NCBI GenBank assembly: GCA_046292385.1
Contig: JBKBRF010000021.1
Span: 1 to 64,000 of the forward strand
Length of the DNA: 64,000 nt
Direction: 5' to 3'
DNA from: Armatimonadota bacterium
GTDB taxonomy: Bacteria > Armatimonadota > SYMT01
This document shows, in pieces, positions 1 through 64,000 of the stretch (the first letter of the stretch is position 1; each line of letters starts with the position of its first letter). Position numbers and translations under genes: made by a program. Under the pieces are notes generated by a model. The model had not been told where the DNA came from. It worked only from the letters and a program-made list of their open reading frames with translations, and did no database searches.

Positions 1-30
1 GCGGGGCGGCGGGGGATGGGTCTCGGTCAT
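1..30 (-). CDS. possible 5' end of a gene running off the window
   Basis: Minus strand reads GAAGGATACC-ATG (RBS-like plus start at 30), open to position 1. Confidence 0.35.
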   Translation of the reverse strand, partial: MTETHPPPPR

Positions 31-126
31 GGTATCCTTCCAGATATGCGTCCCCCGTTGGGGGGGGATGTCCCGCCGCCACCGCTAGAAGGGTCGCGGG
101 GCTTCCGCAAGGCGTCGCCGGGGGCT

Positions 127-1038
127 ATGGCGGCCCGTGGGCGGTCACTTTTTTCCCCCGCTCGCCCCCCCCTTCCCCCCGCGGAGCGGGAGCGGCGAAT
201 TCAGGAGATCAACCGGCTGGTCGGCTACGCGCACCAGGCTTACCGGCGCGGCCAGCTTCGTGACGCGCGCCGGTACTGCGACCAGGCGCTGGCGCTGGGA
301 CGCTCCGGAGCCGCCTACGAGCTGCTGGGGGATATCGCGCTGCGCCAGGACCGCGCCGCCGACGCGGTGCGCCACTACACGATCGCGGCGCAGTTGATGC
401 CGAGCCCCGGGCTGGTGATGTCGAAGCTGAACCGCGCTGCCGCTCGCGCCGCGCAGATCGGCGGCCGGGACTACGATCTCTCGCAGCTCGGCGTGCGCAG
501 GGCCCCACAGCAGGCGAACCGCCGCTTCTACCAGCTTTCGCTCTCCTGCTTCGGCGTGGCGGTCGTGCTGCTGCTGGCGTTCCTCGCCGCCGCCTTCCAG
601 GGAGAGCCGCTGGGATGGCCGATCCTGGGCACCTGGAGCCTCTACCAGCTCGTCTTCATGAGCCTGGCGGGAGTCGTTTCCGGGGCGCTGCTGGCGGCAG
701 TCGCCTGGATCCGCCCGATCGACCAGGAGCTGCTCTTCCCCGCCGCCGGCTCCTCTCGCCGGGGGATCTCCCTCGGCCTGCTCACCATTCCGCTCGCCTT
801 CCTCTTCTTTCCCGCCGCGGTGATCATCTACGTGGTGGCAGGCAGCATCCGCGGCACAATCTCCAACTCCGTGCTCGTCGTCTTCGCGGTCGCCACCGCC
901 GTCGCGTTCGCCTTCATGCTGGTGGTGCCGGACGTCGCCAAGACCGAGACGCTGATGTTCGGCGGCAACATCGTCTTTCTCACGATGCTGTTCGGCTGGC
1001 TGATCGGCGACCTCTTCCGGCCGGACTGGGTGCCATGA
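127..1038 (+). CDS. TPR-containing integral membrane protein
   Basis: TPR-like helices (AYELLGDIALRQDRAADAVRHY) followed by about 6 hydrophobic segments; start uncertain. Confidence 0.7.
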   Translation: MAARGRSLFSPARPPLPPAERERRIQEINRLVGYAHQAYRRGQLRDARRYCDQALALGRSGAAYELLGDIALRQDRAADAVRHYTIAAQLMPSPGLVMSKLNRAAARAAQIGGRDYDLSQLGVRRAPQQANRRFYQLSLSCFGVAVVLLLAFLAAAFQGEPLGWPILGTWSLYQLVFMSLAGVVSGALLAAVAWIRPIDQELLFPAAGSSRRGISLGLLTIPLAFLFFPAAVIIYVVAGSIRGTISNSVLVVFAVATAVAFAFMLVVPDVAKTETLMFGGNIVFLTMLFGWLIGDLFRPDWVP

Positions 1039-1292
1039 CACGCTCGAAGTGTAATAAAAGGAGATGTCTTGAGGGATGAGGGCGGAAGGATAAGGGACGA
1101 ATTCCGCACCCCTGGCACGTGAGAGCCAACAGCGTGCCGGAAAGCTGCTCCGCCTCGGCTAGCCTCTGGAGAAAGAGAAGGAGAACGAGAAGGAGTAGGA
1201 GCCTGAGCCCGATTGGCTGGTCATCCCCCTATCCCCAGCTATCCCCCTGATCTCCCTTGTTACACATCTGGCGGTGCGCAGATCGACCTGGG

Positions 1293-2627
1293 CTACGGCA
1301 GCCGCACCTCGGGTGTTGGGACGGGGAGATCCGCGCGGCGCTCGCGCCAGGTGCGCGGCTTCATGTCGCCGAGCCACGGCTGCAGGATCTTCCGGTCGAG
1401 GTCGATCTCCGTCACCGCGAACGGCCGCTGCTTCGTCGCCTCCGTCAGCACCTCACCGTCCGGCGCCACCACGAACGACTTCATGTCGTAGCTGGAGGAG
1501 ACGAGGTACGCGTGGTTCTCGATGGCCCGGGCGCGCGTGACGATCTCGCTGCCGCCCCAGATCGGGAGCAGGAGCAGCTCCGCGCCCTTGGCGGCCATCG
1601 CCCGGGACGGCTCCGGAAACTGCACGTCCCAGCAGATGATCAGGCCGACGCGCCCGAAGTCGGTGTCGAACACCGGGTAGTCGTTCCCGGGGGTGAGGCC
1701 GGCGTCCACTTCCTCCCGCGGCAGGTGCGTCTTGCGGTACTTCCCCACCAGCTCGCCGCCGCGGCCGATCAGGACCGCCGTGTTGTAGATCACCGGTCCC
1801 TCGCGCTCGTAGAGCCCGCCGACCACGTACGACCCCAGCCGCTTCGCCAGGGCTGCCAGGCGCTGCGTGGTGGGGCCCGGGACCGGCTCCGCCACCTCCG
1901 CGTAGCTTTTGCCGGTGCCGACCACACTCACGCCCTCCGGCAGGCAGACGATGTCCGGCTTCTCCTCCGCGCCCGCCTCTACGGTCCGGCAGAACGCCTC
2001 CACACTGCCGGCGGCCGATCCGGTCCCGTGCGGGCGGAGGTAGACGGTGCCGACGCGGACCTTCCGCCGCGGCGACGCGGCCTCGGCGTCGAGGCGCACG
2101 TCATCCCACCAGACGCGTCCCCCGGGCGCCCAGCGGAGGCCGAGCTCGATGCGCACCGCGGCGGCCTTCTCCGGGGCGGCGGCGCGGTGGCGGACTTCCG
2201 TCCAGCCGCGCCCGTTTCCGGCTTCCAGCACGTAGTCGGGCGCCCGGAGACTGCGGCCGGCGTCGTCAAGCCACTCGAGCCGCGCGTAGACCTGCTGCTG
2301 CGGGTGCGCCACCTTCTCCACGCGGTAGCGCGCGGAGAACGCGTACGGCTCACCCGCGCGAATGCCAACTACCTCCCGCCGCCAGGCGCCGACCTCCGCC
2401 GGGTGCGAGCACTCGATTTCCAGGGAGCCGTCGCCGCTCCGTGAGACGGTGAATCGCGGCGAGATCTCCTCTCGCGGGGTCCAGGTGCTCCAGCCCTCCG
2501 GCATCCGGTTCTCCGCAGCCGGGAAAGCCTGGAAGCGTGCCACGCTCCGCCCCTGGCTCGCCTGCAGCGTTATCGTCGCGGCGCTGAGGATGGTGCAGGC
2601 AGCTGTGATTAGTAGAATGCGTCTCAT
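1293..2627 (-). CDS. secreted carbon-nitrogen hydrolase (nitrilase family) with N-terminal CBM-like domain
   Basis: Signal peptide; motifs CLPE, YRKTHL, IICWD. Confidence 0.9.
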   Translation of the reverse strand: MRRILLITAACTILSAATITLQASQGRSVARFQAFPAAENRMPEGWSTWTPREEISPRFTVSRSGDGSLEIECSHPAEVGAWRREVVGIRAGEPYAFSARYRVEKVAHPQQQVYARLEWLDDAGRSLRAPDYVLEAGNGRGWTEVRHRAAAPEKAAAVRIELGLRWAPGGRVWWDDVRLDAEAASPRRKVRVGTVYLRPHGTGSAAGSVEAFCRTVEAGAEEKPDIVCLPEGVSVVGTGKSYAEVAEPVPGPTTQRLAALAKRLGSYVVGGLYEREGPVIYNTAVLIGRGGELVGKYRKTHLPREEVDAGLTPGNDYPVFDTDFGRVGLIICWDVQFPEPSRAMAAKGAELLLLPIWGGSEIVTRARAIENHAYLVSSSYDMKSFVVAPDGEVLTEATKQRPFAVTEIDLDRKILQPWLGDMKPRTWRERRADLPVPTPEVRLP

Positions 2628-2689
2628 CCACTCCTCCTCGCACGGAAGTTCGTTAGATCGGCTCCGCCCTCAGCGGGCGGTCGAAAGGC

Positions 2690-2905
2690 CTACCAGTTGC
2701 GGTTGTGACACGTGGCGATCCTCTTGAGAAAGAGCTGATGCAGCTCTTGCTCCGAGAGGTCGGGAAAGCGCTCCCGAAGGCCCCGCCGGAAGAGCTCGCG
2801 GGTCATCTCCGACAGCTCAAATGCTTTGAGCAATCGCTGCTCGGGCGTCATGCGCCGCAGCGCTTCAAGGTAGATCCGATGGTTCCGGCGCGGCTTCGGG
2901 TCCAT
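2690..2905 (-). CDS. small helical hypothetical protein
   Basis: MDPKPRRNHRIYLEALRRMTPEQRLLKAFELSE; protein-like composition. Confidence 0.7.
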   Translation of the reverse strand: MDPKPRRNHRIYLEALRRMTPEQRLLKAFELSEMTRELFRRGLRERFPDLSEQELHQLFLKRIATCHNRNW

Positions 2906-4346
2906 TTGTCGGGAGCCTTTCATGAGTCACTGCTCCGGCGCGCGCCGGGTTTCCTCCCGTGCCCGCGGATCTGCGCCGTCTGCGAGGGCTCGTGAGCGCG
3001 GCGGCGAGCACCGCCAGGAGCGCCGCATACGCCAGCCAGTCGCCGGTGTGGGAGAAGAAGGTCCCGCGGCCCGTGCCGACGGGGACGTCGGCGACCAGCA
3101 GCGCGGGGGCGAAGAGCGGCCCTTCCGCCACGATCCGGCCGTCCGGAGCGACGATCTGGGACAGCCCGTTGGAGTCGCTGCGCACGAAAGCGACCCCGTT
3201 TTCGGCGGCGCGGAACGGCAGGATGGCGGAGTGCAGGTAGTGCAGCATCCCGCCGGTCACCGGCGGGTCGAAGTTCGGCAGGGCGATCAGGCGGGCCCCC
3301 TGCAGCGCGAGCGAGCGGGTCACCCCGGTGAAGCAGCTATCGAAGCAGATCTCCACCCCGAGACGGCCGAGGCGGGTCTCCAGCGCTCGGGCTTCCCGGC
3401 CCGGTTGGGTGCTCCGCCGCTCCCCGAGGAAGAGGTGGATCTTCTGGTGACTGCCGACCACCTTTCCGGCCGGATCGATCAGCGCCGCGAGGTTCCGCCC
3501 CTTCGGAAAGGCCGGCTCCAGGTATCCGACCACCAGGTGCGCGCCGGTCTCCCGCGCCAGGTCTCCCATCTCCGCCGGCTCTGCCGGATCGAACCCGGTC
3601 CCGAGCGACATCTCGGACCAGACCACGAGCCGCGCCCCGTCCTCGGCGGCCCGGCGCGTCATCGCGTGCGGATCCGCGGCGGGCAGGTCGACCGCCAGGT
3701 TACCGGCGAGGTGGCCGACCTCCGCCGCCACGCAGTCTTGCACCGCGGCCACCCGGAGCGTCTCCGTCGCCCGGGCGGGAAGCATTCCGACCAGCGCGGC
3801 CAGCAGCACGGCACCGAGTGACCCGGCCAGGACGGGGCTGCGGAAGCTGCGTTTCAGGAAGGCGTCCGCGAAGGCGGCGTTGACCAGCCAGACGAGGGCG
3901 GAGACCCCCCAGATGCCGGTGTACGCGGTAATCCAGAGCAGCGGCTCCGCGCGGTACTGCGTGAGCGCCAGGTTGAGGGGGATCGGCGCAAAGGTGGTCA
4001 GCCACTCCAGCGAGAGCGCGGCGGCGGCCACGTAGCCGGCCCACGCGCCGCCGTCCCACCGCTGCCGGGCGCGGCCGGCCAGGAGCGTAACCCCCGCCAG
4101 GAGCACCGCCAGGAGGAGGAACGGGACCTCGATGTACCGGTGCACGGCGCCGCAGGTGATCCCGGCCACCAGCCCGAGGCCGATGGCGTGGAGCGGACGC
4201 TGCTTGGGGGCGGCGGCCAGCAGCGGCGCCAGCGCGATCCACGCCACCCATCCCTGGTCGAAGGGACGGAGACTGAAGGCGAGAAGAATGCCGGAAAGTG
4301 CGGCGAGGCCGAGCGCGGCGAAGCCCTGCAGGATCGGGTTCATCAC
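2865..4346 (-). CDS. lnt: apolipoprotein N-acyltransferase-like protein
   Basis: N-terminal TM segments, then CN-hydrolase domain (VWSE, HQKIHL, EICFD, FRAAEN, GDW). Confidence 0.8.
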   Translation of the reverse strand: MMNPILQGFAALGLAALSGILLAFSLRPFDQGWVAWIALAPLLAAAPKQRPLHAIGLGLVAGITCGAVHRYIEVPFLLLAVLLAGVTLLAGRARQRWDGGAWAGYVAAAALSLEWLTTFAPIPLNLALTQYRAEPLLWITAYTGIWGVSALVWLVNAAFADAFLKRSFRSPVLAGSLGAVLLAALVGMLPARATETLRVAAVQDCVAAEVGHLAGNLAVDLPAADPHAMTRRAAEDGARLVVWSEMSLGTGFDPAEPAEMGDLARETGAHLVVGYLEPAFPKGRNLAALIDPAGKVVGSHQKIHLFLGERRSTQPGREARALETRLGRLGVEICFDSCFTGVTRSLALQGARLIALPNFDPPVTGGMLHYLHSAILPFRAAENGVAFVRSDSNGLSQIVAPDGRIVAEGPLFAPALLVADVPVGTGRGTFFSHTGDWLAYAALLAVLAAALTSPRRRRRSAGTGGNPARAGAVTHERLPTNGPEAAPEPSDLP

Positions 4347-4427
4347 GGCGGCTCCCGCGCCGGTCCGGCGCTGAAACGATGGCGGCGGGCGAGGCCGAAT
4401 AGACCTCGCCCGCCAGACCGCGTCTTG

Positions 4428-5324
4428 CTAGCTCTGGAAGCGCTCCAGGAGCTTCTTGGTCAGGAGGATGCCCTCCGCTTCGGAGTGCTTGCTGCCTTCG
4501 TACTCGATCCCGACGTAGCCCTTGTAGCCGGCGTCGAACACGATCTGCATCATGCGCTCGTAGTCGGTCTTCACCTCGTTGCCCTGCGCGTCGAACTCGT
4601 GCGACTTGGCGCTCACGCCGTGGGCGTACGGCATCATCTTCTTCACGCCTTCGTACCGGTCGTAGTCGTAGAAGTTGCCGAAGTCCGGCAGCGTGCCGAA
4701 GTAGGGGGAGTTGACCTTCTTCATCACGCCGACCAGCCAGTCCGCGTTGGAGGAGAGGCCGCCGTGGTTCTCCACGATCACCGCAATCTTGCTCTTGGCG
4801 CCGTACTCCGCCAGTCGGGTGGCGCTCTCGGCCACGCGGTCGGAGACCTCCTCCGGCGTGCCCTTGCCCGCGGCGTTGACGCGGATGGCATGGCAGCCGA
4901 GGAGCTTCGCGGCGTCGATCCACTTGATGTGGTTGTCGACCGCCTGGCTGCGCTTGGCCGCGTCGGCGTCTCCGAGCTCGCCTTCGCCGTCGCACATGAT
5001 CAGGACCGATTTCACGCCGTAGTCCTTGCAGCGCTTCTTCAGCTCCTTCAGGTAGGCCTCGTCGCGAGCCTTGTCCTTGAAGAACTGGTTCACGTACTCC
5101 ACCGCCTCGATTCCGAACTGCTCGCGGGCGGCCTTGGGGAAATCGAGGTTGTCGAGCTGCTTGCCGAACAGGGTTTTGTGAAGCGACCACTGCGCGAGCG
5201 AGATCTTGAACTTGCCCTTCGCGGCCTCGGCCGGCGTGGGGGTGAGGGCGGGCGCGAGGGCCGCGCCGGCGGCGGTCATGCCGGCCAGCCGCAGCATGCC
5301 GCGGCGATCGATTCTGCTGGACAT
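4428..5324 (-). CDS. Tat-exported sugar phosphate isomerase/epimerase (TIM barrel)
   Basis: IDRRGML Tat motif; [28 protein letters not shown]. Confidence 0.9.
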
Positions 5325-5570
5325 AGGTTTCTCAACTCCGTGAGCTCTGGGAAGGACCCCGCACGCGCGGGCGCTCGGGGGCACGCGAGATTGCCGTTCG
5401 ACAAAGACCCGGGCGGCAGGGCATCGGCGCGCTGAGTTTTCGAGAGAATCTTCGGGATAGCGGCACGCTCTCCCTGCTCGGGGCACTTCAGTGCGTGGAA
5501 CGAGTTGAACGGGTAGAGTAGAGAGGAGCGGTTTCGCTCCCCAGGTCCGCTCCTCTCCACGGCACCAGCA

Positions 5571-6617
5571 ATGACGCCCGCTATCCTTTACGACGCACTC
5601 TACCTGGCGCACGACACCGGCCGCGGCCACCCGGAAACGGCCCGGCGCCTGCAGACGGTGGTCGACCTCCTCCGCGCGAGAGGTCTCTGGGAGCGGCTGG
5701 AGCATCTCGACCCGAAGCCCGCCTCGCGGGAGGCGCTGGAGGCGGTGCACGATCCGACCTACCTGGCGCTCCTGCGGCAGCGGTCGGCGCGCGGGGGCGG
5801 TACGCTCACGCCGGATACCACCTTCAGTCTGCACTCCTGGGATGCCGCGGTGCTGGCGGCCGGGGCGACCGTCGACGCCGTCGACGCGGTGCTCTCCGGC
5901 CGCTCGCCTTCCGCCTTCGCGCTGGTGCGCCCGCCGGGCCATCACGCCACGAGGGAGGAAGGGATGGGCTTCTGCCTGATCAACCACGTGGCGGTGGCGG
6001 CGCGGCACGCCGTGCGAGAGCGCGGCCTCTCCCGCGTGCTGGTGGTCGACTTCGACGTCCACCACGGCAACGGGACGCAGGACATCTTCTACGAAGATCC
6101 CTCCGTGCTCTATTTCTCCAGCCACCAGTACCCGGCCTATCCCGGCACGGGCGCACTGCCGGAGACGGGCCGCGGCGCGGGGGAGGGCGCCACGCTGAAC
6201 GTGCCGCTGCCGGAGCACACCGGGGACGCCGGCTACCTGCGCGTGATGCAGGAAGTGCTCGCCCCGGCGGCACGCCGCTTCCGGCCGGAGCTGATCCTCG
6301 TCTCCGCGGGGTACGACGCGCACTGGTCCAACACCCGCTACCTGAACTCGATCCGGATGGGAGTCACGGTCCGCGGCTTCGCGGCGTGGGTGGCGCTGCT
6401 GGCGGACCTGGCGCGGGAGCTTTGCGACGGGCGCCTGGCGTTTACCCTCGAGGGAGGGTACGACCAGGAAGCGCTGGCGTGGTCGGTCGACGCGACCTTC
6501 CGCGTGCTGCTGGGAGAGGAAGTGGAGGACCCGATCGGCCCGCCCCCGCCGCGGCCGGAGCCGGACGTCTCCCCCATCATCGAGGAGTGCCGGCGGCTGC
6601 ACCGGTTAGGGCCCTAA
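5571..6617 (+). CDS. histone deacetylase family protein
   Basis: [36 protein letters not shown]. Confidence 0.95.
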
Positions 6618-6870
6618 AGGCTAAAGGCAGAAGGCTAAAGGCTAAAGCCGAACCCTTCGTTAACGGAGAGTCTTGCTCCTGCTCTTACTCTTGCTCCTGC
6701 TCGCTGGCGACCTTCGGGGCTCCGGCACGACCTCGCCTATCAGGCTCGCTCAGTTCACCGGTTGCAGGGTCAGTACCGCGCCATCGCGAGCAGCTTCTCA
6801 AACCCGCCCACTCGCCCCACTCGAGAAGGGCCGCCCGGCGACCTGCGCCGGGCGATGCGGAGCCTGAGAG

Positions 6871-7737
6871 TTAGCCCAGCTTCTGCGGGCTCATCTGCTG
6901 GACGCAGATCAGCAGGTCCTGAAGGTTGGTGCCGCGGGCGTTGGTGCGGCCGTCCTTGACCTTGTTGACCATCCGCTCGAAGTGGTCCATCGCGTCCTTG
7001 TAATTGTAGCCGCGGGCCGCTCGCATCATCTGGATCGCCTTCCGCTTGTAGTTCTCCATCATCATGGAGAGCGGCATGCTGAAGTGCTCCAGCGATTCCT
7101 TGATCAGCGCCACGTGCTTGTCGTTCGCCTCGTGGAGCGCGTCGAGCACCATCTGGCTGAAGAAGTGGCAGTGCCGCGCCTCGTCCTGCGAGAGCTTGGC
7201 GAGGACGGAGCGCAGGATCGGCTCGTCCACGTTCTGGCGCAGGCAGGAGTAGAAGAGCTGCGTCGCCTTCTCCTGGAGCGAGGTGTAGGTGAAGAGCTGC
7301 GTCGGGTCGTCGTGCGGGGCGATGTACTGCTTCTTGCACTCCGCCACCATCAGGTCGGTCAGCGCCTTGTCGTCCCGCAGCCCGGAGTTCCGGAGCCACA
7401 GCTCCAGCACGTGGGCGTGCCGGTCTTCCTCCGCCACCCACCGGAAGACGAAGTGGAGCATCTGGCGGCAGGTCCAGGCTTCTTCGTCGGTGCGGCTCTC
7501 GTCGACCATGAAGATGCGGATGTACTCGGACCCGTAGCCGGGGATGTGGTCTTCCACCAGCATCGCCGTCTCCACGGCGCCCACGTGCAGGTCCTTCAGC
7601 CCGCTGGCGTGGATGCTATCCTTCAGGCTCGACCAGTCGAAGTCCGTGAAGCGGTTGTAACCGACATTATCGTTCGACCGGAGGTAGTCGGTGACGTGCT
7701 TATCCAGGCGTACCAGCGCCGGGCTCTCATTAACCAT
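6871..7737 (-). CDS. acyl-ACP desaturase family (ferritin-like di-iron) protein
   Basis: Di-iron motifs WVAEEDRH, QEKAT, DEARH. Confidence 0.85.
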   Translation of the reverse strand: MVNESPALVRLDKHVTDYLRSNDNVGYNRFTDFDWSSLKDSIHASGLKDLHVGAVETAMLVEDHIPGYGSEYIRIFMVDESRTDEEAWTCRQMLHFVFRWVAEEDRHAHVLELWLRNSGLRDDKALTDLMVAECKKQYIAPHDDPTQLFTYTSLQEKATQLFYSCLRQNVDEPILRSVLAKLSQDEARHCHFFSQMVLDALHEANDKHVALIKESLEHFSMPLSMMMENYKRKAIQMMRAARGYNYKDAMDHFERMVNKVKDGRTNARGTNLQDLLICVQQMSPQKLG

Positions 7738-7899
7738 CAATCACACCTCGACTGCACAGGGCCGTGGGGAACGGCCGAAACCGCCATAGTATATCCCGAC
7801 CGCCAATCCGTTAAAAGCATGCGGGAGGAAGCCTCCTCCCCCACCGCCTAACAGGTTACCCGTTTTATAGGTCGGTATTCCGCTGTATCGGGGGGTAGG

Positions 7900-8331
7900 A
7901 TGCGCCGCGAGAAGATTGATAATCAGGTCGTTCCGGGGTGTGGGTTCCATCATGTCGCGATCCGCACCGCCAATTGGGAGCGCAGCCTGCAGTTCTGGCA
8001 GGAAGGCATGGGCTTCCACCTGGCGGTGCAGTGGGGCGAAGCGCCCCGCCGCGCGTGCATGCTCGACACCGGCGACGGGAACTACCTGGAGATCTTCGAG
8101 CGCGACCCGCTTCCGGCCGGCTCCACGGGCGAGGGCTCCATCCTCCACTTCTGCTTCCGCACCGACGACTGCGATGCCGCCCTGGAGCGGGCGCGCGCCG
8201 CGGGCGCCGTGGTGACGAAGGAGCCGACCTCGCTCGCGCTCTTCGGCGAGCCGAAGATTCCGATCCGGATCGCTTTCCTTACCGGTCCCGATGGGGAGAT
8301 CTGCGAGCTATTCCAGAACGAAGTGCTCTAA
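7900..8331 (+). CDS. VOC/glyoxalase family protein
   Basis: FHHVAIR, YLEIF, LHFCF, GPDGEICELF. Confidence 0.9.
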   Translation: MRREKIDNQVVPGCGFHHVAIRTANWERSLQFWQEGMGFHLAVQWGEAPRRACMLDTGDGNYLEIFERDPLPAGSTGEGSILHFCFRTDDCDAALERARAAGAVVTKEPTSLALFGEPKIPIRIAFLTGPDGEICELFQNEVL

Positions 8332-8512
8332 CACTGCCGGATCGAGCGCTCGCTTGCTCTCCATCGGTTCTGAAGACGCGGAGGCGAGGGGGCCGCGTCG
8401 CGCACGATTCGGAGACCGGCTCCCCCGCTGTCGGGGATAGGGATTCAACTCGACGCGCAATCTCCCCTCAAACCGGGGACACTACTCGTGACGGACGCAA
8501 GAGGAGAGATCG

Positions 8513-8824
8513 ATGGCACTGAACGACGCTCGCACTACGAAGCCACCGTCTTCTTGGGAGCTGGCGTTCGCCGCCTGGCGCCAGGCGGAGGCGGCCTGGG
8601 AGTTGGCCCGCGACAAGCGGGACCACGCCGAAGAACACTGGCGAGAGGCTGAAGTGGCGTGGGCAGAGGCGAGGCGCGCGTGGGACCACGCCATCCAGGC
8701 GTTCGCGCTAGCGCGTTCGGATCGGTTCGAGGCGGACGTGGAATACGAAGGCGCCGAGGCGGCATGGCAGCAAGCGCGATCGGACGCCGAGACTGACACC
8801 GCAGCACCACCTCGGGAGCGATGA
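8513..8824 (+). CDS. hypothetical Trp/Ala heptad-repeat protein
   Basis: GAGGAG RBS upstream; strict 7-residue periodicity. Confidence 0.7.
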   Translation: MALNDARTTKPPSSWELAFAAWRQAEAAWELARDKRDHAEEHWREAEVAWAEARRAWDHAIQAFALARSDRFEADVEYEGAEAAWQQARSDAETDTAAPPRER

Positions 8825-8919
8825 GCTTACCGGCAGAGGTGCGGCGCTCATCCCCAGACGTGCCGAGGCCTCTGCCCGCTCGGTCAGGCGGGCGGGCGAT
8901 TGACTCCGCGGCGCCGGCT

Positions 8920-9618
8920 TTAGCCGATTGGCACCACGAAGCGCAGCATCACCACGAAGTGGCAGGCACTGCCGCCCAGCACGAAGAGATGCCAGAGCTC
9001 ATGCGAGCTGAACACGCCCGGCCACATGCGGGGTCGTTCCAGCGCGAAGACCACCGCCCCGATGGTGTACACCAGGCCGCCGGCAAAGAGCCAGCCCATC
9101 GCGGCCGGAGGTAGAGCACTCCCGAGCGGCTCCAGGGCTACGACGCAGAGCCAGCCCATGAGGAGGTAGAGCGCCACCGGGAGCCACGCCGGGGCGCCGC
9201 GCCAGGCGACGCGTAAGACGATGCCGACCACCGCGATACCCCAGACCACACTGAGAAGGCCCCAGCCCCACGGTCCGCGCAGCGGCACCAGGCAGAGCGG
9301 CGTGTAGGTTCCGGCGATCAGGAGGTAGATGGCGACCTGGTCGAACATCAAGAGCCGGCCGATGCGCTGCGGACAGCCGTGGAGGGAGTGGTAGAGAGTG
9401 CTCGCGCTGAAGAGCGCCACGAGGCTGGTTCCATACACCGTAAAGCCGATCACGTGCCACGGCTTACCGGCGGACGCCAGCCAGAGTAGGATCAAGCCGG
9501 CGAGGGAGAGCAGCACCCCGGCCAGGTGTGAGAGCCCATTGAACGGCTCCCGGATCCGGCAGCGCTCGCGCACCGTGTTGCAGGCGTTCTCGGCCGCCAG
9601 TCTCGCTCGCCCGTGCAT
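8920..9618 (-). CDS. hemolysin III / PAQR (TrhA) family membrane protein
   Basis: STLYH, IYLLIAGTYTP, HELWHLFVLGG. Confidence 0.92.
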   Translation of the reverse strand: MHGRARLAAENACNTVRERCRIREPFNGLSHLAGVLLSLAGLILLWLASAGKPWHVIGFTVYGTSLVALFSASTLYHSLHGCPQRIGRLLMFDQVAIYLLIAGTYTPLCLVPLRGPWGWGLLSVVWGIAVVGIVLRVAWRGAPAWLPVALYLLMGWLCVVALEPLGSALPPAAMGWLFAGGLVYTIGAVVFALERPRMWPGVFSSHELWHLFVLGGSACHFVVMLRFVVPIG

Positions 9619-9803
9619 AGTCAGTCCCTCGATGGTATCGCGCGTGCTGGCAAGTCGCTGCCCCTTTACCCAGCTTACCTGCGCCCGGCGCGCTCGAAAC
9701 CGCCGTTGGGACCTTCACGGCGGACGGGCCCACCATTCGGGCTGGTGAAGTCAAGCTGCAGTTGAGCTCCGCGGGACCACTGCGGGATCCCAGCTGTGAT
9801 GAA

Positions 9804-9835
9804 AGAAGGCCCGTGCCGCGCGGCACGGGCCTTCT
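9804..9835 (-). terminator. intrinsic terminator after RRM gene
   Basis: AGAAGGCCCGTGCCG/CGGCACGGGCCTTCT inverted repeat with short T run on minus strand. Confidence 0.75.
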
Positions 9836-9859
9836 AATCCCAAATCGGGAGTACCTAGC

Positions 9860-10159
9860 TTACCAGCGACCGCGGCTGCCGCCGCCATTGCCGCCGGAGT
9901 AGCCGCCACTGCTGCGCTCCGGCCGCGGGCGAGCCTCGTTGACGTTCAGGGCACGTCCGTCGAGCTCTTTGCCGTTCAGGGCGGAGATCGCCGGGCTCAT
10001 CTGGTCCGCGGCGACTTCGATGAACCCGAAGCCCTTGCTGCGGCCGTCATGATCGGTCGGAATCGTCGCGCCCTCCCCGCTGTACGGGGCGAACATCCGC
10101 TGCAGATCCGCCTCGGTCGTGTTGAACGAAAGGTTGCCGACGAATAGTCTCTTACTCAT
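9860..10159 (-). CDS. RNA recognition motif (RRM) RNA-binding protein with Gly-rich tail
   Basis: RNP2 LFVGNL, RNP1 KGFGFIEV, LNVNEARPR. Confidence 0.95.
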   Translation of the reverse strand: MSKRLFVGNLSFNTTEADLQRMFAPYSGEGATIPTDHDGRSKGFGFIEVAADQMSPAISALNGKELDGRALNVNEARPRPERSSGGYSGGNGGGSRGRW

Positions 10160-10271
10160 AGGGGTTTCCACCTCCGGACGGCCGTGAAGTCGACCGGAGT
10201 AACAGGCGGCTCATCCTGAGCCATAAGGGTCCAAACAGAGGGGGTCCGTCGGCGGGTCTGTAGCAGAAGGC

Positions 10272-10318
10272 AAACAAAAAGGCCCTCCCGGTGCGAATAG
10301 AGCACTGATGGGACGGCC
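10272..10318 (-). terminator. terminator-like hairpin in the 5' leader of RRM gene 1
   Basis: GGCCGTCCC...GGGAGGGCC followed by TTTTTGTTT on minus strand. Confidence 0.6.
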
Positions 10319-10368
10319 GCTTTCCGAACGATAATGCGCTACGAACTCTATCTGAAGTTGACGTTTTT

Positions 10369-10397
10369 ACTCTACCAGATCTCGGAACGAATTGCAA
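10369..10397 (-). promoter_or_regulatory. sigma70-type promoter of RRM gene 1
   Basis: TTGCAA-17 bp-TAGAGT. Confidence 0.65.
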
Positions 10398-10569
10398 TCT
10401 TTCCCTTCCCGCGGTGCGATCTCGTGAGCCCCCGGCGCTCCCACAACCCGCTTCGGTGCCGTAAAGCCGAGGGGCCTCGCTGCCCCCGCGGCCCGGACGC
10501 GAGGCTCCCCTCACGAGAAGCCTCGCGTCACCGGTCCGGGTGGTCCGACCTATGCTCGTGCTGGCCGGC

Positions 10570-11160
10570 CTAATCGTGCCGCAGACCCTTCTTAGCTCCC
10601 GAAGCGTGCGGATCGAAGCCGGACGGCCAGTGGGTCTCGGTGTCGTAGAGGCAGTGATTCAGGTCGGCGCGGTGCAGGCGCGCCTCGCGAAGGTCGGTGC
10701 CCCGCAGATCCGCGCCCCGGAAGTTGACTGCGCGGAGATCCGCTCCCCGGAGGTCGGCACCGCGCAGGTCCGCCAGATGCAGGTCGGCCCGATGCATGTC
10801 CGCCCCGCGCATCGCGGCATGCTGGAGGTCCGCCCCGGAAAGCGCTGCCCCGATCAGGCTGGCGCCCGCCAGCGTGGGGCTCTCCACGGTGACGAGCAGA
10901 GCGCCGGTACGCCGGTGACTGATCTGGACTTCGGTCGGGAGCCGCGCGGTGTTTCCGCCCGCCGCGCGGGCCGCGGTGGTCACACTGGCCGAGGCCTTCG
11001 CCTTGGACGCGGCCGCCTTTGCCCAGGTCAGGAACTTCCGCGAGGCCTGGCATTCGGCGCAGACTTCGCCGAAGTTGTTGAAGCCGTTCCAGGTGGCGGG
11101 AGCTACCCGCACGGTGGTAACGTTTTCCTTATCCGCCCCGCACATTGCACAGATCTTCAT
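10570..11160 (-). CDS. pentapeptide repeat protein with N-terminal CxxC...CxxC motif
   Basis: Repeated ADLRG/ADLHL pentapeptides; CAMC and CAEC. Confidence 0.9.
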   Translation of the reverse strand: MKICAMCGADKENVTTVRVAPATWNGFNNFGEVCAECQASRKFLTWAKAAASKAKASASVTTAARAAGGNTARLPTEVQISHRRTGALLVTVESPTLAGASLIGAALSGADLQHAAMRGADMHRADLHLADLRGADLRGADLRAVNFRGADLRGTDLREARLHRADLNHCLYDTETHWPSGFDPHASGAKKGLRHD

Positions 11161-11258
11161 CTCGTTTATCCCTTTCCCGGTGACCGATTCGATTACCGGT
11201 TAGCCGGCAATCAGCATTACATTGTTCCCGCCAAAGGCGCCGCCCCCTGAACGGGAGA

Positions 11259-11540
11259 CTACCCGCGGCCGCCCGAGCCGCCCCGACCCCCGCCCCGGTC
11301 CTCACGCGGGCGGGCCTCGTTCACCGTCAGGGAGCGGCCGCCCAGCTCCTTGCCGTTGGTCCCGGAGATGGCGGCCTGCATCTGGTCGTCAGCGACTTCC
11401 ACGAAGCCGAAGCCCTTGGAGTTGCCGCCGTGATCGGTGATCACCGCGGCGCTGGTGGCGCCGTACTGGCTGAAAAGGGACTGGAGATCCTGCTCGGACG
11501 TGTCGAAGGACAGATTACCGACGTAAAGTCGTTTACTCAT
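11259..11540 (-). CDS. RRM RNA-binding protein (paralog 2)
   Basis: LYVGNL, KGFGFVEV, LTVNEARPR, RGG tail. Confidence 0.95.
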   Translation of the reverse strand: MSKRLYVGNLSFDTSEQDLQSLFSQYGATSAAVITDHGGNSKGFGFVEVADDQMQAAISGTNGKELGGRSLTVNEARPREDRGGGRGGSGGRG

Positions 11541-11638
11541 CTAGGCACCTCTCCGCCATCGAGCGTCGGGGCGGAAAAAGCGGCGCCGGGACGATCCCGG
11601 CGATCCATCTCAACGGCTCGCGCAGTCACCGGCCGCAG

Positions 11639-11685
11639 AAAAAGCGGCTCGCCCGATAGGCCGGTAAGGCACTATCGGGCGAGCC
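11639..11685 (-). terminator. terminator hairpin in the 5' leader of RRM gene 2
   Basis: 14-bp stem GGCTCGCCCGATAG/CTATCGGGCGAGCC followed by GCTTTTT. Confidence 0.7.
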
Positions 11686-11740
11686 AGCGGTTCTTCCGAT
11701 ATGACGAATGCTTTACAAGTCGAAGCTGAAATGTGTCTCC

Positions 11741-11769
11741 ACTCTACCCGGTATTGGGGGTCTTGACAA
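11741..11769 (-). promoter_or_regulatory. sigma70-type promoter of RRM gene 2
   Basis: TTGTCA-17 bp-TAGAGT. Confidence 0.65.
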
Positions 11770-11825
11770 GCGAGCGAGCATGGGCCGGGGGGGATTCCGC
11801 CCCAGCGGAAGTAACTGCGTGGGGG

Positions 11826-12359
11826 TCAGCCGGGCTCGCCGGCGCTCAGCGGAGTCGACTCCGGAGTGGTGGCGCGCGAGATTGCCTCGGAGAGCGACAT
11901 CTGCTCCCCTTCTACGGTCAGCAGCGCCATGATGGCGTCGGTCTCCGCCTCGCTCAGGGGAAAGTAGCGACCCTTTCCCCGGGCGTAGACGGTACCGTCC
12001 TGGTCCCGCACCTCCCCGCTCGCCTCCCAGATGCGGCCGCCGTGCCCCTCGCTGCGGCCCACCACGATCAACTCCCGGTCGGGCGGAATCAGCTTGAGGT
12101 AGCGCACCGTCAACTCCACGGAGACGCAGAAGCGGCCGGCTGCCACGCAGGGAGCCCAGCCCATCGTCTCGTCCAGTAGCGCCGCCACGATCCCGCCGTG
12201 GAGCCGCCCGGGGTATCCGGCGTGGAGCGGATCCGGCCGGTAGGTGGTGGTCACCGTCTCGCCTTCCACCCGAAAGCGCACGTTCAACCCCAGCGGGTTG
12301 GCATGCCCGCAGACATAGCAGAGCTCGTAGTTTGGGAGGGTGCCGTTCATACTCTCCAT
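11826..12359 (-). CDS. PaaI family thioesterase
   Basis: CYVCGHANPLGL, HGGIVAALLDE. Confidence 0.9.
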   Translation of the reverse strand: MESMNGTLPNYELCYVCGHANPLGLNVRFRVEGETVTTTYRPDPLHAGYPGRLHGGIVAALLDETMGWAPCVAAGRFCVSVELTVRYLKLIPPDRELIVVGRSEGHGGRIWEASGEVRDQDGTVYARGKGRYFPLSEAETDAIMALLTVEGEQMSLSEAISRATTPESTPLSAGEPG

Positions 12360-12462
12360 AGCTTGCCTGTCCTCTCATTTGGTTCCTCGCGGCTGCCGCA
12401 GCGGGTATAGATTATTCCTATTCGTTGTTGCCGGAGATATCGGCGGGACCTATAGTGGAGAC

Positions 12463-13437
12463 ATGCGGATCCTCGTCATCACCCCGGTCGCGCCCGGCTC
12501 CCTTCAGGGGAACGGCGTGACCGCGCGCCGCTGGGCGGGCTTCCTGCGCGAGCTCGGGCACGAGTTAGAGATCCGCAGCGACTACTCCGGCGAGCCGGCG
12601 GACCTGCTGATCGCGCTGCACGCACGAAAGAGCGCCCCCGCGGTGGAGCGGTTCCGCAGCCGCTTTCCTACCCGCCCGGTGGTGGTGGCGCTCACCGGAA
12701 CCGATCTCTACCACGACCTGCCGCAGAGCCCGCCGGCCCGCCGGTCGCTCGAGCTAGCCGACTACCTGGTGGTACTACAGCCGGAGGCGGTCGCCGCACT
12801 CCCCGATGCGGTGCGGAGCAAGGCCCGCGTGATCCTCCAGTCGTGCACGCCGCCTCCCGTGACCCCGGCCTCCAGGTACGACCGCTTTGAGGTCTGCGTG
12901 CTCGGCCACCTGCGCGAGGTGAAGGACCCGTTCCGGACTGCCGAGGCGGCGCGCCGGCTGCCTCCCGAGTCCCGCGTGGAGGTGGTCCAGGTCGGCGGCG
13001 CGCTCACGCCGGAGATGGCGTCGCGGGCGCGGCGGGAAGCGGCGGAGAACCCCCGCTACCGCTGGCTGGGAGAGCTGCCGCGCGAGGATGCACTCCTTCG
13101 CCTCTCAGGTGCCCGGCTGCTCTGCCTCACCTCTCGCCTGGAGGGCGGCGCCAACGCCGTCTCGGAGGCGCTGGTCTGCGGCCTGCCGGTGCTCAGCAGC
13201 CGGATCGACGGCTCCATCGGCCTGCTCGGCCCGGACTACCCGGGCTACCTTCCGGTCGGCGACACCGCCGCGCTGGCGGACCTCCTCCGGCGCGCCGAGA
13301 CCGACGCGGCGTTCTACGCCGAGCTGCAGGCTCGCTGCCGAGAACTGGCGCCCCGCTTCCACCCGGCCGCGGAGCGCGCGCGCTGGGAAGCGCTGCTCCG
13401 GGAGTGCGAGACGGCACTGCCCCGCCCCGCGAAGTAG
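12463..13437 (+). CDS. senB: selenoneine biosynthesis selenosugar synthase-like GT-B glycosyltransferase
   Basis: GNGVTARRW, IALHARKS, LTGTDLY, GHLREVKDP, SRLEGGAN match my recollection of the SenB (TIGR04348) family. Confidence 0.8.
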   Translation: MRILVITPVAPGSLQGNGVTARRWAGFLRELGHELEIRSDYSGEPADLLIALHARKSAPAVERFRSRFPTRPVVVALTGTDLYHDLPQSPPARRSLELADYLVVLQPEAVAALPDAVRSKARVILQSCTPPPVTPASRYDRFEVCVLGHLREVKDPFRTAEAARRLPPESRVEVVQVGGALTPEMASRARREAAENPRYRWLGELPREDALLRLSGARLLCLTSRLEGGANAVSEALVCGLPVLSSRIDGSIGLLGPDYPGYLPVGDTAALADLLRRAETDAAFYAELQARCRELAPRFHPAAERARWEALLRECETALPRPAK

Positions 13438-13554
13438 CGGGGGAGGAAAGTGCCTACCGCGCACGCGAACGCTCAGGACGCCGGCCCCGGCGGCGCGTCG
13501 CCGCGTCTCGCCCGAGCCGGTCCACACTCTTGAGAAGGAAGGAAGCTCGGTACG

Positions 13555-14433
13555 ATGCCTGTTGCCAAGCTCGCAGCCCTCTGCCTCGCCGCCTCGCTGG
13601 TGACGGTGGCGATGGTGGGCGCGGAGAACCGCATCCCCGCGGAACATAAGACGGTCGGGTTCGCCCTCGGCTGCCAGGCCTGGACCTGGAACCGCTTCAC
13701 CACTTACGAAGCGATCGAGAGGACCGCCGCCGCCGGCGGCAAGGTGATCGAGTTCTTCCCGGGCCAGAAGCTCAGCAAGGAAGAGCCGAACGTCACCTGG
13801 GACCACAACGCCTCTTCGGAAACGATCTCCAAGGTGCAGGAGCAGCTCCAGAAGCACGGGATCAAGGCGGTCAACTACGGCGTGGTCGGCGTGCCGGCAG
13901 ACGAGGCCGGCGCCCGCAAGATCTTCGAGTTTGCGAAGAAGCTCGGCCTGCGCGCGATTACGACCGAGTCGGTCGAGGCGATCGACACGATCGAGAAGCT
14001 GGTGAAGGAGTACGACGTGATGGTGGCGTTCCACAACCATCCGCGCCAGCCGAACAACCCCAACTACAAGGTCTGGGACCCCAGCTACATCCTCTCCGTG
14101 GTGAAGGACCGCGACCGCCGCATCGGCGCCTGCGCCGATACCGGGCACTGGGTCCGCTCCGGCATCAAGCCGGTCGACGCCCTCCGCATCCTGAAGGGAC
14201 GCGTGGTGAGCAGCCACCTGAAGGACCTGAACGAGTTCAGCCCGCGAGCCCACGACGTGCCGTACGGCACCGGCGTCTCCGATATCCCGGCGATCCTGGA
14301 GGAGCTGCGCCGCCAGAAGTTCGACGGCAACATCTCGGTCGAGTACGAGCACAACATGGAGCACTCGATGCCGGAGGTAGCGCAGTCGATCGGCTTCGTC
14401 CGCGGCTACGGCCAGGGCAAGGGCTGGAAATAG
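13555..14433 (+). CDS. secreted sugar phosphate isomerase/epimerase
   Basis: Signal peptide; AFHNH, CADTGHW, HLKD, SVEYE. Confidence 0.9.
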   Translation: MPVAKLAALCLAASLVTVAMVGAENRIPAEHKTVGFALGCQAWTWNRFTTYEAIERTAAAGGKVIEFFPGQKLSKEEPNVTWDHNASSETISKVQEQLQKHGIKAVNYGVVGVPADEAGARKIFEFAKKLGLRAITTESVEAIDTIEKLVKEYDVMVAFHNHPRQPNNPNYKVWDPSYILSVVKDRDRRIGACADTGHWVRSGIKPVDALRILKGRVVSSHLKDLNEFSPRAHDVPYGTGVSDIPAILEELRRQKFDGNISVEYEHNMEHSMPEVAQSIGFVRGYGQGKGWK

Positions 14434-14458
14434 CTCCCTGCTCCATCCCGCACTACCG

Positions 14459-14494
14459 AACGGCCCCGCGTCCCCCAGGGATGCGGGGCCGTTT
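14459..14494 (+). terminator. intrinsic terminator
   Basis: AACGGCCCCGCGTCC/GGATGCGGGGCCGTTT. Confidence 0.75.
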
Positions 14495-14611
14495 CGTGTC
14501 TACGACCTCTGCCGCAGGACACCCCTCCCACCAGGGTGAAAGGTAGAAAACAATTCCGGGCACGTCTCAGCCTATCTGCGATGGAAACCTGCCCGGGCGG
14601 AGTGGTTACTG

Positions 14612-15991
14612 ATGCGTACTCTTCTGCTCTCGCTCACGACCCTCGCGCTCGCCGGGGCCGCCGCGGTAGCGGCCGGCGAGCTCTCGGCGCAAACCGCCTC
14701 TTCCCCGGTTCGGGAGGCTCTCGAGGGCTACGTGCGCGCCGTCCGGGCCGCTGCCGCGGAGCAGGACCTGGACGCAAGATCCCGGCTTCGCTCCGAAGTG
14801 GACGATCTGGTCGCCGTGCTGGCAAGAAGTGTCGACGCGGCGGACGTGCCGGAGCTTCTGAGGGTGTTGGAGGAGGTGGGCGAGAGTGCGCCGGGCGGAG
14901 GGAATCTGGTCCGGCTCGCACAGCGGCACGGGAGCGAGGCTAAGTACGTGCCGGTGTTCGTGCGGATGCTCCGCAGGGATCCGGCTCCGCACCGGTGGCG
15001 CGGCCCGCTGCTCCGCGCCGTGGAGTCCTCGTCCCATCCGGACGCCGTGGCGCTGCTCCTGGAGGGGCTCCGCGATCCCGACGCCTCGCCGGATCTGCGG
15101 CGTTCCGCCTTCAACCATCTGGTTGCGACGGGCGGCGGCGCCGGACTCCGGGCCGTCCGTGCGGCACGCGGCGGCCGGGAGCCGCGGCGACCGTGGTATG
15201 AGCGGATCGATCCGGAGCAGCTGGGCGAGAGTAAGCGCCTGGCGGTGCGCGCCGACCGCCGGGGACGCACCTGGATGCTATTTCACGATCCAGTTCTGGG
15301 AGATCGCGACGATCTGTTCGTGGTCGAGCGGCAGGGGCTGGGCTGGGGACGTCCCCTCTTTACCGGCGAGAAGCGCTCTTACTTCGCCCGCGCCCCGCGG
15401 CCGCTTGACTTGCTCAAACCGCTCCCGGAGCCGAGCTTTCCCGACGACTGGATCGACCGCTTTTCGGAGAACCGGGAGATCCGCGCCGACCAGGACCGGG
15501 ATGGCCTGACCGACCTGGTGGAGCGGCGGTTCGGGACCGATCCGCGCAGTCCCGACACCGATCGGGACGGGATGGTAGACGCCGTGGACCCGTGTCCGAA
15601 CGCCGCGCCGCGGCAGCTCGGCGATAGCGAGAAGATCGTCGCCGCCGCTCTCGAGGCACTCTTCTTCGCACGGGAGCCGGGGCTTCCCGCCCTGCTGCAC
15701 GTCGAGAACATGGCGCCGTTCGAGATGTACGGCTTCCCGGACACGCTGCTGTGGGAAAGGCCCGATCGGAAGCACTCGCTGCGGCGGTTCAAGAACTACG
15801 GCAACTACCTGATTGGGGTGGGACCGCCGGACCGCTCCATCTACCCGGAGCTGATCGAGCTCAACGCCGCGCGGGATCGAGCGCGGGTGCAGGTCGGCTG
15901 GTCGTTCACGGTGCGGCACGGGAGCAGCTACGTGGTCACTCTCCGAAAGATCGAAGGCGATTGGTACGTCATCGACTCTTCCGAGGGATGA
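14612..15991 (+). CDS. secreted hypothetical protein with HEAT-like helix and DxDxDG Ca-binding (TSP3-like) repeats
   Basis: Signal peptide; DQDRDGLTD, DTDRDGMVDAVDPCP. Confidence 0.75.
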   Translation: MRTLLLSLTTLALAGAAAVAAGELSAQTASSPVREALEGYVRAVRAAAAEQDLDARSRLRSEVDDLVAVLARSVDAADVPELLRVLEEVGESAPGGGNLVRLAQRHGSEAKYVPVFVRMLRRDPAPHRWRGPLLRAVESSSHPDAVALLLEGLRDPDASPDLRRSAFNHLVATGGGAGLRAVRAARGGREPRRPWYERIDPEQLGESKRLAVRADRRGRTWMLFHDPVLGDRDDLFVVERQGLGWGRPLFTGEKRSYFARAPRPLDLLKPLPEPSFPDDWIDRFSENREIRADQDRDGLTDLVERRFGTDPRSPDTDRDGMVDAVDPCPNAAPRQLGDSEKIVAAALEALFFAREPGLPALLHVENMAPFEMYGFPDTLLWERPDRKHSLRRFKNYGNYLIGVGPPDRSIYPELIELNAARDRARVQVGWSFTVRHGSSYVVTLRKIEGDWYVIDSSEG

Positions 15992-16034
15992 GCGCGAACT
16001 CACCCGGGGTCGGCAGGCAGTCAGGAGGAGAGGG

Positions 16035-18560
16035 ATGATGAGAGGCCTGATACTGGCAGGCGGTGCCGCGGCGCTGGTCGCTGCCGGCTGCGCCGGACAA
16101 TCGTCCCCAAGGGTCGCCGCACCGGTGCCGAAAGCCGAGACGCCCTCCCGCGATCGCCTCGCCGGACCCCCGTTCGTGCGGCGCTGGACCCAGATCTCCG
16201 GACCGTTCACCGTGCCGATCGGCTCCCGCGGGAGCTTCCTCTACGCGCGTTCCGGGCAGGGGGTGTTCGCCGTCGACGTAGCGACCGGAGAGCGAGAGTG
16301 GCGGTCGCTGGGAGCCCAGGAGGTGGTCTCCGCCTGCCTGGCACCGGCAGCACTCTACGCGACGGTGACGCGCGAGCCCGCGCGGGGAGCCGTGATCCGG
16401 ATCGGGCTCCGGGATGGAAAGACCAACACTTTTACCAAGCTGCCCGCGCCCCCTACGGGACTGAGCGCAGACGAGAGGCGGCTCTACGTTTCGGACGATC
16501 AGCGGCGTCTCCGGGCCTTCGACCTCGCCACGGGCGCGCTCCGCTGGACTACGCAGCTCCCGTGGCGAGAGTCGCGCCGCCCCGCCGAGTTCCGCATCGT
16601 GCCCGTTAAGAACGGGCTTTACCTGGCCGCCGAGGAGGGCGAGCTCGGGGTTGACCCGGCCAGCGGAAAGGTCCTCTGGCAGCGAAAGGTCCGATACGCC
16701 GAGCTGTACCCGCCGCTGGTCGTCGGCGGTGACGTCATCACCCAGCACGGACGCCTCGCGCGGATCCGCGTGCGGACCGGAGACGTGGTCTGGAGAGGCG
16801 AACAGGGCGGCGGCGACGGAGTAGCGGTCGGCGGCGTGGTGATCCACAGCGCCGGAAGGAAGCTGCTTGCGTACGACGCCGCGACGGGACGGAAGCGGTG
16901 GCGCCTCGCTCTTCGCGACGCGGGTTCGGGGCACTACCCCTGGGGGGATCTGCCCACCGTGACGGACGGCCGCCGGGTCTGGTTCGAAGGGGCGGCGATG
17001 GTGTGCCTGACCGTCGACGGAAAGGAGCAGTGGCGGCAGGAAAGCCCGCTCACCGGAACGCCGGTCTACGCCGACTCCACGCGCCTCATCACGACAGACG
17101 GCGAGCGACTGCTGGCGTACACTTCCGGCTCACCCCCACCGCTCCCGACCGCGGATGAGGATCGCCGCGCCCTGGCGCGGAAGTGGGCGGGTGAATTCGA
17201 GCGCCTGGACGAGGCTGAACGGGAACAGCTCGCCAGGTTGACGCCGCACGTCTTCGAGCCGCTCCTCGCGCGGTATGTCGAGTGGTCGAAGGTAGACGCG
17301 GACGATCCGGAGGACGGCAGCCTCTACTACTCGCTCATCACCGATTCGCTCCCGATCCTGCGCGCCGCGTTCCGGCCGGAAGACACTCGCGCGGTAGTAG
17401 CGGCCGCGGATGAGCTGGATCCCTCTAACGACTACCAGCCTGCACTCATTGCACTGCTTCGGGATCGAGGCGGGGACGAGCGAGAGTACATCGCCGTCCT
17501 GTTGAAGAAGCTCCGGGCACTCCCTCCGAAGCAGCGCGGTTGGGCCCCCGAGGCGCTTTCCGCCGTCGCCCAGTCCGCACATCCGGATGCGGTGGCGTTC
17601 ATGCTGGAGACGCTGCGGGACCCCGCCGCCGAGCCGTCCTGGAGGCGCGCCGCCTTCACTCACCTGGCCGGGACCGGCGGCGAGGCCGGAGCGCGCGCCG
17701 TGCGGGAAGCGAAGCGGCTCCGGCAGGCGCTGAAGCCGTGGTATGAACAGGTGAAGCCCGGCGAGCTGGAGGGGCGGGAAAGGATCGCGGAAAAGCGGGA
17801 TAGCCGCGGCCGCACCTGGCTGCTCTTCCGCAGCTACGTCCTGGGCAACTACAGCGATCTCTTCGTGGTGGAGAAGAAGGCGGACGGCTGGGGACGGCCA
17901 CTCTTCACCGGAGTCTGGACCGAGCGGACCTTTCGGGAGCCGGCGCCGAAGGCGTTCCGCGGCATTCCGGTAAAGAAGCTGGTCGAGTCCGAGTGGATCA
18001 AGATCTTCCCCGACGATGCTGCCATCCGCCGCGACAGCGACGGCGACGGCCTGACCGACGTGGTGGAGGCGCGGCTGGGGACCGACCGATCGAAGGTAGA
18101 CATGGACCTCGACGGCTTCTCCGACGCCGTGGACCCCTGCCCCAACGCGGCCCCGCGGTCCCTCTCCGAAGTCGAGAAGGTGATCGCCGCGTGCCTGGAC
18201 GCCAAGTTCTTCGGATACGACGCGCTCCCCCCGGCGGTGATCGCGGTGGAAGGCGTGAAGGCATTCGAGCTGTACGGATATGCCGGGGTCGTGCTCTCGC
18301 CCGTTCCTGGGAAGGCGGCTTCCCTGTCGAGGGTCTACGGCGGGGGGATGAATACCATTGGCTTCACCAGCCCGGATTGGGGTCATTCCCGCGCCGGGAA
18401 GCAGCAGGCGCTGGTGGTGTTCAGCGAGGATGGCAAGACCGCCCGGACTACCATCTCCCGCTACAGCGGCGGCCTCAACGGCGAGGGCGAGGAGGCTACG
18501 CTGCGGAAAGTCGGCGACGACTGGTTCGTGGTAAAGCTCGAAGGGAAATGGGTTTCCTGA
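16035..18560 (+). CDS. lipoprotein with PQQ-like beta-propeller plus the same C-terminal module as the upstream gene
   Basis: Lipobox VAAGC; repeats AVDVATGEREW, AFDLATGALRW; DSDGDGLTD. Confidence 0.8.
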   Translation: MMRGLILAGGAAALVAAGCAGQSSPRVAAPVPKAETPSRDRLAGPPFVRRWTQISGPFTVPIGSRGSFLYARSGQGVFAVDVATGEREWRSLGAQEVVSACLAPAALYATVTREPARGAVIRIGLRDGKTNTFTKLPAPPTGLSADERRLYVSDDQRRLRAFDLATGALRWTTQLPWRESRRPAEFRIVPVKNGLYLAAEEGELGVDPASGKVLWQRKVRYAELYPPLVVGGDVITQHGRLARIRVRTGDVVWRGEQGGGDGVAVGGVVIHSAGRKLLAYDAATGRKRWRLALRDAGSGHYPWGDLPTVTDGRRVWFEGAAMVCLTVDGKEQWRQESPLTGTPVYADSTRLITTDGERLLAYTSGSPPPLPTADEDRRALARKWAGEFERLDEAEREQLARLTPHVFEPLLARYVEWSKVDADDPEDGSLYYSLITDSLPILRAAFRPEDTRAVVAAADELDPSNDYQPALIALLRDRGGDEREYIAVLLKKLRALPPKQRGWAPEALSAVAQSAHPDAVAFMLETLRDPAAEPSWRRAAFTHLAGTGGEAGARAVREAKRLRQALKPWYEQVKPGELEGRERIAEKRDSRGRTWLLFRSYVLGNYSDLFVVEKKADGWGRPLFTGVWTERTFREPAPKAFRGIPVKKLVESEWIKIFPDDAAIRRDSDGDGLTDVVEARLGTDRSKVDMDLDGFSDAVDPCPNAAPRSLSEVEKVIAACLDAKFFGYDALPPAVIAVEGVKAFELYGYAGVVLSPVPGKAASLSRVYGGGMNTIGFTSPDWGHSRAGKQQALVVFSEDGKTARTTISRYSGGLNGEGEEATLRKVGDDWFVVKLEGKWVS

Positions 18561-18585
18561 TCCACAGCCGCCCTGGCCGGCGCGG

Positions 18586-18807
18586 TTATCCGCCCTGAAG
18601 GCTAGCGTTCCAGTCCAGCGTAGCCCTGGCGAGTCGCCGCACCCGCTTGGGGTGCCGGTCCGCCAGGTTGTGCCGCTCCTCCGGGTCAGTGGACAGGCGG
18701 TAGAGCTGCGGGCGGGATCCATCCGTTTGCACCAGCAGCTTCCAGTCGCCTTCCCGCGCCGCCAGGTCCGGCCAGGGCCTGGCGGAGGATCCAGGAGCCG
18801 TACGTCG
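18586..18807 (-). pseudogene. C-terminal remnant of a sulfatase
   Basis: Translates LAAREGDWKLL...PQLYRLSTDPEERHNLADRHP...W; in-frame stop upstream and the N-terminal catalytic part is missing. Confidence 0.7.
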
Positions 18808-18877
18808 TCAGCGTTCCCTCGCCTCCCCGTGCGTGGCGGCAGCGTTCCGAAGCCGAGGCGCCTGAGCTCCCAGGCGT

Positions 18878-19143
18878 CCGGAGGAACAGCCGTAGGCTGT
18901 GCCGGAGGGCGGCACTTGTGACGGCCCCTGGGCGTCAGGGGCCGTCGCTCGACGGCGGCCGATTCAGCCCGTGAACCCAGACCCTGCTACGGTACAGCGC
19001 CGTGGCGCGGGAAGAGCGTTCCGAAGAGCACACCCGGAGCGGCCTGCTAACGGAGCGAAGCGGAGTGTGAAAAGGCCGCGGAGGGCCTTCGTTGCGGGAG
19101 GGCTGAAGCGGGCGACTAGGGCGCGGGGTCGGACCCTCGGCGC
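18878..19143 (+). repeat. structured dispersed element, copy 1
   Basis: Aligns with copies at 40389, 40713 and 50965; conserved hairpins and long-range helix. Confidence 0.85.
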
Positions 19144-19511
19144 CGACGCTGCCCTTCGGTTTGATACAGCTCCACACTCCGCCCGTCAGGATCCGATACA
19201 ACGGCCCGAAGTCCCCACTCGGTATCGGTCGGCTGGCTGCGCACATCTGTGCCGATCCTGCGAAGACGCAGCAGCGTGGCGTGGAGATCGCCCACGGCGA
19301 ACCCAAGGCGGAGGTCGCTGCGTTCCGCTGCGGCTCCCGACGGCAGCGGGTATAGCTCCAGCACCAGCTCGCCGAGACGGACAGAGTAATGCCGCGGACC
19401 GCTGCCGTGCTGCTCGGTACTGAGCTCCATGCCTACCGCGTGGTAGAAGTAGCAAAGCTCCTCCAGTCGCGCTGTCTTCAGCACCAATAAGGTCAGCATC
19501 ACGCTCGACAT
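19116..19511 (-). CDS. glyoxalase/bleomycin resistance (VOC) protein
   Basis: EQHGSGPRHY, VLELYP, RLGFAV, DPDGRSVEL. Confidence 0.85.
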   Translation of the reverse strand: MSSVMLTLLVLKTARLEELCYFYHAVGMELSTEQHGSGPRHYSVRLGELVLELYPLPSGAAAERSDLRLGFAVGDLHATLLRLRRIGTDVRSQPTDTEWGLRAVVSDPDGRSVELYQTEGQRRRRGSDPAP

Positions 19512-19534
19512 CGAGGCTCCCTCCACGACAGACG

Positions 19535-19570
19535 GCGAAGCCGGTCTCCCACACGAGAGACCGGCTTCGC
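19535..19570. terminator. hairpin downstream of the DUF2961 gene
   Basis: GCGAAGCCGGTCTC/GAGACCGGCTTCGC inverted repeat. Confidence 0.55.
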
Positions 19571-19597
19571 AGGAACGAACGCTCTCGAAGAGCGCTA

Positions 19598-21625
19598 CTA
19601 CCGGGCGACCGGAGCCAGCTTCAGGTAGTCGAGGCCGAACATGTACTGCTTGTCGGCCCGCGGGTTCGCGCCGGTGACGGTAACCGTCAGCTCGTTCGCA
19701 CCCGCCTTGAGCGTGTGGGTGCCCAGGTCCAGCTCTTCGGTGGGGGCGACGTCCGGGTTGTAGAAGTCGATCGGGTTCCCCGCCTTCTGTCCGTTGATCG
19801 CGAGCTGGTGGATGCCGTAGTCACGCGCCTTCAGGAAGCGGCCGACGACACGGTACGTGCCCGCAGCGGGGACGTTGAAGCGAAGGCGCAGCGTGTCGCC
19901 CACCTTCGGCCCCTGGCGCCACCAGAGCTGGCGCTCGCCGCTCAGGCCGGCCCAGTCCTGCCCGTCTGCCACGCCGGTGCGCTCCAGCACTTCCATCGTC
20001 TCGCCCTCAATGGCGCCCGCCACCTTGAACGGCTGGTACTCCGGCATCGGGCGCAGCTCCAGGTCGGCCGGCTTGATCGCGGCGAACTGGTCCTTCGCTC
20101 CCGGGATGGCGTACCAGTAGGCGACGGTCGCCATGTTCACGATCCGGTCTTCCCAGTGCCACAGCTCCATGTCGAACTTGAGGCTCTGGTTGAACGGGAT
20201 GCGGTCCATGATGTGGAACCGGTTGTTGCTGTATCGCCCGTAGTTGCCGGGACCGTTCTGGGTGCACGGCTGGGCGTGGTAGGCGTGGGTGAAGTAGCCG
20301 GTGTCGCACCACGCGTAGCCGAAGTAGTCCTCCGTGCCGGTGCCGAACCAGCTCGGGAACTTCTCGCCGTCGACGTAGACCTTCTCGTCGCCCTCGCCCC
20401 ACCAGGCGCGGACCGGATTGTCGACCGCCAGGGAGAGCCCCGCGAAGACGCCCTTCCCCTGCACCTGCAGGTGGTTGAGGTCCACGAACGGCCGGGTCTT
20501 CAGGTCGTAGCGAGAGTTGTAGCCGGCGCTGAAGTGCATGGTGCGCGGCGTCCACTGGTAGGGGGCGCTGCCGACCTGTCCCTGCAGGGTGACCGGCGCC
20601 TTGCCCATGTTCACCACCTGGATGCGCGCGTCCCGGCGGAACGGCATCACCCAGTGGCTCCAGAGCTCGCCCTGCTCCGTGCCGCCGAGCGGCAGCGTCT
20701 CGAAGACGTTCAGGCCGGGCGCAGCGCCGAAGAAGTCGCCCAGCGGCGCCTCGACCGTCTGCTGCCCGTCGAACGACATCCGCACCACCACGCCGCGGAG
20801 CGCCGCGGTCACGTCGTCCGCCGTCGGCCGGACGGTGAAGCGCGTCACGGCGCGGGAGCCCTTCAGCGCCGCCAGGTCGGCGGAAGCGCCGGGCTGCAGC
20901 GTCTTTTCGAAGCTCACCGTCTTGTCCGGCGCGATGCCGACCGTGTACGGGTGCGCCATCTTCGCCGCGGCATCGCGGATCTCGGCCGCCAGGTTCGGCA
21001 GCTCGGTCCGCGTGAACGACTGGACCGGCGTGCCCGACGCGTAGGTCCGGTAGTTGACGATGTAGTACGGCTTGTCCTGGTCGCAGGTGATCTTGCACGA
21101 CTTCGCGTACGCGATCGGGAAGTAGAGGTTGTAGCCGCGGGCGCGGACGCCGGCGATCGGCAGCGGGAAGCCGGAAACCTTACCGCCCAGCAGCTCCTCC
21201 ATCTTCTCCTCGATCACCGGCGTGGAGGCGCCGTCGAGATAGATGCGGAGCGTGCCGCTCGGGTTGGCGGACCAGATGCGGACCACCGCGCCGGGGCCCT
21301 TGGCGTCCATCATCACCTGCTCCTGGCGGCCGTCCCGCTCTTCGATGCGGAGGAAGCGGCCCCAGTCGTCGTTGGCGAACCAGCCCTCGTGGTCCGCGGC
21401 GGAGGTGGACCGGCGGTCGTGCGAGGAGAACTGGCCGGTGGAGTACTGCGGCGCCGGGAACTCGGCCATCCCACGGAGATCAGTCAGCTCCGTGAGCAGG
21501 CTGCGAGTGGAGACGCTGCTCGTCTCCGCCGCCGCCAGCGGCGCCGGCGCAACAGCGGCGAACCCTACCAGGGCGCCGGAGAGGCCGAGAAGGGCCAGGG
21601 GTTTTACAGGAAAAGGAATGTGCAT
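19598..21625 (-). CDS. DUF2961 / GH172-like secreted glycoside hydrolase
   Basis: GPGAVVRIWSANP, PLGDFF, WWGEGDEK, GTGTEDYFGYAW. Confidence 0.88.
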   Translation of the reverse strand: MHIPFPVKPLALLGLSGALVGFAAVAPAPLAAAETSSVSTRSLLTELTDLRGMAEFPAPQYSTGQFSSHDRRSTSAADHEGWFANDDWGRFLRIEERDGRQEQVMMDAKGPGAVVRIWSANPSGTLRIYLDGASTPVIEEKMEELLGGKVSGFPLPIAGVRARGYNLYFPIAYAKSCKITCDQDKPYYIVNYRTYASGTPVQSFTRTELPNLAAEIRDAAAKMAHPYTVGIAPDKTVSFEKTLQPGASADLAALKGSRAVTRFTVRPTADDVTAALRGVVVRMSFDGQQTVEAPLGDFFGAAPGLNVFETLPLGGTEQGELWSHWVMPFRRDARIQVVNMGKAPVTLQGQVGSAPYQWTPRTMHFSAGYNSRYDLKTRPFVDLNHLQVQGKGVFAGLSLAVDNPVRAWWGEGDEKVYVDGEKFPSWFGTGTEDYFGYAWCDTGYFTHAYHAQPCTQNGPGNYGRYSNNRFHIMDRIPFNQSLKFDMELWHWEDRIVNMATVAYWYAIPGAKDQFAAIKPADLELRPMPEYQPFKVAGAIEGETMEVLERTGVADGQDWAGLSGERQLWWRQGPKVGDTLRLRFNVPAAGTYRVVGRFLKARDYGIHQLAINGQKAGNPIDFYNPDVAPTEELDLGTHTLKAGANELTVTVTGANPRADKQYMFGLDYLKLAPVAR

Positions 21626-21877
21626 GATGGTTCGACCCCGATGTCAACAGCGATCACCGGGAGAAATGGAGCCGCCGCGGCCAACCGGCAGAGTGGACGC
21701 TCTGACCTGGCCACGGAGTCTTCGCGCCGGACAGGGCGGTATGGAGCCGTAAGGCAGCTCTAGATTCTCATACGTTCCCGCGGCCGAGCGAGTCTCCTGC
21801 AGGGGTGCGGTGCCAGTCGGCGACACCCCGGAGACTCGCTCATGTTCTACCGCATGCTCCTCCAGGATGCGAGGTTC

Positions 21878-24093
21878 TCACGCCGCGGAGGCACCCGCCC
21901 CGTCCACCGCGCCTGCAGCGCGCCGTCGCCACGCAAGCGAGATCCGCTCCTGGACTGCCAGCAGTGCTTCCAGGCTTTTCGCCTGTATCTGCTGTGACCG
22001 TCCCTGCATCGAGCTGAGCTGGTCGTGCAGCTGCCGGATCCAATCACCCGTGAGCGGACGGCCGGGACCGAGGTCCGGTACCACTCCCCCGCTGCTCAGG
22101 GCGGCTCCGAGCGGGGTATGGCCGGACGGATGACCTTCGATCGGCGGGATCACCAGTCCGGCCGCAGTCTGGACGGCCCGCTCCACTCCCGCGCGGATCT
22201 CCCGCAGCAAGAGGGACATCCTGGCCAGGTCGTCCTGGGAGAGATTGCCTCCGGTAGCCTGGAGATGCCCCACCAGGAATTCCAGGCGCATCCGCTGCTC
22301 CGTTAGCGCGACAAACACCTGCTGCGCCTCCACCTGGAACAGGTAGCGCCCCCAGAGCTCTCGCTCGCTGCCGTCCCCGAGCTGCCGCGCCATCTGGTAG
22401 TGCGCCTGGAACACCTCCGAGTCGAGCTGTTCCAGCCAGCGGCGGTCGTCGTCCAGGTCCTTCTGCACGGCGTCCCGGAGGGCGTCGGCGGAGGTGAGTG
22501 GATAGTCGCGGCCCCGGAACTCGAAGGTGCGACCCTTGAGCTGGCCGGCTCCCGATTTGAGACGGTCCAGCAGCTCCGCCTCCCTGCGGTGCTGCTGGAA
22601 ATCGGCGATCCGCTGCTTAACCCCACCACCATAGACCTTCCGGTACACGGCCACGAGGCGGGCCGCGGGCCAGGGCTGCTCGTGGACCGCCTGCGCCAGC
22701 GCGTTTACGTCGCCCAGCTCCAGCAAGCGGCGGTCGTAGAGGCCGTGGTAGCGCGGATCGAGCGTCGTCTCACCCGCAGCTCCGCAATCGCCTCCTGGAC
22801 CCGCTGGGGGTCGCTGAGCTGCGCCTGCATCGGGAGATGGAGATAATCCGCATAGAGCCGCACCGTCAGCAGCTCCCGCACTTCCTGCGGGTTGCGGAAG
22901 AGCAGCCACGCCGGTCGGTCGTCGGCCACGCTCGGAACGAACTTCCGCTTGGCATGCTGCTCCCGATCGTAAGGCGGCGGGTGCGACGCCCAGTGCGAAG
23001 GGAGCTCGCCGTCGCCCGGCTGGAAGAGCCGCGGCGCGCGCTGGGGATCGTTCGTGATCGGCGGCGGGATGCCGAGGCGTGGGTCGTTGCTCACCCGGCG
23101 CAGGTACTCGGCCGCTTCAGCCTGGTGGTGATAGGCGTCGCGGGTGAGCAGGCCGCGGGAAGTGAGCTGGCTCAGCTCGTGCAGCGTCTGCGCGAAGCTC
23201 CTGCCGGCGAACCGAACCCGGAACAGGGCGTTGGCATGGGTCTCGCTTCCGCAGACGCTGACGGCCACAAGGTCGGCGTGGAATTCCGTCTCCCGCGAAT
23301 GGCCCGCGTGCAGCAGGTTGATCACCCAGAACGCCGCGAACAGGATCCGCTTCAGGATCCAGACGATGCCAGCGAGCAGGTGCCCGAAGATCGCCGGGCG
23401 GAGGTCCATCTCGCGCCAGCTCGCCAGCCACTCGTCGAAGAAGTCCTCACCCCAGACCAGGTCGTAGATGACTGCGTTTGCGCGGTAGACATAGCCGCTC
23501 AGCGGCAGGTCGCGCTGTGAGAAGTGCCCCAGCTCGTGTGCGATGACTGCCTTCAGCTCGCTGATCGTCAGCACGTTCACCAGGCCGATGCCGAGGACCA
23601 GGTCCTTCTTTGCGGTACGAAAGAGGCTCCAGAAGCTCCGTCGATAGAGCATCTCCGCGTTCACCTCCGGCGTCAGGTAGACCCGGTGGGGATACGGTGC
23701 TTTCCTGTCCTGACAGAGCCGGCGGATAAAGGTGAAGAGCTCCGGATGCTCCGAGGGTGTCACCTCTACGAAGTAGGGCTCTTCGAGCTCGCCCCGCTTG
23801 AACAGCCCCTTCACCAGAAAGAAGAAGAGCATCACCGCGATGGCGACCGCGCCCCCCTTTAGCAGGAGCAGCCCGAGCATGCCGCGCAGACCGGTCACCT
23901 GCGGCAGCGGAAAGGTCCAGGCGAGGTAGACCAGGTACCCGGCGCCGGCGATGAGCGCGAGGTAGAAGAGTAGAAAGAGCAGGACGCTGGTGAGTACCAG
24001 CAGAGTCGCCAGGAGATAGCGGATCCCCGGACGGGTCAGCCCGCGCGGCACGTCCGCCACGCTCGGAGGATACAGGTCGGCAGCAGCAGTCAT
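21878..24093 (-). pseudogene. M48 family metalloprotease split by a frameshift near 22772
   Basis: HELGH and SHP motifs in the 22705-24093 frame; coding sense continues as GETTLDPRYHGLYD in another frame. Confidence 0.75.
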
Positions 24094-24213
24094 CGCGTTC
24101 TCCCCCGGGGCCGATCCCCGCGCGTGCTGAGACGACTGTTGATACGTTACATTCTGTAGGGGGCAGTTCCTACAATGTTCCGGAGTCCTCCACAGTGAGC
24201 TCAAGAGGTCGCG

Positions 24214-24879
24214 ATGATGTCTCTCGAGGAGATCGAGCAGCGCCTGGCTGCAGCGCGTCAGCGCCGCGAGGCCGCCGGCGAGGCGATGAGGAGGCGGTGG
24301 CAGGGCGGCGAGCTGGAGCAGTTTCGGCTCGCCCATGACGTGGTTCTGGACCTCGAGCGGGAGGTCGCCGCGGCAAAGGGGGAAGAGTACGCGGTGCCGC
24401 TCGACTTCCCGGTCGAGTGGGATGTCGGCGCGCCCCTACCCCACCTGCTCCGGAGCGACTACCGCACATTACTAAGCTTCTACGCTCGAGAGCCAGTACG
24501 GGACGAGTCCGCAATCAAGATCTCAACTGCCACTGATCCAGACGAAGAGCTCCTCGCCGTGGTCGAGTTCACGGGGTGTGTCTCGGCGAAGCTGGGTAGC
24601 CCAAACGATGAAGTGCAAAACGGCCACGCGCTATACAGGCGAGGACTGGACAGCTACACCGCGCAGCGCGTGGTCCACTCTCGCTGGCTCGCGGAGCTGG
24701 AGGCGATCAACAGCGTCCACGCGTGCTACAATCCGGCGCGCTGGGCGGAGCTGAGCCACTACGTCTTCTGGTTTCACGACACCACGTTCGAGTGCATCGC
24801 TAAGAGCTACACGGTGGAGCTCCACCGGGAGAGCCTGGCGGCGATGCTAGAGCGGATGTGCCGCCGCCTTATCTCGTAG
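24214..24879 (+). CDS. hypothetical protein
   Basis: 221-aa ORF with GAGG RBS; WDVGAPLP, PNDE, FHDTTFECIA look conserved. Confidence 0.8.
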   Translation: MMSLEEIEQRLAAARQRREAAGEAMRRRWQGGELEQFRLAHDVVLDLEREVAAAKGEEYAVPLDFPVEWDVGAPLPHLLRSDYRTLLSFYAREPVRDESAIKISTATDPDEELLAVVEFTGCVSAKLGSPNDEVQNGHALYRRGLDSYTAQRVVHSRWLAELEAINSVHACYNPARWAELSHYVFWFHDTTFECIAKSYTVELHRESLAAMLERMCRRLIS

Positions 24880-25090
24880 GACGACGCGGGTCTCGCTGAC
24901 GGCGAGAGGGTCGCGGACTCCGCCGAGGTGGGTTGTTCTTCCAGCATCTCTTCGAGCGTCGGGACGTTCAGCGCCACCGCCTCGCGAAGGTCAAGGGCGA
25001 GCTGCATCTCGGGGACGCTGTAGTGGACGGCATCGCTCGGTCCCATCAAGCGCAGCGCTGCGCCGCGGAAAAGCCGCGCCGACCGGGTCG

Positions 25091-25136
25091 TTGCATCCGG
25101 TTCGGCGCACCGCTATGATTTCACTAACCGGTTAGT
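25091..25136 (+). promoter_or_regulatory. promoter with overlapping TetR-type operator
   Basis: TTGCAT-17 bp-TATGAT followed by perfect palindrome ACTAACCGGTTAGT (25123-25136). Confidence 0.75.
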
Positions 25137-25226
25137 CGAAGCCAGAAGTGAAGCGCGGGGCACGAAGGAACAGGGTGGGCAGCCAACTGAGCGGGCGATC
25201 AGGAATGTGTGCGGTGGCAGTTCGTG

Positions 25227-25388
25227 ATGGGCGGGCACTCGATCTCGCTGGTGCCCACCCTGCTGGCGACGCCGGGGGCATATTCGTTGTTCAACGACCT
25301 GCTGAACGCCCGTCCGCTCATGTGGGCACGCTCGCTGGTGGGACGCCTCCGGCCGGGGCGGCTGACGCCCGAACAGGAAGGCTCATGA
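25227..25388 (+). pseudogene. remnant of an RND permease C-terminus
   Basis: MGGHSISLVPTLLATPGAYSLFNDL resembles the last TM of AcrB-family proteins; its stop overlaps the tetR ATG (ATGA). Confidence 0.55.
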
Positions 25389-26152
25389 GCGCTGCGATCC
25401 GGAAGCGGCCTCTCTCCCCGGGAGAGGCCGCCTCACTGTCCCGGTCGAACAGGTCTCCCGTACAGGAGCCGGCGCGATCTCCTTCGCCGCGAGGCGGAGA
25501 CGGGTCGCCGGCGGGTGGCGACGGGAGACCGAGGGTGGCGAAGCGGCGAGTAGAGGCAGAGGGAGCCGAAGTGCAGGGACCGGCGGAGGCACGGAAGCGG
25601 CTGCTGGAAGCGGCGGAGCGGCTCTTCGCGGAGAAGGGCTACGCGGCGACGCGGGTCCACGAGATCACCGAGGCGGCTGGGGTGAACAAGGCGCTCCTCT
25701 ACTACTACTTCGAGGACAAGCGCGCGGTCTATGTGGCGCTGGTGGAGGAAGGGATCGCGGCACTCGACGCGATGATGCGGGAGACTCTCGGCGCCGCCGG
25801 CAGCTACACGGAGCGCCTCCGCGGCTTCATTCGCGGGCACGAGCTGCTGATCGCGAAGCGGCCCAATCTCCTGCGGATGATCCAGCGCAGCCAGTCGACC
25901 GGCGAGGTGGAGAGCTCCGAGGCGCTCCGGCAGCAGTTTGAAGCTCCGCTCCTGCGCCTGGTGGAGTTCTTTCGCGCGGGGACTGCCGCCGGAGAGTTCC
26001 GGGAGCTGGACCCGATGATGGCTGCGCTCTCCGTTTTCGCGCTGAACAGCGGCCTGGCGAATATACTGAGCGGCCACGACTGTGTTTTCGGGCCGGAGCA
26101 GGTGGCAGACCACTGCGCGGCCCTGCTGCTGGACGGGTTCCGGCGGCGTTAA
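25385..26152 (+). CDS. TetR/AcrR family transcriptional regulator
   Basis: LLEAAERLFAEKGYAATRVHEITEAAGVNKALLYYYF. Confidence 0.92.
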   Translation: MSAAIRKRPLSPGEAASLSRSNRSPVQEPARSPSPRGGDGSPAGGDGRPRVAKRRVEAEGAEVQGPAEARKRLLEAAERLFAEKGYAATRVHEITEAAGVNKALLYYYFEDKRAVYVALVEEGIAALDAMMRETLGAAGSYTERLRGFIRGHELLIAKRPNLLRMIQRSQSTGEVESSEALRQQFEAPLLRLVEFFRAGTAAGEFRELDPMMAALSVFALNSGLANILSGHDCVFGPEQVADHCAALLLDGFRRR

Positions 26153-26161
26153 CCCGAGGAG

Positions 26162-27571
26162 ATGAGTAGTACCCGGATGAGAAAGACAGTGGCCTGGATG
26201 CTGGTCATGAGCATCGGAGCGACTCCGGTGCTGGCGGCAGCGAAACCGAAGAAGCAGAAAGCTCCCGCAACCGCGGAGCCGGCGGCTCCCGCTTTCGATC
26301 CCAGCGTGCCGTTGACGCTGCCGGACGCCATCGCGTCCGCGCTGCTGGTGAGCCCGCGGCTGGAAGCGGCGCGGGCCGGTACGGCGGGCGGCAAGGCGCA
26401 GAAGCGCGCGGCCCGTGCCGAGGGGATGCCGCAGGTGGGGGTCGGTGCCACCGGCACCGCACAGGGGCCGGCGGTTACCTTCCCCGGCGGCGGATCCCTG
26501 ACCCCGGGTCGAACGGCGCAGGGGACCGTCGACCTCTCCGTCCCGATCTACACCGGCGGGCGGGTGAAAGCGGGGAAGAAAGCGGCCTCCGCGGCGGAGC
26601 GCGCCGCCCTGGCGCGGGAGGATGCGGAAGCCCAGGGACTGGTGCTGGAAGTGACGCAAGCCTACCTGGCGGTGATGGAGGCGAAGGACCAGACCGGCTT
26701 CCTCGCGGCCCAGCGGGAGCTCGACCGGGAGCGGCTGCGGATCGGCCGCGTCCGGCTGGAGGCCGGCATCGCCGCGCCGCTGGAGGTCTCCCGGGCGGAG
26801 GCGGACCTGGCGGAAACGGTCCAGCAGGAGATCGAGGCGCAGGCCCAGCTCCTCCAGGCGGGGGCCACGCTGAACACGCTGATGGGCCGGCCCGCGGAGA
26901 CGCCGCTGGCGCTCGCCGCCGTTCCGGAGACCGGCGCCAGCTCCGCCCTCGCCGCGCAGGCGGAAGACGATCTCACCCCGGCCGAAGCCCGCGAGCAGAG
27001 CAAGGGCCGGCCGGACCTCCGGGCGCTGCGCGAGGACGTGCAGAATGCTGAGGCCGGCGTCGATCAGGCCCGCGCGGCCCGGCGGCCGTTCGTCTCGCTC
27101 GGCGGCAACCTCCTTCGGCGCCTGCCGGAGACGCTGATGGGCGGCTTCGCGTGGTCGCTGGCCACCTCCCTGGTGCAGACCCTTTTCGACGGGGGACGGT
27201 CGCGCGCCCAGGTGGAAGCGGCGCGCGCGGAGCGGGACCGCCGCGGCGGCGAGCTGAAGGAAGCGGAGCGCCGGGCGGAGGAGCAGGTGGAGCAGACGCG
27301 GGTGGCGGTGGAAGCCGCCGAGAAGCGGCTCTCCGCGGAAGAAACCCGTGTTACCGCCGCCGAAGAAGCGCTCTACGTAGCCCAGCGGCGCGTAGCGGCC
27401 GGCGTGGCGCCCGAGCTGGAAGTCACGGAAGCGGAAGCGGTGCTCACCCGGGCCCGCACCGACCGCTCCCGGGCGCACTACACGCTGGCGCGCCGGCGGG
27501 CCGAGCTCTCCTTCGCGGTCGGACGCGCCTACCCGCAGACGGTCGGCACCCTCACCGCGCAGCGAGACTGA
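26162..27571 (+). CDS. TolC family outer-membrane efflux protein
   Basis: Signal peptide; two OEP repeats (VPIYTGG, LFDGG). Confidence 0.9.
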   Translation: MSSTRMRKTVAWMLVMSIGATPVLAAAKPKKQKAPATAEPAAPAFDPSVPLTLPDAIASALLVSPRLEAARAGTAGGKAQKRAARAEGMPQVGVGATGTAQGPAVTFPGGGSLTPGRTAQGTVDLSVPIYTGGRVKAGKKAASAAERAALAREDAEAQGLVLEVTQAYLAVMEAKDQTGFLAAQRELDRERLRIGRVRLEAGIAAPLEVSRAEADLAETVQQEIEAQAQLLQAGATLNTLMGRPAETPLALAAVPETGASSALAAQAEDDLTPAEAREQSKGRPDLRALREDVQNAEAGVDQARAARRPFVSLGGNLLRRLPETLMGGFAWSLATSLVQTLFDGGRSRAQVEAARAERDRRGGELKEAERRAEEQVEQTRVAVEAAEKRLSAEETRVTAAEEALYVAQRRVAAGVAPELEVTEAEAVLTRARTDRSRAHYTLARRRAELSFAVGRAYPQTVGTLTAQRD

Positions 27572-27580
27572 TCGCCGCAG

Positions 27581-27620
27581 CCGGGAGACGAGAGGCGCCC
27601 CTCCGTCTCGTCTCCCGGCG
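27581..27620. terminator. hairpin between convergent genes
   Basis: GCCGGGAGACGAG/CTCGTCTCCCGGC. Confidence 0.65.
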
Positions 27621-27628
27621 GGCGGGCT

Positions 27629-29680
27629 TTACGCGGCCCGCCGAGTTGGCGCGGAGCCTCCCAACGGTCGCTCGGAGGTCTCCGGCACCAGCTCGCGCGC
27701 CAGGCGGGTGAGCACGGCGGCGAGGTTGCCGCGATGTTCCAGCGGCCACTCCGCGAACAGCTCCTCCAGGCGCTCCCGGCGGGCCTCCGCGAGCTCCGCG
27801 TAGATCCGGAGACCCTCCTCCGTCAGCTCCCGGCGATCGCGCCCTTCCACCTCCCGGGGCTCGCACACCAGCCCCCGCTCCCACAGCTCCTGCAGCGCCG
27901 ACACCAGCCGCTCCGAGCCGATCCGGTAGGTCAGTGCCAGCCTGCCGAGATCGAGCTGCGGCTCGTCCTGCAGCCGCAGCAGGAGCCAGGCCGCGGCCGG
28001 GCTGAGATCGACTCCGGCACGCCAGGTGATCGACTCGATGTACTGGCGTCGCACGTCGCGGTCGGCGAGCCGGGCAAGACTGCGCACCAGCTCGGGCAGC
28101 GGATCGCTGGGGCCCGGCATCGGAAAGGCCCGGGAAGCTCCGCTGCCCGGGTCTTCCGCGCTCGCCGCCACCGTCTCCCGGAGTGGGTGCTCCGGCAGGA
28201 TCCAGGCGATCAGGAACCCGGCGGCGACGACCACGGACGCGACCACAAATACGACGCTGAGCGAGGCGCTGAACGCGTCCGCGTAGAGTGCGCGGAGGGG
28301 CGGTGGAAGTTCGAGCAGGGTCTGCGGGTCGAACGCGGACGCCGCGGGACCCGCCGAGCCCGGAGGCGCCAGGCGCCGCAGGTGCTCGGAGAAGCGCGCC
28401 GCGAAGATGGTGCCGAGCAGCGCCGTCCCGAACGAGCCGCCGATCAGGCGGAACAGGGTGGCTCCGGAGGTCGCCACTCCCAGGTCCTCGTAGGCGACGG
28501 CGTTCTGGACCGCGATAATCAGGACCTGCATCACCATCCCGATGCCGAGTCCCAGCACCAGCATGAACAGTCCTACCGTGAGCAGGCTCGTCTCCGGGCC
28601 CATCCGGGAAAGCAGGAGCAGGCCGAGGGCTGCCAGGGCGGTGCCCGCAACCGGGAACAGCTTGTAGCGGCCGGTGCGGCTGATGATCTGCCCGGAGGTG
28701 ATGGAGGCGGCGAGCGTGCCGGCCATCAGCGGCAGCATCAGCAGGCCCGAACCCGTGGGGCTCATCCCTTTCACCACCTGCAGATAGAGCGGCAGGTAGG
28801 TCACCGAGCCGAAAAGCGCGAAGCCGACGATCAGGCTCACCAGCGCGCCTACCACGAAGGTCTTGTTCCGGAAAAGCCGGAGCGGCAGTACCGGAGAGGG
28901 AGCCCGCTGCTCCGCCCAGATGAACCCGACCAGGCACCCGATGCCCGTGCCGATCAGCGCCAGGGTTTCCGGGGAGGTCCAGGGATAGATCGTCCCGCCC
29001 AGGTCGGTAACCAGGATCACGGCGCTCAGGGCTCCCGCGAGGAAGCCGGCTCCCGGATAGTCGATCTGGACCCGCTCTTGTGTCGGACGGGCCGGCAGGG
29101 TAGCGACGAGCACTGCCAGCGCGGCGAGGCCGACCGGAAGGTTGATGTAGAAGATCCAGCGCCAGGACCAGTGCGTGGTGAAGTAACCCCCGAGCAGCGG
29201 CCCGGCGATACTGGCCACCGCGAAGACGGCACCGAAGATCCCCTGGTAACGCCCCCGCTCCCGCGGCGGCACGATATCCCCCACCACCGCCTGGGTAGTG
29301 ACGATCAGGCCGCCGCCGCCCAGCCCCTGCAGGGCGCGGAACAGGATGAGCTGCATCATGCTCCCGCTGAGGCCGCAGAGGACGGAGCCGACGAGGAACA
29401 CGATGATGGCGATCTGGAGCACGCTCCGGCGCCCGTAGAGGTCGCCCAGCTTGCCGTAGAGCGGCGTCACCACCGTCTGCGCCAGCAGGTAAGCGGTCAC
29501 CACCCAGGAGAGCTGGGCGAGTCCTCCCAGCTCCCCCACGATCGTCGGCAGCGCCGTCGCTACGATGGTGCCGTCGAGGGCGCCGAGCAGCATCACCAGG
29601 ATGAGGCCGCCGAAGATGACCAGAATCTGCCGTTGGGGGAGTGCGGACGGTATCGTCGCTGTGGAGGCTGCTCGTTCCAT
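27629..29680 (-). CDS. DHA2 family MFS drug transporter with C-terminal MarR-like domain
   Basis: LDGTIVATALP, GKLGDLYGRR; winged-helix-like tail. Confidence 0.92.
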   Translation of the reverse strand: MERAASTATIPSALPQRQILVIFGGLILVMLLGALDGTIVATALPTIVGELGGLAQLSWVVTAYLLAQTVVTPLYGKLGDLYGRRSVLQIAIIVFLVGSVLCGLSGSMMQLILFRALQGLGGGGLIVTTQAVVGDIVPPRERGRYQGIFGAVFAVASIAGPLLGGYFTTHWSWRWIFYINLPVGLAALAVLVATLPARPTQERVQIDYPGAGFLAGALSAVILVTDLGGTIYPWTSPETLALIGTGIGCLVGFIWAEQRAPSPVLPLRLFRNKTFVVGALVSLIVGFALFGSVTYLPLYLQVVKGMSPTGSGLLMLPLMAGTLAASITSGQIISRTGRYKLFPVAGTALAALGLLLLSRMGPETSLLTVGLFMLVLGLGIGMVMQVLIIAVQNAVAYEDLGVATSGATLFRLIGGSFGTALLGTIFAARFSEHLRRLAPPGSAGPAASAFDPQTLLELPPPLRALYADAFSASLSVVFVVASVVVAAGFLIAWILPEHPLRETVAASAEDPGSGASRAFPMPGPSDPLPELVRSLARLADRDVRRQYIESITWRAGVDLSPAAAWLLLRLQDEPQLDLGRLALTYRIGSERLVSALQELWERGLVCEPREVEGRDRRELTEEGLRIYAELAEARRERLEELFAEWPLEHRGNLAAVLTRLARELVPETSERPLGGSAPTRRAA

Positions 29681-29854
29681 CGCTGCGTCTTCTCCACTGC
29701 GGCGATGCCCAAGGCCGTCCGATGCCTAAACGCCGCCGGCGGGACACGGGCTCCGCGGTTGGCGGCACCGCGGAGGCGGGAATAGCGAGGGAACGCGGGT
29801 TGGCAGGCGGCCGGGTCCGCCGGCCCAATCACTGCCCGGTCTGGAGCCGTTCCG

Positions 29855-30604
29855 ATGTCTCGCCACTTCTCTCGGGTGCGCGCGTACTTCTGGAGCGACT
29901 GGCTGCGGCGCTTTGGAGTCGTGCTCGCCGTCCTGCTGGTCCTTTACCTGGGACTGGAGGCGCTGGGCGTGAGTGAGACGCTCTCACCCGGCCAGTGGGC
30001 GCGGAAGCCGGACGGGTTGACCGCCGCGATCAGCTTCGTTCTCCTGGTCCTGGACGTGGTGCTGCCGGTGCCCTCGAGCCTGGTGATGGTCGCGAACGGC
30101 GCCCTCTTCGGGCTCGCGGCCGGGGCGCTGCTCTCGACGTCCGGGGCGCTCGCTTCCGCGCTCCTCGGCTTCGGCCTGGGCCGCCGGCTCCCGCGGACCG
30201 CCAGCACGGAAGACCCGGAGGCGTTGGCGCGGGCGGAGGCGCTGCTCGACCGCTGGGGAATGGCGGCGGTGATCCTCTCCCGGCCGCTGCCGCTCCTGGC
30301 GGAGGCGGTCGCGCTGGTCGCCGGGGCGATGCGGCTCGACTGCGGCCGCTTCCTCCTCGGGAGCCTGCTGGGGAGCCTTCCAGTCGCGCTGGTCTACGCC
30401 GCCGTCGGAGCGTCGGTGCTCCGCGGCGAGGCGTTGCTGCCGCTGCTGGTGGTCTACCCGGCGGTTGCGCTCGCCGCCTTTGCCGTGGACCTGGACCTGC
30501 AGCGGCGAGCGCGCATCACACGTCGACGCGGTACAGGATCGAGAGCGTCGCGGTCTCCATCAGCACCTCCTGCAGCATCCGATGCTGGGAGAACTTTTCG
30601 TTGA
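29855..30604 (+). CDS. VTT/DedA (TVP38/TMEM64) family membrane protein
   Basis: DVVLPVPSS, SRPLPLLAE. Confidence 0.85.
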   Translation: MSRHFSRVRAYFWSDWLRRFGVVLAVLLVLYLGLEALGVSETLSPGQWARKPDGLTAAISFVLLVLDVVLPVPSSLVMVANGALFGLAAGALLSTSGALASALLGFGLGRRLPRTASTEDPEALARAEALLDRWGMAAVILSRPLPLLAEAVALVAGAMRLDCGRFLLGSLLGSLPVALVYAAVGASVLRGEALLPLLVVYPAVALAAFAVDLDLQRRARITRRRGTGSRASRSPSAPPAASDAGRTFR

Positions 30605-31172
30605 TCACGGGGAACGTGACCTCAACGATCTCGCGGTTTCCGAGCGCGAAGCCGAGCTCCTGAGCGGCGCCCCAGGCACTGATGCTGTTCAGGCTGGAGA
30701 TGAAGAGCTGGTGCAGCTCCCGCCAACCTCCGGCGGCGCCGCCCCCTACTCCCGGCAGCAGGTCCGCGGCCGCATCCCTCAGCTTCGTCCAGATCGCGCC
30801 GGTGAACGGCCGCGCTCCGGAATGCTCCCGTCCGATGATCCGGAAGAGGTGTTCCACTTCCTCCTCGTGCGCCCGTGCCCGCTCCGCCACCCCTTCCAGC
30901 AGTTGCCGGAGGTGGCTCTCGTGGATCCGGTCCAGGGTGTCCTCCGCCAGCTCCCGGTACCCCGTCTGGATCGTTCGGACGTTGCCGAACCAGTGGGCGG
31001 CGCGGTCGAGGAACTCCTGCCAGGTCGCCTCCTCCAGCTCGATCGCGATCGGGCGAGCCGCGGGGGGCGCGCCGCCGTCCGGCCCGCCGTGGACCGGCTG
31101 CAGCACCTGCGACTCCGGCGCGTGCGGAGGCGGAACCGGAGTTTGCAGCGGGGGAATCGTCGCCGGGTTCAT
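30516..31172 (-). CDS. ferritin-like helical hypothetical protein
   Basis: Helical ORF directly downstream of the dehydrogenase gene, with AGGAG RBS. Confidence 0.7.
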   Translation of the reverse strand: MNPATIPPLQTPVPPPHAPESQVLQPVHGGPDGGAPPAARPIAIELEEATWQEFLDRAAHWFGNVRTIQTGYRELAEDTLDRIHESHLRQLLEGVAERARAHEEEVEHLFRIIGREHSGARPFTGAIWTKLRDAAADLLPGVGGGAAGGWRELHQLFISSLNSISAWGAAQELGFALGNREIVEVTFPVINEKFSQHRMLQEVLMETATLSILYRVDV

Positions 31173-31183
31173 CGGCTTGCTCC

Positions 31184-32644
31184 TTACTCACGCGTGACTC
31201 GCCAGAGCACCCCGGTGTGGGCGTAGGCGACCAGCAGGCTTTTCGTGGCGGTGTTCAGGCCGAAGTCGAGGACGTAGAGACTGCGCCCGTCCGGGCTGAA
31301 GGCGCAATCGACGGGCCGCTCCAGGCCTCCGGTCCCCGGGTGGGCGGAGGCGGGTCCCGGCAGCCGGTTGCGCAGGAAGACCTCCGACCGGCCGGTGTCC
31401 GGATCGATCGCCACCACGTTGAAGCCGTGGTGCTCGTGCTCCGGCCGCACGGAGTTCAGAGGCCAGTAGGTCCCGAACTGGCACAGGAACAGCTTGCCGG
31501 CGTGCCCGAACTCCGTATGCGGACAGTAAGCGAGGCTCCCGTTCCCGGTGTGGGGCTCGTTGAGGTAGACGGCCGGCCCGGCCCACGGCGGCGGATCGGA
31601 GAGGAGCCGCTTCGGTACGGGCCCGCGCCGTGGATGGTGCGCCGGGTTGTCGACCGGCAGCCCGTCTCCGCAGATGTCCGGGAAGCCGTACCAATCCGGA
31701 GTGGTGACCGAGCCGTGCGGCGTACGGGCGTTCCGGATGCGCCAGACGCGGCCCGGGTCCTGCCCCACGGGGCGCGGGTCCTTCTCTTCCATGCAGAGAT
31801 CCGCCACGTAGAGGTCGCCGTCCGGGCTGAAGGTCATTCCCCACGGGTTCCGCACGCCCCACGCGATCAGCTCCACCTCGGTGCCATCCGGCCGGCAGCG
31901 CCAGATCCCGGTGCTGCACCAGAGCTCTCCCGGGATCTTCTCTCTGGGTTGGGATGGCACGCCGTACGGCTGGTACGCGCCGGTCTCGGTGAGGAAGGGG
32001 TAGGCGGCGGCCGGATGCCGGCTCCAGTCGTTCTCCCCGGTCAGCGTGACGTCCTGTCCGGGCACGTCGTGGGCCATCGGGTGCTTGGCGACGTCGACCG
32101 TGAACCCGGCAGGCCCCACGATCCCATTCAGGCTGACGCTGCCGTGCCCGAAGTAGAGCAGCCCGTCATGCGGTCCGATCACCGGGCCGCCCGGCTCGTG
32201 CCAGCCGCCGCTCGGCATCTGCTCGATCAGGGTCCGGCGCTGCCGCGTGGTGCGGTCGTACACGTCGATCCGCCCGCAGTAGCCGCCCTTCGCGCTGACG
32301 TAGACCGAGTGGTCCAGGAACGCGAAGCCCCGCGGGCCGGCCAGCTCCTCCGTGGCGAAGACCTCCAGCTCACCCGAAGCGGGGTCGTAGGTGAGGATGC
32401 GCGGCGGCATCGCCGGCCGGGTGGGCCAGGTGCTCCCTCCCTCGCCGATGAACAGGACCCCATCCGGCGCGAACTCGAGCTTGGCCGGCAGCGAGAGGCC
32501 GACGATCAACGGCTCCACCCGGTAGTCGGGCGGGGCGACCACGTCGTCCGCGTTCACGCAGGGGCGTGCGGTCGTCGGCAGGCTGCGCAGTCCCTCGACC
32601 GTGGTATGCGTGGTCGGAAACGATCGGATCTCCTCGAGCGTCAT
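31184..32644 (-). CDS. glucose/sorbosone dehydrogenase family beta-propeller
   Basis: GVRNPWG, WYGFPD, GLERPVDCAF. Confidence 0.85.
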   Translation of the reverse strand: MTLEEIRSFPTTHTTVEGLRSLPTTARPCVNADDVVAPPDYRVEPLIVGLSLPAKLEFAPDGVLFIGEGGSTWPTRPAMPPRILTYDPASGELEVFATEELAGPRGFAFLDHSVYVSAKGGYCGRIDVYDRTTRQRRTLIEQMPSGGWHEPGGPVIGPHDGLLYFGHGSVSLNGIVGPAGFTVDVAKHPMAHDVPGQDVTLTGENDWSRHPAAAYPFLTETGAYQPYGVPSQPREKIPGELWCSTGIWRCRPDGTEVELIAWGVRNPWGMTFSPDGDLYVADLCMEEKDPRPVGQDPGRVWRIRNARTPHGSVTTPDWYGFPDICGDGLPVDNPAHHPRRGPVPKRLLSDPPPWAGPAVYLNEPHTGNGSLAYCPHTEFGHAGKLFLCQFGTYWPLNSVRPEHEHHGFNVVAIDPDTGRSEVFLRNRLPGPASAHPGTGGLERPVDCAFSPDGRSLYVLDFGLNTATKSLLVAYAHTGVLWRVTRE

Positions 32645-32844
32645 CGGAGTCCCTCCTGCTTACCGAAGGGCTGCGGGCGCACCCGGAGCGCTGCCGGGGA
32701 CCGTCACCCTGCGGTGCCCACATCCGCGCCGGGCGCAAACTGCCTCCGGGGGAGAAGTGGCAGGGACTCGGCATCTTATAATCGGAAGGAAGCCGATCGG
32801 CGCCGCGGCCCGCGCGGTGGCTGCGGCGCCCGGAGGAGACGAGA

Positions 32845-33249
32845 GTGCATCACGGAAGCTGCCTTTGCGGAGCAGTCCGCTATGAGATCGAGGGCGAGCT
32901 GGGACCCTTCGTGTTCTGCCACTGCGCGCGCTGCCGGAAGGCGAACGGCAGCGCGTTCAATGCGGCGACCGGCGTGGCGACCGACCGGTTCCGCGTGGTG
33001 GCCGGCCGGGACTCGCTGGCCGAGTTCCAGTCGTCCCCGGGCGTCTACCGGGTCTTCTGCGGGGGCTGCGGATCGCCCCTCTACAGCCGGCGCGACTACA
33101 TGCCGGAGACGATCCGGCTCCGCATCGGGACGCTCGATACCCCGGTGGAGGGCCGGCCCGCCGCCCACATCTTCGTGAGCGAGCGGGCCGAGTGGTTCGA
33201 GATCTGCGACGACGCACCGCAGTACCCGGAGCTTCCGCCGACCCGGTGA
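32845..33249 (+). CDS. GFA family protein
   Basis: GSCLCG, CHCARCRK, FCGGCGS. Confidence 0.93.
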   Translation: MHHGSCLCGAVRYEIEGELGPFVFCHCARCRKANGSAFNAATGVATDRFRVVAGRDSLAEFQSSPGVYRVFCGGCGSPLYSRRDYMPETIRLRIGTLDTPVEGRPAAHIFVSERAEWFEICDDAPQYPELPPTR

Positions 33250-33265
33250 GCCGCCGCGCCCTGGC

Positions 33266-34477
33266 TTAGCGCGACGCCTGGAAGAGGCGGGGAGCGAACT
33301 GGCCGAGGTAGTCTCGCCAGTTGGTCCAGGTGTGCCCGCCTTCCGACTCGATATACTCCGGCCGGAAGCCGTGGCGCTTGAACAGGTCGACGGTGTTCCG
33401 CGTGATCTGGAGCAGGAAGTCCTCTTTGCCGGTGTTGAACCAGAGCAGCCGCAGCCCTTTCTTCGCGTCGTTCTCCAGCAGGGCCTTGTTCTCGGCTTCC
33501 CAGGCGGTGGAGCTCCCCGTGGCGGGCGCGCCGGCCGCGCCGGCCGCGCCGCGGCCGAGCTGGAAGGCGTTGAAGAGGCCGGAGCTGAAGACGCCGACGT
33601 ACGCGAACTTCTCCAGGTTCGGCAGCGCGACGTTCAGGGTCTGGCCGCCGCCCATCGAGAGCCCCGCGATCGCGCGGTTCTCCCGCCCCTTCAGCACGCG
33701 GTAGCTCTTCTCCACGTACGGCATCACGTCGGTTGTGAAGTCGGCGACGAACTCGTCGCGGGTCGGCTGGGAGACGGCCGGGGGCGGCGGGCCGCCAAAG
33801 GTGAAGCCGCGCGTGTGGCCGGCGGGCATCACCACCAGCATCGGCTTCGCCTTCCCCGCGGCGATCAGGTTGTCCAGGATGAAGCCGGCCCGGCCGACGG
33901 TGGGCCAGGAGTCGTCCGAGTCGCCCGCGCCGTGCAGCAGGTAGAAGACCGGGTAGCGGCCGTTGCCCTTCTCGTAGCCCGGCGGGGTGTAGACGTGCAT
34001 CCGCCGGAAGCGGTTCAGCGCGGTGGAGTAGTAAGTCACCTCTGAGACCGCGCCGTGCGGCACCTGCTGCGTGTCGCTGAGGTCGGACCCCGGCACGTAG
34101 ACCAGGCTCCAAGAGCTGGAGACCGACTCGCTGGTGGCGGGGTTCCGGGGATCGAGCACTGGGACGCCGTCCACCTGGAACTGGTAGCGGTAGGCTCCGG
34201 GCGGGACCGGCCCCACCGTGGTCTCCCAGACGCCGCTCTCCTGGCGGGTCATCGCCGCGCCCGGCCCCAGGCCGGGGAGATCGCTGCCGGAGAGCCGCAC
34301 CGCGTCCGACTGCGGCGCGTAGATGCGGAAGGTGATGCGGCGGTCGGACCGCACTTCCGGCGAGTTGACGGTCGCGGCGACCGGCGGTCGCTGGGCCTGG
34401 CCCCAGGCAGCTCCGCCCGCGCCGAGCAGCAGCACCGGCAGGAGATAGGCAGCGATACGGGAGTGAGGGATCGTCAT
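33266..34477 (-). CDS. secreted esterase (E-set domain plus alpha/beta hydrolase)
   Basis: YTPPGY, YLLHG, GLSMGG, GGHTW. Confidence 0.92.
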   Translation of the reverse strand: MTIPHSRIAAYLLPVLLLGAGGAAWGQAQRPPVAATVNSPEVRSDRRITFRIYAPQSDAVRLSGSDLPGLGPGAAMTRQESGVWETTVGPVPPGAYRYQFQVDGVPVLDPRNPATSESVSSSWSLVYVPGSDLSDTQQVPHGAVSEVTYYSTALNRFRRMHVYTPPGYEKGNGRYPVFYLLHGAGDSDDSWPTVGRAGFILDNLIAAGKAKPMLVVMPAGHTRGFTFGGPPPPAVSQPTRDEFVADFTTDVMPYVEKSYRVLKGRENRAIAGLSMGGGQTLNVALPNLEKFAYVGVFSSGLFNAFQLGRGAAGAAGAPATGSSTAWEAENKALLENDAKKGLRLLWFNTGKEDFLLQITRNTVDLFKRHGFRPEYIESEGGHTWTNWRDYLGQFAPRLFQASR

Positions 34478-34721
34478 CGTCTTCGATGCTCCAGGGTGAG
34501 AAGTGAAATCGCCGGATTCGGAGTGATCCGCTTACGTCTGGGACCGGCCGTTCAGCGCAGAGAGAATGCCGCACCTTCTCGCCCGGTGTCCACATGATCG
34601 AACCGCCGCTTTGCCGCGTGGGACCAGCGGCGGTGACGCGGAAACGGCGGAGAAGAAGGGGCGGCGCGGCTCCAGGTCACACAAGCAGTTAGCGAACTGA
34701 TTCCTCCGTGGGGAGCCACCG

Positions 34722-36863
34722 ATGAGAATGAACCAGAGGACCTGGATTACGCTGGGCGGGGCAGTGCTCGTCTCCTCCTGCGCGGTCGCCGCCACGCGGC
34801 TGGCGGCGGCTCCGCCGACGACGGCGAAGGGGAGCGCGGAGGGCCGGTCCGACTGGCCGAGCTACGGCGGAAGCCCGGACGGCATCCGGTACTCCGGCCT
34901 GACCCAGATCAACCGGGAGAACGTCGGGCTGCTCGAGGTGGCGTGGACCTTCGACACGGGCGAGGGCCCGGGCGGCACACAGGCGCAGCCGCTGGTCACC
35001 GGCGGCGTGCTCTACACCGTGACCCCGAAGCACAACGTCGTGGCGCTCGACGCCGCCACCGGGAAGCAGCTCTGGAAGTTCGAGTCCGGCGTCACCGGGC
35101 GCGGCGCCAACCGCGGGGTCGCCTACTGGACCAGCGGCGGCGAGCGGCGGCTCTTCGCCTCCGTCCAGCACTGGCTCTACGCGCTCGACCCGGCCACCGG
35201 CAAGCCGATCCCGGGCTTCGGCACCGGCGGGCGGATCGACCTGCGGGAGGGCCTGGGCCGCGACCCGGCGAAGCAGTCGATCTTGCTGACCACGCCCGGA
35301 ATCGTCTACAAAGACTTGCTCATCGTCGGCGGGCGCACCTCCGAGGGGCTGCCCGCCACGCCGGGCGACATCCGCGCCTACGACGTGCGCACCGGCCGCA
35401 CGCGCTGGACGTTCCACACCATTCCCCGCCCCGGCGAGTACGGCTTCAAGACGTGGCCCCCGCTGGCCTACAAGGTGACCGGCTCCGCTAACAACTGGGC
35501 CGGGATGGCGGTCGACGTCAAGCGGGGGCTCGTCTTCGCCCCGACCGGCTCCTCCGCCATGGACTTCTACGGCGCCAACCGCCACGGCGACAACCTCTTC
35601 GCCAACTCGCTCCTGGCGCTCGACGCGGATACCGGCAAGCGCGTCTGGCACTTCCAGGCGGTGAAGCACGACATCTGGGACCGCGACTTCCCCTCGCCTC
35701 CCGCGCTGGTGCGGGTGAAGCGCGGCCGCCGCTGGATCGACGCGGTGGCCCAGACCACCAAGACGGGTCACGTCTACGTCTTCGAGCGGTCCAACGGCAA
35801 GCCGCTCTTCCCGATCAAGTACCGGGAGTACCCCCCGAGCGATGTCCCCGGGGAAGTCACCGCGAAAACGCAGCCCCTCCCCACCAAGCCGGCCCCCTTC
35901 GCGCGGCAGTCGGTGACGGAGGGGATGCTGACCCAGCGGACGCCCGAGGCGCACCAGTGGGCCGTGGAAAAGTTCCGCACCTTCCACGGGGGCACGCCGT
36001 TCGTGCCGTTCCGCGTGGGCCAGGAGACGATCATCTTCCCCGGCTTCGACGGCGGCGCCGAGTGGGGTGGACCCGCGTACGACCCCGAGAGCGGACTGCT
36101 CTACGTCAACGCCAACGACCTCGTCTGGACTGCCAGCCTGGCGAAGAACGACCACGCGAAGACCGGGCGCCAGCTCTACCTGCAGAACTGCGCCAACTGC
36201 CACGGCGACACCCTGGCGGGGGCGCCGCCGCAGATGCCGTCGCTTCTGAAGCTCGACCCGAAGTGGGACCTCGCCGCGGTCTCGAAGATCACCCGCGAAG
36301 GCGCCGGCCGGATGCCCGGCTTCCCGAACCTCTCGCCGGAGGACGTGAAGGCGGTCTCCGAGTACGTGCTGAGCGGCGAGAGCAAGCCGATCGATCCGGA
36401 CGAGGCGGCGGTTACTCAGCTCGACTACCGCTTCACCGGCTACCACAAGTTCCTCGATCCGGACGGCTATCCGGCGGTCGCGCCGCCGTGGGGCACACTG
36501 AACGCCATCAATCTGAGCACCGGGGAGTATGCCTGGAAGATCCCGTTCGGCGAATACCCGGAGCTGGCGGCGAAGGGCCTGAAGAACACCGGCAGCGAGA
36601 ACTACGGCGGGCCGGTCGTTACCGCCGGCGGGCTGCTCTTCATCGCGGCGACGAACTACGACCGCAAGCTCCGCGCCTTCGACAAGAGCACCGGCAAGCT
36701 GCTCTGGGAGACGACCCTGCCGTTCGCGGCCAACGCCACCCCCGCAGTCTACGAGGTGGGGGGACGACAGTTCGTGGTGGTCTGCGCCGAGGGGTCAAAG
36801 GGTAGACCGAACGATCCGAAGGGCAGCCGCTACATCGCCTTCGCCCTCCCGGCGAAGCGCTGA
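34722..36863 (+). CDS. PQQ-dependent quinoprotein dehydrogenase with cytochrome c domain
   Basis: YSGLTQIN, HDIWDRD, CANCH, PPWG. Confidence 0.93.
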   Translation: MRMNQRTWITLGGAVLVSSCAVAATRLAAAPPTTAKGSAEGRSDWPSYGGSPDGIRYSGLTQINRENVGLLEVAWTFDTGEGPGGTQAQPLVTGGVLYTVTPKHNVVALDAATGKQLWKFESGVTGRGANRGVAYWTSGGERRLFASVQHWLYALDPATGKPIPGFGTGGRIDLREGLGRDPAKQSILLTTPGIVYKDLLIVGGRTSEGLPATPGDIRAYDVRTGRTRWTFHTIPRPGEYGFKTWPPLAYKVTGSANNWAGMAVDVKRGLVFAPTGSSAMDFYGANRHGDNLFANSLLALDADTGKRVWHFQAVKHDIWDRDFPSPPALVRVKRGRRWIDAVAQTTKTGHVYVFERSNGKPLFPIKYREYPPSDVPGEVTAKTQPLPTKPAPFARQSVTEGMLTQRTPEAHQWAVEKFRTFHGGTPFVPFRVGQETIIFPGFDGGAEWGGPAYDPESGLLYVNANDLVWTASLAKNDHAKTGRQLYLQNCANCHGDTLAGAPPQMPSLLKLDPKWDLAAVSKITREGAGRMPGFPNLSPEDVKAVSEYVLSGESKPIDPDEAAVTQLDYRFTGYHKFLDPDGYPAVAPPWGTLNAINLSTGEYAWKIPFGEYPELAAKGLKNTGSENYGGPVVTAGGLLFIAATNYDRKLRAFDKSTGKLLWETTLPFAANATPAVYEVGGRQFVVVCAEGSKGRPNDPKGSRYIAFALPAKR

Positions 36864-36898
36864 GGGAAACGTGCGGAGATTGAGGTGGCCAGCCGCCT

Positions 36899-36950
36899 CG
36901 CCTCGGACTGAAGTCGAGGCTACAGAGAGCAAAGCCCGCCTGCGCGGGCT
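36899..36950 (-). repeat. REP-like palindromic element
   Basis: Minus strand CAGCCCGCGCAGGCGGGCT...GTAG-CCTCGACTTCAGTCCGAGG; single copy in window. Confidence 0.45.
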
Positions 36951-37040
36951 GAGGACAGCCGCGCAGCGATTGCATTCTATTCCTGGTGTTCGGAATAGTT
37001 GGTCGGCGGCTGGGGGGCCATCCAGCCGCCGACCGGCTCC

Positions 37041-37982
37041 TTACTTCAGGCCCTTCAGCCACTGGATCGCGCCCGGGATTCCCTGCTGGACCATCGAGTC
37101 GTAGTGATCGCCGCTCGGCACGCGGACCAAGGTTACGTTTGGGTTCTTCGCCTGGACCGCGGCGGCGAGGCGGATTGACTCCTGCGGCGGAACAACGCTG
37201 TCGTCGCCCGCGTGGAACAGGTAGAGCGGCTGCTTCAGGTGCTCGGCGTTTCGCACCGGGGAGGTCTGCCGGACGAAGTCCCGGTAGCCCGGCACCACGG
37301 AGGAGAGCGCGTCGATGAGCTGCGGTCCCAGCCGCCCTTCCAGGTCCGTACACGGCGCGAACGCCACGCATCCCTTCACCCGCGGCTCCCGCGCCGCCAC
37401 TTGCAGCGCCAGAGTCGCCGCGGAGCTGTGCCCGGCCGCGTAGATGCGCGCCGGGTCGACCGCCGGAACCTTCTCCGCTACGTAGTCGAGCGCCAGCCGC
37501 GCGTTCGCCACGCCGCCCTCCGCGGCCTTGAACGCCGAAACTGCCGCGATCAGCTCGGGGTCGCTCGCGTTGTCGCTCAGCGGCCCGTCGATCTCATACG
37601 CGACGACCGCAAAGCCGGCGCGGACGTACGGCAGGTGCTCCGGGCGGTCGCCCTCCCCCAGCCCGATCCCGTGGAACAGGCGCGTTCCCGCCGGCCCGAT
37701 CAGGACGCACGGCAGCTTGGCGGCGGCCGGCTCCTCCGGGAGATAGATCCAGAGGGTGCTGCCGCCCTTTCCCCTCGCGAGACGAACCTCGTGCAGCCGG
37801 ACGCCCGGCGCGATCACCCGGCCGGCGCCGAGATCCGGGAACGAGGCCGGCCGCTGAAACGATCCGGCCGGAGCGGCGCCCGTAAGTCGGCTCGCCACCC
37901 AGCCGCAGCCGGGGAGCAGGAGGAGCGCGAGCGCCGCGGCCGAGAGGCCGGGGCGAAGGAATACAGTGTGGGAACTTGCCAT
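37041..37982 (-). CDS. alpha/beta hydrolase (S9 peptidase-like) lipoprotein
   Basis: Lipobox LPGC; GHSSAA nucleophile; DDSVV; GDH. Confidence 0.85.
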   Translation of the reverse strand: MASSHTVFLRPGLSAAALALLLLPGCGWVASRLTGAAPAGSFQRPASFPDLGAGRVIAPGVRLHEVRLARGKGGSTLWIYLPEEPAAAKLPCVLIGPAGTRLFHGIGLGEGDRPEHLPYVRAGFAVVAYEIDGPLSDNASDPELIAAVSAFKAAEGGVANARLALDYVAEKVPAVDPARIYAAGHSSAATLALQVAAREPRVKGCVAFAPCTDLEGRLGPQLIDALSSVVPGYRDFVRQTSPVRNAEHLKQPLYLFHAGDDSVVPPQESIRLAAAVQAKNPNVTLVRVPSGDHYDSMVQQGIPGAIQWLKGLK

Positions 37983-38108
37983 AAACCCGAGTTACGCAGA
38001 TCCGGCCCGCCGAGTGCCCGGCCCGCCGCAGTTGCTCGCCGCCGAACACCGTGAGCGCGAAGGAGGACCTCTCCGGGAGTCGGAACCGGCATTCAGGAGG
38101 GACGACCC

Positions 38109-38942
38109 ATGCGCGTCGGGCATTTCCAGTACGAGGTCCAGCCGGAGGGCTACGCGAGCAACATCGAGACCGTTCTGCGCGGCCTGACCATGGCGGATGC
38201 GCGAGGGGTGGAGATCGTCAGTTTCCCTGAGTGCGGGCTGACAGGCTACTTCGACCGCGAGGAGCCGACCCGCAAGCACGCGCTCTCCCTGGACGGGCCC
38301 GAGATCCGCAGCTTTCTGGAGCAGAGCGGCCACTTCAAGGCGACCTGCATCGTCGGCTTCAACGAGCGGCGCGGGGACGACCTCTACAACACCGCCCTGG
38401 TGGCGCAGGGCGGAAAGCTGCTGGGGACCTACAGCAAGGCGTTCGCGTACCAGCCGTTCCACAAGCGCGGACGGGAGTTCCCCGTGTTCGAGCGCGCGGG
38501 CGTGAAGTTCGGCGTCATCATCTGCGCCGACGGCGGCTACGTGGAGCCGGCGCGGATTCTGGCGCTCAAGGGCGCCCGCATCCTCTTCGCACCCCACTAC
38601 AACTACATCGGCCAGCAGCACCTGCTCAGCCACTTCCAGAACGTCCGCAGCGACCACATCGCGCGTGCCGTCGAGAACGGCGTCTGGTTCGTGCGGGGCA
38701 ACAACTTCGTCCGCGGCCGGGACCGCGGCATGACGACCGACGGGGTCGGCTACGGCGACAGCTACGTCCTCGACCCGTTCGGTGAGATGCTGGTCCGCGC
38801 GCGGCGGCTGGTGGAGGACTTCATCGACGTGGAGATCGACTTCGACACCCCCGCCTACGATCGCGGGCGAGAAGACCGGAGCCGCCGCAGCGCGCGAGAG
38901 TTGGGACATCTCGTCGTGGAAGCCGCCCGGGCACGCGCCTGA
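38109..38942 (+). CDS. carbon-nitrogen hydrolase family protein
   Basis: FPEC, YSK, IICAD, RAVEN. Confidence 0.9.
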
Positions 38943-38947
38943 ATCCC

Positions 38948-39034
38948 GCCGAAGTCGAGTCGGCCGCGGGTGACGGCGACCACCACCTCCCGACCCATGA
39001 TCGTCCGCTCCAGGTGGGCGTCCACACTGTCGTC
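38948..39034 (-). repeat. diverged duplicate of an internal yjbQ segment (matches 39753-39839)
   Basis: GCCGAAGTCGAG.CGGCCGCGGGTGACGGCGACCACCACCTC...CCCATGATCGT...CAGGTGGGCGTC occurs twice, 805 bp apart. Confidence 0.9.
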
Positions 39035-39052
39035 GGCGGGAACGACGTCGCG

Positions 39053-39439
39053 CTACCAGATCCGAGTGACCGGGTACCGGTCTAGAGATGCATCTCCGCT
39101 CACGAGCGGAACCAACTCGGCAATCGCCTGCCCAATCAACAGACGATCGAACGGGTCCCGATGATGGAACGGAAGCGTCGTCAAGACCCCTGTGTGCTCC
39201 GGAAGAATCGGGAGGATCTCGAAACCGTTCCCCTGGATCGCCTCGTACATGAATGCTCGGTATGGCTCGTTGAGAACATACTTCCCCAGGCTGATCTTGA
39301 TAGCGATCTCCCAGTATGAGGCGGGACTCACAAGCACCTGGTTGTCCGGCGCTGCGATCTGCTGACGTGCGACCGCACTGAGGCGTCCGTCCCCGAGTGC
39401 GAACCAGAGCAGTGCGTGCGTGTCCAGGAGAAGTCTCAC
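39053..39439 (-). CDS. vapC: PIN-domain VapC toxin
   Basis: LLLDTHALLW, SYWEIAIK, HRDPFDRLL. Confidence 0.95.
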   Translation of the reverse strand: MRLLLDTHALLWFALGDGRLSAVARQQIAAPDNQVLVSPASYWEIAIKISLGKYVLNEPYRAFMYEAIQGNGFEILPILPEHTGVLTTLPFHHRDPFDRLLIGQAIAELVPLVSGDASLDRYPVTRIW

Positions 39440-39663
39440 CCCGTGTACTCAGCGAAGTCGGACAAGTGTTCGTCATCCTCCGTGAGGATCGTCAACTTCC
39501 CGCGGCAGTTCCCGAAGACCGGTCTTGGTCGATTGCCACGCGGGGGAACCAGTTCCGCCACCGGTTGGGCATCCCGCGTGATGATGATCTCCTCACCGCC
39601 GGCAAGCCGGTCAATCAGCGCGGAGAGTTCACTTTGAGCCTTCTCTACAGAAACCTCCACCAT
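39436..39663 (-). CDS. Phd/YefM family antitoxin
   Basis: AQSELSALID...GEEIIITR...PVAELVP; overlaps the toxin start. Confidence 0.9.
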   Translation of the reverse strand: MVEVSVEKAQSELSALIDRLAGGEEIIITRDAQPVAELVPPRGNRPRPVFGNCRGKLTILTEDDEHLSDFAEYTG

Positions 39664-39674
39664 CTCGTTCCTCC

Positions 39675-40097
39675 TCACTCTCCTATGATTTTAATCAGCA
39701 CCCGCTTGTCGCGCCGGCCGTCGAACTCGCCGTAGAAGATCTGCTCCCAGGTGCCGAAGTCGAGCCGGCCGCGGGTGACGGCGACCACCACCTCGCGGCC
39801 CATGATCGTGCGCTTCAGGTGGGCGTCGGCGTTGTCCTCTCCGGTGCGGTTGTGGTGGTAGACCTCGGGGCTCGGGTTGAACGGCGCCAGCTCCTCCAGC
39901 CACACTTCAAAGTCGTGCCACAAGCCGGGCTCGTGGTCGTTGATGAAGACGCTGCTCGTGATGTGCATCGAGTTGACCAGGCAGAGCCCCTCGCGGATGC
40001 CGCTCTCGCGGAGCTGCTGCTCCACCTGGGGCGTGATGTTCACGAAGCCGCGCTCGGTCGGCACGTGCAGAGTGAGGTAGTGGGTGTGGGATTTCAC
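39675..40097 (-). CDS. yjbQ: YjbQ (UPF0047) family protein
   Basis: [30 protein letters not shown]. Confidence 0.95.
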
Positions 40098-40388
40098 GGT
40101 AGGTTGCTCGTTCGGTTAGGAAGGCGGGTACGGGCGCAGGCGCTAGCGCTCTGTCGTTACCGGAAGGGTGCGGCGTGCGCCGGTTGGATAAGCTTCACGC
40201 TTGATGATACCGCCAGAGCATGCGGCGCTGGCCGGCTCCAAGGACTTCCGTCTGTACTACTCCCCGCGAGAGTCTTGCCGGGATGCGCAGATTCTGCCGG
40301 CGGTAATCGCGCGCGTGACCTTGCGAACCGGGAGGAGCCAGTCTCGAGGCCTCTTTGCTTCTCTTCGAGATGCAGCCTCGATCCCGCT

Positions 40389-40631
40389 GTCCGACCCCGC
40401 GCCCTTGTGCCGGGAGGCAGCCCTCCCGCGACGCAGGCCCTCCGCGGCCTTTTCACACTCCGCTGCGCTCCGTTAGCAGGCCGCTACGGGAGCTCACGTC
40501 GAGAAGCTTTTCCCGCGTCACCGCGTTGCACCGCCACAAGAGCAGGGTTCACGGGCTGCCTCCCGACCCTTCGAGTGACCACCCCTGCCGCCCAGGGGTG
40601 GTCACAACTGGCGCCCTACAGGCGCCTCCGG
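40389..40631 (-). repeat. structured dispersed element, copy 2
   Basis: Reverse complement aligns with copy 1 (e.g. AGCGGCCTGCTAACGGAGCG.AGCGGAGTGTGAAAAGGCCGCGGAGGGCC). Confidence 0.85.
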
Positions 40632-40712
40632 TCTGGGCGCGACAGCCAGTCCGCGGGTTAGCCAAAGCCGGTGCAGCACGACCCGCTTCCCGCCAGGCGG
40701 TGTGAGGACCTG

Positions 40713-40980
40713 CGGAGCCCGGAGGCGCTGCCGAAGGCAGAGCCGGAGGGGTTCACTTGCGACCACCCCTGCGAGGGGTGGTCGCTTGAGCCGCCCGGAG
40801 CGGCCCATGAACCGTCGCCTCGCTGCAGGCGCCGCCTGCGGACGCGGAACGGAGCGCGCGGGGAGCACGCCCGCAGCGCCCGCTAGCGCAGGCGCAGCCG
40901 GAGCGTGAAAGGGCCGCGGAGGGCCACCCACGCGGGAGGGCCGCTCCGGGTGGGGAGGGCGCGGGGTGGACCCTCGGCGC
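40713..40980 (+). repeat. structured dispersed element, copy 3
   Basis: Aligns with copies 1 and 4; back-to-back with copy 2. Confidence 0.85.
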
Positions 40981-41070
40981 GATCCTGATCTCGACTGATC
41001 AAGCATTCACCCGCCGTCTTGGGTTTGGTTGCGGCATCAGCCGCGCTGTGGCTGTATTGTGGCACGGAAA

Positions 41071-41421
41071 ATGACGCAGCTAATCACAAACATCGGGATA
41101 GGGTGCTCCTTAGTGCTCATGCTGCTGCTATCGCCAGTTCTGCTCCCACTCATAGCGCTGTCAAACGCGAGGAAAGTGAAGCGGCGACGGGAAACCGCCG
41201 AGCGGACCGCGTGTGCAAGGAGCGGGCAGTTCCTCGGAGACCGGGCGCTACATCTTGCGGACGAGGAGTGGCATCGATACGTCGAAGAGCTTCGGCGCGA
41301 GAAACCCCACGTTCGTCTACGCCTGCAGCGAGGTACTCACGCCATCTGCCCCGGCTGCGGTCAGCGTTATGTCTACCAGGAGGCCGCGCGGCACTTCATA
41401 AGGATCGCGGAGCCTTCCTGA
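41071..41421 (+). CDS. hypothetical membrane-anchored protein with two CxxC/S motifs
   Basis: N-terminal TM segment; CARSG and CPGCG. Confidence 0.6.
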   Translation: MTQLITNIGIGCSLVLMLLLSPVLLPLIALSNARKVKRRRETAERTACARSGQFLGDRALHLADEEWHRYVEELRREKPHVRLRLQRGTHAICPGCGQRYVYQEAARHFIRIAEPS

Positions 41422-41475
41422 GGGCCCCGGGGGGCCTCTCTGCGTCCTCGGCGGTCTCTGCGGTGGAATAAGGAG

Positions 41476-42201
41476 CTATTGGGAGCCGAAGAGCCGCTGA
41501 AAGAGCGACTTCCTCCGCTTCATGGCAAAGATCGGGAGCGTGCCGAAGCGCCGGATCTCCGTAGCCGGTCCGTAGCGACCCCAGGAGAAGCCACTGCCGA
41601 TCTCGCCCGCGCGGAGGTCGAAGATCTCATACGACGGGTCGAGCTGCCGCGCAAACGCCGCCAGCTCCGGATCCGGAGAGGCGAGGCACTCTTCCTGCGG
41701 GAGCACCCCCGGGTTGTGCCGCCACACCTCGCACAGGCGGTCCTCGTGGACGTCGTCAATGGCGCTCGTGAACGGCGGGGTATCCATCTTGAATACCTCC
41801 GTCAGGAAGTGCTCCAGCGAGGGGCTCTGGTGCAGGATCACCGGCGGATCGTGCGAAGCGAAATAGATCGGCGCCCAGTCGCGTGAGTCGGGGAGCAGGT
41901 CGGCCACCCAGAAGTTGCCGAAGCCGTCCGCGCCGATCGGCAGCCCGTGCGGGAAGGCGTCTGTGAACTCCCAGTCGAGCTCGCCGGTGAAGTCGACCGG
42001 CTCCACGGAGGCACCCTCGAAGCCGCGGCAGAACGCGAGCAGCTCCCGGATGTGGGGCGGCAGCGGGCACGGGAGCCGGGAGGCGAACAGCTCGATCTCG
42101 GCGTCGGTGAGGCCGGGAAGCAGCTCGATCCGCACCGGGTCGCCGTCCTCCGACTGCAGCGGCCGGCGGAGGGCGTCCTGAATGATCTCGACGGGTGTCA
42201 T
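41476..42201 (-). CDS. SMI1/KNR4 family protein
   Basis: GLTDAEI...LPCPLPPHIRELL, IGADGFGNFW, HDPP. Confidence 0.85.
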   Translation of the reverse strand: MTPVEIIQDALRRPLQSEDGDPVRIELLPGLTDAEIELFASRLPCPLPPHIRELLAFCRGFEGASVEPVDFTGELDWEFTDAFPHGLPIGADGFGNFWVADLLPDSRDWAPIYFASHDPPVILHQSPSLEHFLTEVFKMDTPPFTSAIDDVHEDRLCEVWRHNPGVLPQEECLASPDPELAAFARQLDPSYEIFDLRAGEIGSGFSWGRYGPATEIRRFGTLPIFAMKRRKSLFQRLFGSQ

Positions 42202-42376
42202 CGGGTGGATGTGGTTGATCGCGAGCTCTCCGGCAGAGCGTCCTGCCGCGGAATAGGTTCCACTCCGCGTCCTCTGCGTCCTCGGCGGTGAATTCCCGAA
42301 CAGGAACCCGCGCCGGGGTGCGCGAACTCTAAAGCCGTGGGGCGCACCGATGCGCGGCGCCCCGGGGAGCCAAACG

Positions 42377-43549
42377 ATGGACGCATTCCGGTTCAACCGC
42401 AGAGAGCTCTTGAAAGGCGCGGGCGCGCTTGCCGGGGCCGCCGCGTTCGGCAGCTTCGGGGCGGAGCGGCTCCTCGCCGCGCCGAAAGCCCCCACCTCTC
42501 CCGTTTCGATCGCGCGGTGCGCCACGTACGACCTCGCGACGGTGACCCGCCACCTGGAGACGATCTTCGACCAGCTCGGCGGCATCAAGAAGCAGGTCGC
42601 CGGGAAGACGGTCGTCGTCAAGGTGAACCTCACCGGCAGCCCGGAGGGGAAGGTCGACGGCCTCCCCGCCAATCGCACCTACCAGACCCACCCGAACACC
42701 GCGCTGGCGACGGCGATGCTGCTCGACCGCGCCGGGGCCCGCCGCATCCGCTTCGTGGAGTGCACCTACCAGCACGGCAGCATGGAAGAGTTCTTCCGCT
42801 CCGGCGGCTGGGATCTCCAGGCGCTGGCGGCGCTCAAGGCCGAAGTCGACTACGAGAACACCAGGAACCTGGGCAAGGGCAAGAGCTACACCCGCGTGAA
42901 GGTGCCGTGGGGCGGGTCGCTATTCCCCTCCTACGAGCTGAACCACTCGTACGTCGACTGCGACTATTACATCTCCCTCGCCAAGCTGAAGAACCACGCC
43001 AACGCGGGCGTGACCCTGGCGGTGAAGAACAACTTCGGCGTTACGCCGACGGCGCTCTACGGCCAGGCGGAGCACGACGAGAACACCACCAACGCGCGCG
43101 TGGCGATGTTCCACGAGGGCAAGATCAACCCGCCGGCCGGGGTGCCGCGAGAGCTGGACCCGACCAGCCCGCGGAAGCCGACTTACCGCGTGCCGCGGCA
43201 TACGGTCGACTCGCTCGGTATCCGGCCGATCGACCTGGCGCTCATCGATGGAGTGGAGACCGCTTCCGGCGGCGAAGGCCCGTGGGTCGGCAAGCTGACC
43301 CCGCGGAAGTCGCACGTGCTGATCGGCGGACGCAACGCGGTCTGCACCGACGCGATCGCCACCGCGGTGATGGGCTACGATCCGCTGGCGAAGTCCGGCA
43401 CCGGCCCGTTCCCGGGCGACAACCACCTGACGATGGCGATGGAGCTCGGGCTCGGCACGTGCAACCCGAAGCAGATCGAGGTGCGCGGTCTCGCGCTGAA
43501 GCAGGCGGTCCATCCGTTCGAGTGGGAGCCGGCGGAGCGCCACTTCTGA
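42377..43549 (+). CDS. Tat-exported DUF362 domain protein
   Basis: NRRELLK; VKVNL, KLKNH...GVTLAVKN, D-A motif. Confidence 0.9.
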   Translation: MDAFRFNRRELLKGAGALAGAAAFGSFGAERLLAAPKAPTSPVSIARCATYDLATVTRHLETIFDQLGGIKKQVAGKTVVVKVNLTGSPEGKVDGLPANRTYQTHPNTALATAMLLDRAGARRIRFVECTYQHGSMEEFFRSGGWDLQALAALKAEVDYENTRNLGKGKSYTRVKVPWGGSLFPSYELNHSYVDCDYYISLAKLKNHANAGVTLAVKNNFGVTPTALYGQAEHDENTTNARVAMFHEGKINPPAGVPRELDPTSPRKPTYRVPRHTVDSLGIRPIDLALIDGVETASGGEGPWVGKLTPRKSHVLIGGRNAVCTDAIATAVMGYDPLAKSGTGPFPGDNHLTMAMELGLGTCNPKQIEVRGLALKQAVHPFEWEPAERHF

Positions 43550-43581
43550 CGCGCCGGAAGGTAACCAGCGACTTCATAAGG

Positions 43582-43613
43582 GCGGGTGCCGTGTCCTCGG
43601 CACCCGCTTTTCC
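43582..43613 (+). terminator. intrinsic terminator
   Basis: GCGGGTGCCG/CGGCACCCGC followed by TTTT. Confidence 0.75.
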
Positions 43614-43639
43614 GTTCATAGCCCCGAGGATGATCGAAC

Positions 43640-43918
43640 ATGCTTGCGTTTGTCGACTTCGTGCCGCGGCAGGTGCGCGCGCCGCGCCTCAGCTTCTCGC
43701 TGTCCGACATGCAGGGACAGTGCGAGACGTTCGAGGCTGCGCTCCAAGCCGCGAATCCCTGGCTCCGGCGGGCGAACGCCCGCGTGGTGAACGTGGAGAC
43801 GGTGGTGCTGCCGAACCTCTGGGCGCCGGGCGAGCAGGGCAGCACCGATCCCGTCATCGCGACCGCCGAGCACGCCAGCTTCCACCAGTTCATCCGCGTC
43901 TGGTATCACGCCGAATAG
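43640..43918 (+). CDS. small hypothetical protein
   Basis: VVNVETVVLPN...QFIRVWY; GAGG RBS. Confidence 0.75.
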   Translation: MLAFVDFVPRQVRAPRLSFSLSDMQGQCETFEAALQAANPWLRRANARVVNVETVVLPNLWAPGEQGSTDPVIATAEHASFHQFIRVWYHAE

Positions 43919-44152
43919 TCTTTCCGCCAGCGGCGGGACTTCGCTGTTCCAGGTTGGCAAGTTGGCAGGTTGCAGGTTAATTCCCCGCGTAGCCCGGCTC
44001 GGGAGCCTGTGAGCCTGCGGACCTGGAGCCCGCCAACTCGCTTCCGGCAGCAGCTACTCAGAACGTTTCCCCACTTAACTCTCCTGGCATGTCCCTTAGG
44101 GAGGCCCCTCGCGGGCGACCGCGGGGGCCCCGGAACACGTCGGGAGGGAGAC

Positions 44153-44560
44153 ATGAGACAGATCATGAGAATTGCCGGTGCGCTGGCGTTGGCCGGCGGC
44201 CTGGTACTGCCGGTCGGCGCGCAGGAGACGACGGAACACCTGCCGTCGGTGGAGATCAACGGTCAGCGGGTGCTCACGATTCGGGTCGGCGCGGGCGGCC
44301 TGACACCGGAGGAACGGGCGGACGTCGTGCGCCAGCGGTTGGGGCCGATCTTGACGATGCCGGACCTCAAGGCGGAGGACATCTGGATCAAGCAGGAGCG
44401 GCGAGGGCAGACCGCCGCGATCTACGTGCGGGACCGATTGTTGATCACGGTGGACCGCAGCCTGGCGAAGGCGAACGACACGATGCCGCTGCCGCTGGCG
44501 CGGATCTGGGCCAACAACCTTCGCGAGACACTGCCCGAGATCGACGTCACGGTCCGGTAG
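44153..44560 (+). CDS. secreted hypothetical protein
   Basis: Signal peptide; GGAG RBS; ERA...LA.IWA..L pattern. Confidence 0.8.
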   Translation: MRQIMRIAGALALAGGLVLPVGAQETTEHLPSVEINGQRVLTIRVGAGGLTPEERADVVRQRLGPILTMPDLKAEDIWIKQERRGQTAAIYVRDRLLITVDRSLAKANDTMPLPLARIWANNLRETLPEIDVTVR

Positions 44561-44569
44561 CTGAGCGCT

Positions 44570-44610
44570 GAACAGCGGGCCGGAGGATTTTACCCTCCGG
44601 CCCGCTGTTC
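44570..44610. terminator. bidirectional terminator hairpin
   Basis: GAACAGCGGGCCGGAGG/CCTCCGGCCCGCTGTTC between convergent genes. Confidence 0.8.
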
Positions 44611-44628
44611 TTGCGGGAGAGCCTATCC

Positions 44629-47421
44629 CTATCCCGCGAAGAGCTTCAGCCGCCGCTCCAGCTTTTCGCGCCGCTCCAGCAGCTCGTCGCGCTGGGCGCG
44701 GGCCTTCTCCACCACCTCCGCGGGAGCGCGGCTGACGAAGCTCTCGTTGGAGAGCCGCCCGTCGATCCCGGCGAGGTCCTTCGTGATGGCGGCGAGCTCC
44801 TTGTTCAGGCGCGCCGTCTCCGCCGCGGGGTCGACCAGCCCCGCCATCGCTACGGAGATCTCCATCCCCGCCGCCAGCGCGGTCGAGCTGGGCCCCTCCG
44901 GCTTCTCCCGAGTCACCCGGCAGCGGGCGCTCTGCTCCACGTACGGGATCTCCAGCTTACCGTCACCCAGGATCGAGACGTCGACCGTCCGCTGCTGCGC
45001 GTTCAACTCCGCCTTGAGATTGCGGATGGCACGGGTCACCTCCATCACCGTTTCCATCCGGGCCTCCGCGTCGGCGCTCCGCAGTTCCGCCAGGGCGCCC
45101 GGGTACTGCGCGCGGATCAGGGCCGCGCCTTCGGTCGCGCCGGGGAGCGACTGCCAGATTTCCTCCGTGATGAACGGCACGAACGGATGCGCCAGCCGCA
45201 GCGAGGCCTCCAGCACTGCCACCAGCATCTCCCGGATCAGCGACGGGTCTTCGCTGCGCAGGCGCGGCTTCGCCAGCTCCACGTACCAGTCCGCGAACTC
45301 GTCCCACAGGAAGTGGTAGAGCGTCCACGACGCCTCCCCCAGGGCGTACCGGTCGAGCGCGTCGTTCACCGCGGCGGAGGCGGCGGCGAAGCGGGAGAGG
45401 ATCCAGCGGTCCGAAAGCTCCAGCTCCTGCCGCGCCGCCAGCTCCTCCAGGGAGCGGCGCGCCACCTCCGCGCCTTCCACGTTCATCAGGACGAACCGGC
45501 TGATGTTCCAGAGCTTGTTGCAGAAGAAGCGCATCTGCTCGATCTGCTCCGCCCGCGCCAGCCGGTCGTCCGGGCCGGTCGCCGTCTTGCCGCCCGACTC
45601 CCACTGCATCTTGAAGCGGATGTCCTGGCTCTCGCTCACCAGGCTGGTGAGGCCGAAGCGGGTGGCGTCCGCCCCGTACAGCCGGATCAGCTCCAGCGGG
45701 TCCACGCCGGTGCCGAGGGACTTGCTCATCCGCTTGCCGTCTTCGGTCATCACGGTGGCGTGTACCAGGACCTCGTGGAACGGTACCTCCCCGAGGAACT
45801 CCTCGCCGGTCATGATCATCCGTGCCACCCAGAGGTAGAGGATGTCCCGGCCGGTGATCATCAGGTCGGTCGGGTAGAACGCCGCCAGGTCATCCGTCCG
45901 CTCCGGCCAGCCCAGCGTGGCGTGGGGCCAGAGGGCGCTGCTGAACCAGGTATCCAGCACGTCCGGGTCCTGCTCCAGCTCGCTGCCGCCGCAGCGCGGG
46001 CACTGCGACGGCGGCTCCACCGAGGCGATCGGCTGCGCGCTCTCCCCCACCTGCAGCTCGCCGGAGGGACCGCGGCTCACCGCATCGTCGCACGCCAGGC
46101 AGTAGAAGAGCGGAATGCGGTGTCCCCACCAGAGCTGGCGGGAGACGCACCAGGGGCGGATGTTCTCCAGCCACTCCGTCTCCATCTGCCGAAACCGCTC
46201 CGGCGTGAAGGTCACCCGGTTCGCGCGGATCGCCGCCAGCGCCTTCGCCGCCAGCTCGTCGCAGCGGGCCCACCACTGCAGCTTGAGCAGCGGCTCCACC
46301 ACCGTGCCGCACTTGTCGTGGTGGCCCACCGAATGGGTGTAGTCCTCCACCTTCACCAGCAGGCCCTGCGCCTCCAGGTCCGCCACCACCCGCTTGCGGG
46401 CTTCCTTCCGCGGCAGCCCCGCGTAGGCGCCGGCCGCCCCGGTGGTCGTTCCCGCGTCGTCCAGCACGGTGATCGCCGGGAGCAGCTCCGGGTGGCGCTG
46501 GGCAATGTCCCAGTCGTTGGGGTCGTGCGCCGGGGTCACTTTCACGGCGCCGGTGCCGAACTCCGCGCTCACGTGGTGATCCGCCACCACCGGGATCTCC
46601 CGGTCCACCAGCGGCAGCCGCAGCGTCTTGCCCACCAGGCCGGCGTAGCGGGGGTCGGACGGGTTCACCGCCACCCCCGTGTCACCGAGCATCGTCTCCG
46701 GGCGGGTGGTCGCCACCACCAGCCCCTCGCCGCCGTCCGCCGCGGGGTAGCGGAGGTGCCACAGGTGCGACGGCACCTCCTTGTACTCCATCTCCAGCTC
46801 GGAGAGGGTGGTGCGGCACTGCGGGCACCAGTTCACGATCCGCTCCGCGCGGTAGATCCAGCCGCGCTCGTAGAAGCCGACGAACGCGCTCAGCACTGCG
46901 CGGGCGTAGCCGCTGCGGGTGTAGAGCTTCCGGAGCGCCCAATCGGCGGTCTGCGGCCCCTCCTCCACGAACTCGTCCAGCGTAAAGCGGGTGCGGGTCC
47001 AGTCGTAGGAGCAGCCGAGCGCCTTGAGCTGGCCCAGGATGGTGCCGCCGTACTTGAGCGTCCACTCCCGCGCGCGCTGGAGGAAGCCCTCGCGGCCGAG
47101 GGTCCAGCGGTCGAGCCCCTCCGCGCGGATCATCTGCTCCACCTTCATGTTGGTGGCGATGCCGGCGTGGTCGGTGCCGGGCACGCAGAGGGTGTTGAAG
47201 CCCTGCATCCGCTTGCGGCGGATCACCAGGTCGTGGATCGCGTGCTGCAGCGCGTGGCCCATGTGCAGCTCGCCGGTTACGTTCGGCGGCGGGATGGTGA
47301 CGCAGAACGACGGCGCCTCCGACTTCCCGGCAGGGGTAAAGTCGCCGCGCTCCAGCCAGAACTGGTAGAGACGCGCCTCCACGTCGGTAGGATCGTATGC
47401 CTTCGAAAGCTCGCGTGCCAT
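44629..47421 (-). CDS. valS: valine--tRNA ligase
   Basis: PPPNVTGELHMGH, WCVSRQLWWGHRIP, DVLDTWFSS, RMSKS, C-terminal coiled coil. Confidence 0.98.
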   Translation of the reverse strand: MARELSKAYDPTDVEARLYQFWLERGDFTPAGKSEAPSFCVTIPPPNVTGELHMGHALQHAIHDLVIRRKRMQGFNTLCVPGTDHAGIATNMKVEQMIRAEGLDRWTLGREGFLQRAREWTLKYGGTILGQLKALGCSYDWTRTRFTLDEFVEEGPQTADWALRKLYTRSGYARAVLSAFVGFYERGWIYRAERIVNWCPQCRTTLSELEMEYKEVPSHLWHLRYPAADGGEGLVVATTRPETMLGDTGVAVNPSDPRYAGLVGKTLRLPLVDREIPVVADHHVSAEFGTGAVKVTPAHDPNDWDIAQRHPELLPAITVLDDAGTTTGAAGAYAGLPRKEARKRVVADLEAQGLLVKVEDYTHSVGHHDKCGTVVEPLLKLQWWARCDELAAKALAAIRANRVTFTPERFRQMETEWLENIRPWCVSRQLWWGHRIPLFYCLACDDAVSRGPSGELQVGESAQPIASVEPPSQCPRCGGSELEQDPDVLDTWFSSALWPHATLGWPERTDDLAAFYPTDLMITGRDILYLWVARMIMTGEEFLGEVPFHEVLVHATVMTEDGKRMSKSLGTGVDPLELIRLYGADATRFGLTSLVSESQDIRFKMQWESGGKTATGPDDRLARAEQIEQMRFFCNKLWNISRFVLMNVEGAEVARRSLEELAARQELELSDRWILSRFAAASAAVNDALDRYALGEASWTLYHFLWDEFADWYVELAKPRLRSEDPSLIREMLVAVLEASLRLAHPFVPFITEEIWQSLPGATEGAALIRAQYPGALAELRSADAEARMETVMEVTRAIRNLKAELNAQQRTVDVSILGDGKLEIPYVEQSARCRVTREKPEGPSSTALAAGMEISVAMAGLVDPAAETARLNKELAAITKDLAGIDGRLSNESFVSRAPAEVVEKARAQRDELLERREKLERRLKLFAG

Positions 47422-47454
47422 TGCCTCACTCCGCCGCGCCCAACCGGCGCCAGA

Positions 47455-47700
47455 AAACAAAAAGCTCCCTCGTCCCCGAAGGACGAGAGAGTCACTTCTC
47501 CCGCGGTACCACCTTCATTCCCCCGCGGCCGGCGCGAGGGCTCTCTTGCGCGATGACGGGCGCACCCGGTCCCGCACGGGACCCGGCTCCGGGGCGACGT
47601 TCGGCGCCGGCACGCGAGGAGCGCTCTCAGCCGGTGACGCTCCCTCTCTGGCGCTGCCCCCGCGGAACCCGCGGACGCCTACTCTTCCCCATCACAGCCG
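47455..47700 (-). ncRNA. T-box riboswitch leader (Val, GUC specifier)
   Basis: Stem I GA/AGAGA/GCTGAGA motifs; probable specifier GTC at 47598-47596; T-box AAGGTGGTACCGCG at 47515-47502; terminator with U tract. Confidence 0.93.
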
Positions 47701-47719
47701 GAAAACCAGTTGTGGCGGA

Positions 47720-47748
47720 ATGATAACACGAGGTCCGGACGTCGGCAA
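47720..47748 (-). promoter_or_regulatory. valS promoter
   Basis: TTGCCG-17 bp-TATCAT. Confidence 0.6.
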
Positions 47749-48086
47749 CCGTGCCGCGCGGATGCGGTGACACCGGTCCGGAACGAGTACCCCTGAAGGA
47801 GCACCTTGTTCGTGTAGCAGCCCGCTGATGAAGGTCAGCTAGATAGCTGGGAAGCCAGGCGGAGCATCCGTCGGGCCGCGAGGCATTGGAATACCTCGCT
47901 AGAAGGCCTGCGGCCACGCGTCCTCCGGACGCCCGAGCTACGCCCATCTGAGCCCCCGCAGGGGGGTCCCCCGTCCGGGGCCTAAAACTTCGTGCTGTGG
48001 TTGCCGCGGATTCAACCGCCCGGCATATGGCTTCGAAGCCAGGACCGGAGAGTGAGCTGCGGGACTCAGTCTCCGGTCTACGGCCA

Positions 48087-49550
48087 CTACCGAATACCGG
48101 TGCCGGCCAGCACCCGAACGGTGTACTTGATCTTGCCCTTCTTCTTCAGCTTCTTGAAGCGCAGGGTCGTCTTCGCCGTCTCACCCGCGGCGAGCACCCC
48201 GTCCGACCCGACGTTCAGGTCGAGGTACGGGCTGCCGGCCGGGAGCGTCTCAGTCGTGCTGCCGCTGGCGTTGACCAGGGTATCAACTGGGCTCAGCTCG
48301 TCCAGCACCAGGGAGACGGGGCCGGTGATCGGCTGCTTGGAGACGTTCTTCACGGACACCTTCTGGAGGTACTGCTTCTTCTTGGGCGAGTACTTGAAGC
48401 CGCTGGTCTTCACCTTGACCCGCTTCGTGACGTCCTCCACCTGGACCGGCGCGTTGGCCGGGTTCGCGCGGGCGATCACCTGCACGCCGCCGGCGAGGGT
48501 CGCCTTGAAGGCGATCTGGCCCTGGTCGTTGATTCCCTCGCGGCTCAGCTCCACCGTCTGGACCGTTCCGCCCAGCAGCGTATCGCCGGTCGCGATCACC
48601 TTGTCCGCCACCGGGTCCGGTCCGGTGAAGATGCCCCAGCCGGACGGCACCTTCGCCAGGAACGCCACCGTCCCGTTCGCGATCGTCACCGCCTGAAAGT
48701 TGCTGTAGCCGTGGTCGGTGCTGGCGATCAAGGTCTGGTTCTTGTAGACCTCCTGCCTTCCGCCTTCCAGATAGCCGATATAGGCGACGTCCCCGTCATT
48801 CGCGGGGCTGTCGTGGAAGCCGATGAAGCGGTCGGTCGTGTCCGCGATGCGGCTGACCGCGCCGTTCGAGTAGGAGACGATGGCGCTCGGGCCGGCGCGG
48901 CCGTCGACCCGGTAGGTGGCGTAGAAGGCCGCGGAGAAGCCGAGGGCGGTCGGATTGTTCGGGTCCCCCTCGAAGTTCAGGTCCGGGTCCCTCACGTAGA
49001 TGAACTGGCTGTCGTCCTCCGTGCTGACCGCCGGGCTTCCGGGCACGCCGCCGTTCAGATCGGTGAGGAAGATCCCGCTCGCCCGTCCGGTGCCACCGGC
49101 GAGGTAGGCCACCACGCCGCCCTCGACCGACGGCTTGTTCGGCGAGAGCCCCTGCCGAACATCGAAAACCGTGCCGCCGCTGCTGGTGTAGAGCCCGATG
49201 AACGACTGCGGCGGATCGACGTTGGGGTTCCAGCGGGAGCCGATGAAGACGACCTGTCCGGAGCTGGTGAGGTCGAACTCCTGGGAGATGGAGGTGAACG
49301 GACCGGTGGGGGAGCTGGTCACCAGCGCTTCCGGATCGTCCCCACTCCCGCGGAAGATCCCCGAGCCGCCCCCGACGATGCGGGCCCAGTAGGCCACCTG
49401 CCCCGAGGCATTGATCGCCGGACGGCTGAGGGAGTCGACCTCCGTGCGGGTGTCCTTGATGATCGTGAAAGTGTAATTGGCGGCGCGTGCCGGCAGCGCG
49501 GCGAAGAGCCCTCCCACCAGGAGAAGGCCCAAGAGCAAACGATACTTCAA
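48087..49550 (-). CDS. secreted protein with NxxGxxAF-type tandem repeats and a Lys-rich C-terminal domain
   Basis: Signal peptide; INASGQVAY, NDGDVAY, INDQGQIAF. Confidence 0.8.
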   Translation of the reverse strand: MKYRLLLGLLLVGGLFAALPARAANYTFTIIKDTRTEVDSLSRPAINASGQVAYWARIVGGGSGIFRGSGDDPEALVTSSPTGPFTSISQEFDLTSSGQVVFIGSRWNPNVDPPQSFIGLYTSSGGTVFDVRQGLSPNKPSVEGGVVAYLAGGTGRASGIFLTDLNGGVPGSPAVSTEDDSQFIYVRDPDLNFEGDPNNPTALGFSAAFYATYRVDGRAGPSAIVSYSNGAVSRIADTTDRFIGFHDSPANDGDVAYIGYLEGGRQEVYKNQTLIASTDHGYSNFQAVTIANGTVAFLAKVPSGWGIFTGPDPVADKVIATGDTLLGGTVQTVELSREGINDQGQIAFKATLAGGVQVIARANPANAPVQVEDVTKRVKVKTSGFKYSPKKKQYLQKVSVKNVSKQPITGPVSLVLDELSPVDTLVNASGSTTETLPAGSPYLDLNVGSDGVLAAGETAKTTLRFKKLKKKGKIKYTVRVLAGTGIR

Positions 49551-49788
49551 AACTACTCCTCGTGCGCCCGTCGGGCGCTAGCGTATCACGTCCCCCGCGG
49601 ACTTCCGACGTCCGGGAGAAGCCGAGTCAGTTCGTCGGCAGGCAGCGGCCCGCAAAGCAGTCGCGCGGGGAGGTAGCTCCAGGCGGTTTGCCCAGGCAGC
49701 GAGCTAGCGCCGTTGCAGGGGGAGTGTAGCACCCAACCAGGCAGCCGCCTGTGAACCAAGCCACAGGGCCGCGCCCAGGCAGGGACCG

Positions 49789-50829
49789 TTACCGCCGGTA
49801 CTTGAGCGTCCAGATCTCGGTCGACTGCGGGAGGCGGGAGCGGGCCAGGAGCGTCACGTCGCTGGCGAGGCGGCTGACGGCGTAGGGGCTGGCGGCGATG
49901 AAGTCGTCCACCGGGCGCAGCTTCGCGGCGGCGCCGGACATGCCGGGGGTGGAATAGGCCATCGGGACCACCACCGGCGGCTTGAGCTGCTCGGAGATCG
50001 CGACCGCCTGCCGCGGCGTGAGCCCCTCGCCCACCGGCAGCAGCAGCACGTCGACCTTCCCCAGCGCGGCCAGCTCGGCGTCGGTGGGCGGCTGGGTGGG
50101 GGCGCCCAGGTGGGCGAGCCGCAGCGGTCCCGCTTCGATCACGTACGCGGTGTTGCCGCCGCGAGTCGGCACCGGGGTGATCCGCAGGTCGCCACGGGTG
50201 CCCTGGGCGGCGCGAAGCACCTGCTTGGTGTCGTCCTGGAAGGCGCGGACGCCTGCCTCGTAGCTGTGGCGGGGATCGCTGCTGCTGACCGTCACGAAGT
50301 GCGCGCCGGCTTCCGGCGAGGGAATCCCCGCGGCGGCCGGGTCGAACGGGTCGGTCACCACCCCCACCCCGCCCGGCGAGTGGATGTAGAACGAGGAGTA
50401 GCCGAGCCACTGGAGCGTCACCTCGGCGTCCCCCGTCGTGCTGAGCGGGGGGTGGTCGTTCGGGAGGCCTTCCGGCGGCGTGGCAGGCCGTTCCGCGGCC
50501 ACCGGCGGCTGCGCGCCGTTTGCCGGGTCAGTACCGGGAGCAACCGGTCTGTTTCCCGCGGGCGAATTGGCGGGAGCCCCGCCATTCGGCGCGTCGGTAG
50601 TGGCGGGGACTGGGGCATTGCCGGGGCTGGAGGCGCCGGGACTGTTCTGCGGGTGGGAGCTCTGCGCCCGGCGGTCCGGACCGTTCGCCGGCGTGGGCGG
50701 CGGCGGAGCCGGGCGGGAGACTACCGCCACGATGCCGATCGTGAGCACGGCCAGGACTGCCGCGATCAGGCCGGCCCGCGGCGGGCCGCCGGGGCGGACG
50801 GGAGAGGGTTCCGGCTTTTCCGTACTCAT
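49789..50829 (-). CDS. membrane-anchored MBL-fold metallo-hydrolase-like protein
   Basis: TM plus Pro-rich linker; WLGYSSF, VTDPF, DVLLLPVG; His metal ligands appear degenerate. Confidence 0.8.
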   Translation of the reverse strand: MSTEKPEPSPVRPGGPPRAGLIAAVLAVLTIGIVAVVSRPAPPPPTPANGPDRRAQSSHPQNSPGASSPGNAPVPATTDAPNGGAPANSPAGNRPVAPGTDPANGAQPPVAAERPATPPEGLPNDHPPLSTTGDAEVTLQWLGYSSFYIHSPGGVGVVTDPFDPAAAGIPSPEAGAHFVTVSSSDPRHSYEAGVRAFQDDTKQVLRAAQGTRGDLRITPVPTRGGNTAYVIEAGPLRLAHLGAPTQPPTDAELAALGKVDVLLLPVGEGLTPRQAVAISEQLKPPVVVPMAYSTPGMSGAAAKLRPVDDFIAASPYAVSRLASDVTLLARSRLPQSTEIWTLKYRR

Positions 50830-50964
50830 AGCAGGCGTGCTCCTGGTGACGTGGCGCCACGGAGATTCTACGATGAGCGCGGCGGGATGTCCCACTGGCT
50901 GGTGTGAGGTCCGAGAGAAGCGCGCTGCTGAAACTCCACGCCTCCGCGCCCTCGCATCTTCCGT

Positions 50965-51233
50965 CCCGAAGTTCCCACCCCGTGCCCTCCCCGGACGGAG
51001 CGGCCCTCCCGCGTGAGTGGCCCTGCGCGGCCCTTTCACGCTCCGCCTCCGGCTTCGCTAGCGGGCGCTACGGGCGTGCTACTCGCCGCGTTGCGCTCCG
51101 CGACCGATAGCGACGTCTTCGGCGAGACGGCGATTCACGGGCCGCTCCGTCCGGCTCAAGCAGCCACCCCTCGCCAGGGGTGGCCACAAGGGGAACCCTT
51201 CGGACCTGCCTTCGGCACACCCTCCGGGCTCCG
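50965..51233 (-). repeat. structured dispersed element, copy 4
   Basis: Reverse complement closely matches copy 3. Confidence 0.85.
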
Positions 51234-51318
51234 ACGGCCGAACACGCTGGGACCGAAGGCAGGTTCGTCGAGCGTCGGGCAGGTGCCGCCGCGCTGGCAT
51301 GAGATACACTCCCCCGAG

Positions 51319-52074
51319 ATGAACACGTCCTTCTCCCGAATCGCTATTCAGGTCGCCGTCCCGCAGGAGCTGGCGCCGCTGCGGCGGCTGCTCGGCGCCA
51401 CCGCGGGGCCGGAGGGGCTGCGGAGGTGGTCGGCGGCGGCGGCGCAGGTGGGAGATCGGGAGGTGCTGCTGCTCGCGAGCGGGATGGGCGCGCGGCGGGC
51501 GGCGGAGTGCGCGGCGGCGGTGCTGGACCACTGGCGGCCGGATCTGCTCCTGCCGGCCGGGGTCGCCGGGGCGCTCTCCGCTACCCTGCGGATCGGCGAT
51601 CTGGTCGTGGCGGACGCGGTGCTCTCGGGCGAGGAGTGGCTGCGCGCCTCGCTGGTGCCGAAGCTCACCTCCAAGGGCGCCCACACTCGCAGCGGCGGCC
51701 TGCTCTCCCAGGACCAGGTGCTGATTGACGCGAGCGAGAAGAGAGCGGCCGCCGTGGAGCCGCTCCTCGCGGTGGAGATGGAAACCGCGGCCGCGGCGCG
51801 GCTCGCCATCGAGAAGGGCGTGGCGTGGGCGGCGGTGCGCGCCGTCTCCGATACGGCGGACGAGAGTCTCCCCCTGGACTTCAACCTCCTGCGGGACGAG
51901 AGCGGCGACCTCCCCACCGCGCGCGTGGCGCTCGCCGCGCTGCGGCGGCCGGGGTCTATTCCGGGACTGGTCCGCCTGGGCGGAAACACCTCGCGGGCCG
52001 CCGCGGCGCTCGCTGCGGCACTGCAGGGCTGGCTGGATGCCGGCTGCCCCGCCCGGCTCGCCGCGCCGCGTTGA
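51319..52074 (+). CDS. nucleoside phosphorylase family (PNP/MTAN-like) protein
   Basis: SGMG, GVAGAL, AVEME, VRAVSD. Confidence 0.85.
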   Translation: MNTSFSRIAIQVAVPQELAPLRRLLGATAGPEGLRRWSAAAAQVGDREVLLLASGMGARRAAECAAAVLDHWRPDLLLPAGVAGALSATLRIGDLVVADAVLSGEEWLRASLVPKLTSKGAHTRSGGLLSQDQVLIDASEKRAAAVEPLLAVEMETAAAARLAIEKGVAWAAVRAVSDTADESLPLDFNLLRDESGDLPTARVALAALRRPGSIPGLVRLGGNTSRAAAALAAALQGWLDAGCPARLAAPR

Positions 52075-52289
52075 CTCGCTCCCGGAATCCCGGCATACTC
52101 ACGTGGAGCAGGCAAGCTTTCGGTTTCTGTGGCTGGCCTCGCCGTGATTCGAAAGTGAGTCCCTCTCACGCCAGCTCGTATTGCGTAGTGCGTATTCCGT
52201 AGCGGGCGGCTTCGCGCTCGCAGCGAGGACAGCGTGCCGGGCGATACGCCGCGCCGGCCGCCGCGCAATTCGCGATACGCACTACCCCC

Positions 52290-53618
52290 ATGCCCCGCCC
52301 TCTCCTCACCCCGCTCCTCGTCGCCGTCCTGCTCGCTCCGGCTGCGTCGGTGGCGCAGGACGCTGCTCCCGCGGTCCTGACCCCGGAGGAGGCGGTCCGG
52401 ATCGCGATCCGGCAGAGCCCGACGCTCGAGGTGGCGCGGCGGGAGCGGAACGTCGACCTGTTGGAGGCGGACCGCAACCGTCCGGGGTTCCGGCCGGAGG
52501 TCTCCGCCACCGTCTCGCAGATCCTGCGCGCGCCGCAGGTCGATCTCCCCGGCCGCCGGGACGCGGTGGTGCTGCCGAACTCGATCTCCCGCTTCGAGGT
52601 GGGGCTGAAGACTCCGCTCTACCAGTTCGGCGCCGGCAGCGCTCCGGGCGCGCGGGCCGACGCAATGGCGGCGGCGGCGCGCAGCGAGTACGACCAGGCG
52701 GTGCTCGATCTCGCTCTCCAGGTACGGGAGAGCTATCTCGACCTGCTGCGCGCGCAGGCGTTCGCGGAGGTTGCGCGTCGCGGCCTGGCGCTGGCCCGAG
52801 AGCACGTGGAGCAGACGAAGCTGCTGGAGTCGCGGGGGCTCCAGGCGGCGGTCGACGTGCTCCAGGCGCAGCGCTCCGAAGCGGAGGCGGAGAGCAGCCT
52901 GCTGAAGGCGGAGCACGGCGTCGTCCTGGCGCGGGCGAACGTCAACCGGGTGCTCGGACGGGAGCTCGAGACCGCGTTCTCCCCCGCGGATCCGGAGGCG
53001 CTCCCGGGTGAGCCGGAGCCGGTCTCGGTGCTGGCGGCGCGGGCCATCGCCGAGCGGCCGGAGATCGCGCTGCTGCGGCACCAGATCGAGGCGGCGGAGG
53101 CGGGGATCAGGCTCGCCCGTGCCGCGCGGCAGCCGCGGGTCGATCTCGACGTCGCCTACGCGCTCCAGACCGAGACGGCGCTCGTCCCGCGCAGCGGCAT
53201 CGCCGCCGGGGTGAGTCTGCGGGTGCCGATCTTCGACAGCGCCGTCCACCGGTATACCGTCCGCGAAGCGGAGGAGCGCCTCGCACAGCTCCGGAGCGCC
53301 CTTCGCGCCGCAGAGCAGGGCGTGGAGCTGGAGGTGACGCGGGAGCGCCTCGGCATGGAAGAAGCGCGCAGCCGCATCCGGACCACGGAGCGCGCCGTCA
53401 CCGCCGCGGAAGAGGTCCTCTCCATCGCGCGGCTCCGCCTGGAGCGCGGGCATGCGGTGCAGCTGGAGGTGGAGAACGCCCGGCTGGCGCTCCAGCGGGC
53501 GCTGACAGACCGCGCCGCCGCGGAGCTCGACCTGCGCCTCGCCCGGGCCCGTCTCGACCGCGCGCTCGGCCTTGGCGTGCCGGCCGGAGCGGTGGAAGCG
53601 GAGTCCGCGCCGCGTTAG
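52290..53618 (+). CDS. TolC family outer-membrane efflux protein
   Basis: Signal peptide; OEP repeats (PLYQFG, VPIFD). Confidence 0.9.
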   Translation: MPRPLLTPLLVAVLLAPAASVAQDAAPAVLTPEEAVRIAIRQSPTLEVARRERNVDLLEADRNRPGFRPEVSATVSQILRAPQVDLPGRRDAVVLPNSISRFEVGLKTPLYQFGAGSAPGARADAMAAAARSEYDQAVLDLALQVRESYLDLLRAQAFAEVARRGLALAREHVEQTKLLESRGLQAAVDVLQAQRSEAEAESSLLKAEHGVVLARANVNRVLGRELETAFSPADPEALPGEPEPVSVLAARAIAERPEIALLRHQIEAAEAGIRLARAARQPRVDLDVAYALQTETALVPRSGIAAGVSLRVPIFDSAVHRYTVREAEERLAQLRSALRAAEQGVELEVTRERLGMEEARSRIRTTERAVTAAEEVLSIARLRLERGHAVQLEVENARLALQRALTDRAAAELDLRLARARLDRALGLGVPAGAVEAESAPR

Positions 53619-53719
53619 GCACCGATCCGCGTTTCCGCTGAACGCGCGAGGGCTTCTCCACGTAATATAATGGGCACGCTGCCGGAGGAGCCGCCGGCGC
53701 GCCACGCCCCGGTGCTTTC

Positions 53720-55372
53720 ATGAACGTCCGAACCATTCTCGTCCCCGTGCTCGGGGCTCTCCTGCTCGGCGCGGCGGTGTACCCCGTGCTCTCGCGCCGC
53801 GAAGACCCGGTGCGGCCGGTCGATGCCCAGTCGGCGGAGGCCCCGATCGTGCGCACGGCGCCGGTAACTCGCCGCGCCATGTCGCGGGAGATCCTCCTCA
53901 CCGGCCAGCTCAAGAGCGGCAGCGAGGCCTCGCTCTCGCCCAAGCTCGGCGGCCGGGTGCTGGCGGTGCTCGTAGCGGAGGGACAGGCGGTGCGCGCGGG
54001 CGACGTGCTGCTGCGGATCGATACCTCGGACGCGCAGGGACAGGTCGACCAGGCTGCGGCCGGTGTCGCGGCGGCACGCGCGGCGCTCCAGAAAGCGCGC
54101 GAGGGACTGCGGCTCAAAGAGATCGACGTCGAGCGCCGCGTGCGGGAGGCGGAGCGCGGCGTGGAGCAGGCGAAGCTGGCGCAGGAGCGGGCCGAGGCGG
54201 GGATGACGCTGCAGCGGAAGGCGCTGGGGGCCGACGTCCAGCGCGCCTCCGCGGGCGTGGATGCCGCGCGCAGCGCCCTGGCCCGCGCGAAGAAGGGTGC
54301 CACGCCGGAGCAGCGGCGCCAGGCAGAGATCCAGCTCCGCCAGGCGGAGCGCGGCCTGGAGCAGGCGAAGAAGAGCCTGGACGACGTCCAGTTCCTGGCG
54401 GACCGCGGCGGACTGCCGCGCATCCAGCTCGACCAGGCCCGCGAAGGCTATAAGAAGGCGGAAGACGGCGTGGAGCTCGCCCGCGCGCAGCTCCAGGCGC
54501 TGGAGCGGGGCGCCTCCGCGGAAGAGATCGCCGCGGCCGAAGCGCAGCTCCGCTCCGCGGAGTCGGGCCTCCAGGCGGCGCGGGCCGCGGCCGGACGCGG
54601 CGAGATCGATGACGCGGAGCTGGCGGTGGTCCGCAGCCAGGTCCGGCAGGCGGAGGACGGGCTGAAGACCGCGATCGCAGCCCGCGCGGAGCTGCGCGTG
54701 GCCCGGGAAGATGTCCGCGCGGCCGAGGCGGCGCTCTTGCAGGCGCAGGCCGGGCACCGGCTGGCACGGCAGCAGCTCGACAGCGGCGCGCTGCTGAGCC
54801 CGATCGACGGCACCGTGACCGCGGTGCGCGTGAACGCCGGGGAAATGGCCGGGCCCGGGATGCCGGCGGTGACCGTCGTCTCCCGCACCGGCGCCTATCT
54901 CGAAGCGGGCGCACCGGCCCGCCACCTCTCCGCGCTCCGGCCGGGGCTGCCGGTGCAGGTGTCGCTCGACGCCTCCCGTGACCGCACCTTCCCGGGCACG
55001 GTCCGCACCGTCGACACGGTCGCCGGACCGGACGGTCGCACCTTCCCGGTCAAGATCGACGTCACGGCGCCCGCCGCGGAGCTGAAGCCGGGAGCGCGCG
55101 CGCGGGCAACGGTCCGTGCCGCCGCAGACGCTCCGGGGCTCGCCGTCCCGCTCGACGCGCTGCGGTACGAAGGGGAGCGCACCAGTGTCTGGACCGTTCG
55201 GGACGGCCACCTCGCGGAAGTGCCGGTTTCGGTCGCGATGCAGGAAGGCGGGTACGCGCTGGTCGACCCCAGGGGAGCGGAGCTGGAGCCGGGCGTGCCG
55301 GTGGTGCTCTCCGGCGCCGTCGGAGTAGCACCCGGAGACCCGGTGCGGGTGCGCGGAGAGGCGGCTCGCTAA
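53720..55372 (+). CDS. efflux RND periplasmic adaptor (MFP) with long coiled coil
   Basis: GGRVLAVLVAEGQAVRAGDVL, SPIDGTV. Confidence 0.92.
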   Translation: MNVRTILVPVLGALLLGAAVYPVLSRREDPVRPVDAQSAEAPIVRTAPVTRRAMSREILLTGQLKSGSEASLSPKLGGRVLAVLVAEGQAVRAGDVLLRIDTSDAQGQVDQAAAGVAAARAALQKAREGLRLKEIDVERRVREAERGVEQAKLAQERAEAGMTLQRKALGADVQRASAGVDAARSALARAKKGATPEQRRQAEIQLRQAERGLEQAKKSLDDVQFLADRGGLPRIQLDQAREGYKKAEDGVELARAQLQALERGASAEEIAAAEAQLRSAESGLQAARAAAGRGEIDDAELAVVRSQVRQAEDGLKTAIAARAELRVAREDVRAAEAALLQAQAGHRLARQQLDSGALLSPIDGTVTAVRVNAGEMAGPGMPAVTVVSRTGAYLEAGAPARHLSALRPGLPVQVSLDASRDRTFPGTVRTVDTVAGPDGRTFPVKIDVTAPAAELKPGARARATVRAAADAPGLAVPLDALRYEGERTSVWTVRDGHLAEVPVSVAMQEGGYALVDPRGAELEPGVPVVLSGAVGVAPGDPVRVRGEAAR

Positions 55373-55376
55373 TCCG

Positions 55377-58300
55377 ATGAACCTGACTCGCTTCTGCATC
55401 CAGCGCCCGATCGCGCTGATGATGGTGATCGGCGCGATCCTGATCCTCGGCTGGCGGGCCCAGATGGGGATGCCGGCGGAGCTCGACCCCCGGGTCGATA
55501 TTCCGGTGATCAACGTCGTCACCCTCTACCCCGGCGCCGGCCCGGAAGAGGTGGAGCAGCGGGTCACCCGTCCAATTGAAGAAGCGGTCGGAGCGATCGG
55601 GAACATCGAAGAAGTCGATTCCCGCTCCCTGGAGAGCGTCTCGTTCGTCACCGTCCGGTTGAAGCTCGGCACGAACCTCGACTCGGCCGCGGCCGACATT
55701 CGCTCGAAGGTGGAGGCGGCCCGGCGGGAGCTGCCGGACGGCGCGGAAGCGCCGCTGATCGAGAAATTCGACTACAACGCCCGCCCGGTGCTGGTGCTCG
55801 GCGTTACCGGCGCCCAGTCAGCGGAGCAGCTCCGGCGCCTGGTAGACGAGCAGATCCGCACCCGGATCGGGCAGGTGGCCGGGGTCGGCAGCGTGCAGAT
55901 CGTCGGAGGCCGCCGCCGTGAGGTGCGGGTGGAGGTCGACCCCCAGCGCCTGGAAGAGCACGGCCTCACCCTGCTGGACCTCCTCCGTCCGCTGAAGACC
56001 GCGTCCCAGTCCGCTCCGGCGGGAAGCCTGTCGCAGGGAGATCGCGACGTCTCGGTCCGGCTCCTCGGCGAGTTCGAGTCGCTGGAGGAGATCCGCAGCA
56101 TCCCGATTCCGCCGCCCGATCCGGGCATGCCGGCCGACCCCCGCATGCTGGCGCTCGCCGGCCCGCCGGCGCCTTCCGCTCCGCTCCGCCTGCGCGATGT
56201 CGCGACGGTGACGGAGGGGGCGGAAGAGCGGACGCAGATCACCCGCGTGGGCCGCCGGGAAAGCATCGGCATCATCGTCTCCCGGGTGCCGGACGCCAAC
56301 TCCGTGGAAGTGGCAGACGGTGTGAAGGCGGCGCTGGAAGAGCTCCGCCCCACCCTGCCGGAGCGCGTGCGGATCGGCGTGCTGCAGGACCACTCGATCG
56401 CCGTGGGCGACGCGCTGGAAGATATCAACGTCGCGCTGATCCTCGGGGCGCTGCTGGCGGTGGTGGTGGTCTGGCTGTTCCTGCACAGCTTCAAAGACAC
56501 GCTGATCATCGCGCTCTCGATCCCGACCTCCATCGTCGGGACGTTCCTGGTGATGTACTTCGCCGGGTTCAGCCTGAACCAGATGACGATGCTGGCGCTC
56601 TCCCTGTCGGTCGGCATCCTCATCGACGACAGCATCCTGATCCTGGAGTCGATCCACCGGCACCGGGAGATGGGGAAGTCGCCGGTCGACGCGGCGCTGG
56701 ACGGCCGCGCGGAGATCGGGCTCGCGGACGCGGCGAATACGTTCGTCGACGTGATCGTCTTCCTCCCCATCGCGTTCATGGGCGGGATCGTGGGCCAGTT
56801 CTTCATGCAGTTCGGGCTCACGATCGTCACGGCGTCGCTCGCCTCGCTCTACATCTCCTTCACACTCACGCCGATGCTGGCGGCGCGCTGGTTCCGGCGC
56901 GAAGAGATGCTCCAGGACCGCCGGGGCGCCTTCGCCCGGTGGTTCGACGCCCAGTACCAGAAGCTGGAGCAGCTCTACGGGCGCTCCCTCGGTTGGGCGC
57001 TGCGCCACCGGCTGGCGGTGGTGACCGGCGGCTTCGGCTCGCTGGCACTGGTCGGCTTCCTGGGGTGGCAGGTGATTGGCTTCGACTTCACCCCCTCCGT
57101 CGACCGTGGCCAGGTCACCGTGCTCGTAGAACTGCCCCCCGGCGCTTCTCTCGCCGCTACGGACCGGCTCGTTCAGCAGGTAGAGGCCGCTGCGGTGCGC
57201 ATTCCGGAGGTCGATGCGGACCGGATGCTCACCAGCGTCGGCGAGATCATCGGCGGCTTCGGCTCGATACCGGACCGGGGGTCGCAGTTCGCCCAGGTCA
57301 CGCTGATGCTGCGAGACAAGGCCGGCCTGGCCGAGCGGCTCCTCGATCCGCTCGGCACCGGCGCTTACCGTCATCGCAGCGACGAGGACGTGGCGCGGGA
57401 GCTGCGGCAGCGGCTGCACGAGGTGGTAGGAGCGGAGCGGATCCAGGTGGCGGCGGTCCGGGGGATGACTTCCTCGCTCGCGCCGCTGCAGATCGGGATC
57501 TACGGCAACGACCTCCCGGCGCTGGAGCGCGTCTCCGAGGAGATCCGGCGGCGCCTGGCGACGGTGCCGACGCTGCAGAACGTCGATAGCTCCCTCCGCC
57601 GCGGAAAGCCGGAGCTGCAGGTGCGGATCGACCGGGAGCGCGCGGACGAGCTCTTCGTCTCTCCCGCCGAAGTGGCGGGCGTGGTGCGCACCGCGATCTC
57701 CGGCAATACCGACCTCCGCTTCCGCGAGGGCGACCAGAGCCACCCGGTCCGCCTGATGCTGGCGCGGAACGGATCCTCCGGGCTCACCGCCGATCCGGAC
57801 GACCTGCGCGGCCTCTTGGTGGCGCAGCGGGGCCCCAGCCCCGTCTACCTGGACGACGTGGCGACCGTCGGCCGCGGTGAGGGGCCCACCAAGATCATGC
57901 GCTCGCAGCAGACGCGGCGCGTGGTGATCACCTCTCACGTGCTGGAGGGAGTTTCGCTCGGCGCCGCGCGCGCGCAGGCCGCGGAGGCGCTGGAGGGGCT
58001 GGACGCCGCCGGGGTGCGCTGGACGTGGGAGGGCGACGTGAACGAGATGGATGAGAGCTCCGCATTGATGGCGGGGGCGATCATCCTCGCCATCGTGCTC
58101 TCCTACATGCTCATGGCGGCGCTGTTCAACAACATGCTCCACCCGTTCACCATCATCCTGAGCGTGCCGATGGCGCTGGTGGGAGCCCTGCTCGGCCTGA
58201 TCTACACCGACACCACGATGAACCTGGTCTCGATGATCGGCATCGTGATGCTGGTCGGCCTGGTGGCAAAGAACGCGATCCTGCTGGTCGACTACACCAA

Positions 58301-58646
58301 CACGCTCCGCGAGCGCGGCCTGAGCCGGGATGCCGCGGTACAGGCTGCCGGCCCCGTGCGCCTGCGGCCGATCCTGATGACCACCGTCTCCACCGTCATC
58401 GCCACGCTGCCGGTCGCGCTTCAGATCGGGCGCGGCAGCGAGATCCGCTCCCCGATGGCGATCGTGGTGATCGGCGGCCTGCTGCTCTCTACGCTCCTCA
58501 CCCTGCTCGTCATTCCGGTGATGTACACCTACCTGGACGACTTCGCCAGCCGCTTCAGCAAGGGCGGCGGCGACGGATCGGATGCCTCACTCGGGATGTC
58601 GTCGAGCGAGCTGCCGGCGGATGACCGGCCGGTGAGCGTGGGGTAG
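55377..58646 (+). CDS. AcrB/AcrD/AcrF family RND permease
   Basis: GILIDD, KNAILLVD, RLRPILMT. Confidence 0.96.
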   Translation: MNLTRFCIQRPIALMMVIGAILILGWRAQMGMPAELDPRVDIPVINVVTLYPGAGPEEVEQRVTRPIEEAVGAIGNIEEVDSRSLESVSFVTVRLKLGTNLDSAAADIRSKVEAARRELPDGAEAPLIEKFDYNARPVLVLGVTGAQSAEQLRRLVDEQIRTRIGQVAGVGSVQIVGGRRREVRVEVDPQRLEEHGLTLLDLLRPLKTASQSAPAGSLSQGDRDVSVRLLGEFESLEEIRSIPIPPPDPGMPADPRMLALAGPPAPSAPLRLRDVATVTEGAEERTQITRVGRRESIGIIVSRVPDANSVEVADGVKAALEELRPTLPERVRIGVLQDHSIAVGDALEDINVALILGALLAVVVVWLFLHSFKDTLIIALSIPTSIVGTFLVMYFAGFSLNQMTMLALSLSVGILIDDSILILESIHRHREMGKSPVDAALDGRAEIGLADAANTFVDVIVFLPIAFMGGIVGQFFMQFGLTIVTASLASLYISFTLTPMLAARWFRREEMLQDRRGAFARWFDAQYQKLEQLYGRSLGWALRHRLAVVTGGFGSLALVGFLGWQVIGFDFTPSVDRGQVTVLVELPPGASLAATDRLVQQVEAAAVRIPEVDADRMLTSVGEIIGGFGSIPDRGSQFAQVTLMLRDKAGLAERLLDPLGTGAYRHRSDEDVARELRQRLHEVVGAERIQVAAVRGMTSSLAPLQIGIYGNDLPALERVSEEIRRRLATVPTLQNVDSSLRRGKPELQVRIDRERADELFVSPAEVAGVVRTAISGNTDLRFREGDQSHPVRLMLARNGSSGLTADPDDLRGLLVAQRGPSPVYLDDVATVGRGEGPTKIMRSQQTRRVVITSHVLEGVSLGAARAQAAEALEGLDAAGVRWTWEGDVNEMDESSALMAGAIILAIVLSYMLMAALFNNMLHPFTIILSVPMALVGALLGLIYTDTTMNLVSMIGIVMLVGLVAKNAILLVDYTNTLRERGLSRDAAVQAAGPVRLRPILMTTVSTVIATLPVALQIGRGSEIRSPMAIVVIGGLLLSTLLTLLVIPVMYTYLDDFASRFSKGGGDGSDASLGMSSSELPADDRPVSVG

Positions 58647-58824
58647 CACAGACCGGTATCCGCACTCCGGGACCGGCGGGGCGTCCGGCTCCGCACGCGC
58701 TCCGCTTACGAATCCCTGGCGCCGTTCAGGCGAGGACGGCAGGGTCGTTCCACGTCCGTCTGCGGCCACCCTCACAGCCACCCGAAATCGTGTTGCCGTT
58801 CTACTGCGGATAGGATAGGCTCCC

Positions 58825-58848
58825 TAATAGGATAAAGATGTCCTATTA
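58825..58848. promoter_or_regulatory. palindromic operator, probable Rrf2 site
   Basis: TAATAGGATA-AAGA-TGTCCTATTA, an AT-rich inverted repeat upstream of the DoxX-like gene. Confidence 0.6.
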
Positions 58849-58910
58849 ATCCTGTTCCGGGGCGTTGCCACGGAGCCCGGAGCAGAACCTCACAAGGGAG
58901 GACCACGCAG

Positions 58911-59345
58911 ATGGCACAGGTTTCACACGAAGCGGCCGGAGCCCCGGGGATCCAGGCTCAGGTACACGACCCCGCGCACCAGGCTTACCAGATCCTGCGA
59001 CTCGCCTTTACGGTCGCGCCAATCGTGGCGGGCGCAGACAAGTTCCTCGGCCTGCTCACCAATTGGGAGCGCTACCTCAGCCCGCCGGTAGCCAGCCTCG
59101 TGGGAGGAAACGGGCATACGCTGATGCTCGGAGTCGGGGTCGTCGAGATCGCCGCGGGGCTGCTAGTCGCGTTCAAGCCGCGTATCGGGGGCTATGTGGT
59201 CGCGGCCTGGCTCGCGGGCATCATCGTCAACCTGCTGCTCATCCCCGGCTTCTATGACGTTGCCTTCCGAGACTTCGGCCTCGCTCTGGCGGCGCTGGCA
59301 CTCGCCCGGCTCAGCCTGGCGTACCCGGACCCGACGGGCCGGTGA
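58911..59345 (+). CDS. DoxX-like membrane protein
   Basis: APIVAGADKF, W..YL, GVVEI, YDVAFRDFGL. Confidence 0.85.
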   Translation: MAQVSHEAAGAPGIQAQVHDPAHQAYQILRLAFTVAPIVAGADKFLGLLTNWERYLSPPVASLVGGNGHTLMLGVGVVEIAAGLLVAFKPRIGGYVVAAWLAGIIVNLLLIPGFYDVAFRDFGLALAALALARLSLAYPDPTGR

Positions 59346-59745
59346 GCGCGCAGGAGTTGCTCAGGAGGTCGGAGATATGCACTTGCTCCAGCTCCGCGCC
59401 GAAGCGCGCCTCGATCCGGCTCCAGAGCCGGAAGACAGGGCAGTCCGGGTTCAGGGGACATCCCTTGCCGCGGCGCGGGCACCGCTGAAAGCGGAGCGGC
59501 CCCTGCATCGCTTCCACCACCTGGCGCAGGTGGATCTCGGTGGGATCCGGGAGCAAGCGGACCCCACCCCGCCGCCCACGCGTGGTCTCAACCAGGCCCG
59601 CGCGGGCAAGGGCCTGGATCACTTTGGCCAGATGCGGCGCCGGGATGCCGGTGCGGCGGGCGATGTCTTCAACCCGACCGTCGGGGTGCTTAGCGAGATC
59701 GACCAGGGCACGCACTGCGTAGTCTTCGGTTTGTCCTAACTGCAT
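59311..59745 (-). CDS. Rrf2 family transcriptional regulator (3 Cys, Fe-S type)
   Basis: DYAVRAL, RGRRGG, CPRRGKGCPLNPDC. Confidence 0.92.
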   Translation of the reverse strand: MQLGQTEDYAVRALVDLAKHPDGRVEDIARRTGIPAPHLAKVIQALARAGLVETTRGRRGGVRLLPDPTEIHLRQVVEAMQGPLRFQRCPRRGKGCPLNPDCPVFRLWSRIEARFGAELEQVHISDLLSNSCALTGPSGPGTPG

Positions 59746-59923
59746 CGTCTGCTCCCCGGCTCCTGATCTCTAGCGACCGTCCATCTACTTCATTGTTACC
59801 GCAGGGGGCGTGGGAGAGCGGCGCTCAGGCGAATAAAAGGAAACACTCTCCTTTAATTCCATTAATCGCCGGCGGTACCCCGCAAGCTCCGTTCCCCGCC
59901 CCCGAACCCGAAAGGAAGAGGTT

Positions 59924-61318
59924 ATGTCACGTCTCAACAGCTCCCGATGGATCGTCGGCGGGTTGTGCGCTGCGCTCACCCTGCTCCTGATCCTCGGTCT
60001 GGCGGATCGCTCCGCCGATGCCCAGATCGGCTCGGAGGCGGAAGCCCTTCGGGCCGGATCGCGGTCCGGCCCGGCACAGCGCTATGAAGCGGCGGCGACA
60101 GAAAACGCAGCCAGTCTCTTGAAGGAGGGCCGCCGCGCGTTCCGATTCGACACCTTCGGCAGCGAAGCGTTCTGGGGAGACACCCTTCAGCTTCACCGGG
60201 CGATTGCGGGAGCGAAGCTCGGGGGAGTCGGTCCCGGTCTGAGTCCCGTCGCGGCGCTGGGAGCGGGCCTCAAGGTCGATGCCGACGCTCTTCCCCCGCG
60301 CCTGCTCCGAAAGCTGGGTGCGGGACGCCTCGATCTGAACGACCCGGCGGTCACCCTGGAGCTGCTCCGGCATGACGCCGTCGTCGGGGTGCGCGGTGTC
60401 TTCGACGGCCGCACCCGCGCGCTCAAGTCGGTCGGAATCAACTGCAGCATGTGCCACTCCACGGTGGACGACAGCATCGCGCCGGGAATCGGCCGACGCC
60501 TGGACGGCTGGGCGAACCGGGACCTAAACGTCGGAGCGATCGCGGCCCTGTCTCCGGACCTTCAGGCGGTCGCCGGTCTGCTGGGGGTGGATGAGCCGAC
60601 CGTTCGCACCGTCCTGAACAGCTGGGGCCCCGGCAAGTTCGATGCCGCGCTCTTCCTGGACGGGAAGGCGTTTCGACCCGATGGGAAGTCCGCCGCCACG
60701 CTGATCCCCCCGGCGTTCGGCCTGGCCGGCGTCAACCTCCACACCTGGACCGGATGGGGATCGGTCTCCCACTGGAACGCCTTCGTGGCTAACCTGGAGA
60801 TGCACGGCGTGGGGAGCTTCTTCGATCCGAGACTGGATGACGCCGATCGCTTCCCCATCGCCGCCCGGAACCGCTTCGGGCACGTCACCATGCCGCCCGA
60901 TCAGGACCGCATCACGGCGAAACTGCCCGCGCTTCAGCTCTATCAGCTCTCGCTCCCGGCGCCGAAAGCGCCGGCCGGAAGCTACGACCGGCAGGCCGCG
61001 GCGCGTGGGCAGCAGGTCTTCCTGGGGGCGGCGCGCTGCGGCAGCTGCCACGTGCCGCCAATCTACACGGAGCCTGGCTGGAACATGCACACGCCCGAGG
61101 AGATCGGGATCGACTCCTTCCAGGCGGAGCGCGCTCCCGACCGCCGCTACCGCACCGCGCCTCTCAAGGGCCTGTGGTCGCACCAGAAGGGAGGCTTCTA
61201 CCACGACGGCCGGTTCCCCACCCTCGGAGCGGTGGTGGATCATTACGACCGCACGTTCCGTCTGCAGCTTACCGGTCCGCAGAAGACGGACCTGGTCGAG
61301 TACCTGAAGTCGCTGTAG
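59924..61318 (+). CDS. secreted di-heme c-type cytochrome (peroxidase-like)
   Basis: CSMCH, CGSCH, YRTAPLKGL, YHDG. Confidence 0.85.
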   Translation: MSRLNSSRWIVGGLCAALTLLLILGLADRSADAQIGSEAEALRAGSRSGPAQRYEAAATENAASLLKEGRRAFRFDTFGSEAFWGDTLQLHRAIAGAKLGGVGPGLSPVAALGAGLKVDADALPPRLLRKLGAGRLDLNDPAVTLELLRHDAVVGVRGVFDGRTRALKSVGINCSMCHSTVDDSIAPGIGRRLDGWANRDLNVGAIAALSPDLQAVAGLLGVDEPTVRTVLNSWGPGKFDAALFLDGKAFRPDGKSAATLIPPAFGLAGVNLHTWTGWGSVSHWNAFVANLEMHGVGSFFDPRLDDADRFPIAARNRFGHVTMPPDQDRITAKLPALQLYQLSLPAPKAPAGSYDRQAAARGQQVFLGAARCGSCHVPPIYTEPGWNMHTPEEIGIDSFQAERAPDRRYRTAPLKGLWSHQKGGFYHDGRFPTLGAVVDHYDRTFRLQLTGPQKTDLVEYLKSL

Positions 61319-61329
61319 CACGAGCTCGG

Positions 61330-61356
61330 GGCGGCGGGAAACGCTTTCCGCCGCCT
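61330..61356. terminator. hairpin between convergent genes
   Basis: GGCGGCGG...CCGCCGCC. Confidence 0.55.
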
Positions 61357-61366
61357 CGGCTTCAGG

Positions 61367-62131
61367 CTACAGCTTCCGCAGGGCGAGGCGGTACTTCCAG
61401 GCGTCCTGGGCGCGGTTGTCGCCGTCGGTAAGCTCCACCAGGTAGGGTCCGTCTTCCGGCAGCTTCACCTCGATGAAGCAGTCGCCGTAGAAGCTGACGG
61501 CGGCGCGCAGCGGAGCCCGGCGCGGATCCCGCAGGCGGAGGACCGGCTCGAACTCGATCGCGGGGTTCAGCCGCTTAGAGAAGAGCTCGATCCGCCACGT
61601 CTCCCCCGCCTTGCCCTGGAACTGGAAGACGTCCGCGCCTTCCTGGTTAAGCGTGCCGAGCACGGTTACGGAGCCCGCCGGCAGTTCCTGGGGCTTGCGG
61701 AGGTCGTGGTTCGGCTCCTGCTCCTGCGTCTCCGGGGCGGGGACGTCGACGGTTACCTCTCCGCGCGCCTCGATCTCCTTCTCGCCGGTCAGCAGGAACG
61801 GGTAGCGGCCCGGCTTGAGGTCGGCGGCCGGCTCGACCTCCACCTCGACCAGCGAGTTGCCGCGGCGCTTCTCGGCGTCGTCCTTCGGCATGAAGGTGCC
61901 GGCGCGGACCGACTTCACGAGGATCCGGGATTCGTCGAAGCGCAGCGCGGAGGCGGGCAGGTCCTGTCCGTAGATCTTCAGCGTGGCCGGCTGGCCGGCG
62001 GTGACGAACGCCGGCTCTACGAAGCGCACTTCCTTGCGCTCCGGCTTCTGCTGCGCTCCCACCGCCGCGGCGAGCAGCAGGGCGCCGGAGAGCGCGGTGC
62101 TGGCGAGGAAGGCTGTGTTCCACTGCTTCAC
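61367..62131 (-). CDS. secreted protein with PPC (pre-peptidase C-terminal)-like domain
   Basis: GTG overlaps the upstream stop; EQEPN, DVFQF, LPEDGPY. Confidence 0.8.
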   Translation of the reverse strand: MKQWNTAFLASTALSGALLLAAAVGAQQKPERKEVRFVEPAFVTAGQPATLKIYGQDLPASALRFDESRILVKSVRAGTFMPKDDAEKRRGNSLVEVEVEPAADLKPGRYPFLLTGEKEIEARGEVTVDVPAPETQEQEPNHDLRKPQELPAGSVTVLGTLNQEGADVFQFQGKAGETWRIELFSKRLNPAIEFEPVLRLRDPRRAPLRAAVSFYGDCFIEVKLPEDGPYLVELTDGDNRAQDAWKYRLALRKL

Positions 62132-63582
62132 TTCGCCGCCTCCGAGGTCGCCGCTACCTGGCTGGCGGCCGGTCCGATCGCCAGCGAGCGCAGCAGCTTG
62201 CCGTCCTCCGCGTTCCAGAAGTAGACCTTGCCGTCCCCCGCGCCGGCCGCCGCGGTCTTGCCGTCCGGCGAGAGGGCGACGGAGTAGACCCAGTCCTGCG
62301 CGTCCTGCAGCTCCCGCTTGTGGTCGCTCACCTCCGCGTTCCAGAGGCGGACGCGCCGGTTGGTGGCTCCCCAGGCAAAGCGGGATCCGTCCGCGCTGAA
62401 GGTGATGGAGCAGACCGGCTCCCCCTCCCCGTGCTCCCGCAGCGGGTTGCGGTTCCCTTCGGACTTCACGGGCCACACGCGGACCCGTTTCTCCGCGCAG
62501 GTGACCAGCACGTCTCCCCTGGGGCTGAACGCCACCCCGGATACCCCCTCGCCGTGTGTCAGGGTGGTCGGCAGCTTGGACGTGCCGGCTTCGTAGAGAC
62601 GGGCGGTGCGGTCCAGGCTGCTGGTGGCGAGCCACTTGCCGTCGGCGCTGTAGGCGACCCCCGTCACCGGGGCGACGTGGTCTTTCAGGATGCGCGTGAC
62701 CTTGCCGGTGCCGAGGTCCCAGAGCCGCGCGGTGCGGTCCTGACCCGCGGTCGCCAGCTCTTCCGTGCCGGGCCGCCAGGCGACCGCGTTGATCGTATCG
62801 GTGTGGTCGCGCAGCACCCGGGGTTTGGCGGCGGGGGTCTTCACGCTCCAGACGCAGACCTCGCCAGAGGTTCCGGGGCTGCCGCCCGCGGCGGCCAGGC
62901 GGGCACTGTCCGAAGACCACGCCAGCGAGAGCACCTGGTCCGCCGCGCCGGTCAGCGTCTCCTTCACCTCGCCGGTCGCCGGATCGAGCAGGCGCACCGC
63001 GCGGTAGCCGCCGACTGCCAGCCGCGTGCCGTCCGGAGAGTAGGCGAGCGCGGTGACGGGGGCCGACTGGATCACCGCAGCGGGGAGAAAGCGCTGGTGA
63101 CCGGTAGGAACGGCGGCGCCGCCGGGACGGCGCTGCATCGGCATCGCGCCGCGCATGATGCCGCCCTTCTCCACGGGGGCGACCATGCTGTCGACCTTCG
63201 CCCCCTCGTCGATCCAGCGGCGGACCAGGGCGATCGTCTCCAGGTCGAGCGGCTTGCCGGGAGGCATCTGGGGCTTCAGCTCGCCGGTAAGGTACTTCAC
63301 CAGCGTGCTCTCCTTGCTCTTGCCGGGGACCACGGCGCGGCCGTGGCGCCCGCCGGCGAAGAGCTTCTCCTGGCTCTCCAGGCTGTAACCGCCCGGCGCC
63401 GCGGAGCCTTTGTGGCAGGAGAGGCACTCCCGGTTGAGCATCGGGAGCACCTGCTTGCTGAAGACCACGGGGGCCGGCGCCGCCGTCCCGGGCCTGGCCA
63501 GCGAGAGGAGAGCAGTCCCTCCGGCGAGTACGGCGGCGAGCGCCCCGGCGGCGCGGAGAGAGACCGAACGATACTTCGTCAT
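62128..63582 (-). CDS. planctomycete-type cytochrome c domain plus WD40 repeat protein
   Basis: CLSCH, MPP, WIDEGA; multiple WD40 repeats. Confidence 0.92.
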   Translation of the reverse strand: MTKYRSVSLRAAGALAAVLAGGTALLSLARPGTAAPAPVVFSKQVLPMLNRECLSCHKGSAAPGGYSLESQEKLFAGGRHGRAVVPGKSKESTLVKYLTGELKPQMPPGKPLDLETIALVRRWIDEGAKVDSMVAPVEKGGIMRGAMPMQRRPGGAAVPTGHQRFLPAAVIQSAPVTALAYSPDGTRLAVGGYRAVRLLDPATGEVKETLTGAADQVLSLAWSSDSARLAAAGGSPGTSGEVCVWSVKTPAAKPRVLRDHTDTINAVAWRPGTEELATAGQDRTARLWDLGTGKVTRILKDHVAPVTGVAYSADGKWLATSSLDRTARLYEAGTSKLPTTLTHGEGVSGVAFSPRGDVLVTCAEKRVRVWPVKSEGNRNPLREHGEGEPVCSITFSADGSRFAWGATNRRVRLWNAEVSDHKRELQDAQDWVYSVALSPDGKTAAAGAGDGKVYFWNAEDGKLLRSLAIGPAASQVAATSEAAK

Positions 63583-64000
63583 CCGTACAGCTCGTGGATC
63601 GGCTCGGCGTCGGTCAGGATCCGCACCGGCCGGCCGGACGGCGTCTGCAGCTCCTTGTGGTAGTCGACTCCCAGGGCGTCGTAGATCGTGGCGGCCACCT
63701 CGTGCGGGCGGACCGGCCGGTCCAGCACGTACTCGCCGCGGTCATCCGTGGTGCCGATCACCTGGCCGCCGCGCACCCCCGCCCCCGCGAAGAGCATCGA
63801 GCCGGCGTGGGCCCAGTGGTCGCGGCCGGCGTCCTTGTTGATCGTGGCGGTGCGGCCGAAGTCGCCGAACATCGCGACCAGCGTCTCGTCCAGCAGGCCG
63901 CGGTCCTTCATGTCGCGGAGCAGCGCCGCCACCGCCTGGTCCCACGGCTTCAGCATCTTGTCGCAGTTCTCGAAGATCTGGGCGTGGTGGTCCCAGGCGC
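63579..64000 (-). CDS. DUF1501 domain protein (3' part)
   Basis: WDHH, GDFGRT, GRDHW, GGQVIG. Confidence 0.92.
   Translation of the reverse strand, partial: AWDHHAQIFENCDKMLKPWDQAVAALLRDMKDRGLLDETLVAMFGDFGRTATINKDAGRDHWAHAGSMLFAGAGVRGGQVIGTTDDRGEYVLDRPVRPHEVAATIYDALGVDYHKELQTPSGRPVRILTDAEPIHELYG

Follow-up and report, generated by a model that had tools for sequence, protein, structure and literature searches.

A lineage-restricted family of large, covarying and interspersed non-coding elements in an Armatimonadota genome

What are the four divergent, structured copies that lie in a 64,000-nucleotide stretch of an Armatimonadota contig (the window), and what preserves their fold? An initial annotation, made from the sequence alone, offered three options: a non-autonomous mobile element, a ribozyme-like RNA or a single-stranded DNA signal. 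Here, we found that the copies belong to a lineage-restricted, interspersed, non-coding family without a match among catalogued RNAs or jumping genes. The non-autonomous mobile element is the best supported of the three options, and the other two describe ways in which the fold could be used. Our preferred reading, which we consider reasonably probable, is a non-autonomous structured element, mobile or once mobile, that is moved in trans.

A covariance model of the unit (278 positions, 59-pair structure) recovered all four copies where they had been placed, with scores of 209-240 bits. The parts are as follows.

18869 to 19147, plus strand: copy 1, solitary A-type module of the c1 subfamily (covariance-model match 221.5 bits, full length, 1-278)
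19148 to 19190, plus strand: probable 3' tail of copy 1, a short hairpin region with an approximate end, conserved in c1-type solitary units
40253 to 40303, plus strand: left end (LE) of the composite, with a subterminal hairpin (BLAST LE match, C21:40252-40303)
40304 to 40376, minus strand: 3' extension of the A module, between module and LE (about 145 nt are conserved 3' of the A module in paired copies)
40377 to 40645, minus strand: copy 2, A-type module, outward-pointing left arm of the composite (covariance-model match 209.4 bits, 1-278)
40646 to 40709, no strand: spacer separating the 5' ends of the head-to-head pair (64-bp gap)
40710 to 40983, plus strand: copy 3, B-type module of the young c3 subfamily, right arm of the composite (covariance-model match 236.9 bits)
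40984 to 41050, plus strand: 3' extension and right end (RE) of the composite (RE match C21:40985-41050)
50960 to 51236, minus strand: copy 4, solitary B-type module of the c4 subfamily (covariance-model match 239.7 bits)

The helix arms quoted for copies 1 and 2 (18963-70/19100-07 and 40411-23/40553-65) can be read directly from the sequence, the variants of hairpin A match their earlier description, and the covarying helices of all four copies are real. The proposed division into two subfamilies, copies 1 and 2 versus copies 3 and 4, reappeared on the 278-column core (80% identity for c3/c4, 73% for c1/c2, 61-70% for cross-pairs). Two claims stood only in part. The element of about 260 bp exists, but its limits had to be moved, as conservation extends about 20 nt further 5' and 45-145 nt further 3'. 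Likewise, all four copies are present, but copies 2 and 3 are not independent: they form the two arms of one 798-bp composite (40253-41050) with sharp and dissimilar ends. Its LE hairpin has 7-bp arms with one mismatch (AGAGTCT/AGATTCT; family consensus AGAATCT/AGATTCT), and its RE terminates in ...GCTGTG after a GCGGC/GCCGC hairpin. Copy 1 lies between convergent ORFs (16035-18560, plus strand; 19598-21625, minus strand), and an alignment of 32 c1-type solitary copies revealed about 45 conserved nucleotides 3' of the ...GGGGT motif. As reported before, the window copies show no terminal inverted repeats, target-site duplications, ORF or nearby transposase.

Is the fold under selection? We compared 70 distinct sequences from three genomes with 500 shuffles and a slid-partner control. 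Paired cells made up 91.3% of the observed alignment versus 77.1% after shuffling and 36-49% with slid partners, changes on both sides of a pair occurred in 467 cells versus 125 and affected 38 of the 59 pairs, and no shuffle (0/500) matched the observed value on any of five covariation measures. Single positions of the long helix take up to five standard pair types (e.g. GC:30 CG:18 AU:17 GU:2 UG:2). The fold belongs to the stated strand of the module, with 344 G·T versus 42 A·C cells (p=4e-60). Stems on terminal branches carried 69 wobble-keeping C>T versus 25 pair-breaking G>A changes, compared with 191 versus 256 in unpaired columns (Fisher p=6e-8). Paired double changes on these branches kept pairing in 113 cases and broke it in 14, a signal that would look the same whether it arose from changes in unseen source copies or from selection at each locus. 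Private substitutions in the two youngest clusters amounted to 0.29 per stem column and 0.67 per unpaired column. Covariation, strand-specific wobble and terminal-branch compensation thus confirm the selection on the fold suggested earlier.

In the module, a 5-bp helix closes a hairpin next to a G·A pair, a long-range helix measures 15-17 bp, and the inner junction combines unpaired motifs that are almost invariant with repeated internal loops of the form C-GNA-G/C-GGA-G. Among the genome's own copies, CGCGG is kept in 114/115, GCTA in 109/115 and GTGAAA in 103/115, and the terminal loops are mostly G-N-A closed by C-G (tip 1 in 75 and tip 2 in 41 of 115). For copy 3, the minimum free energy is -176.3 kcal/mol (z -4.7). 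This elaboration and the invariant junction bases exceed the needs of known transposase-recognised hairpins, which counts against the mobile reading.

Could the family instead consist of amplified genes for a trans-acting structured RNA? A single copy or a divergent A/B pair would then be transcribed and serve as part of a ribonucleoprotein or, via its many GGA/GGAG motifs, as a multivalent sponge for an RNA-binding protein. The complex fold with its near-invariant unpaired motifs, the strand-specific wobble signature and the sparing of stems in young copies all speak for such a role, and the main text of a recent report proposes a Csr/Rsm sponge role for the analogous TwoAYGGAY repeat (bioRxiv 10.64898/2026.09.22.753630). 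However, CsrA (PF02599) has no match in the three carriers (G000, G005, G006) while it is present in G007 and the control genomes were positive, and we rejected membership among the Csr/Rsm sponge RNAs on this ground. In addition, no sigma-70-type promoter was found in 40100-41250, the region of the composite, and in c1-type units upstream conservation ends after about 20 nt. We hold this explanation to be distinctly unlikely, and the size and placement of the family speak further against it.

The predicted large genome-wide family was indeed found, with 147 covariance-model matches in the 7.0-Mb genome G000. Two other genera of the host's family carry 14 (G005) and 8 (G006) matches and five other genomes of the class carry none; at family level the element is present in 3/7 genomes and absent from 4/7, and in the phylum sample it occurs in 3/151 genomes, with no match in the remaining 148. 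Metagenome contigs contain two more copies, both diverged (132 and 126 bits). The 147 copies share 50-96% identity, a number and a spread far above any known family of trans-acting RNA genes. Some have extra hairpins inserted in their loops, and copy 3 is 89-93% identical to 10 other copies. Identity to the nearest neighbour has a median of 84% and a maximum of 96%, values that do not demonstrate recent movement and so count against the mobile reading.

How are the units built and bounded? All 27 adjacent pairs are head-to-head, 26 of them joining one A-type with one B-type module; the spacers measure 14-73 bp in 25/27 pairs, and their sequence is about 50-60% conserved among the 26. Four more head-to-head pairs occur in G005. 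The young B-type copies have identical ends common to all, with an abrupt loss of similarity outside: eight are LE-B-RE units of about 400 bp and twelve are LE-rc(A)-spacer-B-RE composites, most of about 800 bp and two of about 615-640 bp. A BLAST search with LE from a young solitary copy returned 22 matches genome-wide, upstream of which similarity breaks off sharply; RE has 29 matches, and here young copies lose similarity at the identical base. The dinucleotide TC directly precedes LE in 14/22 copies, CTGTGT is enriched 7.1-fold in the 3' flanks, and CTCTGTG-like repeats follow 8/29 right ends. Neither terminal inverted repeats nor target-site duplications were seen, a point against the mobile reading, and the c1-type minimal units have no LE and RE segments. 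It also counts against this reading that no empty site was seen; in four soil and root runs the contigs were all short and none joined across an element.

In practice, units of this kind cause breaks in assemblies and may be misread as riboswitches or genes for small RNAs. They also inflate spurious ORF calls, with 11 overlapping ORFs in one cluster.

Placement is intergenic, with 1/136 copies inside a called ORF, and gene ends are typically 30-500 bp away. Together with the hairpin of the 3' tail and with doublets that put one sense module on each strand, this is what a host-domesticated cis element like REP/BIME or ERIC would show, read through within neighbouring mRNAs or bound as DNA and acting as terminator, insulator, mRNA-end protector or nucleoid protein site; at a head-to-head pair, transcripts from both directions would each meet a sense module. 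Yet orientation relative to neighbouring genes is random (35/34/33/28 for all copies), solitary units being split 36:36 relative to the upstream gene, and no intrinsic-terminator-like site lies inside the 798-bp composite. Moreover, a 59-pair fold with invariant junctions goes far beyond such roles, and the absence from 4/7 family genomes shows that the element serves no general host need. We therefore consider a domesticated cis element unlikely.

Some copies lie in a prophage or a cas operon. On contig C40, a prophage that measures about 23 kb contains seven, of A and B types and all on one strand, one of which fills the 355-bp spacer between terminase and portal genes; in a related phage contig this spacer is 72 bp long and has no model match. 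In G005, two copies sit between cas6e and cas1 of the cas operon. Copies at such sites argue against trans-acting RNA genes. Because of the sharp ends, the composites, the insertions in prophage and cas operon and the copy numbers of 147, 14, 8 and 0, we favour the mobile option.

Which enzyme could move such an element? A check for adjacency to RAYT or IS110 genes, as proposed earlier, gave no support: no recurrent gene or transposase adjoins the copies, which again counts against the mobile reading. The model gave only partial matches (10.3 and 6.1 bits; E 0.014 and 0.21) on the IS110 locus of C91 (L067); the six remaining loci, IS110 on C6 and five Y1 loci (L062-L066), had none. Two RAYT-like Y1 genes (C40:62260-62790 and C83:9667-10392) have another short repeat in their flanks, C5 with the third long Y1 gene was covered by the covariance model, and none of the five Y1 genes has one of the LE (22) or RE (29) matches nearby. 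A full-length IS200/IS605 parent with the same ends was accordingly rejected, as no Y1 gene carries them. Y1 genes also occur in non-carrier genomes and IS110 is missing from the carrier G005 (97% complete), both of which count against the mobile reading.

A stand-alone relic of an RNA-guided transposon, i.e. a TnpB/IscB omega-RNA scaffold or an IS110 bridge RNA whose transcript runs into the flank and whose nuclease or recombinase was lost or left unassembled, would fit the dissimilar ends with subterminal hairpins and without terminal inverted repeats or target-site duplications. It would also fit the module that abuts RE and points outward, the second module of composites that points out through LE, and the two IS110-family genes of the genome, one of which lies on a 1.4-kb contig and may be a collapsed repeat. 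We regard it as very unlikely: TnpB is absent from the genome by both PF07282 and PF01385 with both controls positive, neither HEARO RF02033 nor another family matched in the Rfam searches, and the c1-type minimal units do without LE and RE. We thus rejected a TnpB omega RNA and, given the weak partial matches at C91, none at C6 and no IS110 in G005, an IS110 bridge RNA. No reverse transcriptase was found in the genome; searches for IscB RRXRR (PF14239) and IS91 Y2 had 0 matches but, with controls equally silent, carry no information.

Does the family belong to a known class? The earlier statement that it matches no recognised family holds, with no Rfam match at gathering score, no family up to E 10 around three of the four copies and nothing up to E 0.1 on five relatives' loci. 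A REP is a simple hairpin 20-40 nt long, whereas a REPIN measures about 100 nt; both are intergenic, reach tens to hundreds of copies, favour inverted doublets alongside solitary units and are associated with RAYT (Y1 HUH) transposases. Our family is similarly intergenic and numerous, combines solitary units with inverted doublets of short spacer (27 pairs, 25 at 14-73 bp), has a single-strand fold as presumed recognition feature and coexists with RAYT-like Y1 genes. In contrast to a short palindromic REP, however, each arm folds over about 280 nt with several junctions, and whereas a RAYT gene is flanked by its own repeat, the C40 and C83 genes are flanked by another and do not adjoin the family. 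IS200/IS605 elements have dissimilar ends with subterminal hairpins, no terminal inverted repeats and no target duplication. Ends resembling a miniature IS200/IS605 are limited to the c3-type subfamily, since c1-type units contain no LE or RE. As with TnpB/IscB guide RNAs, a structured non-coding module lies beside the right end and points outward, but TnpB, an Rfam match and a Y1 gene with these ends are missing and many units have no LE/RE. ERIC, Correia and bcr1-type repeats are 100-170-bp near-palindromes with terminal inverted repeats, non-autonomous and with folding transcripts. Our family is likewise non-coding, intergenic, folding and non-autonomous, but it has no terminal inverted repeats and one strand folds into several long-range helices.

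Judged from the main text of its report, the closest analogue is the extended TwoAYGGAY repeat of Pseudomonas (RF01731; bioRxiv 10.64898/2026.09.22.753630), a structured, covarying unit with tens to about 200 copies per genome, doublets that are 68.4% divergent with a median spacer of 249 bp, and a suspected mobile-like spread without a known mobilising enzyme. As far as that text describes them, both families are structured, covarying and non-coding, vary widely in copy number between relatives, are enriched in divergent doublets (27/27 here) and have short T/G/C-rich repeats in their flanks. The likeness in copy number, doublets and flanking repeats is one of behaviour, not of membership: RF01731 had no match in the window at gathering score, none up to E 10 in 40300-41100 and 18700-19300, and none up to E 0.1 on the five relatives' loci. 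Unlike in TwoAYGGAY, hairpin loops here have no AYGGAY, and GGA motifs are located in internal loops. By comparison with the structures in that main text, the fold is larger (about 280 nt, 59 pairs), the doublet spacer shorter (14-73 bp) and the doublet a union of two diverged subtypes (26/27). The host phylum differs as well, and the carriers here have no CsrA.

Each unit is built around a module that spans about 280 nt and folds on one particular strand. We propose that this folded single strand, be it a transcript or single-stranded DNA, acts in cis. A putative factor supplied in trans would recognise the folded strand and copy or move the element, in a manner resembling REPIN/RAYT or extended TwoAYGGAY repeats. 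Such recognition would explain why selection maintains the fold wherever a lineage continues to multiply. We lean slightly toward RNA over single-stranded DNA as the working form. It is also conceivable, though very improbable, that the module acts by itself. As a folded RNA resembling a ribozyme or guide, or as folded single-stranded DNA, it would bring about its own copying or insertion with host enzymes alone; the obligate head-to-head A/B doublet would then work as a unit of two parts, and the same-strand run in the prophage would result from replication-coupled, strand-specific integration. If true, bacteria would harbour a new kind of mobile nucleic acid that needs no protein, or host proteins only.

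In summary, interspersed repeats of bacteria are usually short hairpins, and here a repeat with a fold as elaborate as that of a riboswitch or small ribozyme is kept by selection in about 150 copies. Together with the extended TwoAYGGAY repeats, as the main text of their report presents them, the family suggests that large structured units in divergent doublets are a recurring mobile-like class in distant phyla. If so, the three-genera alignment and the metagenome copies would be useful for finding the mobilising machinery, and the family could help to settle if the element works as RNA or as single-stranded DNA.

The four copies of the folded element described in the initial annotation are present in the window, align over ~280 nt and carry the quoted helix arms where these had been placed.

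18869-19147, plus strand: copy c1, A-type
40377-40645, minus strand: copy c2, A-type
40710-40983, plus strand: copy c3, B-type
50960-51236, minus strand: copy c4, B-type

The proposed division into two subfamilies is real: on a common 278-column core, c3 and c4 are 80% identical, c1 and c2 73%, and cross-pairs 61-70%. Do these copies belong to a large genome-wide family, as had been predicted? Indeed, a BLAST search with the window copies hit 155 places in the source assembly G000 (7.04 Mb, 91 contigs, 68.9% G+C), 136 of these over at least 200 bp, and a covariance model of the element (R1, built from 39 copies) found 147 matches there. Two further carriers, from other genera of the same family, hold 14 (G005) and 8 (G006) model matches. 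No match came from the remaining 5 genomes of the class, so that the family includes 4 non-carriers beside its 3 carriers, and in an even sample of the phylum (151 genomes) matches were confined to these three assemblies. When each species was represented by a single genome, a pattern scan returned at least 78 loci; among those listed, 7 contained 9 matches confirmed by the model, all in one Armatimonadota MAG, and the remaining 71 were chance matches. With a stricter pattern, 2 contigs were retrieved from JGI metagenomes and confirmed by the model at 132 and 126 bits, and metagenome runs from soil, root and hot spring contain near-identical DNA.

From the four window copies alone, RNAalifold predicted 72 pairs, 20 of them changing on both sides. 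In alignment A5, 71 copies from three genomes were aligned to the model, and a 59-pair structure was written from the column statistics of the aligned copies.

Pairing in the aligned copies, as observed, after shuffling, and with the 3' partner slid by 1-3 columns
Cells forming a standard pair: observed 91.3%; shuffled 77.1%; slid 36-49%
Cells changed on both sides: observed 467; shuffled 125; slid 67-130

Change on both sides occurs in 38 of the 59 pairs, and none of the shuffles (0/500) attained the observed value in any of five covariation measures. Selection on the fold, which the initial annotation had inferred from four copies, is shown for the lineages that multiply. In core numbering, the fold comprises the following parts.

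5' domain: mainly in the source genome
53-60 with 67-74: hairpin
75-79 with 252-256: closing helix, with pair 75:256 as CG 36, AU 13 and UA 7
80 with 251: G·A pair, G80-A81 being invariant in 115/115 copies of the source genome and 20/21 copies of the relatives
83-99 with 233-249: long helix, with as many as five types of standard pair at a position
Inner junction: near-invariant CGCGG, GCTA, GTGAAA and GGGAGGG
Internal loops: three, of the form C-GNA-G / C-GGA-G
Tips: mostly G-N-A triloops closed by C-G

Whole extra hairpins interrupt the loops of some copies, and in others a stem-loop is swapped for a shorter one of different sequence; a conserved fold typically shows both.

Which of the two strands folds? 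Among 6,418 pair cells in the 115 copies of the source genome, G·T outnumbers A·C by 344 to 42 (p=4e-60), which identifies the folding strand as the one originally stated. This count decides the matter, since the minimum free energies of sense (-176.3 kcal/mol, z -4.7) and antisense (-168.1 kcal/mol, z -4.0) are too close to do so. We reconstructed changes along a FastTree tree by the Fitch method, on a MAFFT alignment forced to 278 columns. On terminal branches, which include change in unseen source copies, double changes kept pairing in 113 cases and broke it in 14. Single changes in the stems of these branches were C>T, leaving a wobble pair, in 69 cases and pair-breaking G>A in 25, compared with 191 and 256 in unpaired columns (Fisher p=6e-8 for stems against unpaired columns). 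Private substitutions in the two youngest clusters, of 19 and 13 copies, amount to 0.29 per stem column versus 0.67 per unpaired column, from the small numbers of 34 substitutions in 118 stem columns and 107 in 160 unpaired columns. For each resting copy, selection on the fold is only suggested.

With gene calls from a crude GC3-filtered ORF set, only 1 of 136 copies lies inside a called ORF, the four orientations relative to the flanking genes are represented 35, 34, 33 and 28 times, and solitary copies run with the upstream gene as often as against it (36 each). A role as leader, riboswitch or terminator is disfavoured by this random orientation. Adjacent copies form 27 pairs, every one of them head-to-head; 26 join an A-type with a B-type copy, and in 25 the spacer measures 14-73 bp. 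G005 has four such pairs among its 14 copies. In G006 and part of G005, several copies instead form same-strand clusters at distances of 300-800 bp (G006 C236:9016-11970 and C47:3673-4974; G005 C3:830636-831696).

Young B-type copies are 89-93% identical to c3, and their similarity breaks off at identical bases. Their left end (LE) comprises ~60 nt, starts with TGTAC and has a subterminal hairpin; the right end (RE) terminates in ...GCTGTG, preceded by a GCGGC/GCCGC hairpin. LE and RE are dissimilar, and no target duplication was seen at them. These elements comprise eight LE-B-RE units of ~400 bp and twelve LE-rc(A)-spacer-B-RE composites, which mostly measure ~800 bp, with two of ~615-640 bp.

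40253-41050: the window pair, an LE-rc(A)-spacer-B-RE composite

Neither a sigma-70-type promoter-like site nor an intrinsic terminator was found inside the composite. In a search for empty sites, contigs of 200-800 bp from four soil and root DNA runs that fell on 32500-52400 bridged no element. The 32 solitary c1-type units are without LE and RE segments and are minimal units of ~335 nt, and the folded module is thus the common denominator of the family. Directly after 8 of 29 right ends lie short CTCTGTG/TCTGTGT-like repeats, often ending ...ctctgtgtcgaaa (c3-type examples in G000 at C8:56487, C10:72539, C16:36750, C18:35249 and C76:341); the same repeats precede some left ends of c3-type elements, whose own ends (TGTAC..., ...GCTGTG) resemble the repeat unit. 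In the 3' flanks, CTGTGT is enriched 7.1-fold. These flank repeats may be an insertion target or a by-product.

Outside the window, the element has spread into two gene clusters. The first is a prophage on contig C40 of the source genome (~17000-40400; loci L159 and L160), in which Pfam recognises a terminase, an SPP1-type portal, a capsid, head- and tail-completion proteins and a Rad52-like protein. Its intergenic spacers hold seven full copies, with an eighth immediately beyond the prophage; every one of the eight runs on the minus strand, even though the genes switch direction within the region. The element density of C40, 12.7 copies per 100 kb, is the highest in the genome. Both types, A and B, are represented among the four copies that were aligned; three of the four have their nearest relative elsewhere in the genome, and the copies are therefore separate arrivals rather than local duplications. 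The terminase-portal spacer measures 355 bp with an element copy, versus 72 bp and no model match in a related phage contig (terminase 58% identical, portal 35%). Did the phage bring the element? Relatives of its terminase are encoded on 406 viral stretches; 80 such viral contigs (887,865 bases) gave no model match, and the pattern scan of viral contigs gave none either. We therefore reject a phage origin and conclude that the host family colonised the prophage, not the reverse. The second cluster is a type I-E CRISPR-Cas operon in G005 (cas7, cas5, cas6e, cas1, cas2; contig C3, locus L069, 8600-19600), with two copies between cas6e and cas1 and two further copies downstream of cas2, beyond the array side.

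A search of the whole window with Rfam at gathering score assigned no family to the element, and relaxed searches (to E 10 in the surroundings of copies 1-3, to E 0.1 at five loci of the relatives) gave sub-threshold matches at chance level. Two other features were reported.

27-78, minus strand: serC leader (RF00517), full-length, 66.1 bits
36928-36951, plus strand: CRISPR-DR28, single 24-nt match, 36.3 bits against a gathering score of 35, E 0.007

The serC leader motif was described from Alphaproteobacteria; here it stands in an Armatimonadota genome. The CRISPR-DR28 match is a lone hairpin within the region of ORFs 34722-36863/36640-37371 and is probably due to chance.

When the 473 proteins encoded no farther than 2.5 kb from a copy were clustered, no recurrent neighbour emerged. 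The largest cluster consists of 11 false ORFs that translate the element itself, among them a long one that crosses the repeat in the window (51013-52074, plus strand), with 10 similar ORFs elsewhere; posing as a 'protein family', they are a trap for automatic annotation. Searches for TnpB and reverse transcriptase gave no matches while their controls responded; those for IscB RRXRR and IS91 Y2 gave none either, but with silent controls they are uninformative. Two IS110 and five Y1 genes exist (the Y1 genes on contigs C51, C22, C40, C83 and C5), none near a copy, and at these seven loci the model found two weak partial matches, both at the IS110 locus on C91 (10.3 bits, E 0.014; 6.1 bits, E 0.21). 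Both gene types were rejected as partners because their presence does not track the element across 8 genomes of the class: the carrier G005 is without IS110, and Y1 genes are present in non-carriers too. The RAYT-like Y1 genes inspected, paralogues of 176 and 241 aa (G000 C40:62000-62940 and C83:9400-10420), are flanked by a short repeat other than the element (GGAGTGCGG...CCGCACTCC), one copy of which truncates an element at C23:108586. Apparently, the genome holds a second family of repeats, of the REP-like kind.

The folding strand could be RNA or single-stranded DNA. An RNA is suggested by the invariant U·G pair 78:253 (68/70), the frequent wobble pairs, the G·A pair next to a helix and CUUG-type loops in the inserts. 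Single-stranded DNA is suggested by the numerous C-GNA-G triloops, which are unusually stable in DNA, and by the single strand on which the prophage copies run. A first comparison of solitary copies with GC skew placed 30 on the C-rich strand versus 10 (p=0.002); minus the eight linked copies of C40 the count is 25 versus 12, and consecutive solitary copies are co-oriented in 11 cases versus 13, no excess over chance. A replication-strand bias was therefore set aside.

How does the element compare with known systems? The closest published description found, judging from the accessible part of the preprint, is that of the extended TwoAYGGAY repeats of Pseudomonas, which are multi-copy and structured, have short repeats in their flanks and form doublets that are 68.4% divergent; their authors suspect that they spread in a mobile-like manner and act as a Csr/Rsm sponge (bioRxiv 10.64898/2026.09.22.753630). 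The element shows the same behaviour, but it is without a model match, AYGGAY loops and CsrA, so that membership fails. A CsrA sponge was likewise rejected, as the carriers are without CsrA. With REPIN/RAYT systems the element has the doublet logic in common, but it differs in size and is without a linked RAYT. The end anatomy of IS200/IS605 derivatives is matched by one subfamily only, and a transposase is not shared.

In summary, the initial interpretation is supported overall: most likely, the element is non-autonomous and would be recognised in trans by way of its folded single strand. We favour this reading because the module alone is shared by all subfamilies, every expanding lineage has retained the fold, and the ends differ among subfamilies. 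Searches of the literature on Armatimonadota non-coding RNA and on structured interspersed repeats turned up no description of the family, although such searches do not prove that none has been published. The element family is a new and unusually elaborate one of the bacterial structured-repeat kind.
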